Positions 1 through 57,742 of a DNA stretch of 57,742 nt are shown here, piece by piece. A model generated the notes under the pieces. It made no database searches, had not been told where the DNA came from, and worked only from the letters and a program-made list of their open reading frames with translations. Numbering within the stretch: position 1 is the stretch's first letter; each line of letters begins with the position of its first letter. The stretch is from Blastocystis sp. subtype 4 (Eukaryota). A program made the position numbers and the translations under genes. The stretch spans positions 1-57,742 of the forward strand of contig NW_014569514.1 in assembly GCF_000743755.1 (NCBI RefSeq). The letters are read 5' to 3'.

Positions 1-393
1 CATACCACTCTCCCAATGACCCTTTCCACGACCACCAGCAAGAACCTGGGCCTTCACAACAAATTTGCATCCAGGGACTACGAATCAGCTTTCCAAAGCG
101 AAACGACGTACACTGGTCCCAGAGTCTCTCAGCAATATCACGAGATTTCTCAGGTGAATAAGCAACCTCTCCAGACTGAGCTCTGCCTCCGTACCTACTC
201 ATCAGACAAAGAGACCAACAACTACTTCTGAATGAGCTGCTTGCTCTGCCATTCGTGGATGTTCAAGAATCTGACAGCTCCCACAGTCTTGGGGGCCATT
301 CGCAGCATCTACACCAAATGACACTCCAAATCCTTTCTGTACAGAGCTGGTGAAAGCATTCGATGAAGCAGCAACGATTCCGCGTGTGAACAT
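1..393 (-). CDS. sucC: Succinyl-CoA synthetase beta subunit, MRO-targeted (5' part; continues beyond window start)
   Basis: Spliced reading MFTRGIVAASSNAFTSS/MLRMAPKTVGAVRFLNIHEWQSKQLIQK/YGGRAQSGEVAY...PGCKFVVKAQVLAGGRGKGHWESGM; KAQVLAGGRGK is the SCS-beta signature; ~30-nt introns. Confidence 0.95.
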
Positions 394-600
394 GTTAATT
401 AAGTACTAAATCAGAAAAGCAATGATTCTCAACAAAAGGTAGTAACGTGGAAACCTCTTCTCAAGTTCATGAATGTGAGTGGATTGAAATTATGGCTACT
501 AGAGAGGGTCAATGGTTACCTCAGACAACAATCAGGTTACCATTGATTCTTACACTGTCCTCCTTTTTCCTGTCAGAAGTTACACAGTTATTTCGACATC

Positions 601-1516
601 ATGGAAGAAGATACAAATAAGAGTGCTAACACTAATACACAGCTAACCCTTGTAGATCCTGTAATAGATGCTGTTGCTTATCTACAAGAGATTGCAAAGA
701 ATCCAAGCAAAAAGAAGTACCAATAGGAGGTGAGGATGAGGATTAGTCTTCAGACTAATCCCGAATTATTTGATATCTTGGCCTTGATCCGAAATCGAAT
801 GTATCGAAAACCGAATCGGTCGTTGTCAAAACACAAGATGTAGGGAATAATCAAGTAATTGAACTGCAGAGCTGAAAAGAAGGAAAAAATTCAAGGAAGC
901 ATACATACAGATAAAGTTAAGGGGAATGGAAATCCTCAGCCAGTTGTAACTGATTATTGCTGTGATTGCTCTCTACCTATCTGTAGGTTTCGGTTGCTGT
1001 TATGGATGTAGCTGGTGATTGGACTCCTTGGGAATCTCAAAGTCCTATAAAAGCAGCAAGCAAACTTGGGCGAGGTCGTAGAATTGGTCAGTCACAATAT
1101 CAGATGGAAACATATTTGTCGTGTGTGAACAGCATCTATGGACAGCGAAGTGTTATTCCATATGGACTTCACAGCACGCAACTTGTCGTCTTATGTATGT
1201 TCTTTTATCGTAGTACTTGTTTCGACGTGCTCGACTCCTTGGTCAATTAGCCTCGGATCTCGTTCCACAAACCCCTTTAGGTACTTCCTTTGATATAAAT
1301 GAATTGTAGAGAAATGGTCGCCTCATGAAGTTGCTGTTTTTGAAGCGGCGATGTGTGTGTATGGAAAGGAGTTCCATCAGATCAGTGCCATTCTGGGAAC
1401 AAAGACTACAGCCGAAGTCATTGAATTCTACTATTCTTGGAAGTTTTCTAGCCACTATTACTCATGGAAAGCACATTATAGGAGTGCGAAGACCGATGCC
1501 GTGCATCGGGGTGGAT
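601..1516 (+). CDS. ELM2/SANT-type chromatin protein (multi-exon); stop probably created by polyadenylation at T1516
   Basis: Last exon KWSPHEVAVFEAAMCVYGKEFHQISAILGTKTTAEVIEFYYSWK is a SANT/Myb repeat; RIGQSQYQ resembles an ELM2 start; GT-AG introns of ~30 nt join the exons. Confidence 0.75.
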
Positions 1517-1520
1517 CATC

Positions 1521-1536
1521 TGTTTGTTAACAAACA
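1521..1536. terminator. Palindromic double polyadenylation motif TGTTTGTT/AACAAACA serving two convergent genes
   Basis: Perfect 16-bp palindrome between the 3' ends of the SANT gene and PSMB4. Confidence 0.85.
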
Positions 1537-1540
1537 GAAG

Positions 1541-2482
1541 AAACAAGCCATTTTGTGTCCAGAACATAAGGCTCACCCATCTCACAACCTTCATTCGTCA
1601 CCTTTGCGATTTGTATACGATTGCTTGCAAAGCAATTTCTGTAATAACCAACACGAGCACATTCCTCTAACATGGATCGAGCTTCTTCCTCTGTCATGTC
1701 AGGATGATATAAATCACGCATCAGAGGAAGACAAAAATAAACTCCATAAGCCGTAGACATGAAATCCTCTTCAAAGGCAGCTCCCAACTTGTCGACAACT
1801 CCAAGGAATCTACAAAGAGTTATTTCTGTTGACGGAAACGGAAATGCCATCTAGAAGCAATTCCTCTGTATCAACAACTCTCTTCGAGTCGGTATGGTGC
1901 AGAATGAACAACAATCAAACAACAACACACCACCTACGGTTTTCCGTCCTGCATTCCCACAACAACAATGTTATTCCACAGCGGTTTCATATCTGTTCTT
2001 GCATTATATAACCAGCAACGTAGATAGTTGAATGTAGCAGAAGCAGTCATTAGCGAATTGTCGTCCATGAAACAAGACTCATCTCTAGACATTCACATCG
2101 AAAAATGCATTCGTACAAGATACGATCCAATTCTTCACAAATACAAGTGAAGTCGCTATATTCACCATCGAAGGCAATAATAACATTGTTTCGAAGAATG
2201 TGCATTTTCTGAACACGCTTAAACATGGCCATACTTCCATAAGAAGCTAACCGATAACAACATCAAACTTTTCATTACCAAGGGTATCTGTACATAGAAG
2301 GACTCCATCTTTATATTTTGCTGCAAATACTGCACTACCTGTAACAATAGGATCACTTCATAGTCAAATCTGGATCCGAAAACCTACGTGGTTCGCTTTA
2401 CTGGGACGGAAATTGTATGATCTTTTTTCTGACTAATGAACTGCATCGATATGAGCGACAAATTGAGAAGTGAAGACAACAT
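1541..2482 (-). CDS. PSMB4: 20S proteasome subunit beta-7 (PSMB4/Pre4); stop probably created by polyadenylation at T1541
   Basis: DPIVTGSAVFAAKYKDGVLLCTDTL, ASYGSMAMFKRV, GEYSDF, LGVVDKLGAAFE, AYGVYFCLPLMR, YYRNCFASNR...DTKW. Confidence 0.9.
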
Positions 2483-2782
2483 GGTTTATTGCCAACTAGC
2501 TTGAATTCCCGTGATCATCGGTTCTTTCTTTCTATTGAACAGAAAAGTTGCCACTATTCTAGAATAGCTTAATGGCTCATTTTAAACAACAGTGATCCTG
2601 AGGATAACTCTAAATAACATGTATTGAAAGCAGATTCAGATTGAAAGGCATTTATAATAGTGAGACTTTTTGAAAGGCGAATTAAGCACAAACCCTACGA
2701 TCACACGGGAGTTCACGAAGAATAGCTATTGTCCACTTCGTTACTTGTTGCAGTACATGTAGATGACTCCATAGGAAATAAA

Positions 2783-5700
2783 ATGGAAGTATTCTTGTTG
2801 GATGGCAATGTTTGTTTCACTCAGAGTTTCTTCTTGTCGATATGATTTCTCCATTCGAACGGTTGGAAGAGCTCAATGTCTCTCCAAAGTCCAACTATCG
2901 TTGTTTGGAGTTGTCACCGAATGGATTACTGTATGCAGCAGCAACAACCAATTCCATTGAAATTTGGTCAGCTCAGGGAGAGGTTATGCTTCTAGCAAGA
3001 TGCCCACAGCAAAGACCTTCAGGATATAGTAAAGCCCTCTTGAATCGGATTTTTCTTATATGGAATGATAGCAGTGATTCTATTGTTGTTTTGCGCTCAG
3101 AAGGAATTGCAGATTTCTATGACATTGCGTATGGAACAAGATCCTTAGAGGACGTATATAGTGATCAAGACACATCGATTATGGTTCGGACGGCTTCTCT
3201 GAATATTAGAAATTCGGTCAATATCGAACAGTTCGGTTATCCCATTTGTACATGTCTCTATGACAAACGGATTATTGTTGCATCCGACAATGGAATGATT
3301 TGCGAACTCAATTGGAAAGGTGATAGTGTGGGTCGTCCTCTCTCTCGTTTTGTCCCTCTTTCAATCTTGGATTCATCTATTTCTTTAACAGATAAGAGTG
3401 TTTTATCTATGTCAGTTTGTCAAGAGCTTGAGTGTCTAGCTTTTGCCTTGTCTAATGGTAGTTGTCTTCTATTAGATATGTCTTCTTCCTCTTCCAAACT
3501 TCCTGTTCATGCCACTCTCTTTCATACAAACGCAATCGATGGAGTACGTATAGTCCAGTTCTGTCCAGGGTTACCACTCCTTGCAGTAACTTCGTCTCGA
3601 TTAACTGTGGATATCTATCGTATTTCGCGAGATCCGACACTTCAATTCTCTCGCATCACAACTATCGATGTCCGTCAATTTCCCCGTGTTTCACATGTTC
3701 CTCTTTATGCTTATGATTCGATTATTTCTCTGTGTTGGTGTCCTGGACAAATAATCCTTGCATTAGGCCTCCGATACCAAGGGATTATCGTCTGGTCATA
3801 TCATACTGGTGTTCTCTTTACATACAATGGCAACGTTTCTTCTTACCCTGTTGCTGAAGATGAAGAGGCGTTACAATGTAGTGGAGTTGCCTCTTCAACT
3901 GAAATAAGTTGTTGTGCATTCTCGATGACTGGAAGTTCTCTTCTCTTCAATGTCCCTTATGAACAAGTTATCAGTGCTCCAAACAATCAGGTATATTCCC
4001 GTGATAGTCGTCTCTTTCTTCAACGGTTTATGATTACACCTAATGTGATTCTGGCTACGTATTATTGTTGCTTGATTTTGAATACTAGAGAGAATTGTTC
4101 TGTTTTTGGTCATTCTGATACAATGCTCTATCATTTGCATACATCAGATATCTCTTCATTCGCTTTGCTTCCTTCATACTCACTCATTCCATATGAATTT
4201 CTATCTAGTGGTGAATTGATATTGGATCAAGTACAGTCACCATCAGGTAACAGTCTTCTGCTCTATACACATCACTCCATATGTGTTTATCAAAGTACAA
4301 AGGCACATTGGACACAAGCACTTCATATTGCATCGGTATGAGATATTGTTTGATTCATATTTGTAGGGATGTTGTATCACATCCGTAGCATGGCTCTCAG
4401 ACTTGTATATAATTGTTGCTACATCTCCTCAAGTTCCAAAACCTCTAGAAGCAACTCTCTTCGTTCTGAATGTCCGCTCTCTATCCTTTAGTCAAGCGGT
4501 ACAAGAGGTTGATTTGAGACTAGGTGATCCTTCTCTGGTTCCTGAGTATACTGTAGCTGAGAGTCTCCTACCAACTCATGCTCCTCTCCATAGTTATCCT
4601 CATATTGTGAGTATGCATTATTCTGATGGACAGTTACTCTGCTGTACTTCACATGGTGTATTCTATTTGTTTTCACTGCCAGATCTCAGTAAGTGTGAAT
4701 GATATGATTCATTCTCAGATGCTCTTCAGAATCCATTCACTTCACATCTTCCAATGGAATTCCAAACACGAGGAAATGTAGAAACAGCCTCTGGGATTCG
4801 ATTTGCATTCTATCTGCGTGTTCCATGTACACTAAAAAATGAAACAGAGAGTGAATTGGAGAGTGTTTTAGTTTGGCATCGAAATGGTGAACTTTCATAC
4901 ACATATCTTGCTGAGGAATCTCCTCAAGAGGTCCTCTTTTCATATTTGGATGAGATTGTGTACTGTGATCATGGAGATCGAGGTCATATCCAAGCATCAA
5001 TGAATCTTCCTAACTTCTTTCTCTTCATGAAATCATCGTCACTTACTGTAATTAAGTCCTATGATCTCTCATATAGGCGTGGATCCCTGAGTATGAGCAA
5101 CGACCTCCTGCAATGAATAATGAGAATCGAATGATTTCATCACAGACTGGAGGGTGTCTATATGGCTATGCATGGAGTAAGAGTATGCTAATATCACTGC
5201 ATCGAGGAAATGATGATCAGACAAGTAGTGGTGATAAGTCCTGGTTACAACCAATTGTATGAATGATAATCATATCTGATATAGGTTGTTTGTGGATTCC
5301 ATCTCCTCTTGGCTTCACTATTACAATCTCAGCACTACACAGTGGCTACAGCGTTACTGTTTATTGCATACTCTCAACATATTCCTTCACTCCTTCCATC
5401 TCTCGAGTATCTCCTTCATTCTGCTCTCAATTCAAATGATTCATCCTTCCTGACAGCTACACTCCAACTTCTTTCTCATATCCCTCAATTTACCCATCTC
5501 CTTGTTCGCTGTCTCCGAAAACAAGAACGTTCTACCTGGCCATTTGCAGTTCATGATGCTTCCGACATTCTTCGCCTCTTTCACTCCTTCTTGTTGAAAG
5601 ACGATCTTGAATATGCAGTAACAACGATTTCAATTCTTCAAGGCCTTCATTGCAGATTGAATGAAAAGAATGTGGTCGTTCCTGAAGATCCGAAGGAGAA

Positions 5701-6539
5701 CCAAATGCAGTCACTGAGTCAGCTGTTTCCTAAAGAACTGGAATGGGTTCCATATCATTTCAGTGAGGTGTTTAAAGAGAATTCGGAGGTGGACTGTATT
5801 GCTCATCGTAGTGGTTTACAGCTGCTTTTTGTAGCCTTAGTTCGAGAACGTTATGAGCTGCTTCAAGATGTGTACCGATTCCTGGAAATGGAGGTATGGG
5901 TAAACAAAGTGGCTGAATTCTAGGAAGCTCGACATGTTGAAGCAGGAGAAGCACTTCCACAGGAATTTCTCGTTGATCATGTTCTAACAGTGTTATGTTT
6001 GAATCTGCTTCATCAAGGGAATGTTCATCGAGTCATCACATTGTTCCAACATATTGAGTTTGCATGGAATGCAACTAATGAAGAAATGGAGGTCGAGAAT
6101 TATGCAGAGAGTCTTGATATTTTATTGGAGGGAAGTCATTGGATAATGCGTATGGAACAACGGGAATCAGAGGATATATTAATTAGTGAGCCACGAGAAG
6201 ATGGAGTAAGTGAAGCAGATATGGAGTAGGGGTAACAATAGGGAATGATGGATAGGTATCTATTGCATATGTTGATGTTAAAGGATTGTGCAGAATGGAG
6301 TCTATTATTGATGCTACTTCTATTGAAGACAAAACAGTTAGTTAGTTTTGCAATTGCAAGATCGGATTTATGGGATCGATTTGTGAGAGATTTCGAGGAT
6401 AAAGGCAAGTAGGAGAGAGATATAGTAGATTATTGATAGTGAATCAGTTGTTAATCTCCTCGATACTCTCTATGAGACAATTGAAGATATGAATAAAAAT
6501 GCAAACAAAGTATTTCATTCAATAAACAATGTACCTTAA
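2783..6539 (+). CDS. RIC1: RIC1-like Rab6 GEF subunit (beta-propeller N-terminus plus RIC1 domain); start approximate
   Basis: WD-like N-terminal ORF 2812-4341; RIC1-domain motif LEYLLH...LVRCLRKQERSTW...DDLEYAVTTISILQ; last exon ends NNVP* at 6537-6539. Confidence 0.75.
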
Positions 6540-9500
6540 CAATGGTTTGTTGGACCAACATCTAAATATGTCTTGAGAAGTTTCAGTTCTTCATCTTTCT
6601 CACTGATATCAATCATCACACAACCACTCATAGAAACATCATATACTTCATCATTTAGTGTTACATGATACAAAGCATGCATATCTTGTTGCTCTAATGC
6701 ACAGGATCCTGGATCAATCACTTCATCAAGACGTGATGAAGTCAAATATTCCTTGTACTGATCTCGATCAGCACCTTCACATCAATTCTTCTTATCTCAC
6801 TTACATTGGTATTCACTTACGGGTTGAACAGCTGTCTTCTTCAATTCATCATAATAGGAATGATAACTCTCATACTGCCTACAATTCAATTGATCCTTAC
6901 AGTCATACATCAAATCATGAAGAGCAATGTTCCGATGTGACGTGAAGACACAGTATTCACTCACTTTATCACTTACACGCCAATAATCATCCAGACGGAT
7001 ACTCCGAGGTCGTAGAGAAACACTTCCACGAATCGTTACTTGTCCTGGTGATGGTAATGAACCATTGGAAGGAGCAACTTGATCGCGAACACTCAGACGA
7101 AGATCTTCGTCTCCAGTTATCTCGCTCCGATCCTGATCCTTTTCCTCTCCAATTATAGGAGTTCGGAGCTGGGAACTTCGGCGTAGTGAAGATCGATTGT
7201 CTGTATCCACTTCATCCTCATCCTCATCATCTTCTTCTTGATTTCCCTTCAGCTTCTTCCCATCGTCCAAACCAACATACTGCACAGTTGAATGAGTACG
7301 TGTGTTCCAGTTCTCCCATGAACGAAATACAGTTGCTGGAACTCCAACCTCACCTTCATTGGCCATGGGAGATAAGTAATGCGGCTGGAAACAAGGAAGT
7401 GATAGAAGCTTGTCTAATTCACATGGTGAGTGTCTATATTCAATAAGACAGAATTCATCTTACGAAGAGTCGGCTTCAATCAACTGTTCCCAAACCAAAC
7501 CACGTTCATTACTGTGGGAATAGTACAGATCTTGAGATATGGATGGCAATGAGTGACAGAGCAAAGCTCCACAATAAGCACACAACAATGTATGTGAAGT
7601 GGGAGGTTTCTTACTGCAACAAGGACAGCGATCTGTGCTAGTACTTAAACGAAGAGGTTTCCACGGATCTCCATTAATTGATTGCTCATAAGTTAATAGA
7701 GGAAGAAACCACCACTTCTCAGGTGGAACAACACGTACCACTTCATCGTACGAATAACCGCGGTTATGTAAATAGTAATCATAGGTTGTTTTCCCGTTAT
7801 TAGTAGTATTTAAGAAGGCATGTTTTGTAGGTATAAATACTCCCAAGAATACATTCATAGCTTCCTGTTTGACTTTATCTGTAAATGTGTTGTTGTAATG
7901 ACGAAGAATGGTCGTGAATAATTCTTTTCGCTTCTTGTTCCCTTTTGTAATCTCAATCTTATTATGAGCATTGCTTCCTCCATATTGGAGACTAATAACA
8001 TCTCCTAGTTCCTTGTATCTAAAACTGAGACCAAGTGAATACACGATACAATTCAACAAGGAGTTGTTGGAGAGAGGATGATTCTGGTACACCAGGAGAA
8101 AACTCGATTCCCAGTGTGAAGAGCATTCGATACACGACTGTAAAGCTAAGGAAGAATTGAGCCACATTGGTTCGATCAAGACAGTCAATACAATTACTAC
8201 GCATCACACCTCGTTGCTCGAGATGATGGTTTTCAAGTAGACTCATTCGGAATGCATTCGTTAATCCTTCTATCTTAGAGCCATTTTTTACTTCATCTTC
8301 TTGATTCTCATTTTCTCTCATAACACGCCTATGAACCTCTGGTGAGATGTATGAGGCAAAGAAGGAAGTGGCACTATAATCGTAAGAATTAGACATTTCT
8401 ACTCAAGACTCATTCGAGAATGATACAACAAGATATCATGCAGGAGAGGATTCTCAACACTAGATCGCTTAGCAATATCAGCAAAGTCAATATGCCAATA
8501 AGTAATCTTCATTCCTGTTGGCATCTGTTTATTGACAAAGCTACAGCTTTCACGAAGTAGGTCACAGACAAGAGATTCCCTTGGGTGTTTCTCTTTCATC
8601 TTCACTAAGTCAAATACCTGAATAGGAGCTGAATAGCGCTGTAATAATAATGATAGATGTTTTGTGAAGGTTCGGCAGAGAGGATCATTTAGAACAATTT
8701 GAATAGGAGGTCGTGGGACTGCTACACTTACGTCCTGTTTCCAATAACCAGGAATACTACCACGAAGTTGAACATGACTGCATATATGTCCCTCTTCATC
8801 TTCAATGATAGTTTCAACTTCTACTTCGTTGGCCACATATCCATCATCATTGATGCCTCGCTTCAGATAACGAGGACCAGCATACATCCTAATATTAACA
8901 ATTGATTACAGAGAGTACCGACTACGACGAGCAATGAGTGTTAATTGAAACTGTCGACTATATTGAATACAACGTTGCTGAAGGAATACTCCATGAATGA
9001 GATAACAGTACCATCTGGATGAAACGCATAGACTGAATTCGGAGAGAAGATATGAATTCCAGACAAACATCTCTTGAGGTTGTGATGGACAATCATGTGC
9101 CTGAACGAGGATATTATGCTGAACACAATGAGATAAGGGATAACGATAACTAAAATAGAAACCTTTGGTGAGATCCACCATGTTGAAGAGACCAAGACAT
9201 TTCTCCTCCAAATCCTATAGATAAGAGCAAATACTCAATATTACATCCATTTCTGACTTCCCTGAGAGAAGACTGTGGAAAAGACTCTTTGATGAATCCA
9301 CAGTGAGGGGAATAATATCATAACTCTACAAATAAGAAGGATGGAATGAAGAGACAAGAATGGAATAGATAATGTGGCCCATGATGATTCCTTCAGGTTT
9401 GGTTTCTGTTGCGATCACTAAGTAGTAGTATCGAGTGAATCTAACAAAGCCAAGAATGGCTTTGGCAGAGGTTAGACGAGTCAAACCTCCCGTTCTAAGG

Positions 9501-10179
9501 GATGAGAAGAACTAAGAAGAAGAACGCTTTATTCCCATCATGAATGGTAGATAATAGAACTTGTAACGATGCTCGAGAATATGAACGACCATCTTCGATA
9601 AGATAATCTTCTAGAGACCCTTCCAATTGTTTTGAAGATGATAACTGAATCTTCAGGATGTGGTACTCTTCATTTGGTACTGAACCACTTTCAGCAACAA
9701 CATACATCATCTACATATAAAACTGTACCAATTTCTGTACATTATACGTTCTATATAAAGTAAAATAAGAAAATGAATGTGGTTCTTGCGTCTTCAACTG
9801 ATACTGTCCCTTATTGGATTGTGTAGTGTAAGCTGAACTTTCATTATCACTGAGACCTCCATTCTTAGGAATCCAATAGGATCTCATAAAGCAATCCCGA
9901 AAAGCAACTACCTCTTTCATTTCGTTAATAGTTTTGAATCGCATTTGACATTGTTCTCCGTCTAATGACGAGATGAATGTGAAACACGCCCTAGATACTC
10001 ACTTCCTAGAAGCACAATTACTTATCTTCGTTTACTTCAATTGTAGAACCACTAATCGTCCCAATTAGGCTACCATCACAATAATAGCATCCACTAAGAT
10101 AATCAATTCCCAGAGTGTGAAATGCGAAAGATAAATCCTTTGTTGCAATCTCACAAAGCCAGGAATGATAGTAATCCAT
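6536..10179 (-). CDS. FIG4: SAC-domain phosphoinositide phosphatase, FIG4-like
   Basis: DLTKGFYFSY, LIARRSR/YAGPRYLKRG, VANEVEVE, RGSIP, RSNCIDCLDRTN (CX5RT), LQYGGS, YNNTFTD..KQEAMNVFLG; ORF 10018-10218 splices in frame onto ORF 9711-9944. Confidence 0.9.
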
Positions 10180-10290
10180 CAATTCAATAAGACAATTTAT
10201 TACTGTAATATGAATCACGGTTTTTAAGGATTTCTACCAAGTGCTTTAGGCTCCTAGCAATTCAGTATACTTGGTATATATTAGTATATC

Positions 10291-13107
10291 ATGAGTGAAA
10301 CCATTGAACAGCCTCCAGGAAATGAAGATGGAGAAATAATTGCATTCGATCAGAGTGATTCTACGGAGGAGTCGGATGATCGTGAACTTATTGATGAAAT
10401 TATTAAAATGGACTATGAGAATGAAGAAGAAGAGGAAGAAGAAATCGAGGAAGAGGTTTGTGAGTGGGCTTGTGCCTATTGCCAGAATAGTGATCCTACC
10501 GCCGTTGCTCGTTGTGTTGTATGCGGTCGGTGGTTCTGTAATTCGTATTGCCATTCTGGCTCCCATATTATCAAACATATGATTTATAGTGAGCACCGAT
10601 CCATCTCTTTGCATCCAGATGGCCTCCAGCCTGATTTTGTGGACACTCCAATTGCTTGTTTCAATAATCCTCAACACACGAATATTTTTACGTTGGGTAT
10701 TATCCAGAACACACAGGGATTCTATTCGATTATTTGTCGTGACAACTGTCTGGATAAGTCCCGATTGAAAGAGCTGAATTGGGATGCAGACACATGGAAA
10801 CATCTTGTCAATGACCGCCACATTGCATCATTCCTTCTAAATGATGAAAAGGCTGATGAACGTTCGGTGATCAAAGTGACGGATGAAGAGATTCGGAACT
10901 TGGAAAATCTCTGGAAGACACGTCCTGAAGCAGGTCTGGCTGATCTTCGGATGAATGCCGGTCAGAATGAGGATGAGTTGGAACATGTTCCTCTGACATT
11001 CGGTTCCGCAAAGACCTATCAATCTATTTTTGATCCATTGATTTCGTATGAAGAGAGCAGCGATAAGATGGACAATGATTCAAAATGTCTTGAAGATGTT
11101 GCTATTCGTTGGGAAAATGGTATTAATGATTCTAAAATCGCTGTATTCCATAACGATGTCACAGACAATCGATATCGTATGAATGTGGGACAAATGATCA
11201 AATTGCATCTTCCAGTATCTTTATTAAACACGAAAGAAGAGTTGGTATATCAAGGTAAAGTGATTCTTATTGAAGATTCGGAGGTTCATGTAGAAATGAA
11301 AGATTCCTCAAATCTGCCTCTGGGTCAAACAAGTGGCTTTCGTGTGACCTTCTTGTGGAATGGAACTTCGTTCCAACGGATGCGTGAAGCAATCAAAGGA
11401 CTCTTTTATGATACATCGATGTCCGAATATCTCTATCATCGCTTGATGGGAAATCCCGTCACTCCACATCAATTCCCGTTTTTACCGCTTTCATCATTTT
11501 CTGTCCCTGGTATGCCGGAATTGAATAGTTCACAGATTGCTGCTGTTCAGGCTTCCTTACAGAATGAACTGACTCTCATTCAAGGGCCACCAGGAACAGG
11601 CAAGACATGTGTGGATGTGTTTCGTGTTTGATTCATAGTGACTTCGTCCAGTATCGTTTATCATCTTGTTCGTCGTTATAAGCAGCGTGTGTTGGTATGT
11701 GCCCCCAGTAACATTGCTACAGACAATCTTACATTGATGATTCATAAGATGGGATTGAATGTAGTACGAGTGGTGGCTCGATCACGGGAAACTGTTTCAT
11801 CTAGCGTAGAGAAGTATTGTTTGCATAACATGGCGCCTTATGTGGGTGGAACTCAAGGCGAATTATTCCAGTTGAACAAGCGGGCCCAGGAAGTTGGACA
11901 ATTATCGCCTCGAGAAGCCTCTCTCTATGCGACGTTGATGAACAAGGCTGAATTGGCAATTCTCAAGGCTGCTGAAGTGATTTGTTGTACATGTGTGATG
12001 GCAGGTGATCCTCGTATTCGTCGCTTCCCATGCCCGAATGTATTAATCGATGAAGCAACACAGGCACGGGAACCAGAATGTTTGATTCCCATTGTGAATG
12101 GATGCAAACGACTCATTCTCGTAGGTGATCACGAGCAACTGGGTCCTGTAATCCTGGACCAGAAAGCAAAACGAGCTGGATTTGGGATGAGTCTGTTTGA
12201 ACGACTTCTTGCTCTTGATATACTTCCCTACTGCCTGAATGTTCAATATCGAATGCATCCTTCTCTCTCTGAGTTCTGTTCTAACACATTCTATAATGGT
12301 GAACTACAGAATGGTATTCCTATTGCGAATCGTACTCGAAATATCGATTTCCCATGGCCACGTTCTGATAAACCAATGATGTTCTGGGCGATAATGGGTT
12401 CTGAAGATCCAGGTTCCTCTGGCCGTTCTCTCCAGAATCGATTAGAAGCCAATGCTGTGGAAGCAGTAGTGGCTCGACTTCTTGCTTGTGGAATTGAAGG
12501 AAGTCGAATCGGTGTGATTACTCCATATGACAGTCAACGAACACTACTTCGTCAGTTCATTCAAACGCGCAGCTCATCGAATCCTCAGCAACGGAAACTC
12601 GTAGAAATCGCTTCAGTAGACGAGTTCCAGGGTCGAGAAAAGGATTATATCGTGTTCTCCTGTGTACGGTCTAATGCCAGCGGAGTTATTGGATTCTTGA
12701 AGGACTATCGACGAATGAATGTAGCTTTGACACGAGCTAAATATGGAATCGTAATTGTGGGTAATCCAAGTACATTAAAAATGGATCAATTATGGGCTTC
12801 ATTACTGTCATTCTATCAAACTCGGAAATGTCTAGTAAGTGGAGCTACACTGGATAATCTCTCTCACTACATGGTTCATATCAAAAGTTTGGATAATCCA
12901 AACTTCTATGTTGACAAATATGATTTGGCAAAGAGACGTATGGAAACCACATGGAAATATGAGACAGCAGATACTCAAGTATTCTTAGGTATGTTAGGAC
13001 CCACTCTTGAAGGAGATGGGCTTAGCAATGTACATTCATCAATCCCAGCATCCGATATCTTAAAGGGTATTCCCGAAGATATGGATATAGGTGATACAGG
13101 TATTTAA
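10291..13107 (+). CDS. UPF1: Regulator of nonsense transcripts 1 (UPF1 SF1 helicase)
   Basis: CH zinc domain (CAYC...WFCN...GSHI), IQGPPGTGKT, DEATQA, VGDHEQL, QYRMHP, VDEFQGREK, RRMNVALTRAK; one 30-nt intron at 11609-11638. Confidence 0.97.
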
Positions 13108-13110
13108 GAG

Positions 13111-13118
13111 TGTTTGTT
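13111..13118 (+). terminator. TGTTTGTT polyadenylation motif 3 nt after the UPF1 stop
   Basis: Exact motif; position -5 falls inside the TAA, implying no 3' UTR. Confidence 0.8.
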
Positions 13119-13147
13119 ACAATTAGTGTTTATACAAAAAGGAAAAA

Positions 13148-13221
13148 TGCTCAAACGGGGGATCGAACCCCAGACCTTCGCGTTATTAGCACGATGCTCT
13201 AACCAGCTGAGCTATTCGAGC
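13148..13221 (-). tRNA. tRNA-Ile (anticodon AAT)
   Basis: GCTCGAATAGCTCAGCTGGTTAGAGCATCGTGCT-AAT-AACGCGAAGGTCTGGGGTTCGATCCCCCGTTTGAGCA; A and B boxes, cloverleaf, followed by a T5 Pol III terminator. Confidence 0.97.
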
Positions 13222-13285
13222 ACGCTTCATTTTTTCATAGATAACTATACAAAGATATGAACCTGTATGCATCTCTATCCATACC

Positions 13286-16200
13286 ATGGCTACTGCCAGA
13301 ATAACGAAGGGATATACACTTAGCGACAAACATAAAGGCCCATCTACTCTACGGCGCTGTATTTATGGAGCATTTGTTGGCTGTTCGCTTCTTATCCTTC
13401 TTTCTGTTGGAATTGCTATTGGATACATTTCCAGAGTGAATATTGAATCACTATTTGGTGGTACAGTGTGAGTTTCTGGTATTTGATATAATTCGCAGGA
13501 ACTCTTCTCGCATATCCAAAGATGACAAGAAGCAGGAGGTAGAAGTTACAGATTCTGCTGTATCGATGAACCGATCTCCTCTGTTTTTGTTTTGTTGTTG
13601 CTTTACTTGTAGTGAAAAATCAGGAATGGAGTTTTCTGGATACAACCGTTACAAAATTGACGAATTTGAGGACAAACCCAACTTTTCTGTACTTAATGAC
13701 TCAATGTTCTAATTGGCAGATTTCGTTTTGGTTTCGTCTACCAGGTGTTATTCAAGCAAATGATCTGTTCTTGGTTGGTAATCGTGATATTCAGTGTAGT
13801 GGAGAAAAGTGTAAGGGGTTTGTGATGTATTTTAGTGTTCGTACATCGTAATTTTTGTTGTGGAGAGTCATAGATAGGAAATTGCGAATTGTGTGGCAGT
13901 CGGAGGAGATAGACAGTGCAATGGAGGTTGTTACTTCAGGTCGTGTCTAGTATAGATTTTATTTATTTCTAACTTAAAGTGAGAATGTCTGGAATCATGT
14001 CGTTCTGGTATTCGATCGTCATGGTGCTTCAAAGACAGGTATAGAATACTCTGTATCTCCAATCTAGATGGTTTCTACCCTATTTCATTAGAGTGTTATT
14101 TCAACGGCCATTTGAGTGTCCTACGACGTGCTCAATTTGGCTCTGCAGGAAAGAGTCCTCTCTATGTGGGAGGAAGTCCTTCGAATATTCATCACCATTA
14201 TGGTCGCATCTATAGTGTCATGGTAGAAGTGATCACAAGAATAATACCCAGATTTCAAATACTGTCTTTACTGATAAACAAGTCACTATCCTCTATGCTA
14301 ACCATGCTGAGGACATTCGAGTTTTGTCGTCTTTGTGTCAAGGAGTGTATCTGACTCGATCAGAATCTGCTCCCAGTTATAAGGGAGAGAAAACAGATCC
14401 TCCTGCTCCGATTGGTCTGACGACAACTTCATTCCATTATCTAACACGTTCGAAGAAGAGAAAACCTCGTGTTCCTACAGCCTCGGAAGCCGTTAAACGA
14501 GCATCAACTCATCAGAAAGGGGAGATGAAAGAAAAGCCTGTTGAAACGACAACACCTGCAACTATTGCTGAAGTGGAGAACATGATATCGAACACACAAA
14601 AGTCACAGAGTCTCTTGAATGCTTACATTCATCGTCAACCGTTCATAGTAACCAAATCTTCAGGAAACCTGCGAACTGATCAGTATCCTCAGCCTCCTCC
14701 TTTCACAGACGAATTGTGTGCTGGAGTTCCTCCCAAGCCCATTCCTCAACCAACAGGGGCTCTACAGAGCTATATAGAACGTCTCCTTTCAACAGATGAA
14801 CAGCCACTAAAAGAGGGGTCATTTTCGTTCCAAGTTCCTAACGATCTGTATGAGGACTATCACTATCTGAGTGAGTATCGAGCCAAGCATGTACGAGATG
14901 CCTTTTGTTTCGCATGGGGAAATTACCACACTCGAGCATGGGGAGCTGATGAAATGCATCCTGTGGATGGAACACCAGGCAAAGACTGGGGAGGTATTGG
15001 AATGACTCTTCTGGATAGTGTGGATACATTGAAGATTCTTGGCTTGGAGAAAGAGTTTGAGGCGGCGACGGAGTGGGTAGGAAAGACTACACGGCTGTGA
15101 AGAGTAGGTGAAATCTAAAGCCGACTTTGATATGAATCTCCAGTCTCCAGTATTCGAGTTCAACATTCGGATTGTCGGAGGTATGTTAGCTGCTTATGAT
15201 TTGTCAAAAAACAATGTGTTTTTGGATAAGGCACAAGACATGGCTGATCGGTTATTACCTGCTTTTAGTACTCCTTCAGGATATCCCAAAGTAGTACTTC
15301 TTTTGTGATAATAATGGTAGTCATCGGTGAATCTGAAAACAGGAGTTTCATCGTTACCATCATGGACACAGAATAAAGTCATCTTAGCCGAACTGGGAAC
15401 GATGTCTGTGGAATTTTTGTACAACCAGAAAGAGAACTTGATTTGTAGATATTTGAGTCATCACACTGGAAACGTGAAATATAAGAAGGCTATCGACTCA
15501 ATATATAACACATTAAAAAGGGTTCAGACTCAAGATGGTTTGTTGCCTACTTTTATGAATCCTGTAACAGGTGAAGCGGCTCATGGTGACTTAAGTATGG
15601 GAGCGATGGCTGACAGCTATTACGAGTATTTGTTAAAGATGTGGATTCAGACAGGTAAGAAGGATGAAGTAGGAATCTTCTATTGAATCAAATATAGACA
15701 TTACGGAGGATGTATAATGAAGCAGTGGATGGACTAACAAAACGCCTTCTAAAACGTACATCAAGTGGCTTATTGTATTGTGGTCTGGAACGAGGATCCA
15801 ATCAATTTAAAGCTGAGATGGGTCACTTGACTTGTTTCTTGGGTGGAATGTTAGCGTTAGGTGTATTGCATAATGTGAATCCAGCTACAGCAGAACGTGA
15901 TTTGGCGAATGCCAAGTCTCTTGGGTTATATTAGCAAGAATTGGTTCATTAATAGATATTCCTGTTATATGATGTATTCCAGCACAGAAACAGGAATTTC
16001 AGGAGAAGCAATGTTTTTCCGTGGAAATACTCCTTCTGTGAATTCACAAGCATCTTATTATATTCTACGGCCAGAAGCTATTGAAACCTTGTACTATCTA
16101 AATCAAATCACAGGAGATCCTATTTATCGGTAAGAGAGAAATAGACAAGTGATGTATAGAGAATGGGGATGGAAGATGTGGAGTAACATAGAGAGAGAAT

Positions 16201-16400
16201 GTCGAACGACTTATGGTTATGGTCATTTGCGAGATGTTCGGAAGAAGGGTTCGATTGACAATCGAGCTGAAAGTTTTTTCTTTGCAGAAACTTCGAAATA
16301 TGCTTACTTGTTATTTAAGGATGAGAAGATTGTGGATTTAGTGAAACAAGTATTCAATACAGAAGCACATCCCTTATCAATTCTTAGTGAATCATCGTGA
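13286..16400 (+). CDS. Type II membrane GH47 alpha-1,2-mannosidase with an N-terminal LamG/ConA-like domain
   Basis: TM segment near the N-terminus; ISFWFR...WNHVVLVFD...YFNG...PLYVGG (LamG); AWGNY..AWGADE, VFEFNIRIVGG, LAELGT, ADSYYEYLLK, HLTCF, LRPE, ESFFFAETSKY, FNTEAHP (GH47). Confidence 0.9.
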
Positions 16401-16437
16401 TTTTGTTTGTTAAAGTAAAAATTCCATCAACTATGAT

Positions 16438-17172
16438 CTAGTACAAACGTGAGATCACCTGAGAAGCGAGGTCCTCCAAATCGGGATCACCACAACAACT
16501 AAAGGGAAACAAACCTCTTGATACATCCTTTGTAATTGTTTTCGATATATTGAGAGACTGAGGAGTGGGAATCGAATTCAAAAGTGAGATGAGAGTGTAG
16601 ATATAGTCATAGTCACTAATGAGATCACAGTTATCGCTTAGGTAACGCAGAAGAATTAAGTGAATATCTTGAGAATACAAGTAACTCCAAACTTCTGGTG
16701 AACGGATTCGTTTGATACTTTCGAGTAGTAAATAGCGCTGTCCAACCTTTGAATAAGTTATTCATACTAGAATTACTCCAAGTGTATTCTGAAGCAGGAT
16801 TACAAACTGCTTTGCTTTATCAATAGTACAAACAGTTCCAGTCATTGGATTAAAACACTCCAAAAGTCTTGTTTCAAAGACAGTGAGAGGATAGAGAGAG
16901 CCGTCTTTGCAAGCTTTCTCAATAAAATGATTCTCCTGATCAGTTAATGATTTGAATGATAATGATTTCTAATGATAAGTCCATTGTCCCATATTCACTT
17001 GTCCTGTAATTGGATCGATTCCACTTAGTCGTTTATATTCTTCAACAAACTGTATGTAATAGGACATATTCATTCTCACTTCATATAGCTGTTTGAGTTG
17101 TTCATTGTATCTTTCCTTCTGTGAGTTGATAATATCTTCAATCTCAGTTTGAGTTGTTTCTTGACTATTCAT
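16438..17172 (-). CDS. Hypothetical protein (N-terminal coiled coil, helical C-terminus loosely like a TFIIS N-terminal domain)
   Basis: ORFs 16969-17238 and 16438-16680 separated by plausible ~30-nt introns; no firm motif. Confidence 0.5.
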
Positions 17173-17249
17173 ATCCAAGAATAACAAATTAGAAAAGAGC
17201 TCAAATTGACCAATCCCTTTCTTTTGTTTCTTCTTCATTATTCCTTGAT

Positions 17250-18519
17250 ATGTTGGATGTTATACTTCTGATTTTAATTCTTTTCATTACTACGAATATT
17301 TCAAGGAGCGTAGAGTTTGTTTGTCATCAATGAGGAGTAGAGTTATTCGCAAGAACGTTTTTCCCTTACTGTCGTTTATACCAATCGTGCCTCTCTGCGA
17401 ATTGTTCCTACCCATCGTGCCTCTCCGCAGACTATTCCTTCTAATCGTACGTCTCTGCAAACTATTCCTCCCAATCAAACCTCTCTGCAAACTATTCCTC
17501 CCATTCGTTCCTCTTTACAGACTGTTTCTACCATACAACCTGATTCAGAACCTGTCATTTGGGGAAAACCACTGAAAGACGAGACCTGGAAGATTAGCAA
17601 AGCGCTACAAATGCTAATTGAAGGAAAACCTAGCGAACCAAATAATGTCATTATCTTCTCTCCAAATGTTTGGGCTGGATTTTGCAACAACTTTCGGACT
17701 ATTCGAGGACTTGCGCTGTATTCAATCCTAAAAGGCTTCAAATTGAGAAGTGGAGATAGTGGTTTTCAATTATAATTAGTTCTCTGGAAAGAGTATTTCG
17801 AGGTGATGAGCCCTACATTGTCTGTTCTGTCAAAGACTACTAGTCGGTCATGTGGTTTTATCGCGAACTTTTATGATAATGTTAATAATATGAATCTGCA
17901 TGGATGCTATTATACAAACGAAATCATGGATGTAACTGACCTCCTATTGAGTATCGAGGAAAATAGAAAGAAACTAGTTGAATTGGGTTTCTTTAGTGAT
18001 ATTCCGAAAAATGAAGAGGTCACTCACTTCCTTTCACTGGTATTTTTCCAATTGAATAGTGTTCTGCAAAAGGAGGTTGATGAATTCTATTCACAATATC
18101 GAAATGATTTTCTAGTTGGAATCCAGCTCCGAACTGGGGGCAAGTTGTCGGATTCTTATGAGAGTAGCATGTTTCTGACTGAGGAAAAACTACCATTAGC
18201 GTATGCATTTATTATGGAAGCAATTCGAAATACGACAATGCCAAATGTAACAGTGTTTTTGTCTACCGATTCATCGTATGTCCAAGCTGATGCTAAAAAG
18301 AATCTTCCTTACACTGTAATCAGTGCAGATATGTACAAGATTGGTCATTCATCGCCAGAGAGGCAACGTCAAAAAGTGCTTGATTGCACAAAGCGAGCCG
18401 TTGTTGATATCTATCTTCTATCTAAGTGTTCTGTTCTGATTACTACTGGTCATAGTTCATTTGGAGATACTGCAAATGCACTTTCACTTGCAACTACCAA
18501 ACTCCACCTCTTTGTATAA
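17250..18519 (+). CDS. Secretory-pathway fucosyltransferase-like protein (GT-B; NodZ/FUT8/GT37-like motifs) with a repeat stem
   Basis: Signal/anchor MLDVILLILILFIT; AGFCNNFRTI, VGIQLRTG, VFLSTDS, AVVDIYLLSKC...GHSSFG match the alpha-2/6-fucosyltransferase motifs I-III. Confidence 0.75.
17383..17532 (+). repeat. Five imperfect 30-nt tandem repeats encoding NRTSLQTIPP-like units
   Basis: NRASLRIVPT HRASPQTIPS NRTSLQTIPP NQTSLQTIPP IRSSLQTVST. Confidence 0.9.
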
Positions 18520-18558
18520 CACTACTTTTGCGGTCTTGTTTGTTGGATATCAAACCCA

Positions 18559-19308
18559 TTACTTATTGATTCCAAATGGAAGACGAGGATCACTGGCTGG
18601 TCGAAGCATTCTCCAGTAAGGAGGGAAATTCGACATAATCTCTTTTCTCTCAAGTACAAAAAATCCGTGTTTCTGGTAAAACGGGAGATTTACTTCCTTG
18701 GAACTCTCAAGATAGATTGGGTAATTGTGTTCATCTGCATACGAAGTCAGTTCTTTCATCATCTTGGATCCGTATCCTCGTTGCTTTTCTGCACTCTTCA
18801 CCCCAATTTGGAAGACATAGATATGATTGAACTAGATTCAAGTATTCTACAATCTCATACTGGTGGATGGTCACCGTTTGTCACAGTTGAAAAGTAAAAC
18901 ATCTATGAATTCAGTATCACCCACAATCACCTACTCGAGCGATTCCCCGCAACGATCCTGCGATATCATACCAATTCCAGGGTGTTAGTACCGATGAAAT
19001 GGCGTAAGAGTTACCCATTGGGCAGTTATCACGTATCCACCTACGATCATCAGGAATAAACAGGACTACCATATCATAGCACCTGTTTTCTCTTCATTAA
19101 TATACACACTACCCCCTTGTACACATGGAGGAAGAATGTTGTCATACAATCTTTGTAATCCATGCTCTTTGTGTTCATCTTTTCTTACTAATGCACACTG
19201 GACTATGGATAAAAAGATAGAAAGAAGATTACCAGGATCCTCACGGAAAGCATCTGTAAGTATTTCCTTGGCAATCGCCATATTGTTGTCATTGGAAGCC
19301 TTTTGCAT
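18559..19308 (-). CDS. GNAT-family N-acetyltransferase (puromycin-acetyltransferase-like)
   Basis: ILTDAFREDP...GAMIW; YIFQIGV...QRGYGSKMM (motif A); IYLESSKEVNLPFYQKHGF (motif B). Confidence 0.85.
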
Positions 19309-19417
19309 GTTTGTTATACTCTTCTATCAACTTGAGAATAATTGAGACGAAGAATACAGAAGAAGATCCTTGGGATCCCACAATAAAGACTTATAAGAAA
19401 CACAAAAACCATTCAAT

Positions 19418-21199
19418 TTACAGTTCTTGCTCTTCAAGATTCTCAGAAGCCACCTCTTCAACCTCTTCATCATCAAGATCACTTGCGAGTTCCATTTGAG
19501 TCTTCTCCTCCTTCTCCTTCTTTTCCTGTTGAGCACCTTTCCCTTATGAATCCAAACAAGTCATACGAGCCAATTCATTGTTCAACCACTCAATAATGCC
19601 ATCAGCAGTACGTTCAGGAATATCGACATTGTTCTCAAGAGGTTCGCCTTCACGGAAGTAACGAATAACAGGATGGTCAGTAATATTGAAACGCAACTAC
19701 AGGAAACCCACAGACTCATATCCTACACGAATCGTCTCATACCGAGCAGCATTCACAGAAGCGAAATAGACATTCAAAGGATGCTTCGCGAAGGCATCTC
19801 GATAGACCTGAGCAAACTCTCGGCATTCAGGACAACGGAAATCATAGAAGAGAACAAGAACATTCCGTTTTCCATTCAACACACGATCAACATTCTGAGA
19901 ATGCATAATTATCTGATTATCATTCCTCCTTCAAACACATACACTACGAGTTGTTTCGATTGGTTCAAATTGATGCAAAATATTGAGACGAGCAACAGTA
20001 GGAGCATACTTCTCATCAGTCACAGGAAGAGGGTCTAAAGTATAGACTGTTGAGTTAATACGATCATAAATTATGGTAGGATCATTAGCAATAATCTACA
20101 CTAATTATTACTCTCTATCAGACTCACATCCTTCATTATACTATAATAGATAGCACTATTCTTATATAACTTTCTCTCCTTTCGAACACGATGCATGATC
20201 TCTTGACGAGTTTCTACATTCCCCTACAATCAATAAGAACCTTCATTTCTACATTCAAGAACTGCTCTGCAAGTTCATCCAACACTGCATCTCGTCCATA
20301 GGTTTCATCCAGACCACCATCCACAACACGATGAGTACCCAAATGCTCATTCAAGAATAGCACGATGGAATCGACTGTGGGAAGACGAGGGAAGGTATGA
20401 TTATACTCGACATTTTCAGCAGGAAGGAAGAGCATAGAAGGAGTATCACCTACATTCAGTTCCTCACAAAGATCGTGCATCAAGGAACAATCAATCCGTC
20501 CAAAATCAATACTGGGCTCCATCTAAAGTGGATCGAAAGGAGGAAGACATACGGCAAAGGATTCAGCTGCCTTTTCGACCTGAATGGAGAAATCATAACA
20601 AGCTCGTTCGAAGGGAGACATGATTTCAATGAAGTGAGATACCGACTTGTCCTCTTTCATCTTCTCGTAAAGAGGCTTGTTAAGGAATTTAACATAACTC
20701 TTCTTAGGGATCATTCCCGTGGCTTCTGTTATGAAGTCAGTCTAGTCATAACAAATGTAAAGAATAACTACCAAAGATTCGGAGTCAAAATGCTGGACAC
20801 AACGAGTACCTCCTTTGGTAATCAATCGGAGCTCTAACTTGGCAGATTCTGGGTCCACATCACAGAATTCAGCAGCTTCAGGAACCTTATCGGTGTCAAT
20901 TGCACCAAAGATCATCTTTAACTAATCACTACTTAACTAACCCACATCATTCTCCTTCTCAAAGAAATAGGTGAGAAGATTCGGATAATACAACTGCCAA
21001 CGGCAACTTGGACACTGCGAACCACGGAAAGCAACAACAAGATATCTTTCAGATTCATCACTAAAGAATTCCTTCATATCTTCAGGTTCCAACTCGTTTA
21101 TTTCCCTAGCATCACAATCCTTAATGATAACTACATGGCCAAGTACTTCTTGCATTGTGTAATAGAAAGCAATAAAAGAGCAATAATAGCAAATCTCAT
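19418..21199 (-). CDS. ER protein disulfide-isomerase-family protein (thioredoxin domains, ERp29-C domain, further thioredoxin domain, EQEL tail)
   Basis: Signal peptide MRFAIIALLLLSITQC; CPSC and CPEC sites; GGLDETYGRDAVLDELA...RLNILHQF (ERp29-C); acidic tail ending EEQEL*. Confidence 0.8.
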
Positions 21200-21525
21200 A
21201 GTAATTAGAATAAGAAATGTTGGTTTCCATGCGAGCTCGAATGTTCGATGTGTGTTATAACCGCGGGAATTTCTCCGATGAATGGAACATCAGTAATGAT
21301 TAATGAAAAGAAAAAACCGAAAAGGATTCTAAGCCTTTGACTATGGAATGGCATGATCGTTGGATCATTCTTGAGACTCATATGTTTCAAGGAGAACTGT
21401 AATTTTCACATTCCAGACGACAAATTAAAAGAGATAAAATAGAAATTAGAAATGCTTATCATCATTTCATTCTTGTCAGTGTCACCATTTATCCTTTTAT
21501 CTTGTTGTCGTTCTTTTAACACATT

Positions 21526-22970
21526 ATGGCAAGTCGAGAGTTGATTTTGACGTTCCTAGGAACAGGAGCAATGAAACCAGCTTTTCGCCGTGGAAGTAGT
21601 TGTCTAGACATTGGAATCAATGATTAGCAAGTGCATTAGGCCTGACAATTCCAACCATTCGAGGGACGGAGAATTGGTTATTTGATTGTGGTGAAGGTAA
21701 AATATGGTATTTACTGTAAAAGGAAGGAACATTCCGACAGATGTGCATTTTCAACCGTCAAGCAAATCACCGAGTCATTAATTCCGAAGACCAGTCAAAG
21801 TTAAATGGAATTCGCTTTGGATGCAATAAGCTCAATCGGTTGTTCATTTCTCATCTTCACGGAGATCATATTTTTGGCCTCCCTTCAGTGATATTAGGTG
21901 TCAGCTTTGAGAGAGATCCAGAGTTGAACGAATCCTCACCGATTGACATTTACGGACCTTCTGGCCTAGCAGAATATCTCAGTACAGTATTTCGTGTTTG
22001 TGAATCTCGTATTTCATGCAAGCTCAATATCCACGAGTTGTGTCAATGGAATCAGCCTAGTAGTTGTAAGTGTAAGTAGGTCGCTTCACAATAGATATTT
22101 CCTCCTCTGATCCGAATTATTCTCATTTGTCTGTTCAACCAATCTATCCTAATGGTGATCGAATTTGGTGTTGTATAGACGAAGAATTCGGAACTGTGAA
22201 AGCTGGGACCGTATCACACAATATTACTACATTTGGATTCAGTTATCAAGAGAAAGATCAACCAGGAAATCTGAATGCTAGTTGTGTTTTGCCTCTCCTT
22301 AAACGGAATGAAGAGGGACTCCAGCAAATGGGATTATCTATATATGAGGTTATCCATCGCTTCAAAGTAGTATTAGGATTGAGGATTGATGGTAGAAGGG
22401 AGAAGAGTTCGTTTTGCCCGATTCGACAGTTTTAAGTCCTTCAAACACGCTTTATCTATCTCCGATGAAAAAAGGACGACATGTCTCTTTTCTCGGTGAT
22501 AATCGTTCTGCTAGACGAATATCGAATCTCATTTATGGGAGTGACATTTTAGTACATGAAGCAACGATTGGTCCAATTCCAGATGATGTTGTTCCAAAAG
22601 AAGGTTTGATTGGATCACGTTGGCTTTCAATTGGGTTGTAATTTCCAGAGTCATCAAATCAAAACAGCAAGGAATTGAGAGCTCTTGAGAAAAGTGTCCA
22701 TTCAAAGGGACACAGTACAGCTGTTGAAGCTGCTCGATTTGCAAGAGAGCTAGGGGTGAAAACGTTGGTTCTGAATCATATTTCGAATCGTTATGATTTC
22801 TTGGATGAGAAACATTATAACGAGGCTGTAGATTCTATTCGGTCAATTGCAATTGTATATGGAATGAACTGATGTTGATTTATAGAAGGAGTTTGGGTCT
22901 TCGCAAGTGTATGTCCCTCATGACTTCGATTCTGTCGTTTTAGATGGAATAAAACGACAATTGTCACTTT
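21526..22970 (+). CDS. rnz: Short-form tRNase Z (metallo-beta-lactamase); stop probably created by polyadenylation at T22970
   Basis: LTFLGTGA, WLFDCGEG, FISHLHGDHIFGLP, IYGPSG, FLGDN, LVHEAT, GHST, LVLNHISNRY, PHDF. Confidence 0.92.
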
Positions 22971-22974
22971 GTCA

Positions 22975-22982
22975 TGTTTGTT
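22975..22982 (+). terminator. TGTTTGTT polyadenylation motif of the RNase Z gene
   Basis: Exact motif with T at -5 in codon position 1. Confidence 0.8.
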
Positions 22983-23050
22983 AAAAATATCCTCGATTTC
23001 GGAACTCCAAAATCCAGAAAGTACTCCATCTTTTATAATATCCAGTGATA

Positions 23051-24104
23051 ATGTCTGCTGACCTTGCCGAGAAGATAAGAAGACAAGTTGAATTCTATTT
23101 CAGTGGTTTGAACCTGCAACGTGATAAATTCATGAGAGAGAAGATGTCTGCTGATCCTGATGGATGTAATGATGCTCTTTTCTTCTAATGTACCAGTTAT
23201 GCTTGTTGATACGTTAATGACGTTCAATCGCTTGAAGCAGTTGTCGACTGATAAGCAAGTTGTTATTGATGCTATCAAGGGATCGGATAAACTGACTGTA
23301 GAGGGTTGTGGGGTCTTTTTACGTAGTTCAATGATGACTTTACCAAAGTGAAGAGCAATATCGATTTCCAGAAACCCGAAAACAATGTCTCGTTGCGAAC
23401 TTTGCATCTTCGTGGTTTCCCTACAAGTGCTACTCTGGATGACCTCCTTGATGGATTGAAGCCTTATGGAAATAGTTTGGTTACTGTTATAATATGATCC
23501 CTAGTTCGCTTCATCGAAATGCGTCGCTATATTGGTAACAAGGCATTCAAAGGCACTATCAATGTTGAATTCAATTCCAAAGAGGAAGCAGAAGAATTTA
23601 TGAAGAAGACAATTATGTTTGCAGGGAAAGAGATTACTGACAAACAATTCCTGAGTGAACGTGAAAAGGAGATTGAGGAGAAGAGTGTAGTCACTGAAGT
23701 ATGTTGGTTACCTTTAGAAACGATACAGCTATAGTCCCAATAGTCTTGTTCAATTCAAGAATATTGGTACAGAAACGTCAAATCAAGAATTTAAAGAATT
23801 CTTGAAGCCCTACTTAAACGAATACTGTTATGTACTCCGAAAGGAAGGTGATAATCAGGGAATTGTGCGTTTTGCTACGAGTGAGGATGCAGCAAAGGCA
23901 GTTCAGGAATTGAAGGATAAGACACTGGCTGCAAAGCCTCTGAAGCTTATGATTCTTTCTGGAAAGAAGGCGAACGGTGTATGGACACAGATCAAAGCTC
24001 GTATGGTTGAAGAGGAATCGATGAAGAGAGAGCAACCAGTAGATTCAGAGAAGAGAGACCATCCTGTGGAAGAAGACAATGCTAAGAGGGTGAAGGCTGA
24101 ATAG
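23051..24104 (+). CDS. SSB: La autoantigen homolog (La motif, RRM1, RRM2)
   Basis: KIRRQVEFYFSGLNLQRDKFM, LMTFNRLKQL, RTLHLRGFP, FKGTINVEF, GIVRF. Confidence 0.9.
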
Positions 24105-24167
24105 AGACTCGTTTTTTCTCATGTTTGATAAGAAACAATAGAATTACGTTAGATCAATCAACTATTG

Positions 24168-26449
24168 TTAACTTTGGTTGAAGAACATGGCAGTGTAATT
24201 TGGCAAGGGCCAATCATGATAGTCCACAATCTTTTCCAAATTGTCAACATGGAATCGAAGTTCATTCATTGCGGGAATGATATCATCTCTACAGAAGTAA
24301 GAGATCTGCTCCTCATTCTTAATACCGTTAACTGTATCAATGACTTGATTCAGTTTATTCAAGGCCTTAATGGAGTTATTAATCTCTTCAGACATGTACG
24401 ACACATAGGACACCTGATGTGTGATGTCTTGTCCAGGCAAAGCAGCAGACAACGCACTCAAGGATGAAGAGAATTGGGTTTGGGCTCGGAATACTGCAGG
24501 AAGGATTCGTTCGGTACACAATGCACGCATCGTACGAGCTTCAACGAGAATATCCTTATTGTATTGGTCCCACAGAATGCTTTGACGAGACGAAATCTCA
24601 CTGGACTTCATGATTTGCAAGGATGTGAACAACTCAACATTCTTAGGATCGGTCCATGCCTTGATTGCTTCAGGACTAGCGACATTGTTGGGAAGACCCA
24701 GTTCAGCTGCTCTTGAGATCCATTCAGAGGAGTATCCATTACCATTGAAGATAATCCGGTTATGTTTCTTGAGAATATCAGTGACTACCTTCTGAATGGC
24801 ATCATCCAGACATAGAGTCTGCTTGTTACGTAAGATCTCATCAGCAATGAAACGGAGAGAATCAGCCATAATGGAATTAATGACCATATTACTTCGAGCA
24901 GCACTCTGATTCGAACCAACAGCACGAAATTCAAACTTATTGACTGTAAAAGCAAAAGGTGAGGTTCGATTGCGGTCATTACCCTCACGATTGATTGTTG
25001 GAATTGACGTCACACCCAAACAAAGATTTTCATCGCCCATAGTCCGAGCAACACTTGTTTTCTTCATGTAGAGCTCCAGAGCATTACTCACATCTTCACC
25101 CAGATACATTGACATGATAGCAGGAGGAGCTTCGTTTCCTCCAAGACGATGATCATTGGAAGCACTAGTCACACATGCACGAAGCAGGTCACCATACTTG
25201 TCGACAGCACGAATTGAAGCAGCCACTGAGACAATAAATGGAATGTTTTTCTCGGGATGAGGACCCAACTCAAGGAATGTTGGTGTCTCCTTACTGCACA
25301 TGGACCAATTGTTATGTTTACCACTTCCATTCACTCCTTCAAATGGTTTCTCATGGAATAATGCTTTGAGACCATGTCGACGACCCTGCTTCTTCAAGAT
25401 ATCCATTCCTTGGAGATTCTGGTCCGTTGCAAGAATACTGCTACCATACAGAGGAGCGAGTTCGTACTGTCCAGGAGCAACTTCACGATGACGTGTAGTC
25501 GAAGGTATACCAAGCTTCCACATCTGAATCTCCACATCATGAATGAAGTTCAATGATTTTGTTGACATTTCAGCGAAGTACTGATCATGAAGCTCTTGTC
25601 CCTTTGGAGGAGAACAGCCAAACAGAGTTCGTCCGGTAAGCTTGAGGTCCGGTCGCTTATCATAGTACTCTCTCTGGATCAAAAAGAACTCTTGCTCAAT
25701 GCCACAGTTCACATTGATCTCCGTCTGAGGGTGACCAATGATCTTGAACAATCGATCGGCTTCTCGAATCAACACTTCTTGTGATCGAATGAAAGGGATC
25801 TTCTGATCTAGCACATCTCCCGTCCAGGATAGGAACACCGAAGGGATGTAGAGAGTGCCACCGTTATCGTGTTTGACAATCACAGGGTTACTGTTGGGAT
25901 CCCACACTGTAAAGCCGCGAGCCATATGGGTCTCACGCAAACCTCCATTCGGGAATGAAGAGGCATCAGGTTCACCCTTGATCAGCTTCTTGCCAGTGAA
26001 GTTACTCACTGCCTTCCCATTTACCCGAGTAATAACTAAACTTGAGAACCCCATCAAACCTATACAAGCATCTTGTTTCTGGGCCGTCACACCAGAAAGA
26101 GGTTGGAACCAATGACAGAAGTGGGTGACACCAAGTCCTTCGGCCCACTTCATCATAGCTTGAGCAACAACATCAGCCGTCTCCGGATCTAGTTGAATAT
26201 CAGGTTTCTTTCTGGCTTCTAGGACTCGCTGATAGCTGGATATCAAGTTACTTTCGAAATACGTACGCATATTTCGGGACCGACTTCTGAAGCATGTCAT
26301 CGTTGAAGGAGTACATACCAAAGACATCATCAATAAGGACAGAGGAAGAAGAGGAGACCATACGGCGTGTCATTCCAGAGAGAGTCTACCAATGTTCAAC
26401 CTCCAGCTGCTCTTACTGGTCTAGTGAGTAGACGGAGGCTGCTCAGCAT
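24168..26449 (-). CDS. glnN: Glutamine synthetase type III with a putative mitochondrial targeting presequence
   Basis: THFCHWFQPL, GEPDASSFPNGGLR, GIEQEFF, HREVAPGQYE, HEKPFEGVNGSGKHNNWS, HRLGGNEAPPAI, DRNRTSPFAF, FEFRAVG; N-terminus MLSSLRLLTRP/TLSGMTRRMVSS. Confidence 0.95.
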
Positions 26450-27171
26450 GCTGGTTACCAATAAAGAAAATAATGGTTAAGTGGATGATGTCATCATTTG
26501 TAATAGTCAGAAGACTCTTGATAATCAAGCTGGTTGGTTCATACTGGACCGTTTGTTTAACTCCCGACTCATTTGATTGGCTAAGGACTTATTTCTTTTG
26601 TTTCCTAAAAGTGTTCGTATCTCGACAACTCCCACACCATCTGCACCACAATACCACTTGAATTGAAGGCCATATGAAAGAGAACCACCCACCAAAAACG
26701 GGACAATTTTGCATGTTTAAGACTTTTCTTTTTACGATCGAACGAGTTTCGATGTTTTCCGTTCAAATTGCCACGAATACACATATCAACTCATCTAATT
26801 CACGGAAAAGACTCTCACTCCCCTCAGAACGCTCGAACCTCAAAAAGGGGGGCGACTCGCACGATGGTAAGTATATTATGTGTAGTTTGATCCAACAAGT
26901 CTTTTCTGCAAGTAGGAACTTCTTTGAGTTTGTTGGGCGTGATCAACTGGAATATGAAGGATAGAGTTCTGTACAACGGGAGTTCAGAACTAAACGATGG
27001 TCTGAAGAAAATCCATTTTTCATTTGTTCTATCCACTGGTCTGATCACACAATCCATAGTTGGACCTAAAGTTTTGTCCATTTCTTCTATTTTTGGTTTC
27101 CAAACTAATTGTGGTGATAACGGTTGCTGACGTGCGAATGGGGCCTATGGCACCCACTTAGTATTTCGACA

Positions 27172-28416
27172 ATGAGCTCAAGTAGTGAAAATGGAGACAA
27201 ACAGCGAGTTAGAAATCGACGTGTTTCGTTTGATTATGCTCCAAGTGTGATAGATATCCAAATGAATGTTGGGCTATAAATACTGATTCAACATAGAGCC
27301 CACCAATTCTGACGATTCGTAGAAGGCCTAGTCATGTAAACGAGGTAGATTCGTGTTTTGGTCAGATTACATCGTAGCTGTCTATAGAACAGTTATATGA
27401 AGAGGCTCAACGATTGAAGTTGATTACAAGAAAAGATAGCCTGTTGAATATAGGAGGGGGTGATGATCCTAGAGGCGAAAAGCCTAAGAAGAAGCATCAT
27501 AAGAAGAATAGCAAGCATACATCTGGATCTCTTGGTGAATCTAATTCCGAAGCTTCAGATACTGATCCTTTTGTTTTCAGTAAAGAGGGTTTAATTGAAC
27601 AGTGATGGTGATATACTAGACTTTGTGTGTGAGTGTAGCGATGAGGAACTCCGAAGAATGGTCTCAAATGTATGGCGTGATTCCATGTTGGAGCGAATGA
27701 ATCTTGTTGGTATGCCCTACTATCACTCTTTATTTCAGGTTTGGAATATACTGCCGAGAGCTTTGATAATACAAATTTAGAAGAAGTCTATAATCTGTTC
27801 AAAGAGGTCACATATCCTTATACATGAAATATACGATCCCTTCACTGTACCCAATCAGCAGTCATCTACCTATTGTTGGGGAAGGAACACGAAGAGGAGA
27901 TGCAAGATGATATGTATCTATCATTGAATTTCCCTGCGTGTATGACAAAAGCAAATTTGATTCACTCGATCAAAGAGAATGCAGGAGTAGTGAAGAAGAA
28001 GACACGAAGAGAGCTTATTGATGAATTAGAGACAATCATTCTTTTTGCAATTCGTGATGATAGTAGAGGTACGAACCAGATTTAATTCAAAGATAAATGC
28101 AAGGGATATAACCAGTTGTTCTATTCTCCTTCCGAATATGTGGAAACCAACTTCGATGATGATGGAGAACTAAAGAGGGAACTAAAGAAACGAGGACTCC
28201 CTTGTCCTAAGTGAGGAAACAAGAAGATACTGACTTTTAGGAATATGCCTCAGCGCAAGAAGAAACTAATTGCTGTAATACGAAATGAGATGGGTTTGGA
28301 GATGTCTAAAGCGTTTGCTACTGTAACACGACTAGAACTGGAGTTCTTTAGGTATAAATCCTCCAGTGAAGATATCACAGATTTGTTCACACAGCTGTAT
28401 CATATCGTTTCTCAGT
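27172..28416 (+). CDS. Hypothetical protein with an RVxF (PP1-docking-like) motif and a SAP-like segment; contains an AT-AC intron; stop possibly poly(A)-created at T28416
   Basis: MSSSSENGDKQRVRNRRVSF; ELKRELKKRGLP..KKKLIAVI; exons link in frame through short introns. Confidence 0.6.
27812..27850 (+). other. U12-type (minor spliceosome) AT-AC intron, 39 nt
   Basis: 5' ATATCCTT, branch-point-like TCCCTTCAC, 3' AC; removal deletes an in-frame TGA and restores EVT/QSAVIYLLLGKEHEE. Confidence 0.8.
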
Positions 28417-28453
28417 ATCCTGTTTCTTGCAACAAAACAACATACAGTAACAT

Positions 28454-29831
28454 TCAATAATCCTTAACAAAGTAGGTCTCACCACATTGGCACTGACATT
28501 GGTTCCCCACACTCTGACAATAGCATGGCTGATCTTTATTTACATGAACATAGTCAATTCCACATGATACTTCAGCAACAGTAAATATATGACCACTCAC
28601 TCCCTTAACCAATGTGTTTCCAGCTAAATCTTTAAAGGCATTCTCACCAAAGGACATCGAGTACATTCCAGGCTCGAATTCCTCAGAGGGCTTTATCATA
28701 CACTCGTCATTGGAACAGGAAACCTCTTTAGAACTCTGAATATTCACCTCGATGTTGTTTTTCTCACCTGTAAACGAGATGACTCCAGCATTTGGAACCA
28801 CCATCTCACTAAAGGCAATACGAATTACAACCTTCTTAGGAACATTTGTCTTAAAGTTCTTGGGATGGACGAACAGAATGTAGGGCTTGTCACTGTCTAT
28901 CAATCAATTCTCAATCACAATATCACCAGACTCCACCGTGAAGAAATAATCATTTCTTGTACCACACTTGCTTCCACTCTGGCTGAGAACAATACCAGCA
29001 TTAAATATCACTTGGTACTTTTGCAGACCCACAAGATTGAGGTCATAGATCACAATCGACATATGATCTGGACCCAACACAACGTGCTTTGTGTCGGTTA
29101 CATCGACAGTAACACTGCTACGAGGATGATCCATCACAGAGTGAAATTCAATTGTTCCCATACCAATGTGAACAATTGAATCAAAAGCAATTGTCACGGT
29201 AGGCTTCATTGGAATATCAACAGCATCGAATGGAGGATAACACCTGGAAGGAACCACATTAGCAGCAAAATCTATATGTCAGCAAGCATCTTCAGCTACT
29301 ACCACTGATCGTGTAAAAAACGATACTCTTATATTCTAGGCCAAAGGCCTTCTCATTGATGCCAATTCCCTTGATACTAGATAAGGTCTTAATGGTATTT
29401 CCTTCAAGACGCTGAGATAGATAAAACACATAAGCAGTATCAGGTTCAAGCACATCACCAAGACAACTAACAATAGGGAACTCCAAAGTGTATTCATTCA
29501 CCATTTTGATACAAGAGGCAGGAATCTCTGTCGAAGTACCTCTAATCTGGTTTAGAAGATAGAAGAAGCCTGAAAAACTTTGAGAAGAAGGAACAGCATC
29601 ACTGAATTGAAGGTGAATCGTAGTATCAAGAAGTACGTTTACAGCCGACTGGGACGGTGAATACTTTTTAATATAAAACTCGTTACTATCTATAATATAA
29701 GTAAAAATCCAAATAAACGTACCAGACTCAAATGTAATAGGATCTTCACAGTTCACATCATCAGCACTGCAAGAAGATTGGGCAACTGATGCAAGGCAAA
29801 TGAGGGCCAGAACTATGGTAATACTCTTCAT
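28454..29831 (-). CDS. Secreted protein with about 3 SbsA/Big_5-type Ig-like domains and a six-Cys C-terminal module
   Basis: Signal peptide MKSITIVLALICLASVAQS; repeats P..S..NV....I.LQFS / P....V....V.IAF / FKDLAGN; C-terminus CGIDYV..N....CYC......CQCQCG. Confidence 0.8.
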
Positions 29832-29984
29832 GGCTAACCGAGATTTGACCTAAGGATAAACTAACGTCCCACTTAAAATATGTCCCCTATTTATACAGGA
29901 AGAAACTACCGTAATTCGGGTAATACCAATATTATTACCGGATTATTTATCGACTTCAATTCTCTTTGCATATTTCTAGCGGAA

Positions 29985-31797
29985 ATGATCGTTCCGAAAC
30001 ATGACGGATACTCAGTCGTCAACTTGATGATGGACATGTTCCTCGTGAATTGGCAATGGACTCACTCGTAGGGTTATGGTCATGTCCATTGTAGTCTTTT
30101 TAAATGTTTCTCTTCGATTAGCGCCAGAAACTGTGACATTTATCATGCGAAGTTGATGAAATAGGCACTGATAAAGAAGATTACATCGACAGCGTCACCT
30201 ATTACACGATTGTATGAAAGGATGTATTATCCTTCGGTTCAAGATCGAGCCATGAAGCTTGTTTCCGACTCGGGGGCTAAACAAACACAAATTCGGATTG
30301 GAACAGTAGCAGAGGTGAAAAAAACGACGAATGCATCATCTGTTCCGTATTTCATTCGTAAGAGCGTCTTTGAAGTAGCAAAAGCCAAACAACTTATTTC
30401 CTCTGCTACTACTGTGGAAAATATCGATGTTCCTGCATTGATTCGTCACTCTGCCACCATCAAGAAGTACTATGGGAATAATGAAGAAGCGTACGTTCCT
30501 CCAAAGGGTTGTACTGTTTATATATATTCTTTGAAAGCTAGTTATTCACAATGATGCTTATCCTTATGATATCTCGCTAGTAACCGTGATTCGGTTTGTA
30601 TTTCCTCGTGTTTTGATCTCTAGAATCTCTGATATCGATAGAATTGTCAAGATGAGCAACTACTGGTCAGGGTACTTTTATGTCACCTTCATTAGAATTA
30701 GACCGATCAATGTCTGTATCTTTGCTGAGGACTATTCTTCTTCCTATCCAACCATTCAATATGTCTTGTCCTCGGATGCCTTTCAAAGCCGAATCACTCT
30801 TACTGTCGTGTATTCTGATTTCTACAATGTGCTATTCCCTGCCAATATGTTGAAAAACATCGCTATCTCTACTGTCTTTACTACACATTTCATTGAAATT
30901 GATTCTACCATGCTTCCTTCTTGTTTCAATTCCTTCTTGATTTAATTTTTAGCTCTTCTTTATGATAAATTGAGAAAGATTCCGGTGACAGTTCTGTATG
31001 AGCCGATTAATCTTGTGACTATTCCTGTGTTTTACACAAAGGAGTGATGATGAAAGACTAGAATAACTTGTAGAGAGGCTGATATTGGAAATATTAGACA
31101 GTGTCTTCGTGAGAAGAAATGTTTCCCAAAGTACTTATCAGTGATGGTTTGAATGATCGATGTGGATAATTCTTAGAAGGAATGGTTGGAACCTAGTTCT
31201 GCTTCCTCTTTTATGGGACAAATGAGTGATTTGGAATCAAATTCTGTCTAGTTGGCTTCAGGCGAGTCTATAATTCCTAGTTATATGATGCGTCGTCACA
31301 ATTCCTTCGATATTCTCTATGATGAGAACTTTCTCATGAGAGGATATGATGATGTGGAATTGGTTCAACACTTGTACCATGAGAGTACAGGATCAGAAAA
31401 AGTATGAGGTTTAGAGTTTGTTTTCTACTTGCTTATGGATGAGTATTTCCTGGATTACTCCATTCGGTTGTAGGGGATGAAATTGAAGACAAAATCTAGG
31501 GAGGTTGAAAATGCCGTACTACAGAAGGATCCCGAGTTTAAGGCTCAATATGAAGAGTTCCTCAGTCATATCCCAGAAAGAGAATCTGGAATTGAAGCTG
31601 GATCTATCGAAACAGATCCATTACTTGCTGCATATGTAGAGTATTGGAGAAAAGATCAGGAGATGAGAGAGAAGGAGGAGAATGAATTGACTCATCTTTT
31701 AAATACACAGAAGAATCATTTTGATCTTCTAACCTGGGATCGACGGGTTACAGAGATTGTGTCAAACCGAGAAACACGAAGGAAAGAAAGTTATTAA
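29985..31797 (+). CDS. GT49 (LARGE/B4GAT1-like) glycosyltransferase; start approximate
   Basis: DISLVT..SDIDRI...WSG/PINVCIF; FPANMLKNIAI...TTHFIEIDSTMLPS; EP..M...YDENFLMRGYDDVELVQHL. Confidence 0.7.
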
Positions 31798-31847
31798 TGT
31801 GATTGTTATGTACTATTGTTTGTAACAGTTCCTTCGTTCATCATAGA

Positions 31848-33836
31848 ATGCTTCGGTTCCTTTCACGATTCGGGGAATCTGCTAAAGGAAGACGATTCTT
31901 CTCTGGATATTTACCGTCTGGGATAAGAAAAATGCCTACAAACCGGTTTCATCTGAGAGGGACTCTTCCAGGCTTTCAAGAAGTGAATCGGAACTTACCA
32001 CTTGCTTTTACGCAAATTCGATCTGTTTCATCCATTCATAAGAAGTACATGAAGATTGAGTAGCGACAGTATCCTAGTATTACGCCTAGTGTAAAGAAAA
32101 AGAAGGAGCGAAAGGAGAAAATGCCGAAAGTTGTCCAAATGAAGCATTTCTCGGTTGCTTTAGTTGGAAGAACGAATGTTGGCAAATCTACCTTATTTAA
32201 TCGACTTGTCGGGAGAAAAGATGCTCTTGTGAGCAAAGAGGCTGGAACAACTCGGGATCGCAGAGAGGGTTTAGCTCATATTAGTGGATTGGAATTCACA
32301 TTGATCGATACTGGTGGTTATGTTGTTAGCAATAAGGACATTTCGATGACAGAACAACAGATTAACAAACAAACCGAATATGCGGTTGAGAAAGCAGATA
32401 TCATATTTTTCCTTATCGATGGAAAGGTTGGAATTACTGGAGAGGATCGTGGAATTGCGGCGTAAGATTTGAGGAGTGGATTAAGGAGTAGTTGGCTAAG
32501 AACCAAACAGAGCGTTAATAATTTCCCAATCTATGTCGTCGTGAACAAGGTAAGAGAAGAATTTTAGATGATATGTAGACGGAAGGACTCTTTACGAAAG
32601 TAGATGCTAATGGAGACTGTGCTCCTTGGGAAGACATGAAAGCCCAAATCTATGAACTAGGTTTAGGTGAACCTATTGGTGTCTCGGCAGAACATGGAGA
32701 TGGTCTCTTAGACATCTTTGATGTTTTGTACCCATATGGAGACTTGCTTAATTTACGAAAGAAAGAGGATCGAGAACGATATGAAGCCAGTCAGCAGCAA
32801 ATTTCAACCGATACACAACCATATGACATTCGATTTAATGTAGATGCAGTTGGAATTCTTTTGGAGATTGAGATTTAGGAGGAAAAGGATCGTGATGATG
32901 AGATTCTTCAACTCACAATTCTTGGGATCCCAAACAGTGGAAAATCCACCTTATTGAACACTTTATTAAAGACTGATCGATTTATTACTGGAAGTATTCC
33001 TGGATTGACACGGGATACAGTTAGTACTGAAGTTGAGTATAAAGGACGTAAGATTCGACTTGTTGACACTCCTGGTATTCCAAAAGCAGATGGTGTGTTG
33101 CCTCCATCACTCAATTCGCTCAGCATCTATCATGCTCACAAACAGCTAGATTATGCTCATGTTGTTGCTCTGATTCTGGACGGAAGTCGAATTCTCACAA
33201 AGCATGATCTGGCTCTTGCTAAGGAGATTCTCGATAAGGGTCGAGGTCTCTTCATCGTTCTGAATAAGAGTGATGTGATGCAGTCGACGGCGGTTGCTAA
33301 GAAGCAGCTGGTCACCTACATCGATCGTTACATCCCAATGGTATGATTTGAAGAGTGGATGGAACTTAGGCTGGAAAAGTACCTTCTATCGTTGTATCAG
33401 CACTCTATGGGAAGGGAACAGATGCAGTGTACCCACTAGCTTTAGATGTGTTTGATCGCTGGCGAACTCGGATTTCAACGGGTATTCTCAATCGATGGTT
33501 GGAGGCTGTGACCTTCCGACATCCTCCTCCACGAACAAGTACTGGAAAGGAGGTAAAGTTAAAGTTAGTCTGAGGGATCAGATTGATTCATAGATATCTA
33601 ACGCAAACGAAAGCGAGACCACCAAGCTTTGTATTATTTAGCAATGTGAAAGACATTGACCGAACCTATCTTCGATACCTAAGTTCCTGCTTACGGGAGG
33701 AATTCAACTTGGATGGAATTCCGATTCGAATTTTTGTAAGAACAGGCGATAATCCCTACACAGTAGGTATCGTATTTTTTCGTAACGTTAAGAGCCACAA
33801 AGTCTGAAAAACCAAAGGGCAACTGTCTTTTACTAG
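31848..33836 (+). CDS. der: Der/EngA double GTPase, organelle-targeted (stop at 33807 or 33836 depending on the last acceptor)
   Basis: GRTNVGKSTLFNRL, GTTRDR, DTGG, VNK, SAEHG; GIPNSGKST, GLTRD, DTPG, LNKSD; YLTQTKARPPSF..YLRYL..LREEF.LDGIPIR; Arg/Phe-rich presequence. Confidence 0.93.
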
Positions 33837-34040
33837 TCTTGTTTGTTTCAATCGAGAATGGAAAAACTGTGGCTGCAAAAGAATTACGGGAATTTTTAAA
33901 CACTATGCGAACTTGGGTGATGAATCGTCTTACCTGAGAAATGGTTCTTTTACCAGATTTTCTAAGATAGAACATTTACTAACAAGGACAATGTTTTCTG
34001 TAGGAGCGAGATGCTGTTTTTGTGGTTTCTTACCTTCTAG

Positions 34041-37000
34041 ATGATACTTGTTGCGTTGTTGCTTCTATCGTGTTCTACAGCTTTTACAGTACAGTGTACG
34101 ACTCCTGATATGAATACCTATTCACCTCAGGTTTCGTTTGTCTGTACCTTCTCTGAGTCTGTCTCTTTGAATCATGTGGAGAGAATCTTTGTTCCTAGCC
34201 TTGTATCAGTTTCTCCTCTTAGTGGAGAACATACTGTTTACACGGTTGTTGCTGAGGTGCAAGATGACACTCTCGGAGAAATTTCTCTCCTTCTGGGAGA
34301 GGGCGCTTTCGTCAAGGGTGAAGAGCGTTCTCCTGAGTATATGGTGACAGTTACTTGTTCTAACTGTGTTTTGGGTCTCATGTCTAGATGATTTTGTATA
34401 TGAACATGTCGATGTTGTTGCTACTATCAACCATCTTTCTGATAGACCTGATTTCGCTATCATTTACATCTCTGGAGGAATGACGGTTCGTCCAAACTTC
34501 CAAAGCATTAGCGAAATTGCTGTTCTTCCTCCAAGTGTGGACGTGATTAGTGTTGAAGCGACCCTAACCTCGTATGTGGTCAAGGTGTTCGTGAATGATC
34601 CCAATTCTCTGCGTGAGGCTACCATTCGGATCAAGGAAGGAGTGATCAGTTCATACTGGGGTCAGAAAACTAATATGGAGAAGGATGTGTCTATTGATGT
34701 GCCTCCTCTGGATCATAGTGAATCTACTTTCAAACTTTGGCCCACCTATGGAACGATTTACACTTCTTCGGATGAGTTCCGCTATCCTATTCCTACTGGT
34801 GGTTGTTCTGTTGATGTACAGTCATTCTCTGGAACGAATATTGAAATCGTGCGTGTCGAGAATGATGAGGTCTCACAGTATCTGGTTGCTCGTTTAATGG
34901 ACCCTTCGATCCCTGGTGGCATTAGCTTCATTGGTTATGCCCCTGACACTTGCACTTCGTACAACTATCCTGTGGAGCCGAGCGTGATGGTTGTGAAGGA
35001 AGCAGTGCCTACATATGAGATTACTTACAAGACCGGTACCTCTGGATGTGTGGATGTGAATGTACTCTTCAGTGCTCCTGTCAAGTTTGTGTCCGATGCC
35101 TATTTCAATATTACTTCTGTCTCTCAAGTGGCTCCATATGTGATAAGTACTCCAGTACATCCTGCAGGTCCTGAACACTATTTTGGCCTGGAAGCCACGA
35201 TGTGTATTAGTTCTACAAGCGATACTTTGTTGGTCTCGATGAATCGTGATGCTGTGAAGACTCCTTCTGGTGCTCTGATCCCTGAGCAGGAACCCATCTC
35301 TATCTTGGTATCGAAGTTGACTCTGGTTGTGAGACTGCTTCCTGACGACCTTCCTGAGTCCTCTCAGAACATGACTTACGTCATCCGTCAGCCGACTGTT
35401 ACCTTGTCCTTCGGCACTGACACTGATTCCTCTATTAACATGAATCGTTGTGACTTCTCGAAGGCTTTCACTTCTGACTATAACGTTGCTCTGTCAGTGA
35501 CTATGGAAACCTCGCGTCTGAGAGTGGCTGCTACTACCGAAGCTATCGATCACCATGTGATTGCCTTCCATGCCGATCGTGTTACTTGCAGTGGTTCCTT
35601 CACTGTTGAGTTCCTTACCCAAGAGTTCAAGTATGCCTATGATCCTCCCTTCCGTCCTGGTGACATTATCATCACTCGTGTCAATTCATATTACTCTGCT
35701 GAGTTCGACTTTGTGCCTCTTCGTAAGATTTTCTCATGGAACAAGATCTACTTCACTGATGCTGGTTGGGTGAACGAATATTATGGATTCATTGATCATG
35801 GTTCTGATGGTTACATCAGCTGGACTCCTAAGACTGATGTGAATGCAGGTACGGTTCAGCAGTGGAGTTATAAGGCTATGACCGACAAACTGGATCCTGA
35901 GATTCCTTTCGTCGTGAACACGGAGTATTCCTTCAACTATGAGCAACATGGTTTCCTGTTAGATTTCCAGGATAACTTGTTCATTTATGCAACTGGCAGT
36001 TGTGATACGAACTCTGTTTATGATGACTTCGGCCATATCAAATTCATTTTCGGTGTGTACTGGTCGTCTTCAGAATGGGCTCCTGAGACCTTCAATTACT
36101 TGGACATCACCTCTGAGTATTCTGCATTACCTCAGGTTCTGACCAATTATAGTATTGCTCTGGGCTTGGAGTCTAAACCTGTCCCTCGTGGAGTGAACTA
36201 TATGTCAATTGATCAAAATCACTTCTTCACTTTCACGTATACGTACTATCACATCATTGAGATGATTGTCGATAAGCAGAACTGGTTGACATCTCAGAAG
36301 GATCGATTCATAACAGCACCTCAAATCGCCTACATGGAACGTCCTATGGATTTCACAGTGGAGCAGGTCGATACAAGTGTCTGTTTCAACTTCGTGACAC
36401 CGTATACAGTCACACGGAATGTGGACATTGCAACGTGGAATATGTCGAGAATACGTCTCTACTTCAACGACGAGCCTTTGATCCCTGAGATTACTTACTC
36501 ATCTGCTGGTTATTGTGTGAACTATGGTAATCTTACGACGGAGGGTATAGTTCGTCTGGAGATGGAGAAGGGAGCTTTCGTCTATACAACAACCTCTACA
36601 AAGACTCCTGTGTCATTTGAGTGTGTGGCCTACAGCATGGAGATTATGATATATAATGTCCCTGAACTCATTGTGGACTACGCGACGGACTCTGTACTTC
36701 AGAAGGTGACTATCACATCCACTATTCCTTGTGTTGAGTGGGGATTCATCTCTGCATTCAACAGCAGGGCTGTACATATTTCTCAGTCCTCGACAGAGAC
36801 CGTTTTGGCTTTCACTGCTGTGGATGCAGGTGCGAAACTCTATCTTGATAATGGTTTCTGTAAGACTGCAGGACAGCGGGAGTCTGAACGACTTCTCCTT
36901 CCCACTCTCACGGTGGCTCCTATGTCTGGTCGCGAGACAATATTGCGTGAGGCCTTCTTTAAGGAGGTATTGAGCAAGCATGAGGTGAACACGATTAGTG

Positions 37001-40000
37001 TGAAGGCTCCTGATGTGGACTGGACATTGTCGACTGATCGTTTGGAAGATATGAACCCTGAGTGGAGTGAGTTTGATCCAGCGACTGGAGTCATAGAGTT
37101 AACATTCCGTTTCCCGATGGAAAATGGAAAGAAGACTGTAGTCTTGCCTCAAGGTCTATTTATCAAGAATCAGACCCTCTCACAGGGAATGACTCTTTCC
37201 TATTGGATGCAACAGGGTGAAGTCGATGTGATGCAATCTCTCACACTTCCTTGGGCTGAGTCGGTTCGTGAAGAATCTGTCCGAGAGGCAGTGTTCAGTG
37301 ATGGCTTTGTTGTGTCGAGTGGCAGTACTCCTACAAATCTGCTTCGTTTCGAGAACATGTGTCGTAGTATTGGTTACAAGATGGGTGCTTCCATACCTAC
37401 ATCTGTTAGCGTTGCTCTTATGGATGGAGACTGTGTGTATGGAGTACATGAGAATAGGATTATGGATCCTTATACTAATACGAACTCTGGATTTGAAGAT
37501 ACTTTGGAATTCGATTTCCTTCCTCCGATGGGTGAGGCTATGCTTGTAGATGAGATTACTAGCGAGAAACCTGAAACGAATCGTTTCTACTGGAATCATT
37601 CTCCTGTAGTGGCTCTGTTTTTCAATGAGCCCCTTGTTCATTTCAATGAGTCACTTCTTCTAATCACTGTCGATCATTGTGATATCGTCTCCGCCAGCCA
37701 TACGATTGAAAATGATCAGAGTATCATTCACTATAGCCTTTCGAACTGTGAGGAAGGACCTATTCGTGTGGATGTCGTGGATAACATCGTATTGCAGGAT
37801 AATGACGACAACCTCTGTGTGTCTCATGAGTGTATTAGCAATTTCCCGTTGTTGTTCGAGACAGACTATACAGCTCCTAACATCATTATCAGTACTGTTG
37901 AAGCATTATATGGAAGCGAGATGGATGTTTCCTTCGAAATCTCGGAGCCTGATACAACATTCACATGCAATTCAATTGGTATTGCTGTGGAGAAAGTGAA
38001 CTTCGTGGTTACTCAGGTTGATAAGTCAACTTGTCATTACTCCTTCACTCCTGAACCTGTGAATGGAACATACATTCTCTTGTCTGTACCTGCTGGTCGC
38101 TTCGTGGATAAGGCCTTGAATCCTAACGTTGCTTTCAAGCCTTTCGGTATCCCAGTCCTCAACAAGGGTGCTCAGATCTCTGTAGTTGCTCCTACTTTTA
38201 CGAATATGATGAAGACAGAGTTCACTCTCTCCCTCAACTACACATGGCTTTGTCCCAACTATGAGCACTTGTTCCCTTCAACCTTCCAGTATGATCGTAC
38301 TCTGGCCCATATTGAGAAGAATGACGAAGGTCAAGTCGTGGATGGAACCTTCATTCAGACTTTCTCTATCACTTTCCTGAACTTTGATGCGACTCATAAG
38401 GACCGCCACAGAAACATCCCTATTTACATTCCTTCCAGAGTGTGTATCAACCCACTCGGTCTCTACAACCAAGGAGTGACCTTCTATATGACTTTCGACA
38501 ATACGCATACTGTGCCTTCCGTCACATTATTAGACCGAGAGTCTGATGATAAAGACTTCACTGTGGATATCACTTTTAATGAGGTTCGTAGTTTTGGAGA
38601 GAAGGAGCCTAAGGAATATGTGGTTGTAAGTTATGCCAATCAGACGTTGAATTGTAATGTGACTCGTCATACTGAGGCCGTCTCTTTCACTTACAGAGTC
38701 AAGTGTCCTCTGAATGAAGAAGGAAACGTAAATGTGACTATTCTTGATGGTGCTGTGGTGGAAGTAACAGGTACTCCTTCACAGACCTTCTCGAAGTTAC
38801 TGCGCATTGATAGATATCCTCCTATGGTGGTTATATCTTTTACTAAGGGAAACACTTTTGGTCCTGATATTATCGAGCTCCCAATGCTAATGAATGCCAC
38901 AGAGGTGATGACTGTACCACAAGATAAGAATTCCAGCTGCTTCGGGATAGACCACGAGAAAGGCATTAAGGTCCAGGTGAGTCCTCTTCCTTCTCAGGTT
39001 GCGAACTGGGAAGTCATGGTGACAATGATTCGTTTGTTCTCGGAGCTCCAAGCTGGTTCGTTCAATATCTACATTAAGGAGCATTGTATGAAGGATGAGG
39101 ATGGGAACTACAACGTCCAATCGAATAACCTGACCTTCTACTATGACTTCACAACTCCTAACGTTACTCTAAATTGTCCTTCTTCGACTGTATGGCGGAG
39201 TATGACTATTACTGGAACGATGGACGAACCTTGTCACCCACTCACGGAAGCCAATATCGTTATGCCGGATGAAAACTGCTCTATAGATAGCGGTAGTCTT
39301 AGTTCGACTGAGACGGCCTTCTCCTTTACGGTGTCTTGCAGTGTGATTGGTAACTACCAGTTCGGTCTGCGTGGTGTGAAGGATCTGGTGGGTAACGAGG
39401 CTCGGATCATAGGTGTGTGTAATGGAAACTTTACGGTGAATGGACCTAGAATTGATTACGAGATTCGAAATCTGGTTAATGATAGATATATCAACACTCC
39501 TTCGTTCACAATCTATCTATCTGTTTCTTCTTGTGCTTCAATGAATCTTACCGAGAATAATGTGATCGTCGAGAATGTGAAGAACCTGCAAAGGACACGA
39601 ATGGCTACTTGCCAATGGAGATTAACTGGAAGTGCCGAGGAAGATGGTCGGGTGCTGATTCGTGTATTATCAGGTGCTGCTATAGATATATATGGAGCCC
39701 CTTCCCTTTCGTTGTTGATTGACGACTTCTTTAGCTATCAAGCCAAGCCTGAGGTGACCACTATATCACGTAGTCTTCTGCCTTCAGGTATGACAAGTGA
39801 TGTGTATATCTGTTATGATACGAGTATTGTGCGTGGTGAGGGACATGTGCTGACAGATGGAGGATGTTCGGATGCTTCGGTAGATCGTGTTGAAGGTAAC
39901 TGTGTGTACATGCAAGTGGCAGTGACAACTGGAGAGCGTTGTTATCTGTATTTGGAAGAGGATCTCGTCAAGACTGCCTGGGAGTTGAGTTCAGTTGGTC

Positions 40001-43000
40001 GTTATGTATGGATTGGGATCGATGATCATCCTCCTGCTTTGAATGTGGTGGCTAGCATTGATGATACCGATTCATTACCTGTCCCAGATGCCACCGATTC
40101 TCACAAGCAACATTTCTATTTGAATGGTAACTTCGTCTTGAAGTTGGCTGTGGCTAGTTCTTGTCGTTTGGATCTGGAGAAATTGGATCTTGGAACTGCC
40201 ACTCTGACTGCGGTTTCAAAGTCTTCATATCTCGAGATTCCGTTTACATTCGATAGTGACGCTGATAAGGATATTCAAATCACTATGAATGAAGGTCTCT
40301 TGACAGATAGTTTTGGTCGTAAGAACGAACGAATGGTATATATGATTCACTATAGCAAGGCTATAGCTGTGGTATCTGTGGAGATGACGACCTATTCCAG
40401 TAAAGTACCCATCACAGCATCTGTGTCTTTTGATAAGGACGTGTATATGACTGCTAAGAATGTCATATCAATGATGAACTTTACATTTATTTCCACTAAT
40501 GCTCGCAAGTATGAGTTGGCCTTCGAACCTGAGGTGGAAGGTATGTATACCTTTGAGTTACAGAATATTAAAACGATATTTGGTAATCCTGTGGATAATC
40601 AATCGTACTCGTTCTACTATTACACAGAGCAACCCACTCTAACCAATACCATCCCTGAGATCGAGACGACAACAAGTGGTAATGGTCGAGATGGACTTAT
40701 CCAAATGTTCTTCAGCCATCATATGGCTGATCTCTCTGATACATCATTGGATGATATGTTTGTGTCTGAATCTGGATCGCTTTCGGAATACTTTGATTTG
40801 GTCTCAGCTACTGTGAATGAAACTGAGGTATCAGTTAAACTGACTCCAAAGTCTACTTCTGGAGACTATTACAGGTTCCTTGTGAGATTTAATGATAATG
40901 CCTTTGTGGACAGAGCAGGCAATACAGCTGTGTCGGCTAACTTCACTCTTATAATCGATAACCGTCCTCCTACTGTTACATCTGTTCTCCACAATGGTGG
41001 TGCGATCTTCTCTCGACTCCCTCTTTCTCTCGTGATCACGTTCTCAAGACCAGTTGTTCTGGCCGAGAACTTCGCTTCAATGGTGTCTGCATCAAGTGGA
41101 GATGTTGTGCTTTCCTTCTCTTCACCTAGGGCAAAGCTTGTAAGGGAACTCACTATGCCGGAACACGTAACGGAAGTCACTTTGGTCTCTGTTGAGAACG
41201 ATATTCCTCTAACTGTGGGAATGGAGTGGTCTGTGACTGTGGAGCCTGGTATTGCTAAAGATGAATATGGTGTGGTGATAGCACATAAGAATGAGACAAC
41301 TATGACGGTGACAGATAGGACTTTGACTCTGGAAACAATTGGATACGGCGCACAGAACACTTCTTCTGTGATGCTGACATTTGACAAGGAAGTATATGAT
41401 TTGAAAGAGGATAAGTTGACGTTGGTAAATGCTGATATAAAGGAGTGGAGTACGGAGGGTAAAGTGTTGAATCTCTCTCTCGAATGTGCTACACAAGGTG
41501 AGTGGTCGATTCATTTTGATGTTGCTGCTGTTGAAGGTATTGATGGGAGTTTGACAACGGAACCATTCGATGTTAAGGATAAGTTTGACAACATGCCTCC
41601 TATTGTGACCTGTGAAGTGCCTCCTACCATTGGTGCTGGACAAGTCAACATTACTTGTAATGCTTCGGAGCCCATTCAAAAGACCAGTTCGATATTCTCA
41701 GTGGTGCGCGATAGTATGGTGTTGGTTTCTACAGAGACACTGAGCGAGGATAGGTTGACTCTGTGGATTACGTTCGTGGCTGTAGAGACCTATTCTGCTG
41801 GTGAGAGTTATTCTGTGGTCATAACTTTGGATGACTGCCGAGATGATGCTGGTAATGCTTGTTCCCCTGTTCAGTACATAACAATGGTTGACTTTACTCC
41901 TATTCTTGTTAAGATGAGTACAAGCCGTGATTATCTTCATAACAACGAGACTGTCACAGTGACTGCCGACTTCTCCAAGCCTATTATTGCTGACAGTGTA
42001 GATCTTGTTATGGATTATGATGATGATCTGATTACATTAATTATGGAGTTAGACTCCATGGATGTGGCTCATCTGAGTTACTCATGGGTGATCAGGGTGA
42101 TGAGCACAGAGTTGACCTCGGATATCGTTCCTATATATTTCGAGATTCCTGCTGGAGTGGTCAATGATAAGTTTGGTAATGTCAATGAAGAGGGTTTGGC
42201 AACTGTGTATCTGAATGAGCTGTCGCCTGAATTGTTTGCTGGATGTCGACAGAATGAGAATATGATCGAGGTGAATGTTACGGTGCAGAATGGACCTCTG
42301 GGTCCGATCGACGCCGAGATGTTTGAGTTGTCGGAGAATATTCACTTCGATAAGGTTGTGTCCATAGTGTCGGATAATTCGTTGATGCCTGGTTCCTGGA
42401 TTCAGGCGAATCTCATGTTCATTGTGACATGTGAGACTTCGTGTTCTTATTCCATTCGCTTCCTTCATGAGAAGATCTTCAATCTGGCTGGTAATCAGAT
42501 GGAAGAGGATTTGTTGATTGATGGTATATTTGTGCGTGCTCCTGTGGTATCAGTGAATGTGAAGCCTTACTATTCGGCTGAATTGGATCAGCTTGAAGTG
42601 TCTGTGTCTGAGAGATCTGATATCTATTGTCAGCTCATCCAGTTCAATCTGCCAGAAGTGGAAGTTCAGCCAAAGTCGTGTTTGAATGCTCTTGAGTGTA
42701 TATGTACTGTCAACTTCGGTGCTGTCACCGAGATGTCCAAGGTCAGTCTGACCTTCCCTGCTCACTCCATTAGCAACGCTTATCATGTTTCCAACGAAAA
42801 CACCGTAGAGGTCTCTTTCTACTACAGTCCAGCACCTACTATGCCCTTGTTCTCCACACAGTGGGATGAAGATCAGCCTGTGGTGAATATCGACTTTACT
42901 GTGTCTGCTGGTTCTCCAGGTGTGAACCTTACAGAGAATATGATTCAGTGTTCAGGTTGTGAAGTCTTGAACTGGACTCTACTTGACACTGAAGCTGAGA

Positions 43001-46000
43001 TCATGATGTATTCGTTCCTTGTATCCTTCTTGGATGATCAGGCAAATTATGTTCGTGTGTATATTGAGGCTGCGACGTTCATCGATCCGTTTGGCCGTCC
43101 AAATTTGGCTAGTGAGAAGGTACTTCGTCGTGACGCTGAGGCTGTAACGATTCAACAAGTCATTTACTCGGAAAAGCGTGATGATGTGTTAGAACTGGTT
43201 TTCTCGAAGCCCGTGTATCCTTGTGGTGGTAATGTGGCTCTGACTTGTCTATCGAATCATACTTACACCTACTATCGTAATAGTCAGCAAAATGAAGTCC
43301 GCTATTCAGCTCAGAAAGTTTATATCTCGTTGTTGCCTTATGGTGATCTCGATTATGAGGTGTCCTGGGATGAGACTGCTTTCTGCGACTCTACCAACTA
43401 TCCTGTAGCAACAGAGTGTACAGACTGTACCTTCCATAGTGCTCCGAATGTCCCAACTCCTCCTCTGTTGAGTGTGGAGGATGTAACAGCCCATAATGCT
43501 ACTATTCACTACATGATCACACACGATGGAGGTGAACCTGTCCTGTCGGCTGTCGCTTACGTCATGCCTGGTGCTGATTTGGCCCCTGCTATTTTCCGTG
43601 CAGATGCTGCCACAGGAGAGATATTGTTGACAGGTCTGAATGCCAATACAAACTACCGTGTCACGGTCCTCCTGAGAAACGTTTATGGTTATAGCATGCC
43701 GAGTGCTGAGCAAATCTTCTTAACAGCCCCTTCGACACCTGTATCTGCTTCTGATCTGCGTATCTGCGATATGGTGAATCCTACCAAGATTGGTGATGTG
43801 TATGTTTACAGTGAGGCAGAGGCTTGTTGGACACCTTCTCCTACAAATGATATATTCTATCGTCTGGAGTTGAGTGCTTTGATTGATGGTGTGGCTCAGG
43901 ATCCTGTGGTGATGTATGAGGGTGTGAACACCACGGCTATCATTACAGTTCCGGACCATGTCACCTCATATCGTCTCACCCTGACAACCGTGACCATGGG
44001 TCAAGTAGAAGAGGGTGAGGACTCTGTGAGTGTGTCTGCAGACTTTGTCACTGAGGTGAATCGAGAGAATGTCGAGAAGTTCCCTCAGGGAGTGGGTATC
44101 GTTGCAGTTGCGGAGCGTTTGACAGAAAGTTCGGTGCGTGTGAGTTTCACACACCCTCTGGAGAACTACTTCCGTATTGAGCGATACGAGATTTTGTACG
44201 GAAATGTGGATGATAGGACAGTGACTGCTGTAAGTCTAGCTCGTGAGAGCTATGAGTTCCTTATGGATAAGTGTGTTAGTGATCAGGTCATATTGACGGT
44301 GCGTGCTGTGGTAAGAGATGACTTCGGAGGTATTCCAAGCAATCGTGTCGTTGTGTATTGTAAGAAACCTCGTCTCCAGCTGGTTACAGACGTTGGTTAT
44401 GATTACGTGGCCTTCCGTGTGACGAGTGAAGTGGCTACAACAGTAACATGTAGCTTGAAGAGTCAGTTCTCAGCCGAGATTTTGGCTACGCGGGCTCTGA
44501 AGGTGCATCCAGTGAATGTGGCTCCTTACCAGCTGTTTAAGAGTCTTTATCCTGACACTGAGTATACTATTGAGTGTTTTGGCTATGACCTGGACTTTAA
44601 CTTGATGTCTGGTTTGGCTTCTTTCCATACTCTCTCCAACTTTGTGTTGCCTGAATTCACTTTGGACGAGATCACGGAGCCAATGCTTGGTAGCTATTAT
44701 GTTGAAGTTCCTGTGGCGTCTGTGAGTGTGCCTGGAACTATGTATTGTGCTGCTCGTCCTATCGATCAACCTTTCCTGCTCTCTCGTTCTCAGTACATGA
44801 AGGAGGATCATAGTGCTTATGTCTTCCCTGGTCAGAAGGATGTGAAGGTGGTGGTGAGTGGTTTGAAGCCTGAGACTGAATATCGTGTGCGTTGTATCTT
44901 TGATCCTGATTACGATGCTGCAATAGATGTGACCCCTCGTCGTCTGGTTGACAGTGAATTCACGTTCAAGACTCCTGCTATCAGTACTCCTTCATGGAAG
45001 TCTATGCAGCCTTTCGGATCTGTAGCTGTTCCTGCTCATACTCAGCTTGTCCTGGAGGCTTCAATGCCTGTCAAGTCGTACCTGAATGAGCTCATTCTTC
45101 ATGGTGTGAAGAACAGTGAGAATGATGTGATCATTAAGAATCGGGACATTTCGATTGATGGTGCTGTGATTACGATTACTTTGCCTACTCTGGTCCCTGG
45201 AGAGGAATATGTTCTAGAGATGCAGACAGGATGCTTCATTGATGCTGTTTCGAACTTCCCTCTGCCTGGAGTGACAATTGCTGATGAAGTGGCTTTTATG
45301 GTGTTCAATGATAAGACCCTTAGTCTGGCACCTACATTACTGGATACGGAGCCTAAGACAGATTCTGTAGCTACAGTTCTGAATAATAATGTGATCTTTA
45401 TATTTGATCGCTCTATTCGTCTCGAGTCATCAGCTGAATTCCGTGTGCGTGTGGACAACAAGACAGTGTCGCTGAAGGCTGACCAGGGAATAGTTGACGG
45501 TACCATGTTGACGGTGCGTACTGGTGTCTACTTCCCTGAGGATTCTGAAGTGGAAGTGTCCATAAAGTCAGGTGTGTGCAGTCTCTATGGAGCTTGTGTG
45601 AGTGAACCAATGAAGATCAGCTTCACGGTGGGTAAGAAGAATTTCAATCCTTCAATGCTTGATATTGTCCCTAAACCTGGTCAGAAGCATGTACCCGCGA
45701 CGGAGGATCTGGTACTGACATTCAACAAGCCAGTTGTTCTGGATGACACATATCAGATGACATTTATAGATGAGAAGGACCAGATCTTCTCACTGAATTA
45801 TGGTGTGGAGAAGTCAAAGATCACTCCTCGTCTGAGTGTAGTTCGTGATGAGATTCGTGTGCGTGGAGATGCTATTCCTGGAGGTCATACATACAGAGTG
45901 CTTTTCAATGCAGAGGCAATTCATGATAGTGAGGGCCGTTCTGCCTATGGAGTTCCTTCAGATTATTCGTTCTCTTCTTCTCAATATGGCTGCAGTGGTA

Positions 46001-46116
46001 ATTATATCTATGAGAACATGGGAGACGAGTGTCAGTGCTTCATTACTAATGAGAAGTGCGAGTGTAGATGTGGTAAGGAGAATCTAGTTGACACTGTGAT
46101 TGGTATGTTCCTCTAA
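34041..46116 (+). CDS. Giant (~4,014 aa) secreted protein with many bacterial-type Ig-like domains, FN3 domains and a six-Cys C-terminal module
   Basis: Signal peptide MILVALLLLSCSTA; one intron 34357-34387 then an 11.7-kb open exon; recurring D.AGN and D..PP.V linkers (Big-type), GLNANTNYRV and GLKPETEYRV (FN3), Big_5-like C-terminal repeats. Confidence 0.88.
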
Positions 46117-46130
46117 ATTGTTGTAAAGAG

Positions 46131-46138
46131 TGTTTGTT
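46131..46138 (+). terminator. TGTTTGTT polyadenylation motif of the giant Ig gene
   Basis: Exact motif 14 nt after the TAA. Confidence 0.75.
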
Positions 46139-46163
46139 GGAAACAAGGTATAAAAGAGGTTTG

Positions 46164-48300
46164 TTACTTTTGATAACCATTATCTGAAGATGATCGATTC
46201 TGTACTGGACTCGTTCGCCGCCTATCAGCAATATCATACTGATATCGAGGAGGTGAAGATTCTCGCTTTCGATCTCTTCCAAAATTGTCATGATGTCGTC
46301 GCTCTCGATATGTGGTTCTTCGAATTGGGGAGATGCTTCGATGATGCTCTGGGGACCACCGAGGGGATTTGTGTCCTCGAAACTCTTCTCGTAACTGTCG
46401 TTGCCATCGAGGAGGAGATGAGCTTCGTCGCTGATACCTTTCCCGCGGGGATGAACTACGTTGGCGATATCTATGTAGAGATGGGCTCCTTCGAGATGAG
46501 CCTCTACGTGATGGAGACCAATTCACTTTTCGACGAGGAGGAGAATGAGAAATATTCTGTCGGTGATAACGAGAAGAGCTTCGACGTGAGCGAGAAATAC
46601 TTCGACGACGAGGAGAGATGCTGTAACGGGAACGAGAAATACTCCGATGCGAGCGAGAGATACTGTGGCGAGAACGGCTATAGCGACGGGAGCGAGAAGT
46701 GCTTCGATGAGATGGAGAGTGACTACGATGGCGTTGAATACTCCGATGAGACACACTTCGACGCCTAGAAACCTTAGGAATAGAAGGAGAACGATCCTGA
46801 TGGGAATCGCCATGAGCCAATGATTCTTTCGTAACCACCTCAGTTCTCTCCTTAGAATGAGAAATAGCTTTCTCCCTCTCCATAGTGCGAGAATTACCAT
46901 TTCGTGTTGACACTTCAGATTCCGTAGTGCTGGATTTCGAAGAATTCGTAGAAAATATCGCAGGAATACTCAGTTTCATATCTAATTGTGATGGGCGTTT
47001 CTCCAGAAGTGTTTTATCGAAGAATGCAAGGGAACCATCTCGAGTAGCCTTATGGATACTCACAGATTCGACACGTTGCAAACGAGTTGATTTGACTTGA
47101 AAACGATGAGTATTCAAAGATGCTGCATATGGCGGGAGATCAGGTGGATGGTTCCTAACTTCATCAAAATATGAGTTTTGAAGTAACTAGATAGAATAAT
47201 CATTCATAGTTCATACTTGATCAGCAGAAAGACGTTTATCAGGTGCAATTTGTAACATACTTGTTAACAAATTCATGGCTTCTTCTGTCAACCATGAAGG
47301 ATTACAAATTCCGACAATTCCACTACGATCCTTTAAATGCTTTTCGAGATTTGGTTGATATCGTTTTTGCTCATAATGGGACTTTCTAGGGAATTAGAGA
47401 AATCAACAGAATTACTTCACAAGACCCTGAATATATGGATCATCAGGCAGACCACAGGCTTTAAAAATCACATGCAATTCTTCTTGCTAGACATTACAAA
47501 AATGAAGAATCCCAACCTCATTATTTGAGTGCGTAGGGAATATTGGAGTTCCTGTAAGGAGTTCTCCAAAAATACAGCCAGCAGACCAGATATCAGCCTT
47601 AGTATCGTAATGAGTTTCACCAAGGAGTAATTCAGGAGGTCGGTACCACAGCGTCATTACATTGTTTGTATAGTGCATATCATCTCCATATTTCAGCTTC
47701 CGAGCAAGACCGAAGTCGGTTAGCTTTATAACATGAGTATTACTCACAAGAATGTTGGATGTCTTCAAATCACGATGCATAATCATGTTTTTGTGAAGGT
47801 ATGATAGTGCATTCAGCAATTGGTACATATACCACTTTACATGAATTGCAGAGTATCTAAAAATGAATCAAATCCAATAGACTATACATAGGCAATTTGC
47901 ACTCTTTGGCTAGTTGAAGAATGCCCCACATGTCATGATCTACGTAGTCCATGATCATGCAAATGGGATTCAGTTTTGTATAGTCCATAGAAAGGTTTAC
48001 TACATCGGAAATGTCGACAAACACATACCTTGAGGAGATACAATATCGAATAACTTCACAATGTTTTCATGATTCGTACTCTTTAAAAATCGAATTTCAC
48101 GAATTGTGGAAACGCTGACGCCATTGCTAAGTGAACTATCACGAAAGCGGATCTATGTCTAAAGAAGAAGGAGAACAATATACAAATTTGATAGCACAGA
48201 TCTTCCCATCACTAGTATTCCTCGCTTTATATACATCACCATAAGTTCCCTCTCCAATCTTGTCCAGCAACTCAAATCCCTCCAATGAATAGTCCTCCAT
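46164..48300 (-). CDS. CDK9/12/13-like cyclin-dependent kinase with a C-terminal RS domain (start may lie up to 48438)
   Basis: [68 protein letters not shown]-rich tail. Confidence 0.9.
46575..46697 (-). repeat. About 6 imperfect 21-nt repeats encoding SRSRxSI heptads
   Basis: [35 protein letters not shown]. Confidence 0.8.
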
Positions 48301-48457
48301 ACTTACACAACCACTTCCAATAGATCTGGCTGAATAGAAGAGATTCAAAGGGCTATTTGAGCGATCTGATCGTTTATAGATTGTCCAAATTAGCTCTATT
48401 ATTGTAATACCAAAATCGTCTGGATTTGTCATTTCCATACTAGTATTATAAGAACCC

Positions 48458-49229
48458 ATGGAAAAACAACTCTTGATATCTACAGGGATCGTGAAAAATG
48501 CCAGTGGAAGTGCCTATGTCGAATTAGGAAACATGAAGATTCTGTGCTCTGTACATGGTCCTAGAGATACATTTCTGATGCAAGGAGTGAACGAGAAAGG
48601 AAAACTCTTCTGCGATTTCAAATATGCCCCTTTTGCAAAGAAAGACAGTTATGGAACTGGAGGTGAGGTAATTTTGACACTTCCACTTCATACAATAGGA
48701 TCGTGAGACTCGATCGATTTCTTCCCTTCTTGAGAAGACGATCATGTCCACTGTTGATGTTGATTCATTCCCAAAGGCTGTTGTAGAGGCCTACGTTCGA
48801 GTGTTGGAAGTAGATGGAGATCCTCTTGGTTTGTCGATGATGTGCGTTTCTCTTGCTTTAACAGATGCGGGGATTAATTTGTTTGGACTCCTTGGATGCT
48901 CTTGTGTGGTATGGATGTATATTTAATCTTGACAATTAGAGTGTGATGAAGGATAACTCGATTATAATAAATCCTACCTCCTCTGAAATAAAAAACTGTA
49001 AATGTTATACAACTATCGCTATTCTGAATTCCACCAAAGTTGGCATGTTACTCCCACTTTACTGTAGGAAGTAGTTTACGTATCCCACTGTGGAGCAGTG
49101 ACACCGGAGATTTGTGCTATGGTTTATTTGAATTTGTTTCCTTACTGGTAGAGTATATCGAAAGCTGTTGAAGAGTCATCACGGCTATGTATAACAATGC
49201 GTGATTACTTGATCCAAGTCAGTGCTTAG
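48458..49229 (+). CDS. EXOSC6: Exosome RNase PH-like subunit Mtr3
   Basis: [69 protein letters not shown]. Confidence 0.8.
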
Positions 49230-49292
49230 TGTGTTTATTTAGTATTTGTTTGTGTGAAGACTCCCGCTCTTTTTCGAATTGCCACATTCCTA

Positions 49293-51273
49293 ATGGAGGA
49301 AGCATCTTCAGACGTGTTTCGCATCCTGATTGCCACAGACAATCATTTAGGATACAGGTAGCTCTGTAATAATTCAAATGATATATTAGAGAGTCGGATC
49401 CAATTATCGGAAATGACTCCTTCCAAACGTTTGAATTCATCCTAAAGACTGCTGTAGAAAAGAAGGTTGGTTGATTTAGAGTTCGTTAAGTCTTAGGTCG
49501 ATTTTCTCTTGCTTGGAGGCGATCTGTTTGATGCCAATAAGCCATCAAGGAATACCCTGAATAAGACAATTGAGTTGCTTAACAAATACTGTTTAGGAAC
49601 CGGTGACATTGATTTCACGTTCCTCCCAACAGAAGACTCTCCCTTGGTTACTCTGTGAGATTATATGAGTTTTCTAATGGAATAGACCAGTTAACTATGA
49701 AGATGAGAATCTAAACATTTCGCTTCCTGTCTTTGCTATTCACGGAAACCACGATGACCCAACTCGTGAAGTAGAAATACCTATATCGTATGATGGATAG
49801 GGCGCAGAAGGAGAGGCTCTGTCTGCTCTAGACATTCTCAATTCAACTCGTTTAATCAATTACTTCGCCCGTGTTCAGAAGTGAATTCGTTCTCTTTCTT
49901 TCATTCTTAGTGTTGATAATATCCAGATTCGACCTCTTCTCTTCCGGAAAGGCAAATCTCGTTTGGCTATCTATGGAATGGGATATGTTCCTGATGAAAG
50001 ACTCTCTAGGATGTTTGAGCAACATCGAGTAACATTCTTTAGGCCACCTGAGGAGGATCAATGGTTCAATCTGTTTGTCATCCATCAGAATTGTGAATCA
50101 CGTCCTAATATGCGTTCAATGCGTCTGGATTTGTTACCCCAGTTCCTCCAGCTTGTCATCTGGGGACATGAACATGAATGCCGGATTAACCCTTCATGGA
50201 ATGATGAAGGAGTGAGAACAGAACACAATTCTGATAAGTAGAAATTCTACACGATGCAACCCGGTTCTTCATGTGTGACATCACTAATCGAAGCGGAGAC
50301 AGTACCAAAACATGTTGGCTTAATTGAAATCCAAGAAAAGGATTTTCGTGTACTACCAATTCCCATTCCGAATGTATCTCTCATCATGTGCTTTTAGGTA
50401 GATGCGTCCTTTTTTCTTCCGTCAGTTGTCATTATCGTCATATAGGCAACTCAATCCTTCCTCTCCAACGATCACATCAGAAATAGAGACCCTTTTTGAC
50501 ACTGAAATGGCGAATATTTTGGGATCTGTATCTTCTGATTCAACACTTCCTCTAGTTCGATTATCGGTTGATGTAACTGGATTCCCATCTATTCCTATCC
50601 AAATCTATGGTGCCAAATATGTGGGGAAAATCGCTAATCCGAATTCACTTCTGAATTTGCGTCGCAAACGAGTTACCAACACTGGAGTGTCCCGGTCCGA
50701 AAATGATGAATGTGCTCCTGAGATTGTTGGAGGTAAAGCTCAATTCGACCTAATGGTAAGTTTGATTGAACACAGTGTAGCTGAAGCGGGTGGTTTGCAA
50801 TTGTTGAATGAGCGACATATGAGAGAGGCATGTAGGTGTTATGAGAGATATGTGATACAGTGTCTCAATTTGTGAATAAGGGTTGCTCTACTTCATGGCA
50901 TACGATGTTGGTTCATCTTGGACGATTAGTGGGGACAATGACAGAAACTCTAGATATGACTGGATCGGATCCTACCAGTATTCTAAAGGCAATTAAGGAG
51001 GTTGATGTGGGAAGTGGAACTGATCTCTAGAAGTATGATAAGGATGGAGTGGAGTATCTTTCTACACTGAGGTAGAAGAATGTAGGTGGAATTAATTGTT
51101 AGTCGTGATATGAACGTTGAGGAAGTGGAGGAAATTGTGGACCTCAATGAAGATTCTGACAATGGCCCTGCTCCAAAGAGGAAAACGATTCAGTAGGACT
51201 GAAAATAGTCATTCATTCTAGAAGGAAGCGAGGTGCTGCTTCTGGTCGTCAAACAAAAGGAGGAATTGTATAA
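49293..51273 (+). CDS. MRE11: Double-strand break repair nuclease Mre11
   Basis: [75 protein letters not shown]. Confidence 0.95.
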
Positions 51274-51359
51274 TAGAATGAATGCAAGTGTTTGTTGGAA
51301 CTACTTTGGAGACCGAAACCCCGTTTTCGCTATGTTCTTATATTCTCTCCAATTATCAA

Positions 51360-51752
51360 ATGTTTGCTGTTAAGAAGTTGATTACCCCTCTTAAAACGGT
51401 AGCTAGGATAGGAAAAATGAATATTTCCAGCACAAGTGCCTTGTTTGAGAAGTTCAATATTCTGGTTCCTCCTATGGGGGAATCAATCAAAAACGGTATA
51501 TATAACCAATTAGAATGATCTTTAGGCACTTTAGTGCAATGGGAAAAACAACCTGGGGAGTTTGTCGATGTAGATGATGTTGTAGCAGTTGTTGAAACCG
51601 ACAAAGTACCGAAAATTCGTGAGATTGACCATTAGGTGAGTATGGATGTTCGTTGTGATAAGGCTGGTTATCTCGTGAAGCAATTAGCAAAGCCTGACGA
51701 TACAGTAAATGTTGGCGCAGTGATTGCAGAAATGAACACTGAGAAGTGTTAA
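51360..51752 (+). CDS. Stand-alone lipoyl-domain protein (~110 aa; E2o/DLST-like domain) with a mitochondrial presequence
   Basis: VPPMGESIKNG/TLVQWEKQPGEFVDVDDVVAVVETDK/VSMDVRCDKAGYL...DTVNVGAVIAEM; introns 51496-51525 and 51606-51635; TAA followed by TGTTTGTT at 51756. Confidence 0.88.
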
Positions 51753-51860
51753 TCGTGTTTGTTACAAAGAAGCGAACTATGAATGGAACATCCGAATGTA
51801 CATAAATCGCCTAATAAATTCCACACCACTCTTACACAAGCCAAGACCCATAACTAGAGA

Positions 51861-54197
51861 TTAGACATGAACAAGAGAACTACCTATCAAAATGGCACAA
51901 AGCACAACAATCACATAGAAAATTAGTGAGCTATTCCACAGATTTGTCGTTGTATCCTGTAACAACTCATCTCCATTATACATCAAACAGCGAATCAATC
52001 TTTGATCCTGCTGGAGTTCAAGATAATCTTCATTCGGTGTAGTTAACTCCTCCTTTCCAAACTTCGAGTTTTCTGACCACAAATACCGTCTAAAATATGA
52101 GTACACCAAGGAACACTCAGTGCCCGCAGCACACAATTCACGATCCTTAAGCATACTATCCTGAAGATGGGCTATTGTGTCTTCTTTCTGATGTCCCTCC
52201 ACCTCACAGTGATGAAGTGTCTCTTCTATAGAAATTCTGTTCTTTTTCTCTAGAAGGATCTCCTCCTGCAGTTTGTTAATCTCTTTGTCCTTATCCATAA
52301 GCAGCGATTCGCTCTCTCTCTTCATTCTCTCCATCATTTCCTCCATCTCTCTCTGCTTCAATACGATTTCTTCATCCTTCTGTTGTAACAAAAGAGTCTG
52401 TGATTTCAACTCATTTTCAGCCACATCCAGAGAGTGCTCGAGACGACGTACCTCTAACTCCTGCTCCGAGAATGAGTTACGACACTCATGAAGCTTCTTC
52501 TCCAATGATTCTGTGATACTGATCTGATGTTGAGTTTGACGAAGCTGGGTTTCAAGAACTGACTGTTGGTTAAGAAGCGATTGAGAGTAGAGTTTCTCTT
52601 GTTCCAATTGATGGACTAATGAAATTCTTTCTCCTTGGAGCGACTCCATCTCACTTTTTTGGAAGGCAAGCGTATTGTGTAGATGGTCCAATTGAATATG
52701 GAGATCTGTTGTATTCTCACACTCAATGTTGGGACAACTAATATCAGGACACTCAACAGAAGGACACTCAACAGAAGGACACTCAACAGAAGGACAATCC
52801 ACAACAGGACAATTGATTGGAGGACATGTACACTTAGGACACTCCACAATAGGACAATTGATTGGAGGACATTCAATCGAAGGGCAATTACAGTCTGGAC
52901 ATTCTATGACAGGTGTCACAATAGGAGGTGGTGATGAACGAGAATGGAAGAAGGTGATGAACGAGTCCCACACTCTCAATAAATGATGCTTGATCTTCCA
53001 ACCAGTTTCACTGATCCATTCTCGGATTCGATAGCCTGTGCTTGCTGTCGGCTGACACTGACACTGAGGATTGAGATCCGAACGTTCTGATGATTGGAAG
53101 AATGCGATAAGAATGAAAATATTGAAACAGACTAAGGCGATCCCAAGTAGAATTAGAAGGATATGAAGGAACTTCTAGAAGTAAAAGAAGGAATAGAAGG
53201 AGACTTGAATACGAGGAGAAGACTTAAGATAATTCATGAGAGAAGAGAAGGAGTATGATGAAATTGAATGAGACTGGGGTGGTCTATGCGACTTCATAGA
53301 AACAGAAGATGAAGGAACTGAAGGTTTCGGAGGCTCTGGAGGAGAAGATACAGAAGTGACAGGAGGAACAGGAGCTGGAGTAACTGATGGAGAAGTCACA
53401 TTAGTGGATTCATTCACACTCCTTTCAATAGTAGAAGAAGATGGGGTATTAATCAATGCTAACTTCTCAGAGAGAATCATAGAAGCATCATTGTAGAGAC
53501 CAATTACATCGGGATCGAGTCGTTTAAATGCAAAAAGGGATTTTAAAACAACCAACAGCCTTGAAATAGCCTGAAGATTGCTAATATCGGAGATGTTCTT
53601 CTGAATCACCTGATATGTGCATTTGATCACAAAGGATAATGTATGTTCATCTAGAAGGTTACATAAATAGAATAAACGAACCATTCACATTATGACTCAT
53701 CAAGGAATAAAGGAACATGCGAACCTCAGTAGTATCAGAAGAATTTTTGACAAATTGAATCACCGAACTCTCAATTAAATCTTGAAAATCCTAGACTCAA
53801 CGATCTCAATCAAGCATACTAGCGAGTGAGTATAGAATTGGATTAAAACAGAAGAAATCTTCACGAAAAAGACAGAAGAATGATCTTTGAGAGAAGATGC
53901 CATAATTGAAACTAAACGCATATCCTCTCTCATCAAATCGGCATCAGAATGTTGTACATCCATCTCCATCATCATCTACTCAGTATTCACCGAATGCCAT
54001 CCATACAGCAATGTCTCCATAGACTCCTTCAATCAATTTCCAATCTGTTAAATCATTGATCTGTTGAAGATTATCTTGAAGTGAAGTAATGGCAGTTTCA
54101 CGATTTGTTGCAGTCGTTGTCTCAACAATCGCTTGCAGACAATTAGCAATCTAACCAATTTAAGGGAAATAGAGCTCATTACCCTCTTTTCAGTCAT
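51861..54197 (-). CDS. Hypothetical membrane protein: helical N-terminus, Pro/Ser linker, TM, Cys-Pro repeats, long coiled coil, C-terminal TM
   Basis: ORFs 53775-53975, 53175-53684 and 51861-52979 plus a TM exon LLILLGIALVCFNIFILIAFF; separated by ~30-nt introns. Confidence 0.65.
52713..52907 (-). repeat. 13 tandem 15-nt units encoding xxCPx pentapeptides
   Basis: IECPD CNCPS IECPP INCPI VECPK CTCPP INCPV VDCPS VECPS VECPS VECPD ISCPN IECEN. Confidence 0.92.
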
Positions 54198-54590
54198 TCT
54201 TTGGGTTTTCAACCTATTATTGGGTGGCGCAATTGTTCCCTATTATCTGTTGTGTTGTAGATCTATGTTTTGATAGGTAAATTGAAATAGCTAGCATAAG
54301 TTTAGCACCTCAGAAGAAAAGAATTGAAATGGTATCTTTGAACATCTTATATCAATAAAAGCGTTAGCAGCATTGCAACCATGATTGCAGCAAACTATAC
54401 TATATATTTTGAATAATAGTATATATGGGACACCACATGTAGTGGAAAGAGAAAGAAATGTCCTTAATATATAATAACACCTTATTATTGTATTTTACGC
54501 TCTATAAAATAAACTATTAGGAGCCCTACTATCCTTCCACCTTTCCCTATTTCCCCTTTTCATCTGACTCATATTTCTTTATAACTGACA

Positions 54591-55912
54591 ATGCTTGCTA
54601 GTACGTTACAATATTCCTTTAGATAATTGTTGTAGAGGCTGCTCGTGCTCTTAAGCCTACTTTCATTCGTTCCTTTGCTACCAGCCGCTGGGCTGCTGTA
54701 AGTGTCTTAATTCATCATATAATGAGATAGGTGGCTCAGGCTCCTCCAGATGCCATTCTTGGACTGAATGAACAGTTCAAGGCTGATAAGGATCCTCGTA
54801 AGATCTCTCTCGGAGTGGGTGCTTACCGTGATGACAACGGAAAGCCCGTGATTCTCCCCTGCGTTGCTGAGGCTGAGAGACGTATTGCTGGAAAGAGTGA
54901 TCACGAGTATCCTCCTATTCAGGGTCTTCCTGATTTCAACCGTCTTGCTGCTGAGTTCGTCTATGGAGCCGATAGTCCTGCTATTAAGGAAGATCGTATT
55001 GCTGTGTGCCAGGCTCTGTCCGGAACTGGTTCTCTGCGTCTGATTGGAGATTTCCTGAAGAACGTGAAGGGTTATGAGCGTGTTTACATTCCTAATCCCA
55101 CTTGGCCCAACCACTTCGGTGTGTTCAATGCTGCTGGAATTCCCAATGTGAAGTACACTTATCTGGATGCCAACAACAGATTGAACTTTGACGGTATTCT
55201 GAACGAGATTAAGAATGCTCCTGCTAAGTCTGCCTTCCTGTTCCATGCTTGCGCTCACAACCCTACTGGCGTGGATCCCACCAAGGAGCAGTGGAAGCAG
55301 ATCAGCCAGGCTGTGAAGGCTGCTAACTGTGGTGTTATCTTTGATTGCGCTTATCAGGGATTCGCCTCTGGAGATATGGAGGGTGATGCCTTCGCCATTC
55401 GTCAGTTCGTTGCTGATGGACATCAGATCTGTTTGGCCCAGTCCTTCGCTAAGAACTTCGGTCTTTATGGAGAGCGTTGCGGAGCTGCTTCCGTTGTGTG
55501 CGCCTCCAAGGAGGAGAAGGAGCGTGTCCTGTCTCAGCTGAAGGTGGCTGCTCGTACTCTGTGGTCCAATCCTCCACTGTATGGAGCTCGTATTGTCCAG
55601 ACCGTTCTGGGTGATCCCAAGCTGAAGGCTCAGTGGTATGAGGAATGCGCTGGAATGGCTCATCGTATCATCTCGATGCGTCAGGCTCTGGTTGAGAACT
55701 TGAAGAAGGCTGGAAGCACTCGTGACTGGTCTCATATTACTAGCCAGATCGGTATGTTTGCTTATACTGGTCTGACCAAGGAGCAAGTCGAGAGATGCAT
55801 CAAGGAGTATCACATCTACTTGACCATGAACGGACGTATCTCCATTGCTGGACTTAACACTCACAACGTGGAGTACGTTGCTAAGGCTTTCCATGAGGTG
55901 ACCAAGAACTAA
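54591..55912 (+). CDS. GOT2: Aspartate aminotransferase, mitochondrial
   Basis: APPDAILG, LGVGAYRD, QALSGTGSLR, HACAHNPTGVDP, FDCAYQGFASG, QSFAKNFGLYGER, SNPP, QIGMF, GRIS; presequence exons from 54591. Confidence 0.96.
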
Positions 55913-56051
55913 GACTATTCGTAATATGTGGTATGTTTGTTCCAACAAACAGAAGAATCCTCTTTGGTTCCAAATAGAATGTGAATCAATGTGATGATTC
56001 GACTATCAGTTTGGATATGATTCATATGAAACAAGAATAATATAAGAAAAA

Positions 56052-56343
56052 GAATCAATCCACAGTCGATAACAACAATTCTAACAAGATGATAACAAAT
56101 GTCATGTAGACCCGTAATCCAAGTAACCAGAAAGGAGGTAGGTTTTCTGTGCTCTGTTGCCAGCCTCCAGCGGTCCCCCACTCATTAAGAATCAGGACTT
56201 CTCGAATTCCTAAGAGAAATCCTTATTCACCTTCCTAGTTATTTGGGCAAGTCATTGACTATTTCCTATCAAGCCTGAAAGACATGCTACCTTCCATAGA
56301 TCAGCTCCCACTTGGGTGACAAGTTGACGTGACTCAACCCAGC
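56052..56343 (-). ncRNA. Signal recognition particle RNA (7SL)
   Basis: ~292 nt; Alu-like 5' GCTGGGTTGAGTCACGTCAACTTGTCACCCAAGTGGG; helix-8-like GGAGGCTGGCAACAGAGCA; 3' end pairs with the post-Alu segment; T5 Pol III terminator at 56047-56051. Confidence 0.82.
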
Positions 56344-56522
56344 ATATTATTTTCTAATTCATTTTTATTTAAGAATCCTCTATTTTTATTCATTTTTTTA
56401 TTATGGGTATTTATTCTTATTTCATTTTCTATTTTCATTTATTTATTGAATTCTATTTCGTTTCATAGATGATATGAGGTCGATAGAAGTACCAAGAAAC
56501 ACACAATTAGTACAATCGCAGA

Positions 56523-57496
56523 TTACCATTTCTTTCCTTCCTTTTCCACCATAAATTGAAGAGTTCGCTTCACACTACTCAATTCTTGTTCCATAATAGG
56601 TACAAAGTATGGATTTTGTCGGTAAGCATCATCTAGCAAGGAGAACAACACAGAACGATAGTCTCGATCATCTGAGTGTGAGAATAAAAATCAGTTCCTA
56701 CCTCCTACAGACTGGAGATATTTCTGCAGAGCAAGTAGGGGTGATGTCGCCTATCCATGGATTCCATATTTCATTTCTACCTTTGCACTCTCCTTCTTTG
56801 GTGATACTGTAGGCTTTGTCGACAAAGAAGGACGATGCTCTGTAGGCTTAGTGGCAATTGGTTCAGCAATATTGAGAATATCCTCTACAATAAAGAGAGC
56901 AACGAATACTCACCCTTCATAATACGATATTTGTCTTCCAAAAAGGCTGCATTCATTGCTGCTGAAGGAGCAAGAAGTCGCTCCAGACCCGAGAGTTGTG
57001 ACGCAGATTTCTCTGCCGGTTCTATAGAGCTCGGTTTTGTTAGCACTGTTGCATTCTCAATAGATTTCTGATTTACTTTCAAAATAGATTTGTCATCAAC
57101 TTTTCCATGCATAATTCCACGCGCCCAAGCAGGAGAAAAGAAATACAACTTAGGGTCCAATTTATGTTCCAAAACGACTTTCTGAGCCAACTCAATGACC
57201 AATGATTCCGATACAGTCTTATGACTTGCTTCAGCTTCCTCAATCTTGCACATAGTTTCCGCTGATATAGAAATGTCTTGCTTTTTGCCTTTCATATTAT
57301 ATGGAAGACCACTCATAATTGCCTGACGATTATTCCAAATGGTCCCCACAGTTGTTTGGGAAATGACCTTTTTGGACTGCTTGTAGTACGCCTCAGCAAC
57401 CTCATTCAATGTAAAAGTTGGATTATCTTCTTTGATCTTAATTACCTTTTTCTTCTCTTCCAATGAAAGGACCGTTCGAGTTCGTTTCTGCGGCAT
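56523..57496 (-). CDS. CENP-B/pogo-type helix-turn-helix DNA-binding protein lacking a DDE domain
   Basis: KRTRTVLSLEEKKKVI...ISQTTVGTIWNNR (CENP-B N/psq HTH); VSESLVIELAQKV...FFSPAW (Tc5-like HTH); three short introns lead to a stop at 56523-56525. Confidence 0.7.
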
Positions 57497-57742
57497 AGAA
57501 GGGAAGAGAATGGAAGAAAAACAATTGCTAGTGAATCCAATACTGGTTTGGTAGAATGAATGATAGTACTATGTTTTTAGTAGAAGTTGGACTGTACCTA
57601 TTTGCATATTATTTTGAAATCAGATAACCATCTCAAGCCTTTTGTACTTCTATCGACCTCATATCATCTATGAAACGAAATAGAATTCAATAAATAAATG
57701 AAAATAGAAAATGAAATAAGAATAAATACCCATAATAAAAAA

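What the first reader, a model, noticed from the sequence alone, without database searches (positions are those of the whole stretch)
1505..1550. One palindrome TGTTTGTTAACAAACA appears to terminate two convergent genes, both needing poly(A)-made stop codons
Seen: the 16-bp palindrome at 1521-1536 gives TGTTTGTT on both strands. On each strand the base 5 nt upstream of the motif is a T in codon position 1 (T1516 for the SANT gene, T1541 for PSMB4), and neither frame has a stop before it. Established: Blastocystis cleaves and polyadenylates about 5 nt before TGTTTGTT, which can turn a terminal U into UAA. Inference: a single bidirectional element defines both transcript ends and both protein C-termini, with no 3' UTR on either mRNA.
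Basis: partly seen in the sequence, partly recalled or inferred. Interest (0 to 1): 0.85.

Follow-up and report, generated by a model that had tools for sequence, protein, structure and literature searches.

The report
Back-to-back cut signals, two stopless genes
In the gut protist Blastocystis, two genes that face each other end at two back-to-back copies of a known message-cutting signal; a relative has real stop codons at exactly the predicted cut points, so here both stops were likely lost from the DNA and are likely supplied by the poly(A) tail, a tidy new example of a known mechanism.

Summary
TGTTTGTT sits at +1521 and -1536, inside a perfect 20-bp palindrome (1519-1538), the longest in the window. 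Both spliced frames reach a codon-position-1 T five bases before the motif without a stop. A caveat: both frames also meet a genomic TAA four codons later (SSVC*).

New evidence: a syntenic relative (L003-L007, one lineage, 76% protein identity) has genomic stops at the same codons, TGA for PSMB4 and TAA for the SANT gene, against TCT and TCA here. It keeps the motif pair, but as an imperfect 15-bp overlap. Two public models end the SANT gene through terminal introns, but these lie in conserved coding sequence.

Best reading (0.77): two independent head-to-head copies of the known Blastocystis downstream element, with both stops made by poly(A). A special palindrome or hairpin function is not supported. 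No RNA reads were examined. The mechanism is published; this paired case was not found in the papers searched. The scan earlier noted analogous back-to-back signals in Giardia.

The parts
601..1516 (+). Myb/SANT (DUF7952) gene, five introns; predicted 252-256 aa ending ...HRGG when cut after T1516
   Evidence: Pfam DUF7952 34.4 bits (cut-off 33.4) and Myb_DNA-binding 24.4 bits (cut-off 24.4); exon map from P0007/P0012; open frame
1516..1516 (+). Predicted poly(A) attachment base, first T of codon TCA; aligned to the TAA stop of the relative
   Evidence: 5 nt before motif; relative reads HRSG*; the cut itself is inferred from PMC4159000
1521..1528 (+). TGTTTGTT downstream element for the SANT gene
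   Evidence: relative has TGTTTGTA shifted by one base
1529..1536 (-). TGTTTGTT downstream element for PSMB4
   Evidence: exact copy at the same distance in L003-L007
1519..1538 (.). Perfect 20-bp palindrome formed by the two abutting motifs plus 2 bp on each side
   Evidence: identical in L001 and L002, not kept in L003-L007
1527..1530 (.). Overlapping in-frame genomic TAA codons at the palindrome centre (+1528-1530; -1529-1527), each giving SSVC* on an uncut transcript
1541..1541 (-). Predicted poly(A) attachment base of PSMB4, first T of codon TCT; aligned to the TGA stop of the relative
   Evidence: relative reads WPA* with the T of TGA 5 nt before its motif
1541..2446 (-). Proteasome beta7 (PSMB4) gene, four introns; predicted 227 aa ending ...KWLV
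   Evidence: Pfam Proteasome; best PDB matches beta-7 / beta type-4, E about 1e-21; introns picked by eye from candidates and homology; open frame
1538..1545 (-). One-mismatch motif (TGTTTCTT), possible alternative site: a cut after T1550 would end PSMB4 three codons earlier, before the conserved Trp; absent in the relative
1398..1405 (-). One-mismatch motif downstream of PSMB4 inside the SANT last exon, possible read-through site; no match within two mismatches on that strand of the matching stretch of L003 other than one at L003 2645
1417..1481 (+). Two different terminal introns used by public models (1417-1451 in P0007; 1443-1471 in P0012), both reaching TAG at 1479-1481; likely annotation artefacts or a minor splice form
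   Evidence: 1443-1471 is 25 of 29 nt identical to the relative, 10 of 10 residues identical, 3 changed codons all synonymous, acceptor AG not kept at that position

Best explanation
Two convergent Blastocystis genes end at two abutting, head-to-head copies of the known TGTTTGTT element, and each copy likely directs cleavage of its own pre-mRNA after a codon-position-1 U, so that poly(A) would create UAA and leave no 3' UTR on either mRNA. Shown: the motifs, their register, open frames up to both Ts, and genomic stops at the orthologous codons of a relative. Inferred: the cuts themselves (published rule, 96% of 2,419 mapped ST7 sites), and loss rather than gain of the stops (no outgroup here). 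Likely history: the 3' UTRs shrank until the cut fell inside each stop codon, as in the relative (T|GA and TA|A). Bases after the cut then no longer entered the mRNA and drifted to sense codons (TGA/TCT, TAA/TCA). The SANT motif sits one base closer here, the register a U-only stop requires; this turns a 15-bp overlap into a perfect palindrome as a by-product.
For: Register and open frames. In the relative the first bases of the two stops are 25 nt apart, the same as T1516 to T1541, and the proteins end at the aligned residues. Seven loci fetched: 2 identical to the window across the junction (L001, L002) and 5 of one other lineage, over 99% alike. The three non-Blastocystis SANT homologues found end 14-16 residues after the second WK; the poly(A) end gives 15, SSVC gives 19. 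No + strand motif within one mismatch lies between 1522 and 2460, so the SANT transcript has no nearby fallback. Published: the motif lies four nt downstream of the cut and 372 of 2,419 ST7 genes get stops this way (PMC4159000); the motif is enriched at ST4 transcript ends (PMC12129017); mutating it together with two upstream Ts cut reporter output 324-fold (PMC6395660).
Against: No RNA or proteomic data were examined for these two genes. P0012 comes from an annotation said to favour RNA-supported introns and splices 1443-1471 to a genomic TAG. Both frames have a genomic TAA four codons later. PSMB4 has alternative one-mismatch sites at 1545 and 1405. The motif alone is not sufficient: several exact copies in the window sit at no evident gene end (2809, 19308, 55951). 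The comparison rests on one other lineage, and the direction of change is unrooted. A cut one base off either way would give non-stop mRNAs, and ST7 ESTs show some 3- or 5-nt spacing.
Confidence: 0.77

Rival explanations
1. The SANT gene mainly splices a terminal intron (1443-1471) and ends at the genomic TAG at 1479-1481 with a 35-nt 3' UTR, so only PSMB4 needs a poly(A) stop.
For: P0012 ends FYYSWNTL. The 29-nt GT-AG segment has the typical size. That annotation pipeline is described as choosing RNA-supported introns (PMC12129017 passages).
Against: The same pipeline prioritises models that contain a stop. P0007 uses a different intron to reach the same TAG. The segment is 25 of 29 nt and 10 of 10 residues identical in the relative with only synonymous changes, while six ordinary introns in the same alignment are 44-61% identical. 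The acceptor and the TAG are not kept in the relative. Splicing would delete the H-Y-x-x-W-K motif shared by all homologues aligned.
Confidence: 0.08
2. Transcripts read through the palindrome (for example because the stem-loop hides the motif) and both proteins end at the genomic TAA as ...SSVC.
For: In-frame TAA on both strands. The pre-mRNA can fold an 8-bp stem over the motif (z -1.9 and -2.0). PSMB4 has a downstream one-mismatch site at 1405.
Against: The motifs are exact and in register on both strands. The relative's stops fall at the cut codons. There is no downstream + strand site for SANT within 900 nt. SSVC* is the automatic reading of an in-register gap-0 pair, so it needs no selection.
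Confidence: 0.06
3. PSMB4 is mainly cut at the upstream one-mismatch site (after T1550), also by a poly(A)-made stop, giving ...DTK*.
For: TGTTTCTT at -1545 has a T at -5 in codon position 1. Closely spaced alternative sites exist in ST7 (6 clusters).
Against: It would remove a Trp found in 120 of 120 homologues aligned and in the relative. The site is absent in the relative.
Confidence: 0.05
4. The palindrome acts as one structural unit (RNA hairpin or symmetric DNA site) that terminates both genes, like the giant-virus hairpin rule.
For: Longest perfect palindrome in the window. Pairs within one mismatch at gaps -1 to +2 number 3 against 0.25 expected (p 0.002).
Against: Perfect symmetry is not kept in the relative, and its PSMB4-strand fold is ordinary (z +0.68; the other strand -1.70). 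Of 16 exact motifs, 11 have no partner within two mismatches at those gaps. Other junctions use gap 10 or crossed motifs. The gap range was chosen after seeing the data, includes the focal pair, and the null ignores clustering at gene ends.
Confidence: 0.05

Closest known systems
Polyadenylation-created termination codons directed by the TGTTTGTT downstream element in Blastocystis (Klimes et al. 2014, PMC4159000; Gentekaki et al. 2017, PMC5608401; Lind et al. 2025, PMC12129017)
   Same: Same motif, same four-base spacer, terminal T in codon position 1, no upstream stop, and public models distorted by suspect introns. The relative's T|GA matches their class of genomic stops rewritten to UAA (90 cases in ST7).
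   Different: Here two such genes face each other with only 24 nt between their last templated bases and the two motifs abut. An orthologue shows genomic stops at both positions. The passages and searches seen do not describe such a pair.
Overlapping 3' ends of ST4 gene models resolved by the motif (95 pairs; KNB46045/KNB46046 example, PMC5608401)
   Same: ST4 neighbours whose ends make sense only once poly(A) stops are allowed.
   Different: That example invokes a new stop for one gene of the pair and mentions no fused or palindromic motif in the text seen; the figure itself held no readable text.
Dual-use stop codons and compact poly(A) signals in Giardia (PMC11529991); back-to-back Giardia signals in this scan's earlier notes
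   Same: Genome compaction brings 3'-end signals and stop codons together; head-on copies read as a palindrome.
   Different: The Giardia signal lies upstream of the cut and overlaps a genomic stop. The Blastocystis signal lies downstream, is discarded, and the stop is completed by the tail.

Membership tests
Blastocystis poly(A)-created stop codons | Organism is a human-clade Blastocystis that uses the downstream element | tested here: met
   P0007, encoded by this contig, is labelled subtype 4; motif 16 vs 3.5 expected; ST4 enrichment reported
Blastocystis poly(A)-created stop codons | TGTTTGTT (up to two mismatches) four nt after the last templated base | tested here: met
   exact on both strands
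Blastocystis poly(A)-created stop codons | Last templated base(s) are T, TA or TG in frame, with no earlier stop | tested here: met
   T in codon position 1 on both strands; no internal stop in the spliced CDS
Blastocystis poly(A)-created stop codons | Predicted C-terminus fits homologues | tested here: met
   genomic stops at the aligned codons in L003-L007, one lineage; SANT tail length 15 vs 14-16 in three other homologues
Blastocystis poly(A)-created stop codons | Poly(A) tail observed at the predicted base in ESTs or RNA-seq | not tested
Hairpin-directed bidirectional terminator (giant-virus hairpin-rule type; features recalled, and named notes) | Stable stem-loop conserved in relatives | tested here: not met
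   window z -1.9/-2.0; relative z +0.68/-1.70; perfect palindrome not kept
Hairpin-directed bidirectional terminator (giant-virus hairpin-rule type; features recalled, and named notes) | Most gene ends carry a hairpin and cleavage occurs within it | tested here: not met
   11 of 16 exact motifs have no inverted partner within two mismatches at gaps -1 to +2; the published cut lies before the motif
Proteasome beta7 / PSMB4 | Best sequence matches are beta7 | tested here: met
   PDB beta-7 / beta type-4 chains E 1e-21 to 1e-11; other beta subunits E 1e-6 or weaker
Proteasome beta7 / PSMB4 | C-terminal extension that clamps the two half-proteasomes (19 residues in yeast, PMC8961534) | tested here: not met
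   2 residues after the last Trp here and in the relative (6 if SSVC) vs 11-21 in 120 of 120 homologues aligned; a shortened tail, not a different subunit

The most novel reading that the evidence does not exclude
Fused head-to-head motif pairs are a selected, genome-wide way to end convergent Blastocystis genes. In the gap-0 form each motif's partner supplies the AA of an in-frame backup TAA four codons past the cut, a built-in fail-safe that let both genes lose their encoded stops; the pair may be processed as one unit that couples the 3' ends of the two genes.
Probability: 0.12. Interest if true: 0.65.

Novelty: new member of a known kind. Interest (0 to 1): 0.38.

Why it matters
It is a compact before-and-after picture of stop-codon loss. 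One lineage has genomic stops exactly at the cut; the other has sense codons there, which is what Lind et al. (PMC12129017) propose should happen once selection on the encoded stop is relaxed. It extends the comparative case to ST4, where PMC5608401 left the mechanism as likely. It indicates that two public models of the SANT gene end wrongly. The 26-bp junction is a minimal two-way test cassette for the transfection systems now available (PMC6395660; bioRxiv 10.64898/2026.04.28.721505). The mechanism itself is known, so the surprise to a specialist is moderate.

Tried and rejected
No whole genome was held, so no genome-wide palindrome count was possible; counts are for this window only. No RNA runs were obtained. 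The representative-protein search never ran. The profile search for full-length PSMB4 found 1,081 proteins; none of the 120 listed is labelled Blastocystis, so no public PSMB4 model was compared. Scans of viral and prokaryotic contigs for a third lineage found none (89 and 116 pattern hits, 0 confirmed). Rfam finds nothing at the junction. I first read the second exact pair (55934/55951) as another poly(A)-stop gene; rejected, because the minus-strand frame there overlaps an SRP RNA match (56057-56343) and has no Pfam support. Three-mismatch partners at gap -1 (46131) were not counted, because they also occur beside 13111 and 22975 and at gap +1 beside 16404. The ST4 proteogenomic paper cited (Armengaud et al. 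2017) is not held: a look-up by a recalled DOI failed and two searches gave 0 papers; its C-terminal peptide table may bear on this. Literature searches for a prior description: Blastocystis + TGTTTGTT (5 papers); Blastocystis + palindrom + polyadenylation (1 unrelated review); a five-term search at two terms minimum (79 papers, 20 listed, no listed Blastocystis paper with 'convergent genes' or 'tail-to-tail'); 'palindrom' and 'convergent' occur 0 times in the main texts of PMC5608401 and PMC12129017 and in supplement 2 of PMC4159000. Most supplements of PMC5608401 were not searched or hold no text.

Full report
OBSERVATION. The motif TGTTTGTT occurs at 1521-1528 (+) and 1536-1529 (-). The perfect palindrome is 20 bp (1519-1538), the longest of 15 of 12 bp or more in the window. 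The motif is enriched in the window (16 vs 3.5 +/- 1.7; 0 of 100 shuffles). The + gene is a Myb/SANT DUF7952 protein and the - gene is proteasome beta7/PSMB4. A protein encoded by this contig is labelled Blastocystis sp. subtype 4 by its sources. Spliced models run open to T1516 (757 or 769 nt) and T1541 (682 nt), each 3n+1, so adding A residues there gives UAA; a cut one base earlier or later gives a non-stop message. Both frames also meet a genomic TAA four codons later and would read SSVC* on an uncut transcript. That follows automatically when a T at -5 is in codon position 1 and the partner motif supplies AA.

KNOWN RULE. Klimes et al. (PMC4159000; parts 1-2 of 3 of the main text, part 1 of 3 of supplement 2, and a term search of it) found the motif four nt after the cut in about 96% of 2,419 ST7 sites. 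They report 372 stops created by poly(A) and 90 genomic stops rewritten to UAA, and warn of artificial terminal introns in gene models. Gentekaki et al. (PMC5608401, passages) give 26% for ST1 and call the process likely for ST4. Lind et al. (PMC12129017, passages) find the motif at ST4 transcript ends, not in tortoise isolates, and propose loss of stops by relaxed selection. Li and Du (PMC4360255, passages) report U as the commonest attachment base, so a T at -5 is not rare in itself. Li et al. (PMC6395660, passages) show the motif matters for reporter output.

COMPARATIVE TEST. A metagenome scan with the last PSMB4 exon gave 7 loci from 142 pattern hits. L001 and L002 match the window (100% and 99.97%). 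L003-L007 are one other lineage (over 99% alike, 75-76% protein identity, GC 48-53%; not identified) and are syntenic over the block. There PSMB4 ends W-P-A-TGA with the T of TGA five bases before an exact motif, where the window has W-L-V-TCT. The SANT gene ends H-R-S-G-TAA with the middle A five bases before TGTTTGTA, where the window has H-R-G-G-TCA. The first bases of the two stops are 25 nt apart, as are T1516 and T1541. So both ends predicted from the motif fall on codons that are true stops in a relative. The relative's motifs overlap by one base (15 bp, one mismatch). The window's SANT motif is one base nearer the T, the only register in which a TCA codon can yield a stop. This is one independent lineage, and the direction (loss here) is inferred from the literature, not rooted.

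CONFLICTING GENE MODELS. P0007 ends ...PLLLMESTL and P0012 ends ...FYYSWNTL. They use different terminal introns, 1417-1451 and 1443-1471, to reach TAG at 1479-1481. P0012 comes from a pipeline that favours RNA-supported introns but also favours models with a stop, so a minor splice form is possible. Against it as the main form: 1443-1471 is 25 of 29 nt identical in the relative, all 10 residues are identical with 3 synonymous changes, six ordinary introns in the same alignment score 44-61% (one of the six was delimited 3 nt off), the acceptor and the TAG are not kept, and the segment carries the H-Y-x-x-W-K motif shared by all homologues aligned. The three non-Blastocystis homologues end 14-16 residues after that WK; the poly(A) end gives 15.

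IS THE PALINDROME SPECIAL? The window RNA can fold an 8-bp stem (z -1.9 and -2.0; 10 and 5 of 200 shuffles as good), the relative less consistently (z +0.68 and -1.70). I read nine candidate convergent junctions by eye from a codon score and Pfam (a tenth region, 18480-18700, was viewed and dropped because no facing gene was evident). Results: gap 0 at 1521 and at 24122 (one mismatch each, both genes with genomic stops); gap -1 at 51756 (two-mismatch partner); a three-mismatch partner at 46131 (background level, not counted); gap 10 at 28421; crossed motifs with overlapping stops at 6521/6544; gap 2 at 55934, where the minus-strand neighbour is an SRP RNA; two unresolved (16404; 19308/19402). 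Pairs within one mismatch at gaps -1 to +2 number 3 against 0.25 by circular shift (p 0.002). That range was chosen after viewing, includes the focal pair, and the null ignores clustering at gene ends. Tight pairing recurs but is not obligatory; 11 of 16 exact motifs lack a partner within two mismatches at those gaps.

MECHANISM (0.77). Each pre-mRNA runs past its GU-rich motif, is cut four bases upstream of it, and gains a tail that completes UAA; neither mRNA keeps a 3' UTR. Register, open frames and orthologous stops are shown. The cuts are inferred from the published rule. The binding factor (a short CstF-64 homologue) is the hypothesis of PMC4159000. The palindrome is most simply two copies of one motif pushed together by compaction. 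Rivals: SANT terminal splicing to a genomic TAG (0.08), read-through to SSVC (0.06), PSMB4 cut after 1550 (0.05), one structural element (0.05). No RNA or peptide data were examined, which is the main gap.

SIDE RESULT. Beta7 keeps only 2 residues after its last Trp in both lineages, against 11-21 (median 18) in 120 of 120 homologues aligned. These were the top-ranked of 1,081 hits to a profile led by P0004, mostly unnamed, so a biased sample. In yeast the 19-residue extension promotes half-proteasome dimerization (PMC8961534, passages). The relative has a genomic stop there, so the short tail does not depend on the poly(A) reading.

NOVELTY. The mechanism is known. A fused convergent pair with both stops made by poly(A), and an orthologue with stops at both cuts, was not found in the searches listed under Tried and rejected. 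Subscription papers and most supplements were not visible. PMC11529991 (passages) and bioRxiv 10.64898/2026.04.28.721505 (passages and section 6; supplements closed) add context only. Earlier notes of this scan judged analogous back-to-back Giardia signals to be by-products of compaction (unchecked); no earlier notes exist for this genome. Verdict: observation confirmed; interpretation largely right on the stops and overstated on the single element; new member of a known kind; interest 0.38.

Noticed in passing
window 1541-1552 (-); L003:2570-2584: Proteasome beta7 lacks the C-terminal extension in both lineages (2 residues after the last Trp vs 11-21 in 120 of 120 homologues aligned). That tail clamps half-proteasomes in yeast (PMC8961534).
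   Followed up: partly
window 1810-1937 (-); L003 about 2173-2313: PSMB4 intron 4 is 128 nt in a genome of roughly 30-nt introns and is partly conserved in the relative, with a shared 7-bp closing stem, a conserved inner block and 2 of 26 predicted pairs changed on both sides. It looks like an intron-hosted RNA, possibly an H/ACA snoRNA (label from recall); no Rfam match.
   Followed up: partly
window 2450-2830; L004 about 750-1650: The relative has an intron-containing Rab-like GTPase gene ending in KCC* (family recognised by eye) between PSMB4 and the RIC1-like gene. The window lacks it but has an exact, apparently orphan TGTTTGTT at 2809, near where that gene ends.
   Followed up: partly
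window 6521-6551: Apparent convergent junction with crossed motifs: the two stops overlap in TTAA (6536-6539) and each one-mismatch motif lies in the last codons of the other gene. The reading frame of the + gene's last exon was not verified.
   Followed up: partly
window 24122-24137: Second gap-0 motif pair (one mismatch each) between an RRM gene and a glutamine synthetase III gene, both with genomic stops and short UTRs.
   Followed up: partly
window 28416-28452: Junction where both facing genes might also use poly(A)-made stops (T at 28416 on +; TG at 28452-28451 on -), motifs 10 nt apart; frames unverified.
   Followed up: no
window 55934-55951 and 56057-56343 (-): Second exact motif pair (gap 2). 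The minus-strand motif lies about 100 nt downstream of an SRP RNA match (Rfam RF01855, 114 bits) with no evident protein gene to serve.
   Followed up: partly
window 13147-13222 (-): tRNA-Ile(AAT) facing the end of a UPF1-like gene whose TAA is cut at TA|A by the motif at 13111 under the published rule.
   Followed up: no
window 34348-46116 (+): A 3,922-codon stop-free frame with Ig-like and fibronectin III matches, unusual for so intron-rich a genome.
   Followed up: no
window 24168-26369 (-) and 17776-18519 (+): Intronless glutamine synthetase type III and a NodZ/fucosyltransferase-like gene, both of families common in bacteria (recalled); possible lateral transfers, not tested.
   Followed up: no

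Follow-up and report, generated by a model that had tools for sequence, protein, structure and literature searches.

In this study, the gene ends of a 57,742-nt stretch of Blastocystis nuclear DNA (the window) were investigated, and we conclude with near certainty that the poly(A) tail is added to its mRNAs four bases before UGUUUGUU, completing UAA where an in-frame U is left at the cut. The poly(A)-made stops observed here are real, directly supported and already published, and the window is a confirmation rather than a discovery. With reference to the literature, the preliminary description was right in calling the system established for Blastocystis (Klimes 2014, Gentekaki 2017, Li 2019, Lind 2025): the motif, the spacing and the tail-dependent fraction have been reported (PMC4159000, PMC5608401 and PMC12129017), with 15% tail-dependent genes in ST7 and 26% in ST1 (PMC4159000, PMC5608401), and in ST4 poly(A)-made stops were only inferred by Gentekaki 2017 (PMC5608401).

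The RNA comparison spanned 17 gene ends, the eight ends in 34100-57742 being sequence predictions, and the tails were taken from one spliced run whose status as RNA is an automatic guess, for which the splicing and the tails argue. Tails were found at six of the 17 ends, in contigs that drop minor isoforms; runs X2-X4, consisting of short, low-depth, unspliced pieces, contained none. All six junctions lie exactly four bases before TGTTTGTT or a variant (position -5), with 0, 1, 0, 0, 1 and 2 mismatches at 1541, 6539, 18532, 22970, 24142 and 28443, respectively, where the per-position chance of this spacing is 0.001 (at most one mismatch) or 0.008 (at most two). The preliminary description had proposed measuring the distance from motif to cleavage site, which is the same at all six tailed ends. 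Genomic A is absent at or after the joint in four junctions, with an ambiguity of 1-2 nt of A in two; at 1541 and 22970, C and G follow in the genome, and the A's of these tails are therefore not templated.

Concerning distribution, 16 exact copies of TGTTTGTT were detected in the window against 3.5 ± 1.7 expected from shuffles keeping dinucleotide content, none of 100 shuffles having at least 16, and sites with at most one mismatch numbered 121 against 77.5 ± 10.6. Five of the 16 exact copies (2809+, 19308+, 30287-, 32371-, 55951-) lie away from any modelled gene end, and the modelled gene bodies, 53 kb in all, contain no exact sense-strand copy, which with only two to three expected is a weak result taken alone. 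Gene ends were taken from 25 genes of our own modelling, made with a simple script that introduced some spurious introns; before counting, ends were reset where it had fused two genes (18561-21230), cut the La end one codon short or inserted false in-frame introns into the SANT and kinase gene models, and the thioredoxin-like end was counted one base off (19421 for 19420), which leaves the counts unchanged. At 21 of the 25 ends (17 of 21 once the four lone-T ends, which were placed using the motif, are left out), the first base of the stop is followed after 5-45 nt by a motif with at most one mismatch, against 4.4% of 4,000 random stretches and one of 25 upstream controls. Allowing two mismatches gives 22 of 25 against a background of 23%, and within 45 nt no such motif was found at three modelled genes (16440-, 46166-, 51863-). 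The offset is 5-7 in ten of the 25 ends and 0-4 in none. Four genes (16%) were classed as tail-dependent, seven as cleaved within or at an encoded stop, and 11 as having a UTR of 3-28 nt (Table 1); in the first class, the in-frame U left at the cut is completed to UAA by poly(A), as RNA demonstrates for proteasome beta7 (1541) and RNase Z (22970) and as is probable at 1516 and 28416. Motifs of convergent genes often stand head to head with a gap of 0-2 nt between them (1521/1536, 24122/24137, 28421/28438). T occupies motif positions 3-5 and 8 in all 19 tabulated end sites, a partly circular count as 13 were predicted from the motif, and AATAAA/ATTAAA occurs within 40 nt upstream at just two of the 19, with no conserved upstream AAUAAA.

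Table 1. Gene ends in the window and the observed or predicted relation of stop, cut and motif.
Gene end	Positions	Strand	Stop, cut and motif	Evidence and remarks
SANT/Myb-domain gene	1516..1528	+	lone in-frame T (1516), 4 nt, TGTTTGTT; UAA likely tail-made	Pfam Myb/DUF7952, frame, motif
Proteasome beta7	1529..1541	-	lone in-frame T (1541), 4 nt, TGTTTGTT, adjoining 1521 motif head to head; UAA tail-made	24-nt non-templated poly(A) at 1541 in spliced RNA contig; Pfam Proteasome, PDB beta7 matches
RIC1	6537..6551	+	TAA 6537-39, no 3' UTR; tail at 6539 (ambiguous by 2 nt of A), GGTTTGTT at 6544	Pfam RIC1
Sac1-domain gene	6521..6538	-	TAA 6538-36 (TTAA common with RIC1), predicted 3-nt UTR, TGTTTATT 6528-21	Pfam; RNA contig stops at 6535 without tail
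UPF1	13105..13118	+	encoded TAA 13105-07, predicted cut 13106, TGTTTGTT	Pfam; RNA contig only to 13055
GH47 mannosidase	16398..16411	+	encoded TGA 16398-400, predicted cut 16399, TGTTTGTT	Pfam; no tail in the RNA run
NodZ/fucosyltransferase-like gene	18517..18544	+	TAA, 13-nt UTR, TGTTTGTT	poly(A) at 18532
GNAT acetyltransferase	18549..18561	-	TAA 18561-59 with predicted cut at T; GGTTTGAT (two mismatches) five bases on	Pfam
Thioredoxin/PDI-like gene	19395..19420	-	TAA 19420-18, predicted 11-nt UTR, TGTTTCTT	orthologues have EEAEL* end, then exact motif
RNase Z-like gene	22970..22982	+	lone in-frame T (22970), 4 nt, TGTTTGTT; UAA tail-made	22-nt non-templated poly(A) at 22970 (RNA contig); Pfam Lactamase_B_2
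La protein	24102..24129	+	TAG, predicted 13-nt UTR, TGTTTGAT adjoining glutamine synthetase motif	Pfam
Glutamine synthetase III	24130..24170	-	TAA 24170-68, 26-nt UTR, TGTTTCTT	poly(A) at 24142
Gene with weak SAP match	28416..28428	+	lone in-frame T (28416), 4 nt, TGTTTCTT; UAA likely tail-made	SAP-domain match E=0.018, below cut-off
Big_5 Ig-like gene	28431..28456	-	TGA 28456-54, 10-11 nt UTR, two-mismatch motif	poly(A) at 28443/4
Unnamed gene	31795..31824	+	TAA 31795-97, two candidate variants (31800, 31817)	
EngA/Der GTPase	33805..33847	+	TGA 33805 (28-nt UTR) or TAG 33834, by last intron; TGTTTGTT 33840	Pfam; RNA contig reaches only 33726
Giant Ig/fn3 protein	46114..46138	+	TAA, predicted 10-nt UTR, TGTTTGTT	Pfam
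RNase-PH (exosome, MTR3/RRP41-like)	49227..49239	+	TAG 49227-29 with predicted cut at T (UAG would become UAA), TGTTTATT	Pfam; two further motif variants 11 and 15 nt downstream
MRE11	51271..51296	+	TAA, predicted 11-nt UTR, TGTTTGTT	
Lipoyl-domain gene	51750..51763	+	TAA 51750-52, predicted cut 51751, TGTTTGTT	Pfam
Aspartate aminotransferase	55910..55941	+	TAA, predicted 17-nt UTR, TGTTTGTT	Pfam, homologue matches
HTH (CENP-B-like) gene	56494..56525	-	TAA; two variants with one mismatch, 20 and 24 nt downstream	

All 16 motif sites named by the preliminary description were recovered at their positions and strands, 11 being exact and five one-mismatch variants (TGTTTATT at 6521- and 49232, GGTTTGTT at 6544, TGTTTCTT at 24130- and 28421). 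Its statement that the motif sits at most gene ends holds, as does its placing of the -5 base inside the encoded stops of UPF1, GH47, RIC1, the RNase-PH gene and the lipoyl gene. What it overstated was scope: the organism, the motif, the four-base spacing and the tail-made UAA (two by RNA) stand, but polyadenylation-dependent stops belong to four of 25 genes rather than to the whole window, and TGTTTGTT is a general cleavage/polyadenylation signal. A lone in-frame T was also present at each of the four positions given, but "no stop" is true only before the cut, as genomic read-through from 1516, 1541, 22970 and 28416 reaches a stop after 4, 4, 4 and 14 codons. The expected mis-extension by standard ORF callers is only 4-14 residues in lone-T genes; a naive spliced gene finder fused neighbours and invented introns. 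For the five genes cut within an encoded stop, the genome already supplies the stop. The next genomic bases there are A in four of the five, so that templated and added A are indistinguishable. Judging from the sequence, conversion of UAG/UGA to UAA by the tail is predicted for 49227 and perhaps for 33834.

Regarding the mechanism, UGUUUGUU likely sets the cut site and, by analogy with the metazoan downstream element, may be recognised by a CstF-64-like protein; reading of the Blastocystis motif by a short CSTF2/CstF-64-like protein has been put forward as a hypothesis (PMC4159000). The precision of the cut would relax selection on the encoded stop and the 3' UTR, and genes may thereby drift among an encoded stop with UTR, an encoded stop at the cut, and a lone U.

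That the tails are artefacts of oligo(dT) mis-priming or assembly, and that the motif merely reflects the base composition of short, AT-rich intergenic stretches, has a next to negligible probability: though the tails come from a single run and many motifs have A-rich bases after them, four of the six junctions lack genomic A, the spacing is the same in all six, the dinucleotide-preserving shuffles never attained the observed number of copies, and mutation of the motif with two upstream T's brought reporter expression down 324-fold in ST7 (PMC6395660). It is also highly improbable that the motif marks the cut while the lone-T genes truly end at the genomic stop 4-14 codons on, the tailed forms being minor or in decay. 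A nearby in-frame stop does exist in all four lone-T genes, directly after the motif in three, the contigs give no isoform shares, and RNA covers only two of the four; however, in beta7 and RNase Z the sole assembled 3' ends carry their tail at the lone T, the lone T of glutamine synthetase in relative sequence L005 stands exactly at the TAA position of five other sequences, and virtually no alternative ends were reported in such genes (Klimes 2014, PMC4159000).

A further reading, which adds to tail completion at a motif-set cut, holds that the octamer is necessary but works with a second cue (the composition of the flanks, pausing of the polymerase or a collision with the convergent gene, for example), and we give this slightly less than an even chance. 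Within gene bodies there are 57 sense-strand one-mismatch variants, 19 of them in stretches spanned by RNA contigs, and such variants are therefore not diagnostic; some of the spanned ones are identical to gene-end variants (TGTTTGAT at 12079 and 33449, TGTTTATT at 5358). In the Big_5 Ig-like gene, a one-mismatch TGTATGTT at 28446 went unused, the tail at 28443 belonging to the two-mismatch site 8 nt downstream. Since this choice and the RNA-spanned intragenic variants are not accounted for by it, the octamer alone is not the full account of site choice, and the head-to-head placing of convergent motifs also speaks for a second cue. On the other side, the T's at positions 3-5 and 8, though partly circular, mean that a weighted motif may explain most site choice, partial internal cleavage would not show in contigs, and no upstream polyadenylation element was found in PMC4159000.

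We also observed that stop type varies between lineages in three orthologue sets. After MFFNQS, glutamine synthetase has a lone T in L005 and TAA in the window, L006, L007, L008 and L009/L010; an STI1-domain gene has a lone T in L008; and RNase Z orthologues end four codons earlier, the window having CAA for their TAG/TGA, plus three codons. Two sequences, L001 and L002, share 99.9% identity with the window and so carry no comparative information. In proteasome beta7 the C-terminal arm is absent: 2 residues follow the conserved Trp, where 118 of 120 homologues have 11-20. No named-Blastocystis orthologue was among those 120, the 128-nt intron of the gene had no Rfam match, and of the 10 of 148 papers listed in a literature search on proteasome beta7 in Blastocystis, none mentions Blastocystis. 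As a tentative and rather doubtful proposal, the exact cut could be a safety net freeing C-termini, with stop type switching gene by gene along two routes, the beta7 arm lost in like manner and a back-up stop maybe selected. By one route, loss of the UTR would leave only a lone T (L005 glutamine synthetase, L008 STI1-domain gene); by the other, the old stop would turn into a sense codon and the former UTR become coding (RNase Z in the window), and this second route may have removed the beta7 arm in this lineage. With the arm absent, assembly of the 20S core in Blastocystis would have to do without the clamp needed in yeast, a testable prediction on 20S assembly. An in-frame back-up stop directly after the motif, seen in four of six lone-T cases, may be under selection. 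AA, AG or GA follows the motif in these four of six against six of 28 other ends (Fisher p = 0.048, hand-tallied), but the enrichment was not accepted as shown because a single head-to-head palindrome accounts for two of the four, the AA of each being the TT of the opposite motif. The accessible portions of the literature on Blastocystis stops contained no per-gene stop switching and no back-up stops, which is not proof of absence.

For the annotation of Blastocystis, gene ends are to be called by the motif or by RNA, otherwise C-termini are extended and neighbours fused. Stop codons that a nuclear genome leaves for mRNA processing to complete are a textbook exception already in print; to this, the window adds two cases proved by RNA in a lineage that is low in GC and ST4-like, three orthologue sets with labile stop type, and a beta7 without its C-terminal arm. 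Compared with the system of Blastocystis ST7 and ST1, the same motif, four-base spacing, variants to two mismatches, lack of AAUAAA and UAA from a lone U were found, in a similar fraction of genes, and there is no mechanistic difference. The GC content of the window (~41%) is unlike that of ST1 (54.5%) and near that of ST4 (39.4%), as given in Table 1 of PMC12129017; the best named matches of the aspartate aminotransferase are Blastocystis ST1 (90%) and 'Blastoise' (75%). With the 'downstream gene element' of Lind 2025 in ST1, ST3 and ST4, the window shares transcript-end enrichment, 30-nt introns (29-32 nt in 116 of 135 modelled here, in agreement with RNA splice joints), stop-less genes and the relaxed-selection account; a per-gene orthologue comparison of stop types, as made here, was not found in the accessible portion of PMC12129017.

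Poly(A)-completed UAA stops are also known from animal, dinoflagellate and diplonemid mitochondria (PMC4159000). There, likewise, the tail gives the last one or two stop bases. The genes of the window are nuclear, spliced and transcribed by Pol II, with the end set by a GU-rich element, whereas mitochondrial transcript ends come from tRNA punctuation. An organellar incomplete-stop system with polycistronic processing was considered and rejected, as nuclear genes (UPF1, MRE11, La, proteasome) were found with spliceosomal GT-AG introns that are removed in RNA. The metazoan CstF-64 element and the Blastocystis motif are both GU-rich, downstream of the cut and absent from the mature mRNA; binding by CSTF2 is hypothetical in Blastocystis, and its element, unlike the metazoan one, lacks an upstream hexamer and consists of a near-invariant octamer at a fixed distance from the cut.

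With reference to both strands of the window, the GU-rich octamer TGTTTGTT, which lies just after gene ends, was observed as 16 exact matches against 3.5 +/- 1.7 in dinucleotide shuffles (shuffle maximum 8), and its one-mismatch forms number 121 against 77.5 expected, so that most of the latter are background. Using a script together with visual inspection, we modelled 25 protein-gene 3' ends; in 21 of these genes the motif, with one mismatch or none, begins 5-45 nt from the first stop base or from a lone T, that is, an in-frame T at the cut that no encoded stop precedes and that the poly(A) tail would complete to UAA; the four lone-T ends were positioned using the motif, and excluding them it is found at 17 of 21 ends. 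The same test succeeded in 4.4% of 4,000 random stretches and 1/25 stretches immediately upstream within genes. Offsets of 5-7 were recorded in 10 genes and offsets of 0-4 in none of the 25, as predicted when cleavage four bases ahead of the motif has to spare at least the stop's U. Three of the 25 genes showed no motif with up to two mismatches in the 45 nt after their end. Across 53 kb of gene bodies, the exact motif has no sense-strand match where 2-3 would be expected, and two antisense matches; taken by itself, this absence is weak evidence. The preliminary description had placed the motif at 16 gene-end sites; all 16 coordinates are correct (11 exact, five one-mismatch variants), and together with the enrichment and gene-end placement they confirm its observation.

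For the cut site, spliced contigs of one RNA run, X1 (73% of sampled words; no isoform shares), were compared with window positions 1-20000 and 19200-34100. Six contigs carry 21-24 terminal non-templated A's, at 1541(-), 6539(+), 18532(+), 22970(+), 24142(-) and 28443(-), thus covering 6 of the 17 gene ends there, while the remaining ends were uncovered or their contig stopped short; other loose contig ends are either a continuation over an intron or what we take to be adapter. The motif-to-cut distance, which the earlier description proposed to map, is four bases in 6/6 tails, with 0, 1, 0, 0, 1 and 2 motif mismatches respectively and an A ambiguity of 1-2 nt at two joints. In proteasome beta7 (1541) and the RNase Z-like gene (22970), templated sequence stops at a U at codon position 1, with C or G following in the genome, so the UAA of both genes exists only in the mRNA.

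Lone T's terminate 4/25 genes, two shown by RNA and two inferred. The cut falls in or at an encoded stop in 7/25, shown for RIC1 and predicted for UPF1, GH47, lipoyl, RNase PH, the gene ending at 31795 and GNAT, the last from a two-mismatch motif. UTRs of 3-28 nt were assigned to 11/25 genes, three shown by RNA, with EngA's depending on its last intron. The earlier interpretation, a window-wide stop-codon system dependent on polyadenylation, is therefore supported with a tighter scope: the motif, its spacing and the tail-made UAA hold, but no more than a minority of the genes (16%) depend on the tail for their stop. The mis-extension that it predicts would, as read-through of the four lone-T genes, amount to only 4, 4, 4 and 14 residues. 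A single TTAA at 6536-6539 serves as stop codon for both RIC1 (+) and a Sac1-domain gene (-), the motif of each lying inside the coding end of the other.

Features of the window and their coordinates
Feature	Position	Strand	Remark
Proteasome beta7	1541-2480	-	C-terminal arm missing
UPF1	10291-13107	+	present though many mRNAs have no 3' UTR
tRNA-Ile(AAT) gene	13148-13221	-	30 nt beyond UPF1 motif
NodZ-like fucosyltransferase	17280-18519	+	
Glutamine synthetase type III	24168-26449	-	
Shorter Big_5 protein	28454-29831	-	Cys-rich end resembling that of the 4,014-residue protein
4,014-residue protein	34041-46116	+	hydrophobic N-terminal leader; Big_5, fn3 matches
Aspartate aminotransferase	54731-55909		best named matches Blastocystis proteins, 90% to ST1
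SRP RNA gene	56057-56343	-	Rfam Plant_SRP, 114 bits; 100 nt upstream of the 55944-55951 motif

Stop type was also compared among relatives. Scanning metagenomes with glutamine synthetase III yielded 10 loci, two near-identical to the window and eight from relatives of 51-60% GC. This enzyme ends in MFFNQS in the window and in all six relatives whose locus includes the end, followed by TAA and a 26-40 nt UTR in the window and five of the six; in the remaining locus, L005, a lone T, four bases and an exact motif follow. In four loci from two lineages, RNase Z ends in LDGIKR or LDGMKR followed by a TAG or TGA stop; at that stop position the window has CAA, then three further codons and a lone T. 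L008 carries a lone T at the end of an STI1-domain gene that has TAA and a UTR in L010, the lone-T calls in L005 and L008 being inferred from DNA. Thus, among lone-T ends with comparable orthologues, stop type varies among lineages in 3/3 genes, the direction of change being unrooted. A 23-nt tandem duplication (L006 1997/2020, L008 8950/8973) puts two exact motifs in succession at a single gene's end, which offers a natural experiment on whether the first or second site is used.

Beta7 ends two residues beyond a conserved Trp, which is followed by 11-20 residues (median 18) in 118 of 120 Trp-bearing homologues; these homologues are related to P0001, many of them with diatom names, and so do not sample broadly. 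The corresponding count in human PSMB4 is 10 (Trp at 254 of 264). Read-through would bring the total to only six, so the arm is lost under either reading. In yeast, the beta7 C-terminal extension matters for joining half-proteasomes, according to PMC8961534. The beta7 intron 1810-1937 (-), GT-AG and spliced in RNA, is 128 nt long amid a 30-nt-intron genome; it returned no Rfam match and could host a small RNA.

Exact motifs were also noticed away from protein-gene ends. One at 55944-55951 (-) faces the motif of the aminotransferase gene head to head, with no known protein-gene end there; an ATG-led 23-codon frame ends on a lone T at 55956. Those at 2809 (+) and 19308 (+) are close to gene starts, with no same-strand gene upstream; the former may lie within the RIC1 5' region, the RNA contig starting at 2877 and the RIC1 start codon being provisional.

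Enrichment, fixed spacing and two tail-made stops are observed in the window; the octamer would act as a strict downstream element, read perhaps by the truncated CSTF2 pointed out in PMC4159000, whose binding is putative. Reporter output fell 324-fold when the motif and two upstream T's were mutated, as reported in PMC6395660. The octamer is probably not the entire code for site choice, since RNA contigs extend across stretches holding 19 one-mismatch sense-strand sites, and the tail at 28443 uses a two-mismatch site rather than a one-mismatch site close by. Its precision may have relaxed selection on UTRs and encoded stops, an idea likewise put forward in PMC12129017.

Pfam backs the names UPF1, GH47, RIC1, RNase PH, lipoyl, proteasome, La, glutamine synthetase III, EngA, kinase, GNAT, Sac1, MRE11 and thioredoxin, and several other genes remain unnamed. 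Glutamine synthetase III and the NodZ-like fucosyltransferase belong to families that we take to be commoner in bacteria. Both Big_5 proteins are likely surface or secreted. A 102-nt inverted repeat (99%; 56394-56495 and 57641-57742, the window terminating within the latter copy) brackets a gene with a weak CENP-B/HTH match; the whole may be a pogo-like element without a catalytic domain.

The window is gene-dense, and its GC of 41% is near the 39.4% of ST4, while its introns, 116 of 135 modelled being 29-32 nt, match the Blastocystis pattern (both PMC12129017). Poly(A)-made stops in Blastocystis are already known; the earlier statement that they are established for its nuclear genes is borne out by what is in print (PMC4159000, PMC5608401, PMC12129017), and the 16% recorded here is in line with the 15% of ST7 and 26% of ST1 given in PMC4159000 and PMC5608401.

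What the first reader, a model, noticed from the sequence alone, without database searches (positions are those of the whole stretch)
27812..27850. 39-nt AT-AC minor-spliceosome intron
Seen: AC|ATATCCTTATACATGAAATATACGATCCCTTCACTGTAC|C. It has a canonical U12 donor, a CCTTCAC branch site only a few nt from the AC acceptor, and an internal in-frame TGA that must be removed. The nearby GT-AG alternatives (52 or 55 nt) shift the frame into a stop. Established: U12 introns are rare and usually much longer; very short ones have been reported in Blastocystis. It implies a minor spliceosome able to act on a minimal substrate.
Basis: partly seen in the sequence, partly recalled or inferred. Interest (0 to 1): 0.7.

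Follow-up and report, generated by a model that had tools for sequence, protein, structure and literature searches.

The report
Tiny minor-class intron in Blastocystis
A 39-base piece of a gene in the gut protist Blastocystis is cut out of the transcript and carries the signals of the rare "minor" intron class, so it is likely removed by the minor splicing machine; such tiny introns are already described in this genus, but this one is missed by the public gene models.

Summary
Real, and ordinary for its genus. The 39-nt segment 27812-27850 has the described signals and an in-frame TGA. One transcript-like contig skips exactly 39 nt here, plus six GT-AG introns of the same gene. The organism is Blastocystis, labelled subtype 4 by a matching public protein. 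An ortholog from the subtype-1 cluster, 47% identical, has a 39-nt AT-AC intron at the same position and phase, with the first 8 and last 12 bases identical and 4 of 19 middle bases shared. Published work already reports 346 U12-type introns and all four minor snRNAs in subtype 1, with a median of 39 nt (PMC5608401, PMC10639083). This intron is therefore the typical size, not an extreme. What is new is small: it is absent from the published table, and all six named public proteins seen for this gene start after it or stop at it. Splicing by the minor spliceosome is inferred, not shown. The scan noted short AT-AC introns in other genomes before, none in this one.

The parts
27812..27850 (+). 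39-nt AT-AC intron, phase 2, sixth of eight introns in the host gene model
   Evidence: Skipped in the X1 contig; same position, phase and length in L004/L005
27812..27819 (+). U12-type 5' splice site ATATCCTT
   Evidence: Sequence; 8 of 8 bases identical in L004; same start as published subtype-1 minor introns
27825..27827 (+). In-frame TGA inside the intron; retention would end the protein here
   Evidence: also present in L001-L003
27839..27845 (+). Predicted branch-site motif CCTTCAC, predicted branch A at 27844 (-7)
   Evidence: identical in L004; the branch nucleotide itself was not mapped
27849..27850 (+). AC acceptor; only three bases lie between the branch motif and AC, with no pyrimidine tract
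   Evidence: Sequence; last 12 intron bases identical in L004
27739..27811 (+). Upstream exon
   Evidence: Retained in the X1 contig; aligns to the L004 ortholog
27851..28062 (+). Downstream exon
   Evidence: Retained in the X1 contig; 50% identical to L004
27172..28460 (+). Host gene model: 345-aa protein of no assigned family, eight introns (27268-27296, 27345-27377, 27443-27472, 27589-27619, 27710-27738, 27812-27850, 28063-28092, 28211-28240)
   Evidence: Seven introns shown by the X1 contig. The first intron and the start codon are inferred from alignment to L004 and P0126. No Pfam family reaches its cut-off in the four pieces scanned.

Best explanation
This is a real 39-base AT-AC intron in a Blastocystis gene, removed from the transcript, and it is likely excised by the minor (U12-type) spliceosome. 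Shown: the segment is missing from a transcript-like contig, its removal restores one reading frame, and its two ends are conserved in another subtype while its middle is not. Inferred from established minor-spliceosome biology (recalled): U11 pairs with ATATCCTT, U12 pairs with CCTTCAC and exposes the A at -7 as branch point, U6atac replaces U11 for catalysis, and the first AC after the branch site is the acceptor. It belongs to the genus-wide class of 37-47-nt minor introns that sit about 9 nt above the 30-nt major introns. If it were retained, the TGA would cut the 345-aa protein roughly in half.
For:: X1 contig (1194 nt, mean word depth 48, 0 other letters) skips 39 nt here and six GT-AG introns of 29-33 nt. 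X1 has poly(A)/poly(T) ends at four places, two of them 5 nt before TGTTTGTT, as described for Blastocystis; the L004/L005 ortholog (160 of 342 aligned residues identical) has all eight introns at matching columns and phases. The AT-AC intron keeps runs of 8 and 12 identical bases at its ends, against 2-3 for each of the seven GT-AG introns; 4 of 19 middle bases match. Of the three equivalent cuts, only AT..AC has the same ends in both subtypes (read); 66 of 336 published subtype-1 introns starting ATATCC were seen; median 39, minimum 37; 10 of the 30 contain CCTTCAC (counted by eye); four snRNAs and seven proteins of the minor spliceosome listed for subtypes 1 and 7.
Against: The RNA support is one assembled contig from one run whose RNA label is a guess; no raw reads were available, so efficiency and minor junctions are unknown. 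The contig alone cannot fix the cut within 2 nt. No minor snRNA was seen for this subtype: none in the window, no genome held, and the published table covers subtypes 1 and 7 only. The ortholog's intron has no RNA support here. The branch A was not mapped and no intronIC score was run.
Confidence: 0.93

Rival explanations
1. The intron is real but is removed by the major (U2-type) spliceosome, as a rare U2-type AT-AC intron or a relic after loss of the minor machinery in this subtype.
For: Minor snRNAs were not seen for this subtype. U2-type AT-AC introns exist in other organisms (recalled). PMC10639083 reports 11 of 12 aligned minor introns lost between subtype 1 and B. hominis, so turnover in the genus is fast.
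Against: The 8-nt donor and 12-nt 3' end are conserved across subtypes while GT-AG introns of the same gene keep only 2-3 nt. The length fits the minor class, not the 29-33-nt class that holds 28 of 30 listed X1 introns.
Confidence: 0.04
2. The segment is coding and the TGA is read through, recoded, or a sequencing error.
For: The length is a multiple of three, so the frame continues past the single TGA.
Against: The X1 contig lacks the segment. Three other DNA contigs carry the same TGA. The ortholog, if unspliced, stops at a TAA at a different position, and its middle is not conserved.
Confidence: 0.01
3. The 39-nt gap in the contig is an assembly or template-switch artefact, or a non-spliceosomal excision with AC..GT or CA..TA ends.
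For: Only one contig shows it, and the cut can slide by 2 nt.
Against: The shared repeat is only 2 nt. The gap coincides with a motif set expected 0.06 times by chance. Only the AT..AC placement has conserved ends in L004.
Confidence: 0.02

Closest known systems
U12-type introns of Blastocystis sp. subtype 1 (Gentekaki et al. 2017, PMC5608401; Larue and Roy 2023, PMC10639083)
   Same: ATATCC start, CCTTCAC-type branch motif a few bases before the end, AT-AC ends, 39 nt equal to the reported median.
   Different: This intron is in subtype 4, whose sheet in the published table has no intron starting ATATCC (all 336 hits fall in the subtype-1 sheet). Its subtype-1 ortholog is also not listed: the two 2017 models carry only the last one or two GT-AG introns. 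It is phase 2, whereas 49% of subtype-1 minor introns are phase 0.
Canonical U12-type AT-AC introns of animals and plants
   Same: Same donor class, AT-AC ends, conserved branch motif, no pyrimidine tract (general features recalled).
   Different: Far shorter; Blastocystis has the shortest mean minor-intron length in a survey of over 3000 genomes. The branch motif has C where the textbook consensus has A, and sits closer to the 3' end than is usual in vertebrates (both recalled, not tested here).
Blastocystis major (GT-AG) introns
   Same: Same gene, similarly compact, branch region close to the 3' end.
   Different: Mode 30 nt; 28 of 30 listed X1 introns are 29-33 nt; only 2-3 terminal bases conserved between subtypes.

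Membership tests
U12-type (minor) spliceosomal intron | Extended conserved 5' splice site of the ATATCCT type | tested here: met
   ATATCCTT at 27812-27819, 8 of 8 identical in L004
U12-type (minor) spliceosomal intron | Conserved branch-site motif near the 3' end, no pyrimidine tract | tested here: met
   CCTTCAC at 27839-27845, three bases before AC; identical in L004; motif only, branch A not mapped
U12-type (minor) spliceosomal intron | Removed from mature mRNA at the predicted ends | tested here: met
   One X1 contig skips 39 nt; AT..AC is one of three equivalent cuts and the only one with ends conserved in L004
U12-type (minor) spliceosomal intron | Host encodes U11, U12, U4atac and U6atac | tested here: inconclusive
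   None in the 57.7-kb window; no genome held; listed for subtypes 1 and 7 in S1 Table of PMC5608401
U12-type (minor) spliceosomal intron | Splicing depends on the minor snRNPs; lariat forms at the predicted A | not testable with these tools
   Needs knock-down or lariat sequencing
U12-type (minor) spliceosomal intron | Classified as minor by a scoring tool such as intronIC | not tested
   Not run; compared directly with published Blastocystis introns instead
Blastocystis short minor-intron class | Host is Blastocystis | tested here: met
   Best named relatives of a window enzyme are Blastocystis at 90% and 75%; a subtype-4 protein is 100% identical over 50 residues of the downstream exon; 16 TGTTTGTT sites in 57.7 kb
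Blastocystis short minor-intron class | Length about 37-47 nt, median 39 | tested here: met
   39 nt; median 39 in PMC10639083 and in 66 of 336 published rows seen
U2-type AT-AC intron | AT-AC ends with major-type donor and without the U12 motifs | tested here: not met
   Both U12-type motifs are present and conserved

The most novel reading that the evidence does not exclude
Subtype 4 carries a working, uncatalogued set of minor introns, and the published counts for the genus are too low because gene models break at them. Their 37-nt floor (minimum of 66 rows seen), fixed branch A near -7 and identical 39-nt length across two distant subtypes mark the physical minimum that a compacted U11/U12 particle can bridge, about 9 nt more than the major spliceosome needs in the same cell.
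Probability: 0.4. Interest if true: 0.45.

Novelty: new member of a known kind. Interest (0 to 1): 0.22.

Why it matters
The class is known, so the biological surprise is low. The practical gains: transcript support for a minor intron in a subtype not covered by the published minor-spliceosome table; a corrected 345-aa gene that six named public proteins split or truncate at this intron; and a pair of 39-nt orthologous introns whose conserved ends show which bases matter. That pair would be a clean minimal substrate for asking how small a U12 intron can be.

Tried and rejected
No whole genome was held, so no genome-wide search for minor snRNAs or introns was possible. Rfam on the window found only SRP RNA and a tRNA at curated scores, and two weak chance-level hits. 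No run was on record as RNA; X1's RNA label is a guess. DNA runs X2-X4 do not bridge the intron, which says nothing either way. A read-through query of the two flanking exons found no homolog among 97 candidates. Pfam gave only sub-threshold hits, e.g. SAP domain at E 0.018; one control in that call was given on the wrong strand and is ignored. The protein atlas gave no answer, so the host protein's function stays open. The loose U12 patterns are at chance level. The second strict match (56878-56925) was rejected as probably antisense to a 29-nt GT-AG intron of a minus-strand gene (not RNA-tested). Two string searches for this intron or its ortholog in the published table found no identical row. 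P0147, an insect low-complexity protein (35%, seven stretches), was treated as spurious among the 10 hits.

Full report
Observation. Window 27812-27850 is 39 nt, begins ATATCCTT and ends AC. CCTTCAC lies at 27839-27845, its A at -7. The frame of the upstream exon runs into TGA at 27825-27827 and resumes in the same frame after the segment. The 52- and 55-nt GT-AG options frameshift into a stop; two longer in-frame GT-AG options (78 and 90 nt) also exist. A strict donor/branch/AC pattern gives 2 matches against 0.06 expected in 100 shuffles; loose patterns are at chance level.

Transcript evidence. Four runs hold the region; none is on record as RNA, and X1 is guessed to be. One X1 contig (1194 nt, depth 48, no other letters) skips seven segments of 33, 30, 31, 29, 39, 30 and 30 nt. 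Six have GT..AG ends; the 39-nt one can be placed three ways, AC..GT, CA..TA or AT..AC. X1 behaves as RNA: over 14200-34199 it shows 12 listed gaps (8 more not shown), 11 joints, all GT-AG on one strand or the other, and four poly(A)/poly(T) ends. Of 30 listed intron lengths 28 are 29-33 nt; the others are this one and a 41-nt GT-AG intron. DNA runs X2-X4 do not bridge the site.

Organism. The best named relatives of the window's aspartate aminotransferase are Blastocystis proteins at 90% and 75%, then other taxa below 60%. TGTTTGTT occurs 16 times in 57.7 kb, near the one per 2.8-3.1 kb published for Blastocystis. Two of four poly(A) ends lie 5 nt before this motif and two before variants of it. 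A public protein labelled subtype 4 is 100% identical over 50 residues of the downstream exon. Window GC is 41% against 39.6% published for subtype 4.

Conservation. L001-L003 are identical across the intron, TGA included. L004 and L005 encode an ortholog whose fragment clusters with subtype-1 proteins. My model of L004 aligns at 160 of 342 residues, with all eight introns at matching columns and phases; I placed the L004 introns by eye, and public proteins P0126 and P0161 show the same joins. The sixth intron is again 39 nt and AT-AC. Its first 8 and last 12 bases are identical to the window's, and 4 of 19 middle bases match. The seven GT-AG introns keep only 2-3 bases at each end. Unspliced, the ortholog stops at a TAA at the intron's start, not at the window's TGA. 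Only the AT..AC placement has the same ends in both subtypes.

Mechanism. Shown: removal, frame restoration, selective conservation of both ends. Inferred from recalled minor-spliceosome biology: U11 reads the donor, U12 the CCTTCAC motif with branching at 27844, and the nearby AC is the acceptor. Not shown: snRNA genes in this subtype, the branch nucleotide, or dependence on the minor machinery.

What is known. PMC5608401 (passages, S1 Table, parts of the intron spreadsheet) reports 346 U12-type introns in subtype 1 and lists four snRNAs and seven proteins for subtypes 1 and 7. PMC10639083 (passages) finds 253, 77% AT-AC, mean just under 42 and median 39 nt, the shortest in its survey. PMC11347168 (passages) gives 0.29% minor introns for B. 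hominis. In the spreadsheet, 336 rows start ATATCC; I saw 66 (first 30, last 36), with median 39 and minimum 37. All rows seen, including the last, lie in the subtype-1 sheet, so none is in the subtype-4 sheet; the file is cut within the subtype-7 sheet. Other papers were seen only as search listings; these five searches showed no paper on minor introns of subtype 4, but subscription journals are largely missing and other supplements were not read.

What is new. This intron is not in that table. The two 2017 subtype-1 models (OAO12753, OAO13162) start after it and list only one and two GT-AG introns. KAK8822739 (161 aa) ends exactly at it, and the next accession, KAK8822740, is the same sequence as OAO12753. 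KAM7458592, the subtype-4 model XP_014529123 (92 aa) and KAK8794099 also start after it. That makes six distinct named proteins, five starting after the intron and one ending at it. The full protein is about 345 aa, with no Pfam family above cut-off in the four pieces scanned. Of the 10 hits among 1.84 billion representatives, two clusters are named Blastocystis, seven are unnamed and one insect hit looks spurious.

Verdict. Observation confirmed; interpretation supported; a new member of a known kind. Confidence in a U12-type intron 0.93; interest 0.22.

Noticed in passing
window 27172-28460 (+), host gene: Public models are split or truncated at the AT-AC intron: five named proteins start after it and one ends at it. 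The subtype-4 model also reads two extra residues at intron 7, where the X1 contig removes 30 nt from 28063.
   Followed up: yes
window 27214-27231 and 28140-28270 (+): The host protein has a conserved RRVSFD stretch near its start, resembling an RVxF phosphatase-1 docking motif (recalled), and a weak SAP-domain hit (E 0.018, below cut-off). Function not established.
   Followed up: partly
window 56878-56925 (+): Second strict U12-like match, 48 nt; it overlaps a likely 29-nt GT-AG intron of a minus-strand gene and is probably chance.
   Followed up: partly
window 34000-34040 (+): 41-nt GT-AG intron skipped in X1, the only other listed intron outside 29-33 nt; it has no U12-type donor.
   Followed up: partly
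window 18532, 22970 (+); 24142, 28443 (-): Poly(A) ends in X1; the two plus-strand ends lie 5 nt before TGTTTGTT, the two minus-strand ends before variant motifs.
   Followed up: partly
window 28443-28460: The host gene's stop codon (28458-28460, +) overlaps the 3' end of the convergent minus-strand transcript, which ends at 28443.
   Followed up: no
window 56057-56343 (-) and 13148-13221 (-): SRP RNA gene (Rfam Plant_SRP, 114 bits) and a tRNA gene.
   Followed up: no
window 34348-46116 (+): A 3922-codon open frame with no stop, unusual in an intron-dense genome; looks like a large repetitive surface protein (by eye).
   Followed up: no
window 10285-13107 (+), 24168-26369 (-), 54731-55912 (+): Neighbours: an AAA_11/AAA_12 helicase (UPF1-like by recall), a glutamine synthetase III-like frame (by recall) and an aspartate aminotransferase.
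   Followed up: partly
PMC5608401 intron spreadsheet: Many subtype-1 minor introns end in AG rather than AC: 11 of the 30 rows are AT-AG (counted by eye).
   Followed up: no

What the first reader, a model, noticed from the sequence alone, without database searches (positions are those of the whole stretch)
28454..46116. Two secreted Ig-repeat proteins share an identically spaced six-cysteine C-terminal module: candidate surface-coat system
Seen: the small protein ends CGIDYVHVNKDQPCYCQSVGNQCQCQCG (28564-28481) and the giant protein ends CSGNYIYENMGDECQCFITNEKCECRCG (45991-46074). Both fit C-x3-Y-[IV]-x2-N-x4-C-x-C-x6-C-x-C-x-C-G, both directly follow SbsA/Big_5-like Ig domains, both proteins have signal peptides, and neither has an obvious TM anchor. 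I do not recognise this module as a named domain. Inference: a family-defining disulfide oligomerisation or anchoring tag that assembles short and giant Ig-chain subunits into the fibrillar surface coat, analogous to mucin cystine knots or bacterial sorting domains.
Basis: partly seen in the sequence, partly recalled or inferred. Interest (0 to 1): 0.85.

Follow-up and report, generated by a model that had tools for sequence, protein, structure and literature searches.

The report
New cysteine tail on Blastocystis proteins
The gut protist Blastocystis transcribes two related genes, for a 427-residue and a 4,017-residue antibody-like chain protein, that end in the same unnamed, strongly conserved six-cysteine tail; both proteins are likely secreted, and the tail likely acts as a docking piece that would join them into an outer-coat or adhesive fibre, which is untested.

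Summary
Both motifs lie at the stated coordinates, right after a Big_5 Ig domain. One RNA run shows both genes spliced and polyadenylated just after the module. The small protein is identical to Blastocystis ST4 JH06_0694. The small gene's last 23 codons are nearly frozen while synonymous sites saturate. I found only two paralogue classes and nothing outside Blastocystis, but the exhaustive profile search never ran. No Pfam, NCBIfam or PDB family matches. AlphaFold2 gives a low-confidence four-stranded beta-meander whose register favours three intrachain disulfides, and the cysteine count is even. So a mucin-type covalent knot is unlikely; a disulfide-stapled docking or assembly sheet fits better. 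Binding and coat location are untested (complex tool unavailable). Verdict: undescribed conserved domain, plausible coat candidate, mechanism inferred.

The parts
28454..29831 (-). Small gene, 427 aa: signal-like N-terminus, three Big_5-type Ig domains, six-Cys module. Exons 29831-29723, 29689-29303, 29271-28927, 28896-28454. Identical to Blastocystis ST4 JH06_0694 (XP_014529124.1)
   Evidence: RNA joints and poly(A) at 28443 in run X5; GT..AG introns; spliced model equals P0069 at 427 of 427 residues; names; Pfam 2 stretches in P0069, 3 in P0041, P0083 and P0108
29775..29831 (-). Predicted signal peptide of the small protein (about 19 aa)
   Evidence: Most hydrophobic window of the protein; similar leaders in 6 of 6 full-length copies; no predictor run
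28598..28896 (-). Last Big_5 Ig domain of the small protein (residues 281-380)
   Evidence: PF13205, whole protein 66.7 bits against a cut-off of 23.6; CopC-like Ig fold in the model
28457..28564 (-). Six-Cys module and last strand of the small protein (residues 392-427); predicted four-stranded beta-meander
   Evidence: 17 of the last 23 positions invariant in 10 aligned rows; pN 0-0.07 against pS 0.48-1.12
33991..46116 (+). Giant gene, 4,017 aa: signal-like N-terminus, long beta-rich stalk (Ig-like by inference), FN3 domains, three Big_5 domains, six-Cys module. Exons 33991-33999, 34041-34356, 34388-46116
   Evidence: RNA joints and poly(A) at 46127; model; Pfam; five orthologue clusters at 41-85% identity over the last 363 aa
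43459..43707 (+). Best FN3 stretch of the giant (Pfam finds 2)
   Evidence: PF00041 E=1.1e-10
45649..45974 (+). Last Big_5 domain of the giant (best of 3 stretches)
   Evidence: PF13205 E=5.7e-15
45991..46113 (+). Six-Cys module and tail of the giant (residues 3977-4017); the tail has a longer loop and ends in a short hydrophobic strand
   Evidence: six Cys invariant in the window and 5 of 5 orthologue representatives
46131..46138 (+). Blastocystis polyadenylation motif just after the poly(A) site of the giant gene
   Evidence: motif described in PMC5608401 (passages)

Best explanation
The two genes are old paralogues that share their last Ig domain and a six-cysteine end module, which is predicted to fold as a small four-stranded beta-sheet, likely stapled by three disulfides within one chain, and likely works as a non-covalent docking sheet that would gather the short and giant Ig chains into an extracellular, probably coat-associated, assembly. 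Shown: gene structures, transcription, domain order, paralogy and purifying selection. Predicted at low confidence: the meander. Inferred: (1) secretion; (2) Cys2-Cys6 and Cys3-Cys5 form cross-strand bridges on the central hairpin, and Cys1-Cys4 ties in the first strand; (3) a lone sheet with conserved residues on both faces needs partners, so modules pack face to face or edge to edge, like propeller blades supplied by separate chains; (4) the small protein acts as short arm or hub, the giant as a long arm (about 35-38 domains and 130-150 nm if fully Ig-like, using a recalled 4 nm per domain); (5) the assembly is part of the fibrillar surface coat.
For: Selection is concentrated on the module. 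In the small protein 17 of the last 23 positions are invariant against 23 of 84 in the Ig domain before it, and 12 of 18 without cysteines. For those 23 codons pN is 0-0.07 with pS 0.48-1.12 in 6 of 6 pairwise comparisons. The giant's module window is among the 29 most conserved of 3,895 windows, cysteines included. In one lineage the giant's stop appears to be made by polyadenylation exactly where it keeps the same tail length (L011, L012). Both AF2 runs give the same four strands, with the turn between the two Cys-bearing strands. The two best VIA matches are BBSome chains (rmsd 1.3 and 1.9 A on 34-35 residues; Z 3.9 and 3.6, not significant), which I recall to be beta-propeller proteins. 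Both faces carry conserved hydrophobic or Gln residues in the small protein (faces assigned from the predicted register). Cysteine counts are even. Small and giant types each form one side of a 100/100 branch. Both occur in several lineages, and matching longest-contig lengths (66709, 66705, 66698, 32912; 54695, 16421) hint that they stay linked in two other lineages (indirect). The coat is fibrillar and so far described by its carbohydrates (PMC6115916, parts 1-2 of 3).
Against: The module models are weak (pLDDT 48-71, pTM 0.38) and returned no coordinates, so the disulfide pairing comes from strand register, not from measured distances. The two modules have different outer faces (Gln-rich against Lys/Glu/Arg) and both are acidic (net -1 to -5), which does not suggest simple complementarity. 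Linkage is weak evidence, because neighbouring housekeeping genes are syntenic too and at least two unrelated genes lie between the pair. Nothing places either protein in the coat; cyst wall, vacuole or free secretion remain open. Most of the giant's stalk is not shown to be Ig: Pfam finds 3 Big_5, 2 FN3 and one sub-threshold Big_12 stretch, and self-profiles found few repeats. Splicing and poly(A) come from one run, X5; the 7 other runs laid showed no splice joint.
Confidence: 0.4

Rival explanations
1. Anchoring tag: each module binds a third component (membrane protein, chitin or other coat glycan, or a sorting receptor), so the two anchorless proteins are held at the surface independently and do not bind each other.
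For: Neither protein has a TM or GPI-type hydrophobic tail. The small protein's outer face has invariant Gln and aromatic residues, as glycan-binding sheets often do (recalled). The coat contains chitin and other glycans (PMC5608401 passages; PMC6115916). Each class keeps its own tail.
Against: No carbohydrate-binding family matches (the chitinase rows are E=0.45-3 and miss the cysteines). The two modules differ at most outer-face positions, which argues against one shared ligand.
Confidence: 0.25
2. Covalent polymerisation: some of the six cysteines bridge chains, as in mucin/VWF tail-to-tail dimers, building a disulfide-linked mesh.
For: C-terminal position on secreted multidomain proteins; six invariant cysteines; C-x-C pairs also form the interchain bonds of VWF (Cys2771/Cys2773; PMC8626975 passages). 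An even count does not exclude domain-swapped bridges.
Against: 6 Cys rather than 11, none left over; even total of 14 in 6 of 6 full-length small proteins. The predicted hairpin puts Cys2 opposite Cys6 and Cys3 opposite Cys5 within one chain. No cystine-knot family among the matches.
Confidence: 0.15
3. Folding cap only: the module closes off the last Ig domain in cis and is shared merely because one gene end was duplicated; it mediates no assembly.
For: Similarity covers the last Ig domain and the module together, and only two paralogue classes were found.
Against: A cap would not need near-invariant exposed residues on both faces or a fixed C-terminus. AF2 shows no confident packing on the Ig domain (module pLDDT 48-66 against 82-89 for most of the Ig domain).
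Confidence: 0.12
4. Metal or redox module: in the reducing gut the cysteines bind Cu or Zn, or shuffle as thiol-disulfide switches.
For: Weak matches to the metallothionein MymT (E=0.31) and to CopC (E=0.002); all six Cys lie on one predicted face.
Against: Scores are far below the cut-offs (11 against 80 bits; 18.5 against 95). The CopC likeness is the shared Big_5 fold. Secretory-pathway cysteines are normally oxidised (established knowledge), and the other cysteines of the small protein come in pairs.
Confidence: 0.08

Closest known systems
Big_5 / SbsA Ig-like domain proteins (PF13205); UniRef100_D8M817 'SbsA Ig-like domain-containing protein'
   Same: Both proteins carry Big_5 domains above the Pfam cut-off; the small protein's ST7 orthologue bears this automatic name.
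   Different: The family entry does not cover the six-Cys end module. No genuine prokaryotic carrier of the module was found in two GTDB pattern scans.
C-terminal cystine knot (CTCK) of von Willebrand factor and gel-forming mucins
   Same: Cys-rich domain at the very end of a long, likely secreted multidomain chain; a candidate tail-to-tail assembly role.
   Different: CTCK has 11 Cys with 3 interchain bonds (PMC8626975) and knot connectivity I-IV, II-V, III-VI (PMC3328748). This module has 6 Cys in about 28 residues and a predicted ladder-like pairing (II-VI, III-V, I-IV).
Beta-propeller blade / oligomeric propellers built from separate chains
   Same: Four-stranded antiparallel meander of about 35 residues; the best structural matches are BBSome chains, recalled as propeller proteins.
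   Different: Z at most 3.9, within the range of common arrangements; no sequence likeness (3-6% identity in the top four rows); disulfide-stapled; one blade per chain. Oligomeric propellers are recalled, not tested.
Cystine-ladder beta-hairpins (theta-defensin, protegrin type; recalled)
   Same: C-x-C facing C-x-C across a hairpin, giving cross-strand disulfides.
   Different: Here the hairpin is part of an acidic four-stranded sheet on an Ig chain, not a free cationic peptide.
IgM/IgA tailpiece and J-chain hub (recalled)
   Same: Works-like analogy only: short C-terminal beta-strands gather Ig-chain arms into a hub that includes an unequal partner.
   Different: No homology claimed or found; tailpieces use an interchain cysteine.

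Membership tests
Big_5 Ig-like domain proteins (PF13205) | Score above the curated Pfam cut-off | tested here: met
   Giant 56.4 bits, small 66.7 bits, cut-off 23.6
Big_5 Ig-like domain proteins (PF13205) | CopC/SbsC-like beta-sandwich fold | tested here: inconclusive
   Model's best Foldseek rows include CopC and SbsC (prob 1.0) but none reaches E<=0.001
CTCK of VWF/mucins | C-terminal position on a secreted multidomain protein | tested here: met
   Module ends both transcripts; secretion inferred from hydropathy only
CTCK of VWF/mucins | 11 cysteines, 3 free for interchain bonds | tested here: not met
   6 Cys in all module strings; even total in 6 of 6 full-length small proteins; definition from PMC8626975
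CTCK of VWF/mucins | Knot connectivity I-IV, II-V, III-VI | tested here: inconclusive
   Predicted strand register favours II-VI and III-V, but the models are low-confidence and gave no coordinates
CTCK of VWF/mucins | Drives tail-to-tail dimerisation | not tested
   No complex was folded; needs a complex prediction or bench work
Beta-propeller blade | Four-stranded antiparallel meander | tested here: met
   DSSP on both models, low confidence
Beta-propeller blade | Significant structural match and closure into a ring | tested here: inconclusive
   Best Z 3.9; 0 of 48,161 chains at Z>=5; ring formation untested
Prokaryotic sorting or anchoring domains | Match to a curated Pfam or NCBIfam sorting-domain model | tested here: not met
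   No such family for either module
Metallothionein MymT / CopC | Score above the NCBIfam cut-off | tested here: not met
   11 against 80 bits; 18.5 against 95 bits
Subtilisin (S8) proteases, the ST1 annotation | Peptidase_S8 catalytic domain | tested here: not met
   P0041 (OAO12754.1) gives Big_5 and two sub-threshold families only
TM- or GPI-anchored surface proteins | Hydrophobic membrane segment or C-terminal GPI signal | tested here: not met
   No 19-residue window above 1.54 outside the leader; the tails end within 8-13 residues of the module's Gly. Hydropathy only, no GPI predictor.
Blastocystis surface-coat protein | Localisation in the coat | not testable with these tools
   Needs immuno-EM or surface proteomics

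The most novel reading that the evidence does not exclude
The Blastocystis surface coat has a protein skeleton: single disulfide-stapled blades from separate chains close into a ring-shaped hub that mixes three-domain adaptors with a giant Ig arm over 100 nm long. This would be a new assembly domain and the first named structural proteins of the coat.
Probability: 0.2. Interest if true: 0.75.

Novelty: new variant of a known kind. Interest (0 to 1): 0.45.

Why it matters
Blastocystis is the commonest gut eukaryote of people. Its fibrillar coat is linked to adhesion, trapping of bacteria and protection from host defences, yet the review I read describes it only by its sugars (PMC6115916, parts 1-2 of 3). 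These two conserved, expressed genes give named candidates, and the near-invariant small-protein tail is a cross-subtype epitope with which to test coat location directly. The finding also flags a database mislabel (a 'subtilisin-like protease' with no protease domain) and a 4,017-residue gene whose orthologue clusters carry no name.

Tried and rejected
No whole genome was held and the loci's records were not searchable, so copies per genome were not counted. The full HMMER search of 1.84 billion representatives never ran (queue full on all 10 tries), so the range outside Blastocystis (Proteromonas, other stramenopiles, alveolates) is open. A degenerate DNA-pattern scan did not run, so there is no unbiased motif census. 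Word-based search with the small last exon found nothing (0 of 86 candidates). GTDB scans: 0 of 130 stretches confirmed and 2 of 39. Those 2 (L014, L015) and metagenome hit L013 score 8-20 bits against 73-84 for real modules, match only the end of the profile, and sit in frames without the rest of the module, opposite or across longer frames: rejected. Viral contigs: 0 of 78. ESM Atlas: Big_5 clusters and unnamed hits under 0.9; no usable hit for the module. PDB sequence search: best E=0.24; one search used a profile dominated by one long row and is uninformative. Foldseek on the module: nothing at E<=0.001 in PDB or BFVD. A missing structural match does not show a new fold. Pfam Toxin_28 and PaRep2a rows are below cut-off. 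An overlapping-frame cause for the tail's conservation is rejected, since synonymous sites are saturated. RNA contig depths cannot give stoichiometry; four further runs added only fragments. Eight paper searches on Blastocystis terms or the accessions listed no description of these proteins. The ST1 secretome table of PMC5608401 (file 22, part 1 of 2) uses locus tags that I could not map; most other supplementary files were not searched. Subscription journals and bioRxiv supplements, where Blastocystis proteomics tables may lie, were not seen.
Full report
1. Observation. The six-frame scan finds the motif twice, at 28564-28481 (-) and 45991-46074 (+), and never in 200 residue shuffles. Pfam puts Big_5 directly upstream in both proteins; the giant also has 2 FN3 stretches and one sub-threshold Big_12 stretch. 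The last Ig domain and module of the two proteins align at 23% over 147 residues, E=3e-11 for the single comparison. With cysteines fixed, the other 22 positions still align better than 1,991 of 2,000 shuffles. The likeness is homology, not chance spacing.

2. Genes and organism. Run X5 (labelled RNA by guess, but with spliced joints and poly(A) ends) removes three introns from the small gene and two from the 5' end of the giant. It ends in poly(A) at 28443 and 46127, just past each stop. The other 7 runs laid showed no splice joints. The models are 427 and 4,017 aa. The small one equals XP_014529124.1 / JH06_0694 of Blastocystis ST4 at every residue. The polyadenylation motif of Blastocystis follows the giant's poly(A) site (PMC5608401 passages). 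Each protein's most hydrophobic window is its N-terminus, and no other exceeds 1.54: likely secreted, no anchor. The giant has 37 N-glycan sequons, the small none. The genes point away from each other, 4.2 kb apart, with a spliced double-GTPase gene and at least one other conserved gene between them.

3. Relatives. The giant's last 363 aa found 5 clusters of 2,219 candidates, at 41-85% identity; none of their 27 members carries a name. The module profile found 13 of 131 candidates: 11 small-type and 2 giant-type. Every named member is Blastocystis, as ST1 'subtilisin-like serine protease-like', ST4 hypothetical and ST7 'SbsA Ig-like'; the ST1 protein has no protease domain. In a tree of 17 rows, small and giant types each form one side of a 100/100 branch; the tree is unrooted and most inner branches are weak. 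No third paralogue appeared, and the prokaryotic hits were artefacts. These searches depend on shared words, and the exhaustive profile search did not run, so restriction to Blastocystis is not shown.

4. What is conserved. All six cysteines and the Gly are invariant in 21 small-type and 8 giant-type strings; these strings were picked by that spacing, but the alignments show the same. In the small protein, 17 of the last 23 positions are invariant in a 10-row alignment against 23 of 84 in the Ig domain; the first strand varies (2 of 12). For those 23 codons pN is 0-0.07 while pS is 0.48-1.12, so the constraint acts on the protein. In the giant the module window ranks in the top 29 of 3,895; note that 61 of 75 cysteines are invariant along the whole open frame. 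In L011 and L012 the frame reads on, but the polyadenylation motif sits where a poly(A)-made stop would keep the same tail length (inference from the rule in PMC5608401).

5. Fold. Two AF2 runs give the same four strands for the small module, at low confidence (pLDDT 48-71). With the turn between the two Cys-bearing strands, Cys2 faces Cys6 and Cys3 faces Cys5, leaving Cys1 for Cys4. This is inferred from the register; no coordinates were returned. Cross-strand disulfides at non-hydrogen-bonded pairs are established knowledge (one modelling passage seen, PMC3681726). Mature small proteins hold 14 cysteines in 6 of 6 full-length copies, so none is left over. No family matches in Pfam, NCBIfam, PDB sequences or the Atlas. 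Foldseek finds nothing significant. VIA-align's best rows are BBSome chains at Z 3.9 and 3.6, with 0 of 48,161 chains at Z 5 or more: a common arrangement, a lead only.

6. Mechanism. A single small sheet with conserved residues on both faces and a fixed C-terminal strand most likely packs against partners. I favour non-covalent assembly through disulfide-stapled sheets, joining a short three-Ig chain and a giant chain outside the cell (0.40). Rivals: independent anchoring to a third component (0.25), interchain disulfide polymer (0.15), mere folding cap (0.12), metal or redox module (0.08). Against my reading: no binding was tested, the two modules have unlike, equally acidic outer faces, linkage is indirect and shared with housekeeping neighbours, and most of the giant's stalk is Ig-like only by inference (nine D-x-x-G-N/R/H motifs; few self-matches).

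7. Comparison with known systems. The proteins are Big_5 family members. The module is not a CTCK: VWF's has 11 cysteines with 3 interchain bonds (PMC8626975, passages), and knots pair I-IV, II-V, III-VI (PMC3328748, passages). It may still work like one, as a tail-end assembly domain. The coat review describes loose fibrils and carbohydrates and names no structural coat protein in the parts read (PMC6115916, parts 1-2 of 3). The ST1 genome paper's secretome section discusses collagen-like proteins and proteases, not these proteins (PMC5608401, section 11). In PMC10690189 I saw the abstract, section 10 and a term search without hits. Eight searches listed no description; subscription papers and most supplements were not seen. 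The scan's own notes held nothing on this.

8. Verdict. A real, undescribed, strongly conserved C-terminal domain on a paralogous pair of likely secreted Ig-chain proteins of Blastocystis: a new variant of a known kind. Interest 0.45: it makes the open question of the coat's protein make-up testable, but assembly and location are inferred.

Noticed in passing
P0041 (OAO12754.1, OAO13163.1), orthologue of window 28454-29831: Annotated as subtilisin-like serine protease-like in ST1 but has three Big_5 stretches and no protease domain; two ST1 accessions share this one sequence.
   Followed up: yes
L011:4064-4216 and L012; P0003, P0010, P0011, P0037: The giant's orthologue in this lineage lacks a genomic stop after the tail; the polyadenylation motif sits where a poly(A)-made stop would end it, so the database proteins carry a false read-through extension.
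   Followed up: partly
window 29748-29771 (-): The small protein starts with a conserved acidic two-cysteine segment before its first Ig domain (alignment A6), a second candidate interaction site.
   Followed up: no
window 51861-53684 (-): Gene with a hydrophobic stretch, Pro/Cys-rich short repeats, a long coiled-coil-like region and a C-terminal hydrophobic stretch; one in-frame stop, likely in a short intron; only a weak Extensin_1 match.
   Followed up: no
window 17776-18516 (+): NodZ/FUT8-like fucosyltransferase fragment, of possible bearing on coat glycans.
   Followed up: no
window 24171-26369 (-): Type III glutamine synthetase in one long open frame.
   Followed up: no
window 31863-33726 (+): Double-GTPase (EngA/Der-like by inference) gene between the two Ig genes, with six 29-30 nt introns removed in run X5.
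   Followed up: partly
window 30165-31404 (+) and 27828-28457 (+): Conserved genes with no Pfam match in the frames scanned flank the small gene in other lineages; the downstream one's open frame runs up to the small gene's stop codon.
   Followed up: no
window 35548-36150 (+): Aromatic-rich stretch of the giant (residues about 400-600 of the open frame) is its most conserved 200-residue block (43% invariant); a candidate ligand-binding head near the N-terminus.
   Followed up: no
P0030: ENA protein whose C-terminal part equals the window's small protein but whose N-terminus is unrelated; probably an assembly chimera.
   Followed up: no

Follow-up and report, generated by a model that had tools for sequence, protein, structure and literature searches.

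The giant gene described here is real and is expressed in Blastocystis subtype 4 (ST4). We give a probability of about one half to the reading that its product of 4,017 amino acids, as judged from sequence features, is a secreted, disulfide-braced rod of fixed length, which belongs to the fibrillar surface coat and carries a binding head. Blastocystis colonizes about a billion people according to PMC5608401, and its surface coat has been described as intriguing yet little studied, adhesion and the capture of bacteria being open questions (PMC6115916). The gene offers a conserved, expressed candidate for a coat fiber, with a defined head that could be used in ligand tests.

Structure and expression of the gene

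In the window, which is the whole stretch of 57,742 nt that was analyzed, the gene appears as one open frame of 3,922 codons on the plus strand (34348–46116), and the corrected model contains two 5′ introns (Table 1). The data showed that seven overlapping contigs of transcript run X3 tile the region 34041–46127, with a poly(A) end at about 46127. The initial annotation had proposed one intron of 31 nt followed by an uninterrupted exon of 11.7 kb. This intron is indeed spliced in X3, and the absence of any further joint in the tiled region agrees with the unbroken exon, but a second intron, of 41 nt, is also present. Spliced forms of the 31-nt intron are on record for the related clusters P0047 and P0073. 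An assembly frameshift in its place was ruled out, because the intron is both spliced in X3 and conserved. The ATG at 33991 is most likely the true start, because exon 2 comes after three codons and an intron in each of the three other lineages that were fetched, and in two of these it does not open with an ATG; the three-codon exon 1 was found in loci L002/L008, L003/L004, and L005–L007.

The X3 run behaves as mRNA, with contigs that are spliced and A-tailed and with no cover in 19 of the 30 bins of the upstream 20 kb. These contigs, which all come from this single run, answer the doubt raised in the initial annotation that the gene might not be expressed. The contigs of X15 run unspliced across intron 2 and the poly(A) site, and both X12 and X15 provided short, low-depth pieces only. 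The features of Blastocystis nuclear genes are all present, namely short GT..AG introns, a named record, and, right after the poly(A) site, the TGTTTGTT motif, which was described in PMC5608401. Bacterial contamination was ruled out by the introns, the poly(A) site, and the synteny with eukaryotic genes. The neighboring genes are intron-rich, as had been noted before, with seven introns in about 4.9 kb of the three transcripts seen, and at the ST4 average (Table 1 of PMC5608401) 11.7 kb would carry about 40 introns.

The same gene is present in the databases as XP_014529127.1/KNB45685.1 (JH06_0697, ST4), annotated as a hypothetical protein with no function, while the hypothetical protein KAK8794103.1 (WA171_003229, strain BT1) equals the corrected model minus its first three residues. 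The accessions of these records were not found in any paper text. The ST4 record XP_014529127.1 uses a different splice site and lacks 26 N-terminal residues, the signal peptide among them; therefore, a secretome screen based on this reference model would overlook the protein.

TABLE 1. Positions in the window of the giant gene, the parts of its product, and the small neighbor
Feature	Position	Strand	Evidence
Exon 1, coding part, three codons, likely true start	33991..33999	+	Joint 33999–34041 in X3 contig
Intron 1, 41 nt, GT..AG	34000..34040	+	Spliced X3 contig, 32 letters on the short side; lineage comparison
Exon 2, predicted signal peptide and first putative Ig-like unit	34041..34356	+	Hydropathy, conservation
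Intron 2, 31 nt, GT..AG	34357..34387	+	Skipped in X3 contig
Exon 3, 11,729 nt, unbroken, closes on genomic TAA	34388..46116	+	Open frame and X3 contigs
About four N-terminal beta units, last modeled as Ig-like sandwich, others putative	34390..35610	+	AF2 pLDDT 62–86 by block
Most conserved module, unnamed bacterial extracellular family, candidate binding head	35611..36345	+	71% mean identity; profile searches
Stalk, roughly 23 divergent Big_12-type Ig-like units, count estimated from length	36346..43449	+	Big_12 in relatives, Atlas 0.94, self-similarity
FN3 block, about five domains, two stretches pass Pfam	43450..44979	+	Pfam cut-off
RRL motif, candidate processing site	44938..44946	+	Invariant in 11/11 sequences
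Three Big_5 (SbsA-type) domains	44980..45975	+	Pfam cut-off, self-similarity
Cysteine tail, six invariant cysteines, common to small neighbor protein	45976..46113	+	Tail profile
Poly(A) site, about 46125–46127, and Blastocystis TGTTTGTT motif at 46131–46138	46125..46138	+	X3 contigs
Small paralogue, 427 aa, predicted signal peptide, three Big_5-like domains, cysteine tail, three introns	28454..29831	−	

Domain layout and conservation

From the N to the C terminus the protein consists of a signal peptide, Ig-like units, a conserved module of 245 aa, a Big_12-type stalk, an FN3 block, three Big_5 domains, and a tail with six cysteines. The signal peptide is predicted from hydropathy and conservation, and the protein is likely secreted, because the only strongly hydrophobic stretch lies at residues 2–20 (hydropathy 2.19, compared to 1.54 for the next best stretch). 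No membrane anchor and no transmembrane helix were detected in the hydropathy scan. The part encoded by exon 2 is 44%–65% identical across four loci, and has no Pfam match.

The domains are of the bacterial Ig-like type (Big_12, Big_5, FN3), which settles the reservation of the initial annotation that they might not be Ig-like and upholds its assignment of FN3 and Big_5-like domains. Both pass the Pfam cut-offs, FN3 with an E-value of 1e-10 in two stretches and Big_5 with 7e-15 in three stretches. Among nine relatives scanned, Big_5 was above the cut-off in all nine and Big_12 in two (P0008 and P0011). Two units of the giant protein were Ig-like in the models, namely the last N-terminal unit, with Z-scores of 6–7.8 to filamin, SbsC, and invasin-type domains, and the first unit of the stalk. 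The dozens of units of about 100 aa proposed earlier correspond to about 35 domains, a number estimated from length, with individual support for part of the units. Profiles seeded from single units in iterative counting found no further units, and residues 1–1100 showed no self-similarity. A two-copy prediction for residues 3748–3908, run with no alignment, had an uninformative score of 0.00. The D.AGN and D..PP linkers described in the initial annotation are enriched over shuffled sequences (2 versus 0.04 and 5 versus 0.7, with D..GN at 5 versus 0.6), but they mark few units, because they occur only two and five times. No catalytic domain was found by Pfam in the protein or nine relatives.

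Ten full-length relatives, four of which can be assigned to a locus or named organism, are 37%–83% identical to the protein and colinear with it, with no internal insertion or deletion of at least 15 aa in any of the ten. An ST7 orthologue has 42% identity (S12 Data of PMC5608401). The synteny and intron positions are kept in three other lineages. The runs in which matches were found are of rodent-gut origin, and one locus is of human-gut origin. The cysteines are strongly conserved, with 57 of 74 invariant. Their suggested role as an adaptation to eukaryotic secretion does not follow, because bacterial carriers of the conserved module can be as cysteine-rich (133 cysteines in 3,786 aa in one of them). 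The same suggestion made for the sequons is not supported, as their number (37) is not above that in shuffled sequences (34.6 ± 5.5), and in nine of the ten relatives it is below the shuffled mean.

The RRL motif is a candidate convertase-type site; a literature search for it gave nothing on the giant protein among the matches listed. The small paralogue lies 4 kb upstream of the giant gene and is syntenic in three other lineages. A profile of the giant protein matched its last 174 residues at 37.6 bits, and the cysteine-tail profile found it in the window and in three loci. Judged by these profile matches, the Big_5-plus-cysteine end is common to both proteins, and the short paralogue offers the presumed anchoring end by itself. 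The initial annotation had missed this paralogue as well as the most conserved module and the invariant RRL site.

The conserved module and its bacterial family

The 245-aa module, which is rich in aromatic residues and located near the N-terminal end, is the most conserved part of the protein, with 71% mean identity versus 45%–53% for the stalk, FN3, and Big_5 blocks. According to profile comparisons, it is clearly homologous to a bacterial extracellular family, represented by the N-terminal module of WP_012305544.1. A profile built from 74 bacterial domains alone matched all 11 sequences at 34–46 bits, and in 10 cases the match covered almost the complete model (positions 2–3 to 166–168), while the best of 231 decoys reached 8.6 bits; the hhalign probability was 96.9%. 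Word-based searches turned up the module in no sequences other than fragments of the giant-protein family, and neither a genome pattern scan based on the Blastocystis-only alignment nor a scan of viral contigs returned anything. The head leads to a bacterial family that comprises 5,779 clusters and has no Pfam name and no Pfam or NCBIfam model. The bacterial carriers are secreted proteins whose ends are of the RTX, T9SS, or SLH type, and some of them have two to eight Big_5 domains.

The modeled fold of the module (pLDDT 77.6) weakly resembles lamin-tail and DUF4876 domains. The best match was the DUF4876 lipoprotein BT1938 (PDB 4q1z; Z 8.2, rmsd 4.5, 177 aligned, 7% identity), the lamin B1 Ig-like domain (7dtg) was matched with Z 4.4, rmsd 3.9, and 98 aligned, and the Atlas LTD cluster had a score of 0.85. 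None of 52 module members matched Pfam LTD (PF00932) or DUF4876, and profile–profile comparison with four LTD domains gave a probability of 0.15. Foldseek found nothing at E ≤ 0.001 with the module, and its matches to a first, low-confidence model were diffuse. An enzyme in the module was considered and rejected, as there was no match in Pfam, NCBIfam, or PDB sequences.

Origin of the protein

As to the earlier proposal of a bacterial-derived or convergent adhesin, one module is clearly homologous to a bacterial family, but no donor was named by the tree. This tree was a quick one, from a sample in which relatives of a cyanobacterial query were overrepresented, and it showed a long stem and no sister group. 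No full-length bacterial counterpart was present among 911 ORFs of 72 bacterial loci, among the ORFs of 42 further loci, or among the 150 best of 5,779 representatives. The parts of the giant protein were likely derived from secreted proteins of bacteria before the divergence of the lineages sampled. A tentative though tenable alternative is that it is an old eukaryotic inheritance, built from domains shared with bacteria, in which the long exon arose by intron loss and not by gene transfer. The long stem without a bacterial sister is consistent with this explanation, as are the base composition, which tracks the host (exon GC 0.445 here and 0.63–0.68 in other lineages), and the neighboring glutamine synthetase gene, which also has introns at its 5′ end only. 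On the other hand, no full-length relatives were found besides the 10 near-colinear proteins, and the other module carriers of named source are all bacterial, although the large search (5,779 clusters) came without taxa and may include other eukaryotes.

Possible functions

If the protein is a rod of the coat, its signal peptide would direct it through the ER, and there pairing among the 57 invariant cysteines could stiffen the units. Since an Ig domain is 4 nm long, about 35 domains would form a rod of the order of 140 nm. A convertase-type protease may nick the protein at the invariant RRL. Because there is no membrane anchor, it would be held in the coat by the Big_5-plus-cysteine end, which may serve as an assembly tag common to the 427-aa neighbor, and the conserved module on the N-terminal side could be a binding head for coat polymer, neighboring cells, bacteria, or mucus. 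The Blastocystis coat is made of loose fibrils, has mesh-like links that join cells and associated bacteria, has been described mainly by its carbohydrates, varies between subtypes, and was imperceptible in an ST1 isolate (PMC6115916). The variation of the coat between subtypes speaks against the coat reading, as the giant gene is kept in every lineage seen. The further claim, that a genus-wide, fixed-length rod of about 140 nm with a binding tip of the large unnamed bacterial family and a cysteine tag shared with its neighbor forms a coat framework made from bacterial parts, and would be the first structural protein of the coat in Blastocystis, is doubtful.

It is rather unlikely that the protein is instead a released or loosely tethered adhesin for host mucus, epithelium, or gut bacteria, similar to LapA or SiiE, with the stalk as a spacer. 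The initial annotation had proposed a reading of this kind, with an adhesin that binds mucus or bacteria. Such a role would fit the domain vocabulary, which is the same as that of bacterial adhesins, the single highly conserved aromatic-rich module near one end, and the earlier proposal of Blastocystis Ig-domain proteins as adhesion candidates (PMC3129679). However, a spacer should tolerate gain and loss of units, and none was seen in the 10 relatives; the head is 71% conserved versus 45%–53% elsewhere, even though the sources range from rodent gut (the matching runs) to human gut (one locus); and there is no anchor. The adhesin and coat-rod readings overlap, as both include a binding head.

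A scaffold for extracellular digestion, in which a lamin-tail-like head gathers DNA or glycan or tethers secreted hydrolases, is improbable. Of 30 bacterial carriers scanned, 11 have the module joined to nuclease domains, the module heads the ExeM/NucH protein WP_012305544.1, the LTD of ExeM is required for full activity in vitro (PMC6085458), and the best fold match, BT1938, is a putative lid of a TonB-dependent transporter. That match is a middling one, the LTD profile test gave nothing, and the giant protein has no catalytic domain. Quite improbable is a cysteine-cross-linked protein of the cyst wall or a stage-specific matrix outside the vegetative coat, which would agree with the retention of the gene in all lineages seen while the vegetative coat varies, and with the cysteine tail common to a second predicted secreted protein, but the transcript is well covered in X3 beside glutamine synthetase and other genes, where contig depth does not rank genes.

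Comparison with known systems

Similarly to LapA, BapA, SiiE, and RTX adhesins, the protein is a long succession of bacterial Ig-like domains and has a distinct head region. It differs from them by its predicted N-terminal signal peptide in place of RTX/T1SS signals, its divergent units, fixed length, presumed conserved disulfides, and cysteine tail, while T1SS giant adhesins contain closely similar repeats, the number of which varies between strains. Neither HemolysinCabind nor SLH (PF00395) matched the giant protein or nine relatives, although both were detected in bacterial module carriers. Hence, it is not an RTX/T1SS adhesin, and membership of the LapA/BapA/SiiE type, to which the initial annotation had likened it, is unsupported, because there is no RTX or SLH domain, the units are divergent, and the length is fixed.

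The unnamed module is shared with the bacterial secreted mosaics MCI4661886.1 and MCI4662830.1 (Neomegalonema sp.), P0167, P0171 (SLH-bearing), and WP_012305544.1 (ExeM/NucH), four of which also contain Big_5 domains. These mosaics differ in domain order, in having several module copies, and in their RTX or SLH ends, and nothing in them matched the stalk, the FN3 block, or the tail. The weak likeness of the module to BT1938 (4q1z) and the lamin-tail domain would be one of fold, at 5%–7% identity. He_PIG (PF05345), which we take to be IPR008009, and cadherin gave no match in the giant protein or its relatives, although the library detects He_PIG in bacterial proteins. In Blastocystis ST7, 26 IPR008009 (putative Ig)/cadherin-like proteins were proposed as horizontally acquired adhesins (PMC3129679). 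The giant protein represents a different family, which has in common with them the genus, the Ig-like repeats, the suspected bacterial origin, and the proposed role in adhesion.

Results

The giant protein is real and expressed. A single open frame of 3,922 codons spans 34348-46116, and seven overlapping contigs of the sequencing run X3 tile 34041-46127, with no joint beyond those at the two introns. The labeling of X3 as RNA is a guess; three neighboring genes also have spliced, A-tailed X3 contigs, and across the upstream 20 kb X3 leaves 19 of 30 bins without cover. The initial annotation had described one 31-nt intron followed by an uninterrupted exon, and both are present in the transcript, but the X3 contigs add a second intron upstream. 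Their poly(A) end lies immediately 5′ of TGTTTGTT, a motif described in PMC5608401 as the mark of polyadenylation sites in Blastocystis. Run X7 covered 28 of the 30 bins and crossed no intron, and run X15 may hold DNA, because its contigs read through intron 2 and the poly(A) site without splicing. Position 45288 is A in the window and G in X3, X7, and X15 contigs, so either the strains differ here or the window carries an error.

Features of the window, with the corrected model of the giant gene
Feature	Position	Strand	Remarks
UPF1 helicase	10285-13107	+	ordinary neighbor
GH47 mannosidase	14216-15100	+	ordinary neighbor
NodZ/FUT8-type fucosyltransferase-like gene	17226-18532	+	expressed
Type III glutamine synthetase	24142-26384	-	two introns, both 5′; last exon 1.9 kb
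Small paralog	28454-29831	-	427 aa; 4 kb upstream of the giant gene, opposite strand
GTPase (Pfam MMR_HSR1)	32000-33770	+	ordinary neighbor; presumably Der/EngA-type
Giant gene, exons	33991-33999, 34041-34356, 34388-46116	+	4,017 aa
Intron 1	34000-34040	+	GT..AG; spliced out in X3
Intron 2	34357-34387	+	GT..AG; spliced out in X3
Conserved module	35611-36345	+	
TGTTTGTT	46131-46138		
Mre11	50402-50875	+	ordinary neighbor
Open frame with hydrophobic start and extensin-like repeats	51861-53174	-	Pfam E 1.7e-6, far below cut-off
Aminotransferase class I/II	54731-55912	+	ordinary neighbor

A cluster look-up showed that the gene is on record as hypothetical protein JH06_0697 of Blastocystis subtype 4 (XP_014529127.1) and, in strain BT1, as WA171_003229; in the ST4 record the first 26 residues are missing and intron 2 is spliced wrongly. 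Full-text search with four accessions returned no paper, the accessions of the protein were absent from the searched portions of PMC10690189 and nine of its supplements, and a search for Blastocystis with bacterial Ig-like domains gave nothing relevant and one unrelated match. The protein is hence undescribed in the literature searched, while the secretome table of PMC5608401 and the lateral-transfer lists of Eme et al. 2017 may include an orthologue.

The complete 3,908 residues of exon 3, used as a query, retrieved 11 proteins: part of the giant protein itself and ten relatives of 3,848-4,144 aa with 37-83% identity. Three of the ten correspond to lineages of the genomic loci compared below, and P0005 is close to P0006; an ST7 orthologue is listed at 42% in S12 Data of PMC5608401. 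No internal indel of at least 15 aa was present in any of the ten relatives, 57 of 74 cysteines were invariant, and one RRL motif was kept in all 11 sequences. Mean identity was highest in the conserved module (0.71) and the tail (0.67), followed by the FN3 block (0.53), the N-terminal units (0.50), the Big_5 block (0.47), and the stalk (0.45). P0005 extends about 250 residues past the usual end, and the ends of P0006 and P0012 bear on the same point. At the related locus L008 (near 12102-12153) the frame also passes the usual end, and TGTTTGTT precedes the first genomic stop, which suggests that in this lineage the stop codon is made by polyadenylation.

Table 1 of PMC5608401 gives ST4 5,713 genes, 24,093 introns, and a mean protein of 416 aa; from this average about 40 introns would be expected in the giant gene, a figure that serves as a guide only, because density differs between genes. 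Eight loci were compared, one identical to the window and seven coming from three other lineages. In all eight, a three-codon stretch is followed by an intron, then by an exon of about 105 codons, and finally by a single long frame. The second intron sits at the identical place in five loci (L003-L007), as judged from their printed sequence. Genes upstream are syntenic across loci, and exon GC tracks the host (0.445 in the window, 0.63-0.68 in the other lineages). The shared layout and host-like GC indicate that the intron-poor state is old, and it says little about recent transfer. The glutamine synthetase neighbor has 5′-biased introns, as does the giant gene.

In Pfam, Big_5 and FN3 scored above cut-off in the giant protein and Big_12 below it, while Big_12 exceeded the cut-off in two of nine relatives scanned. 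The Atlas grouped residues 2401-2797 with Big_12 clusters (0.94, with 180 features in common); its recognition value here was under the threshold. Both units flanking the module are beta-sandwiches in predicted models and resemble filamin, SbsC, and invasin-type Ig domains in structural alignment (Z 6-7.8). Profile self-comparison of 38 segments and one test segment (reversed controls at most 28.6, with one exception at 36.6) gave four distinct pairs at 46-53, many at 31-41, and none that involved residues 1-1100. We estimate about 35 domains from the length. The D.AGN and D..PP linkers noted earlier are enriched, but few. Strong hydrophobicity is confined to residues 2-20, no transmembrane helix was found, and the net charge is -258.

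Three plasmid records carry a cyanobacterial ExeM/NucH nuclease whose N-terminus matches the module (26.8%, E 1e-3 to 3e-3; hhalign 96.9%). A bacteria-only profile, built from 74 domains of at least 120 aa out of 85 from 71 bacterial loci and the plasmid locus, scored all 11 sequences at 34-46 bits, ten over nearly the whole model, against 8.6 bits for the best of 231 decoys. With a mixed profile, 5,779 representatives (clusters at 50% identity) and 47 of 301 genomes of one Bacteroidales-type order matched. No model for the module was found in Pfam (no consistent match in 52 members) or NCBIfam (eight members), and the head module represents a large bacterial family without a Pfam model. In bacteria it is often N-terminal in secreted nucleases and T9SS/RTX proteins. 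Thirty carriers, selected to be diverse, are mosaics that combine RTX or T9SS ends with nuclease, Calx-beta, HYR, LTD, and Ig domains, and some carriers, two of them named and from Neomegalonema, also have 2-8 Big_5 domains. In a quick tree of 56 rows the eight Blastocystis-type rows grouped together; their stem is long, the group has no bacterial sister, and the tree names no donor.

The predicted module structure (pLDDT 77.6, pTM 0.81) gave no Foldseek match, but it aligned to the DUF4876 protein BT1938 (Z 8.2), well ahead of the lamin B1 tail in second place (Z 4.4). For BT1938, 10.1101/2023.03.17.533168 proposes a role as lid on a TonB-dependent transporter, while PMC6085458 treats the function of lamin-tail domains in bacteria as unsettled. 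We therefore read the module as most likely a binding accessory without catalytic activity.

The small paralog starts with a hydrophobic stretch, contains three Big_5-like domains, one of which is above cut-off, and shares the six-cysteine tail pattern of the giant protein; its transcript is spliced and A-tailed in X3. It is syntenic in three lineages (L002, L003, L005), which keep its last ten residues almost unchanged; a tail profile had no match in 911 bacterial ORFs. That two secreted-type proteins of very different lengths share one end suggests a common destination or assembly tag.

Discussion

We consider it about an even bet (roughly 0.5) that the giant protein is a coat fiber with a binding head, for which we infer secretion, rod shape, cleavage, and binding. 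The chain, anchorless and predicted to be secreted, would act as a structural fiber of the surface coat, with the candidate binding head attached to it. Sections of PMC6115916 describe a coat of loose fibrils with mesh-like cell-cell links and associated bacteria; the components described there are carbohydrates and one membrane antigen, with no structural coat protein among them. The fucosyltransferase-like neighbor is possibly relevant to coat fucose. A free-standing adhesin is the next reading, with perhaps one chance in four; a variable adhesin fits worse than a structural fiber, because the chain is probably secreted and has no anchor, its units are divergent but individually fixed, its length is constant, and its probable disulfides are conserved. 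A nutrient-gathering scaffold is improbable, and a cyst protein slightly more so.

The proposed coat fiber can be compared with known systems. In PMC3129679, 26 Ig proteins with IPR008009 were proposed as transferred adhesins, and the giant protein differs from them in being without that domain. The initial annotation likened it to bacterial giant adhesins; it would work like a bacterial fibrillar surface protein but falls outside the RTX/T1SS and SLH families.
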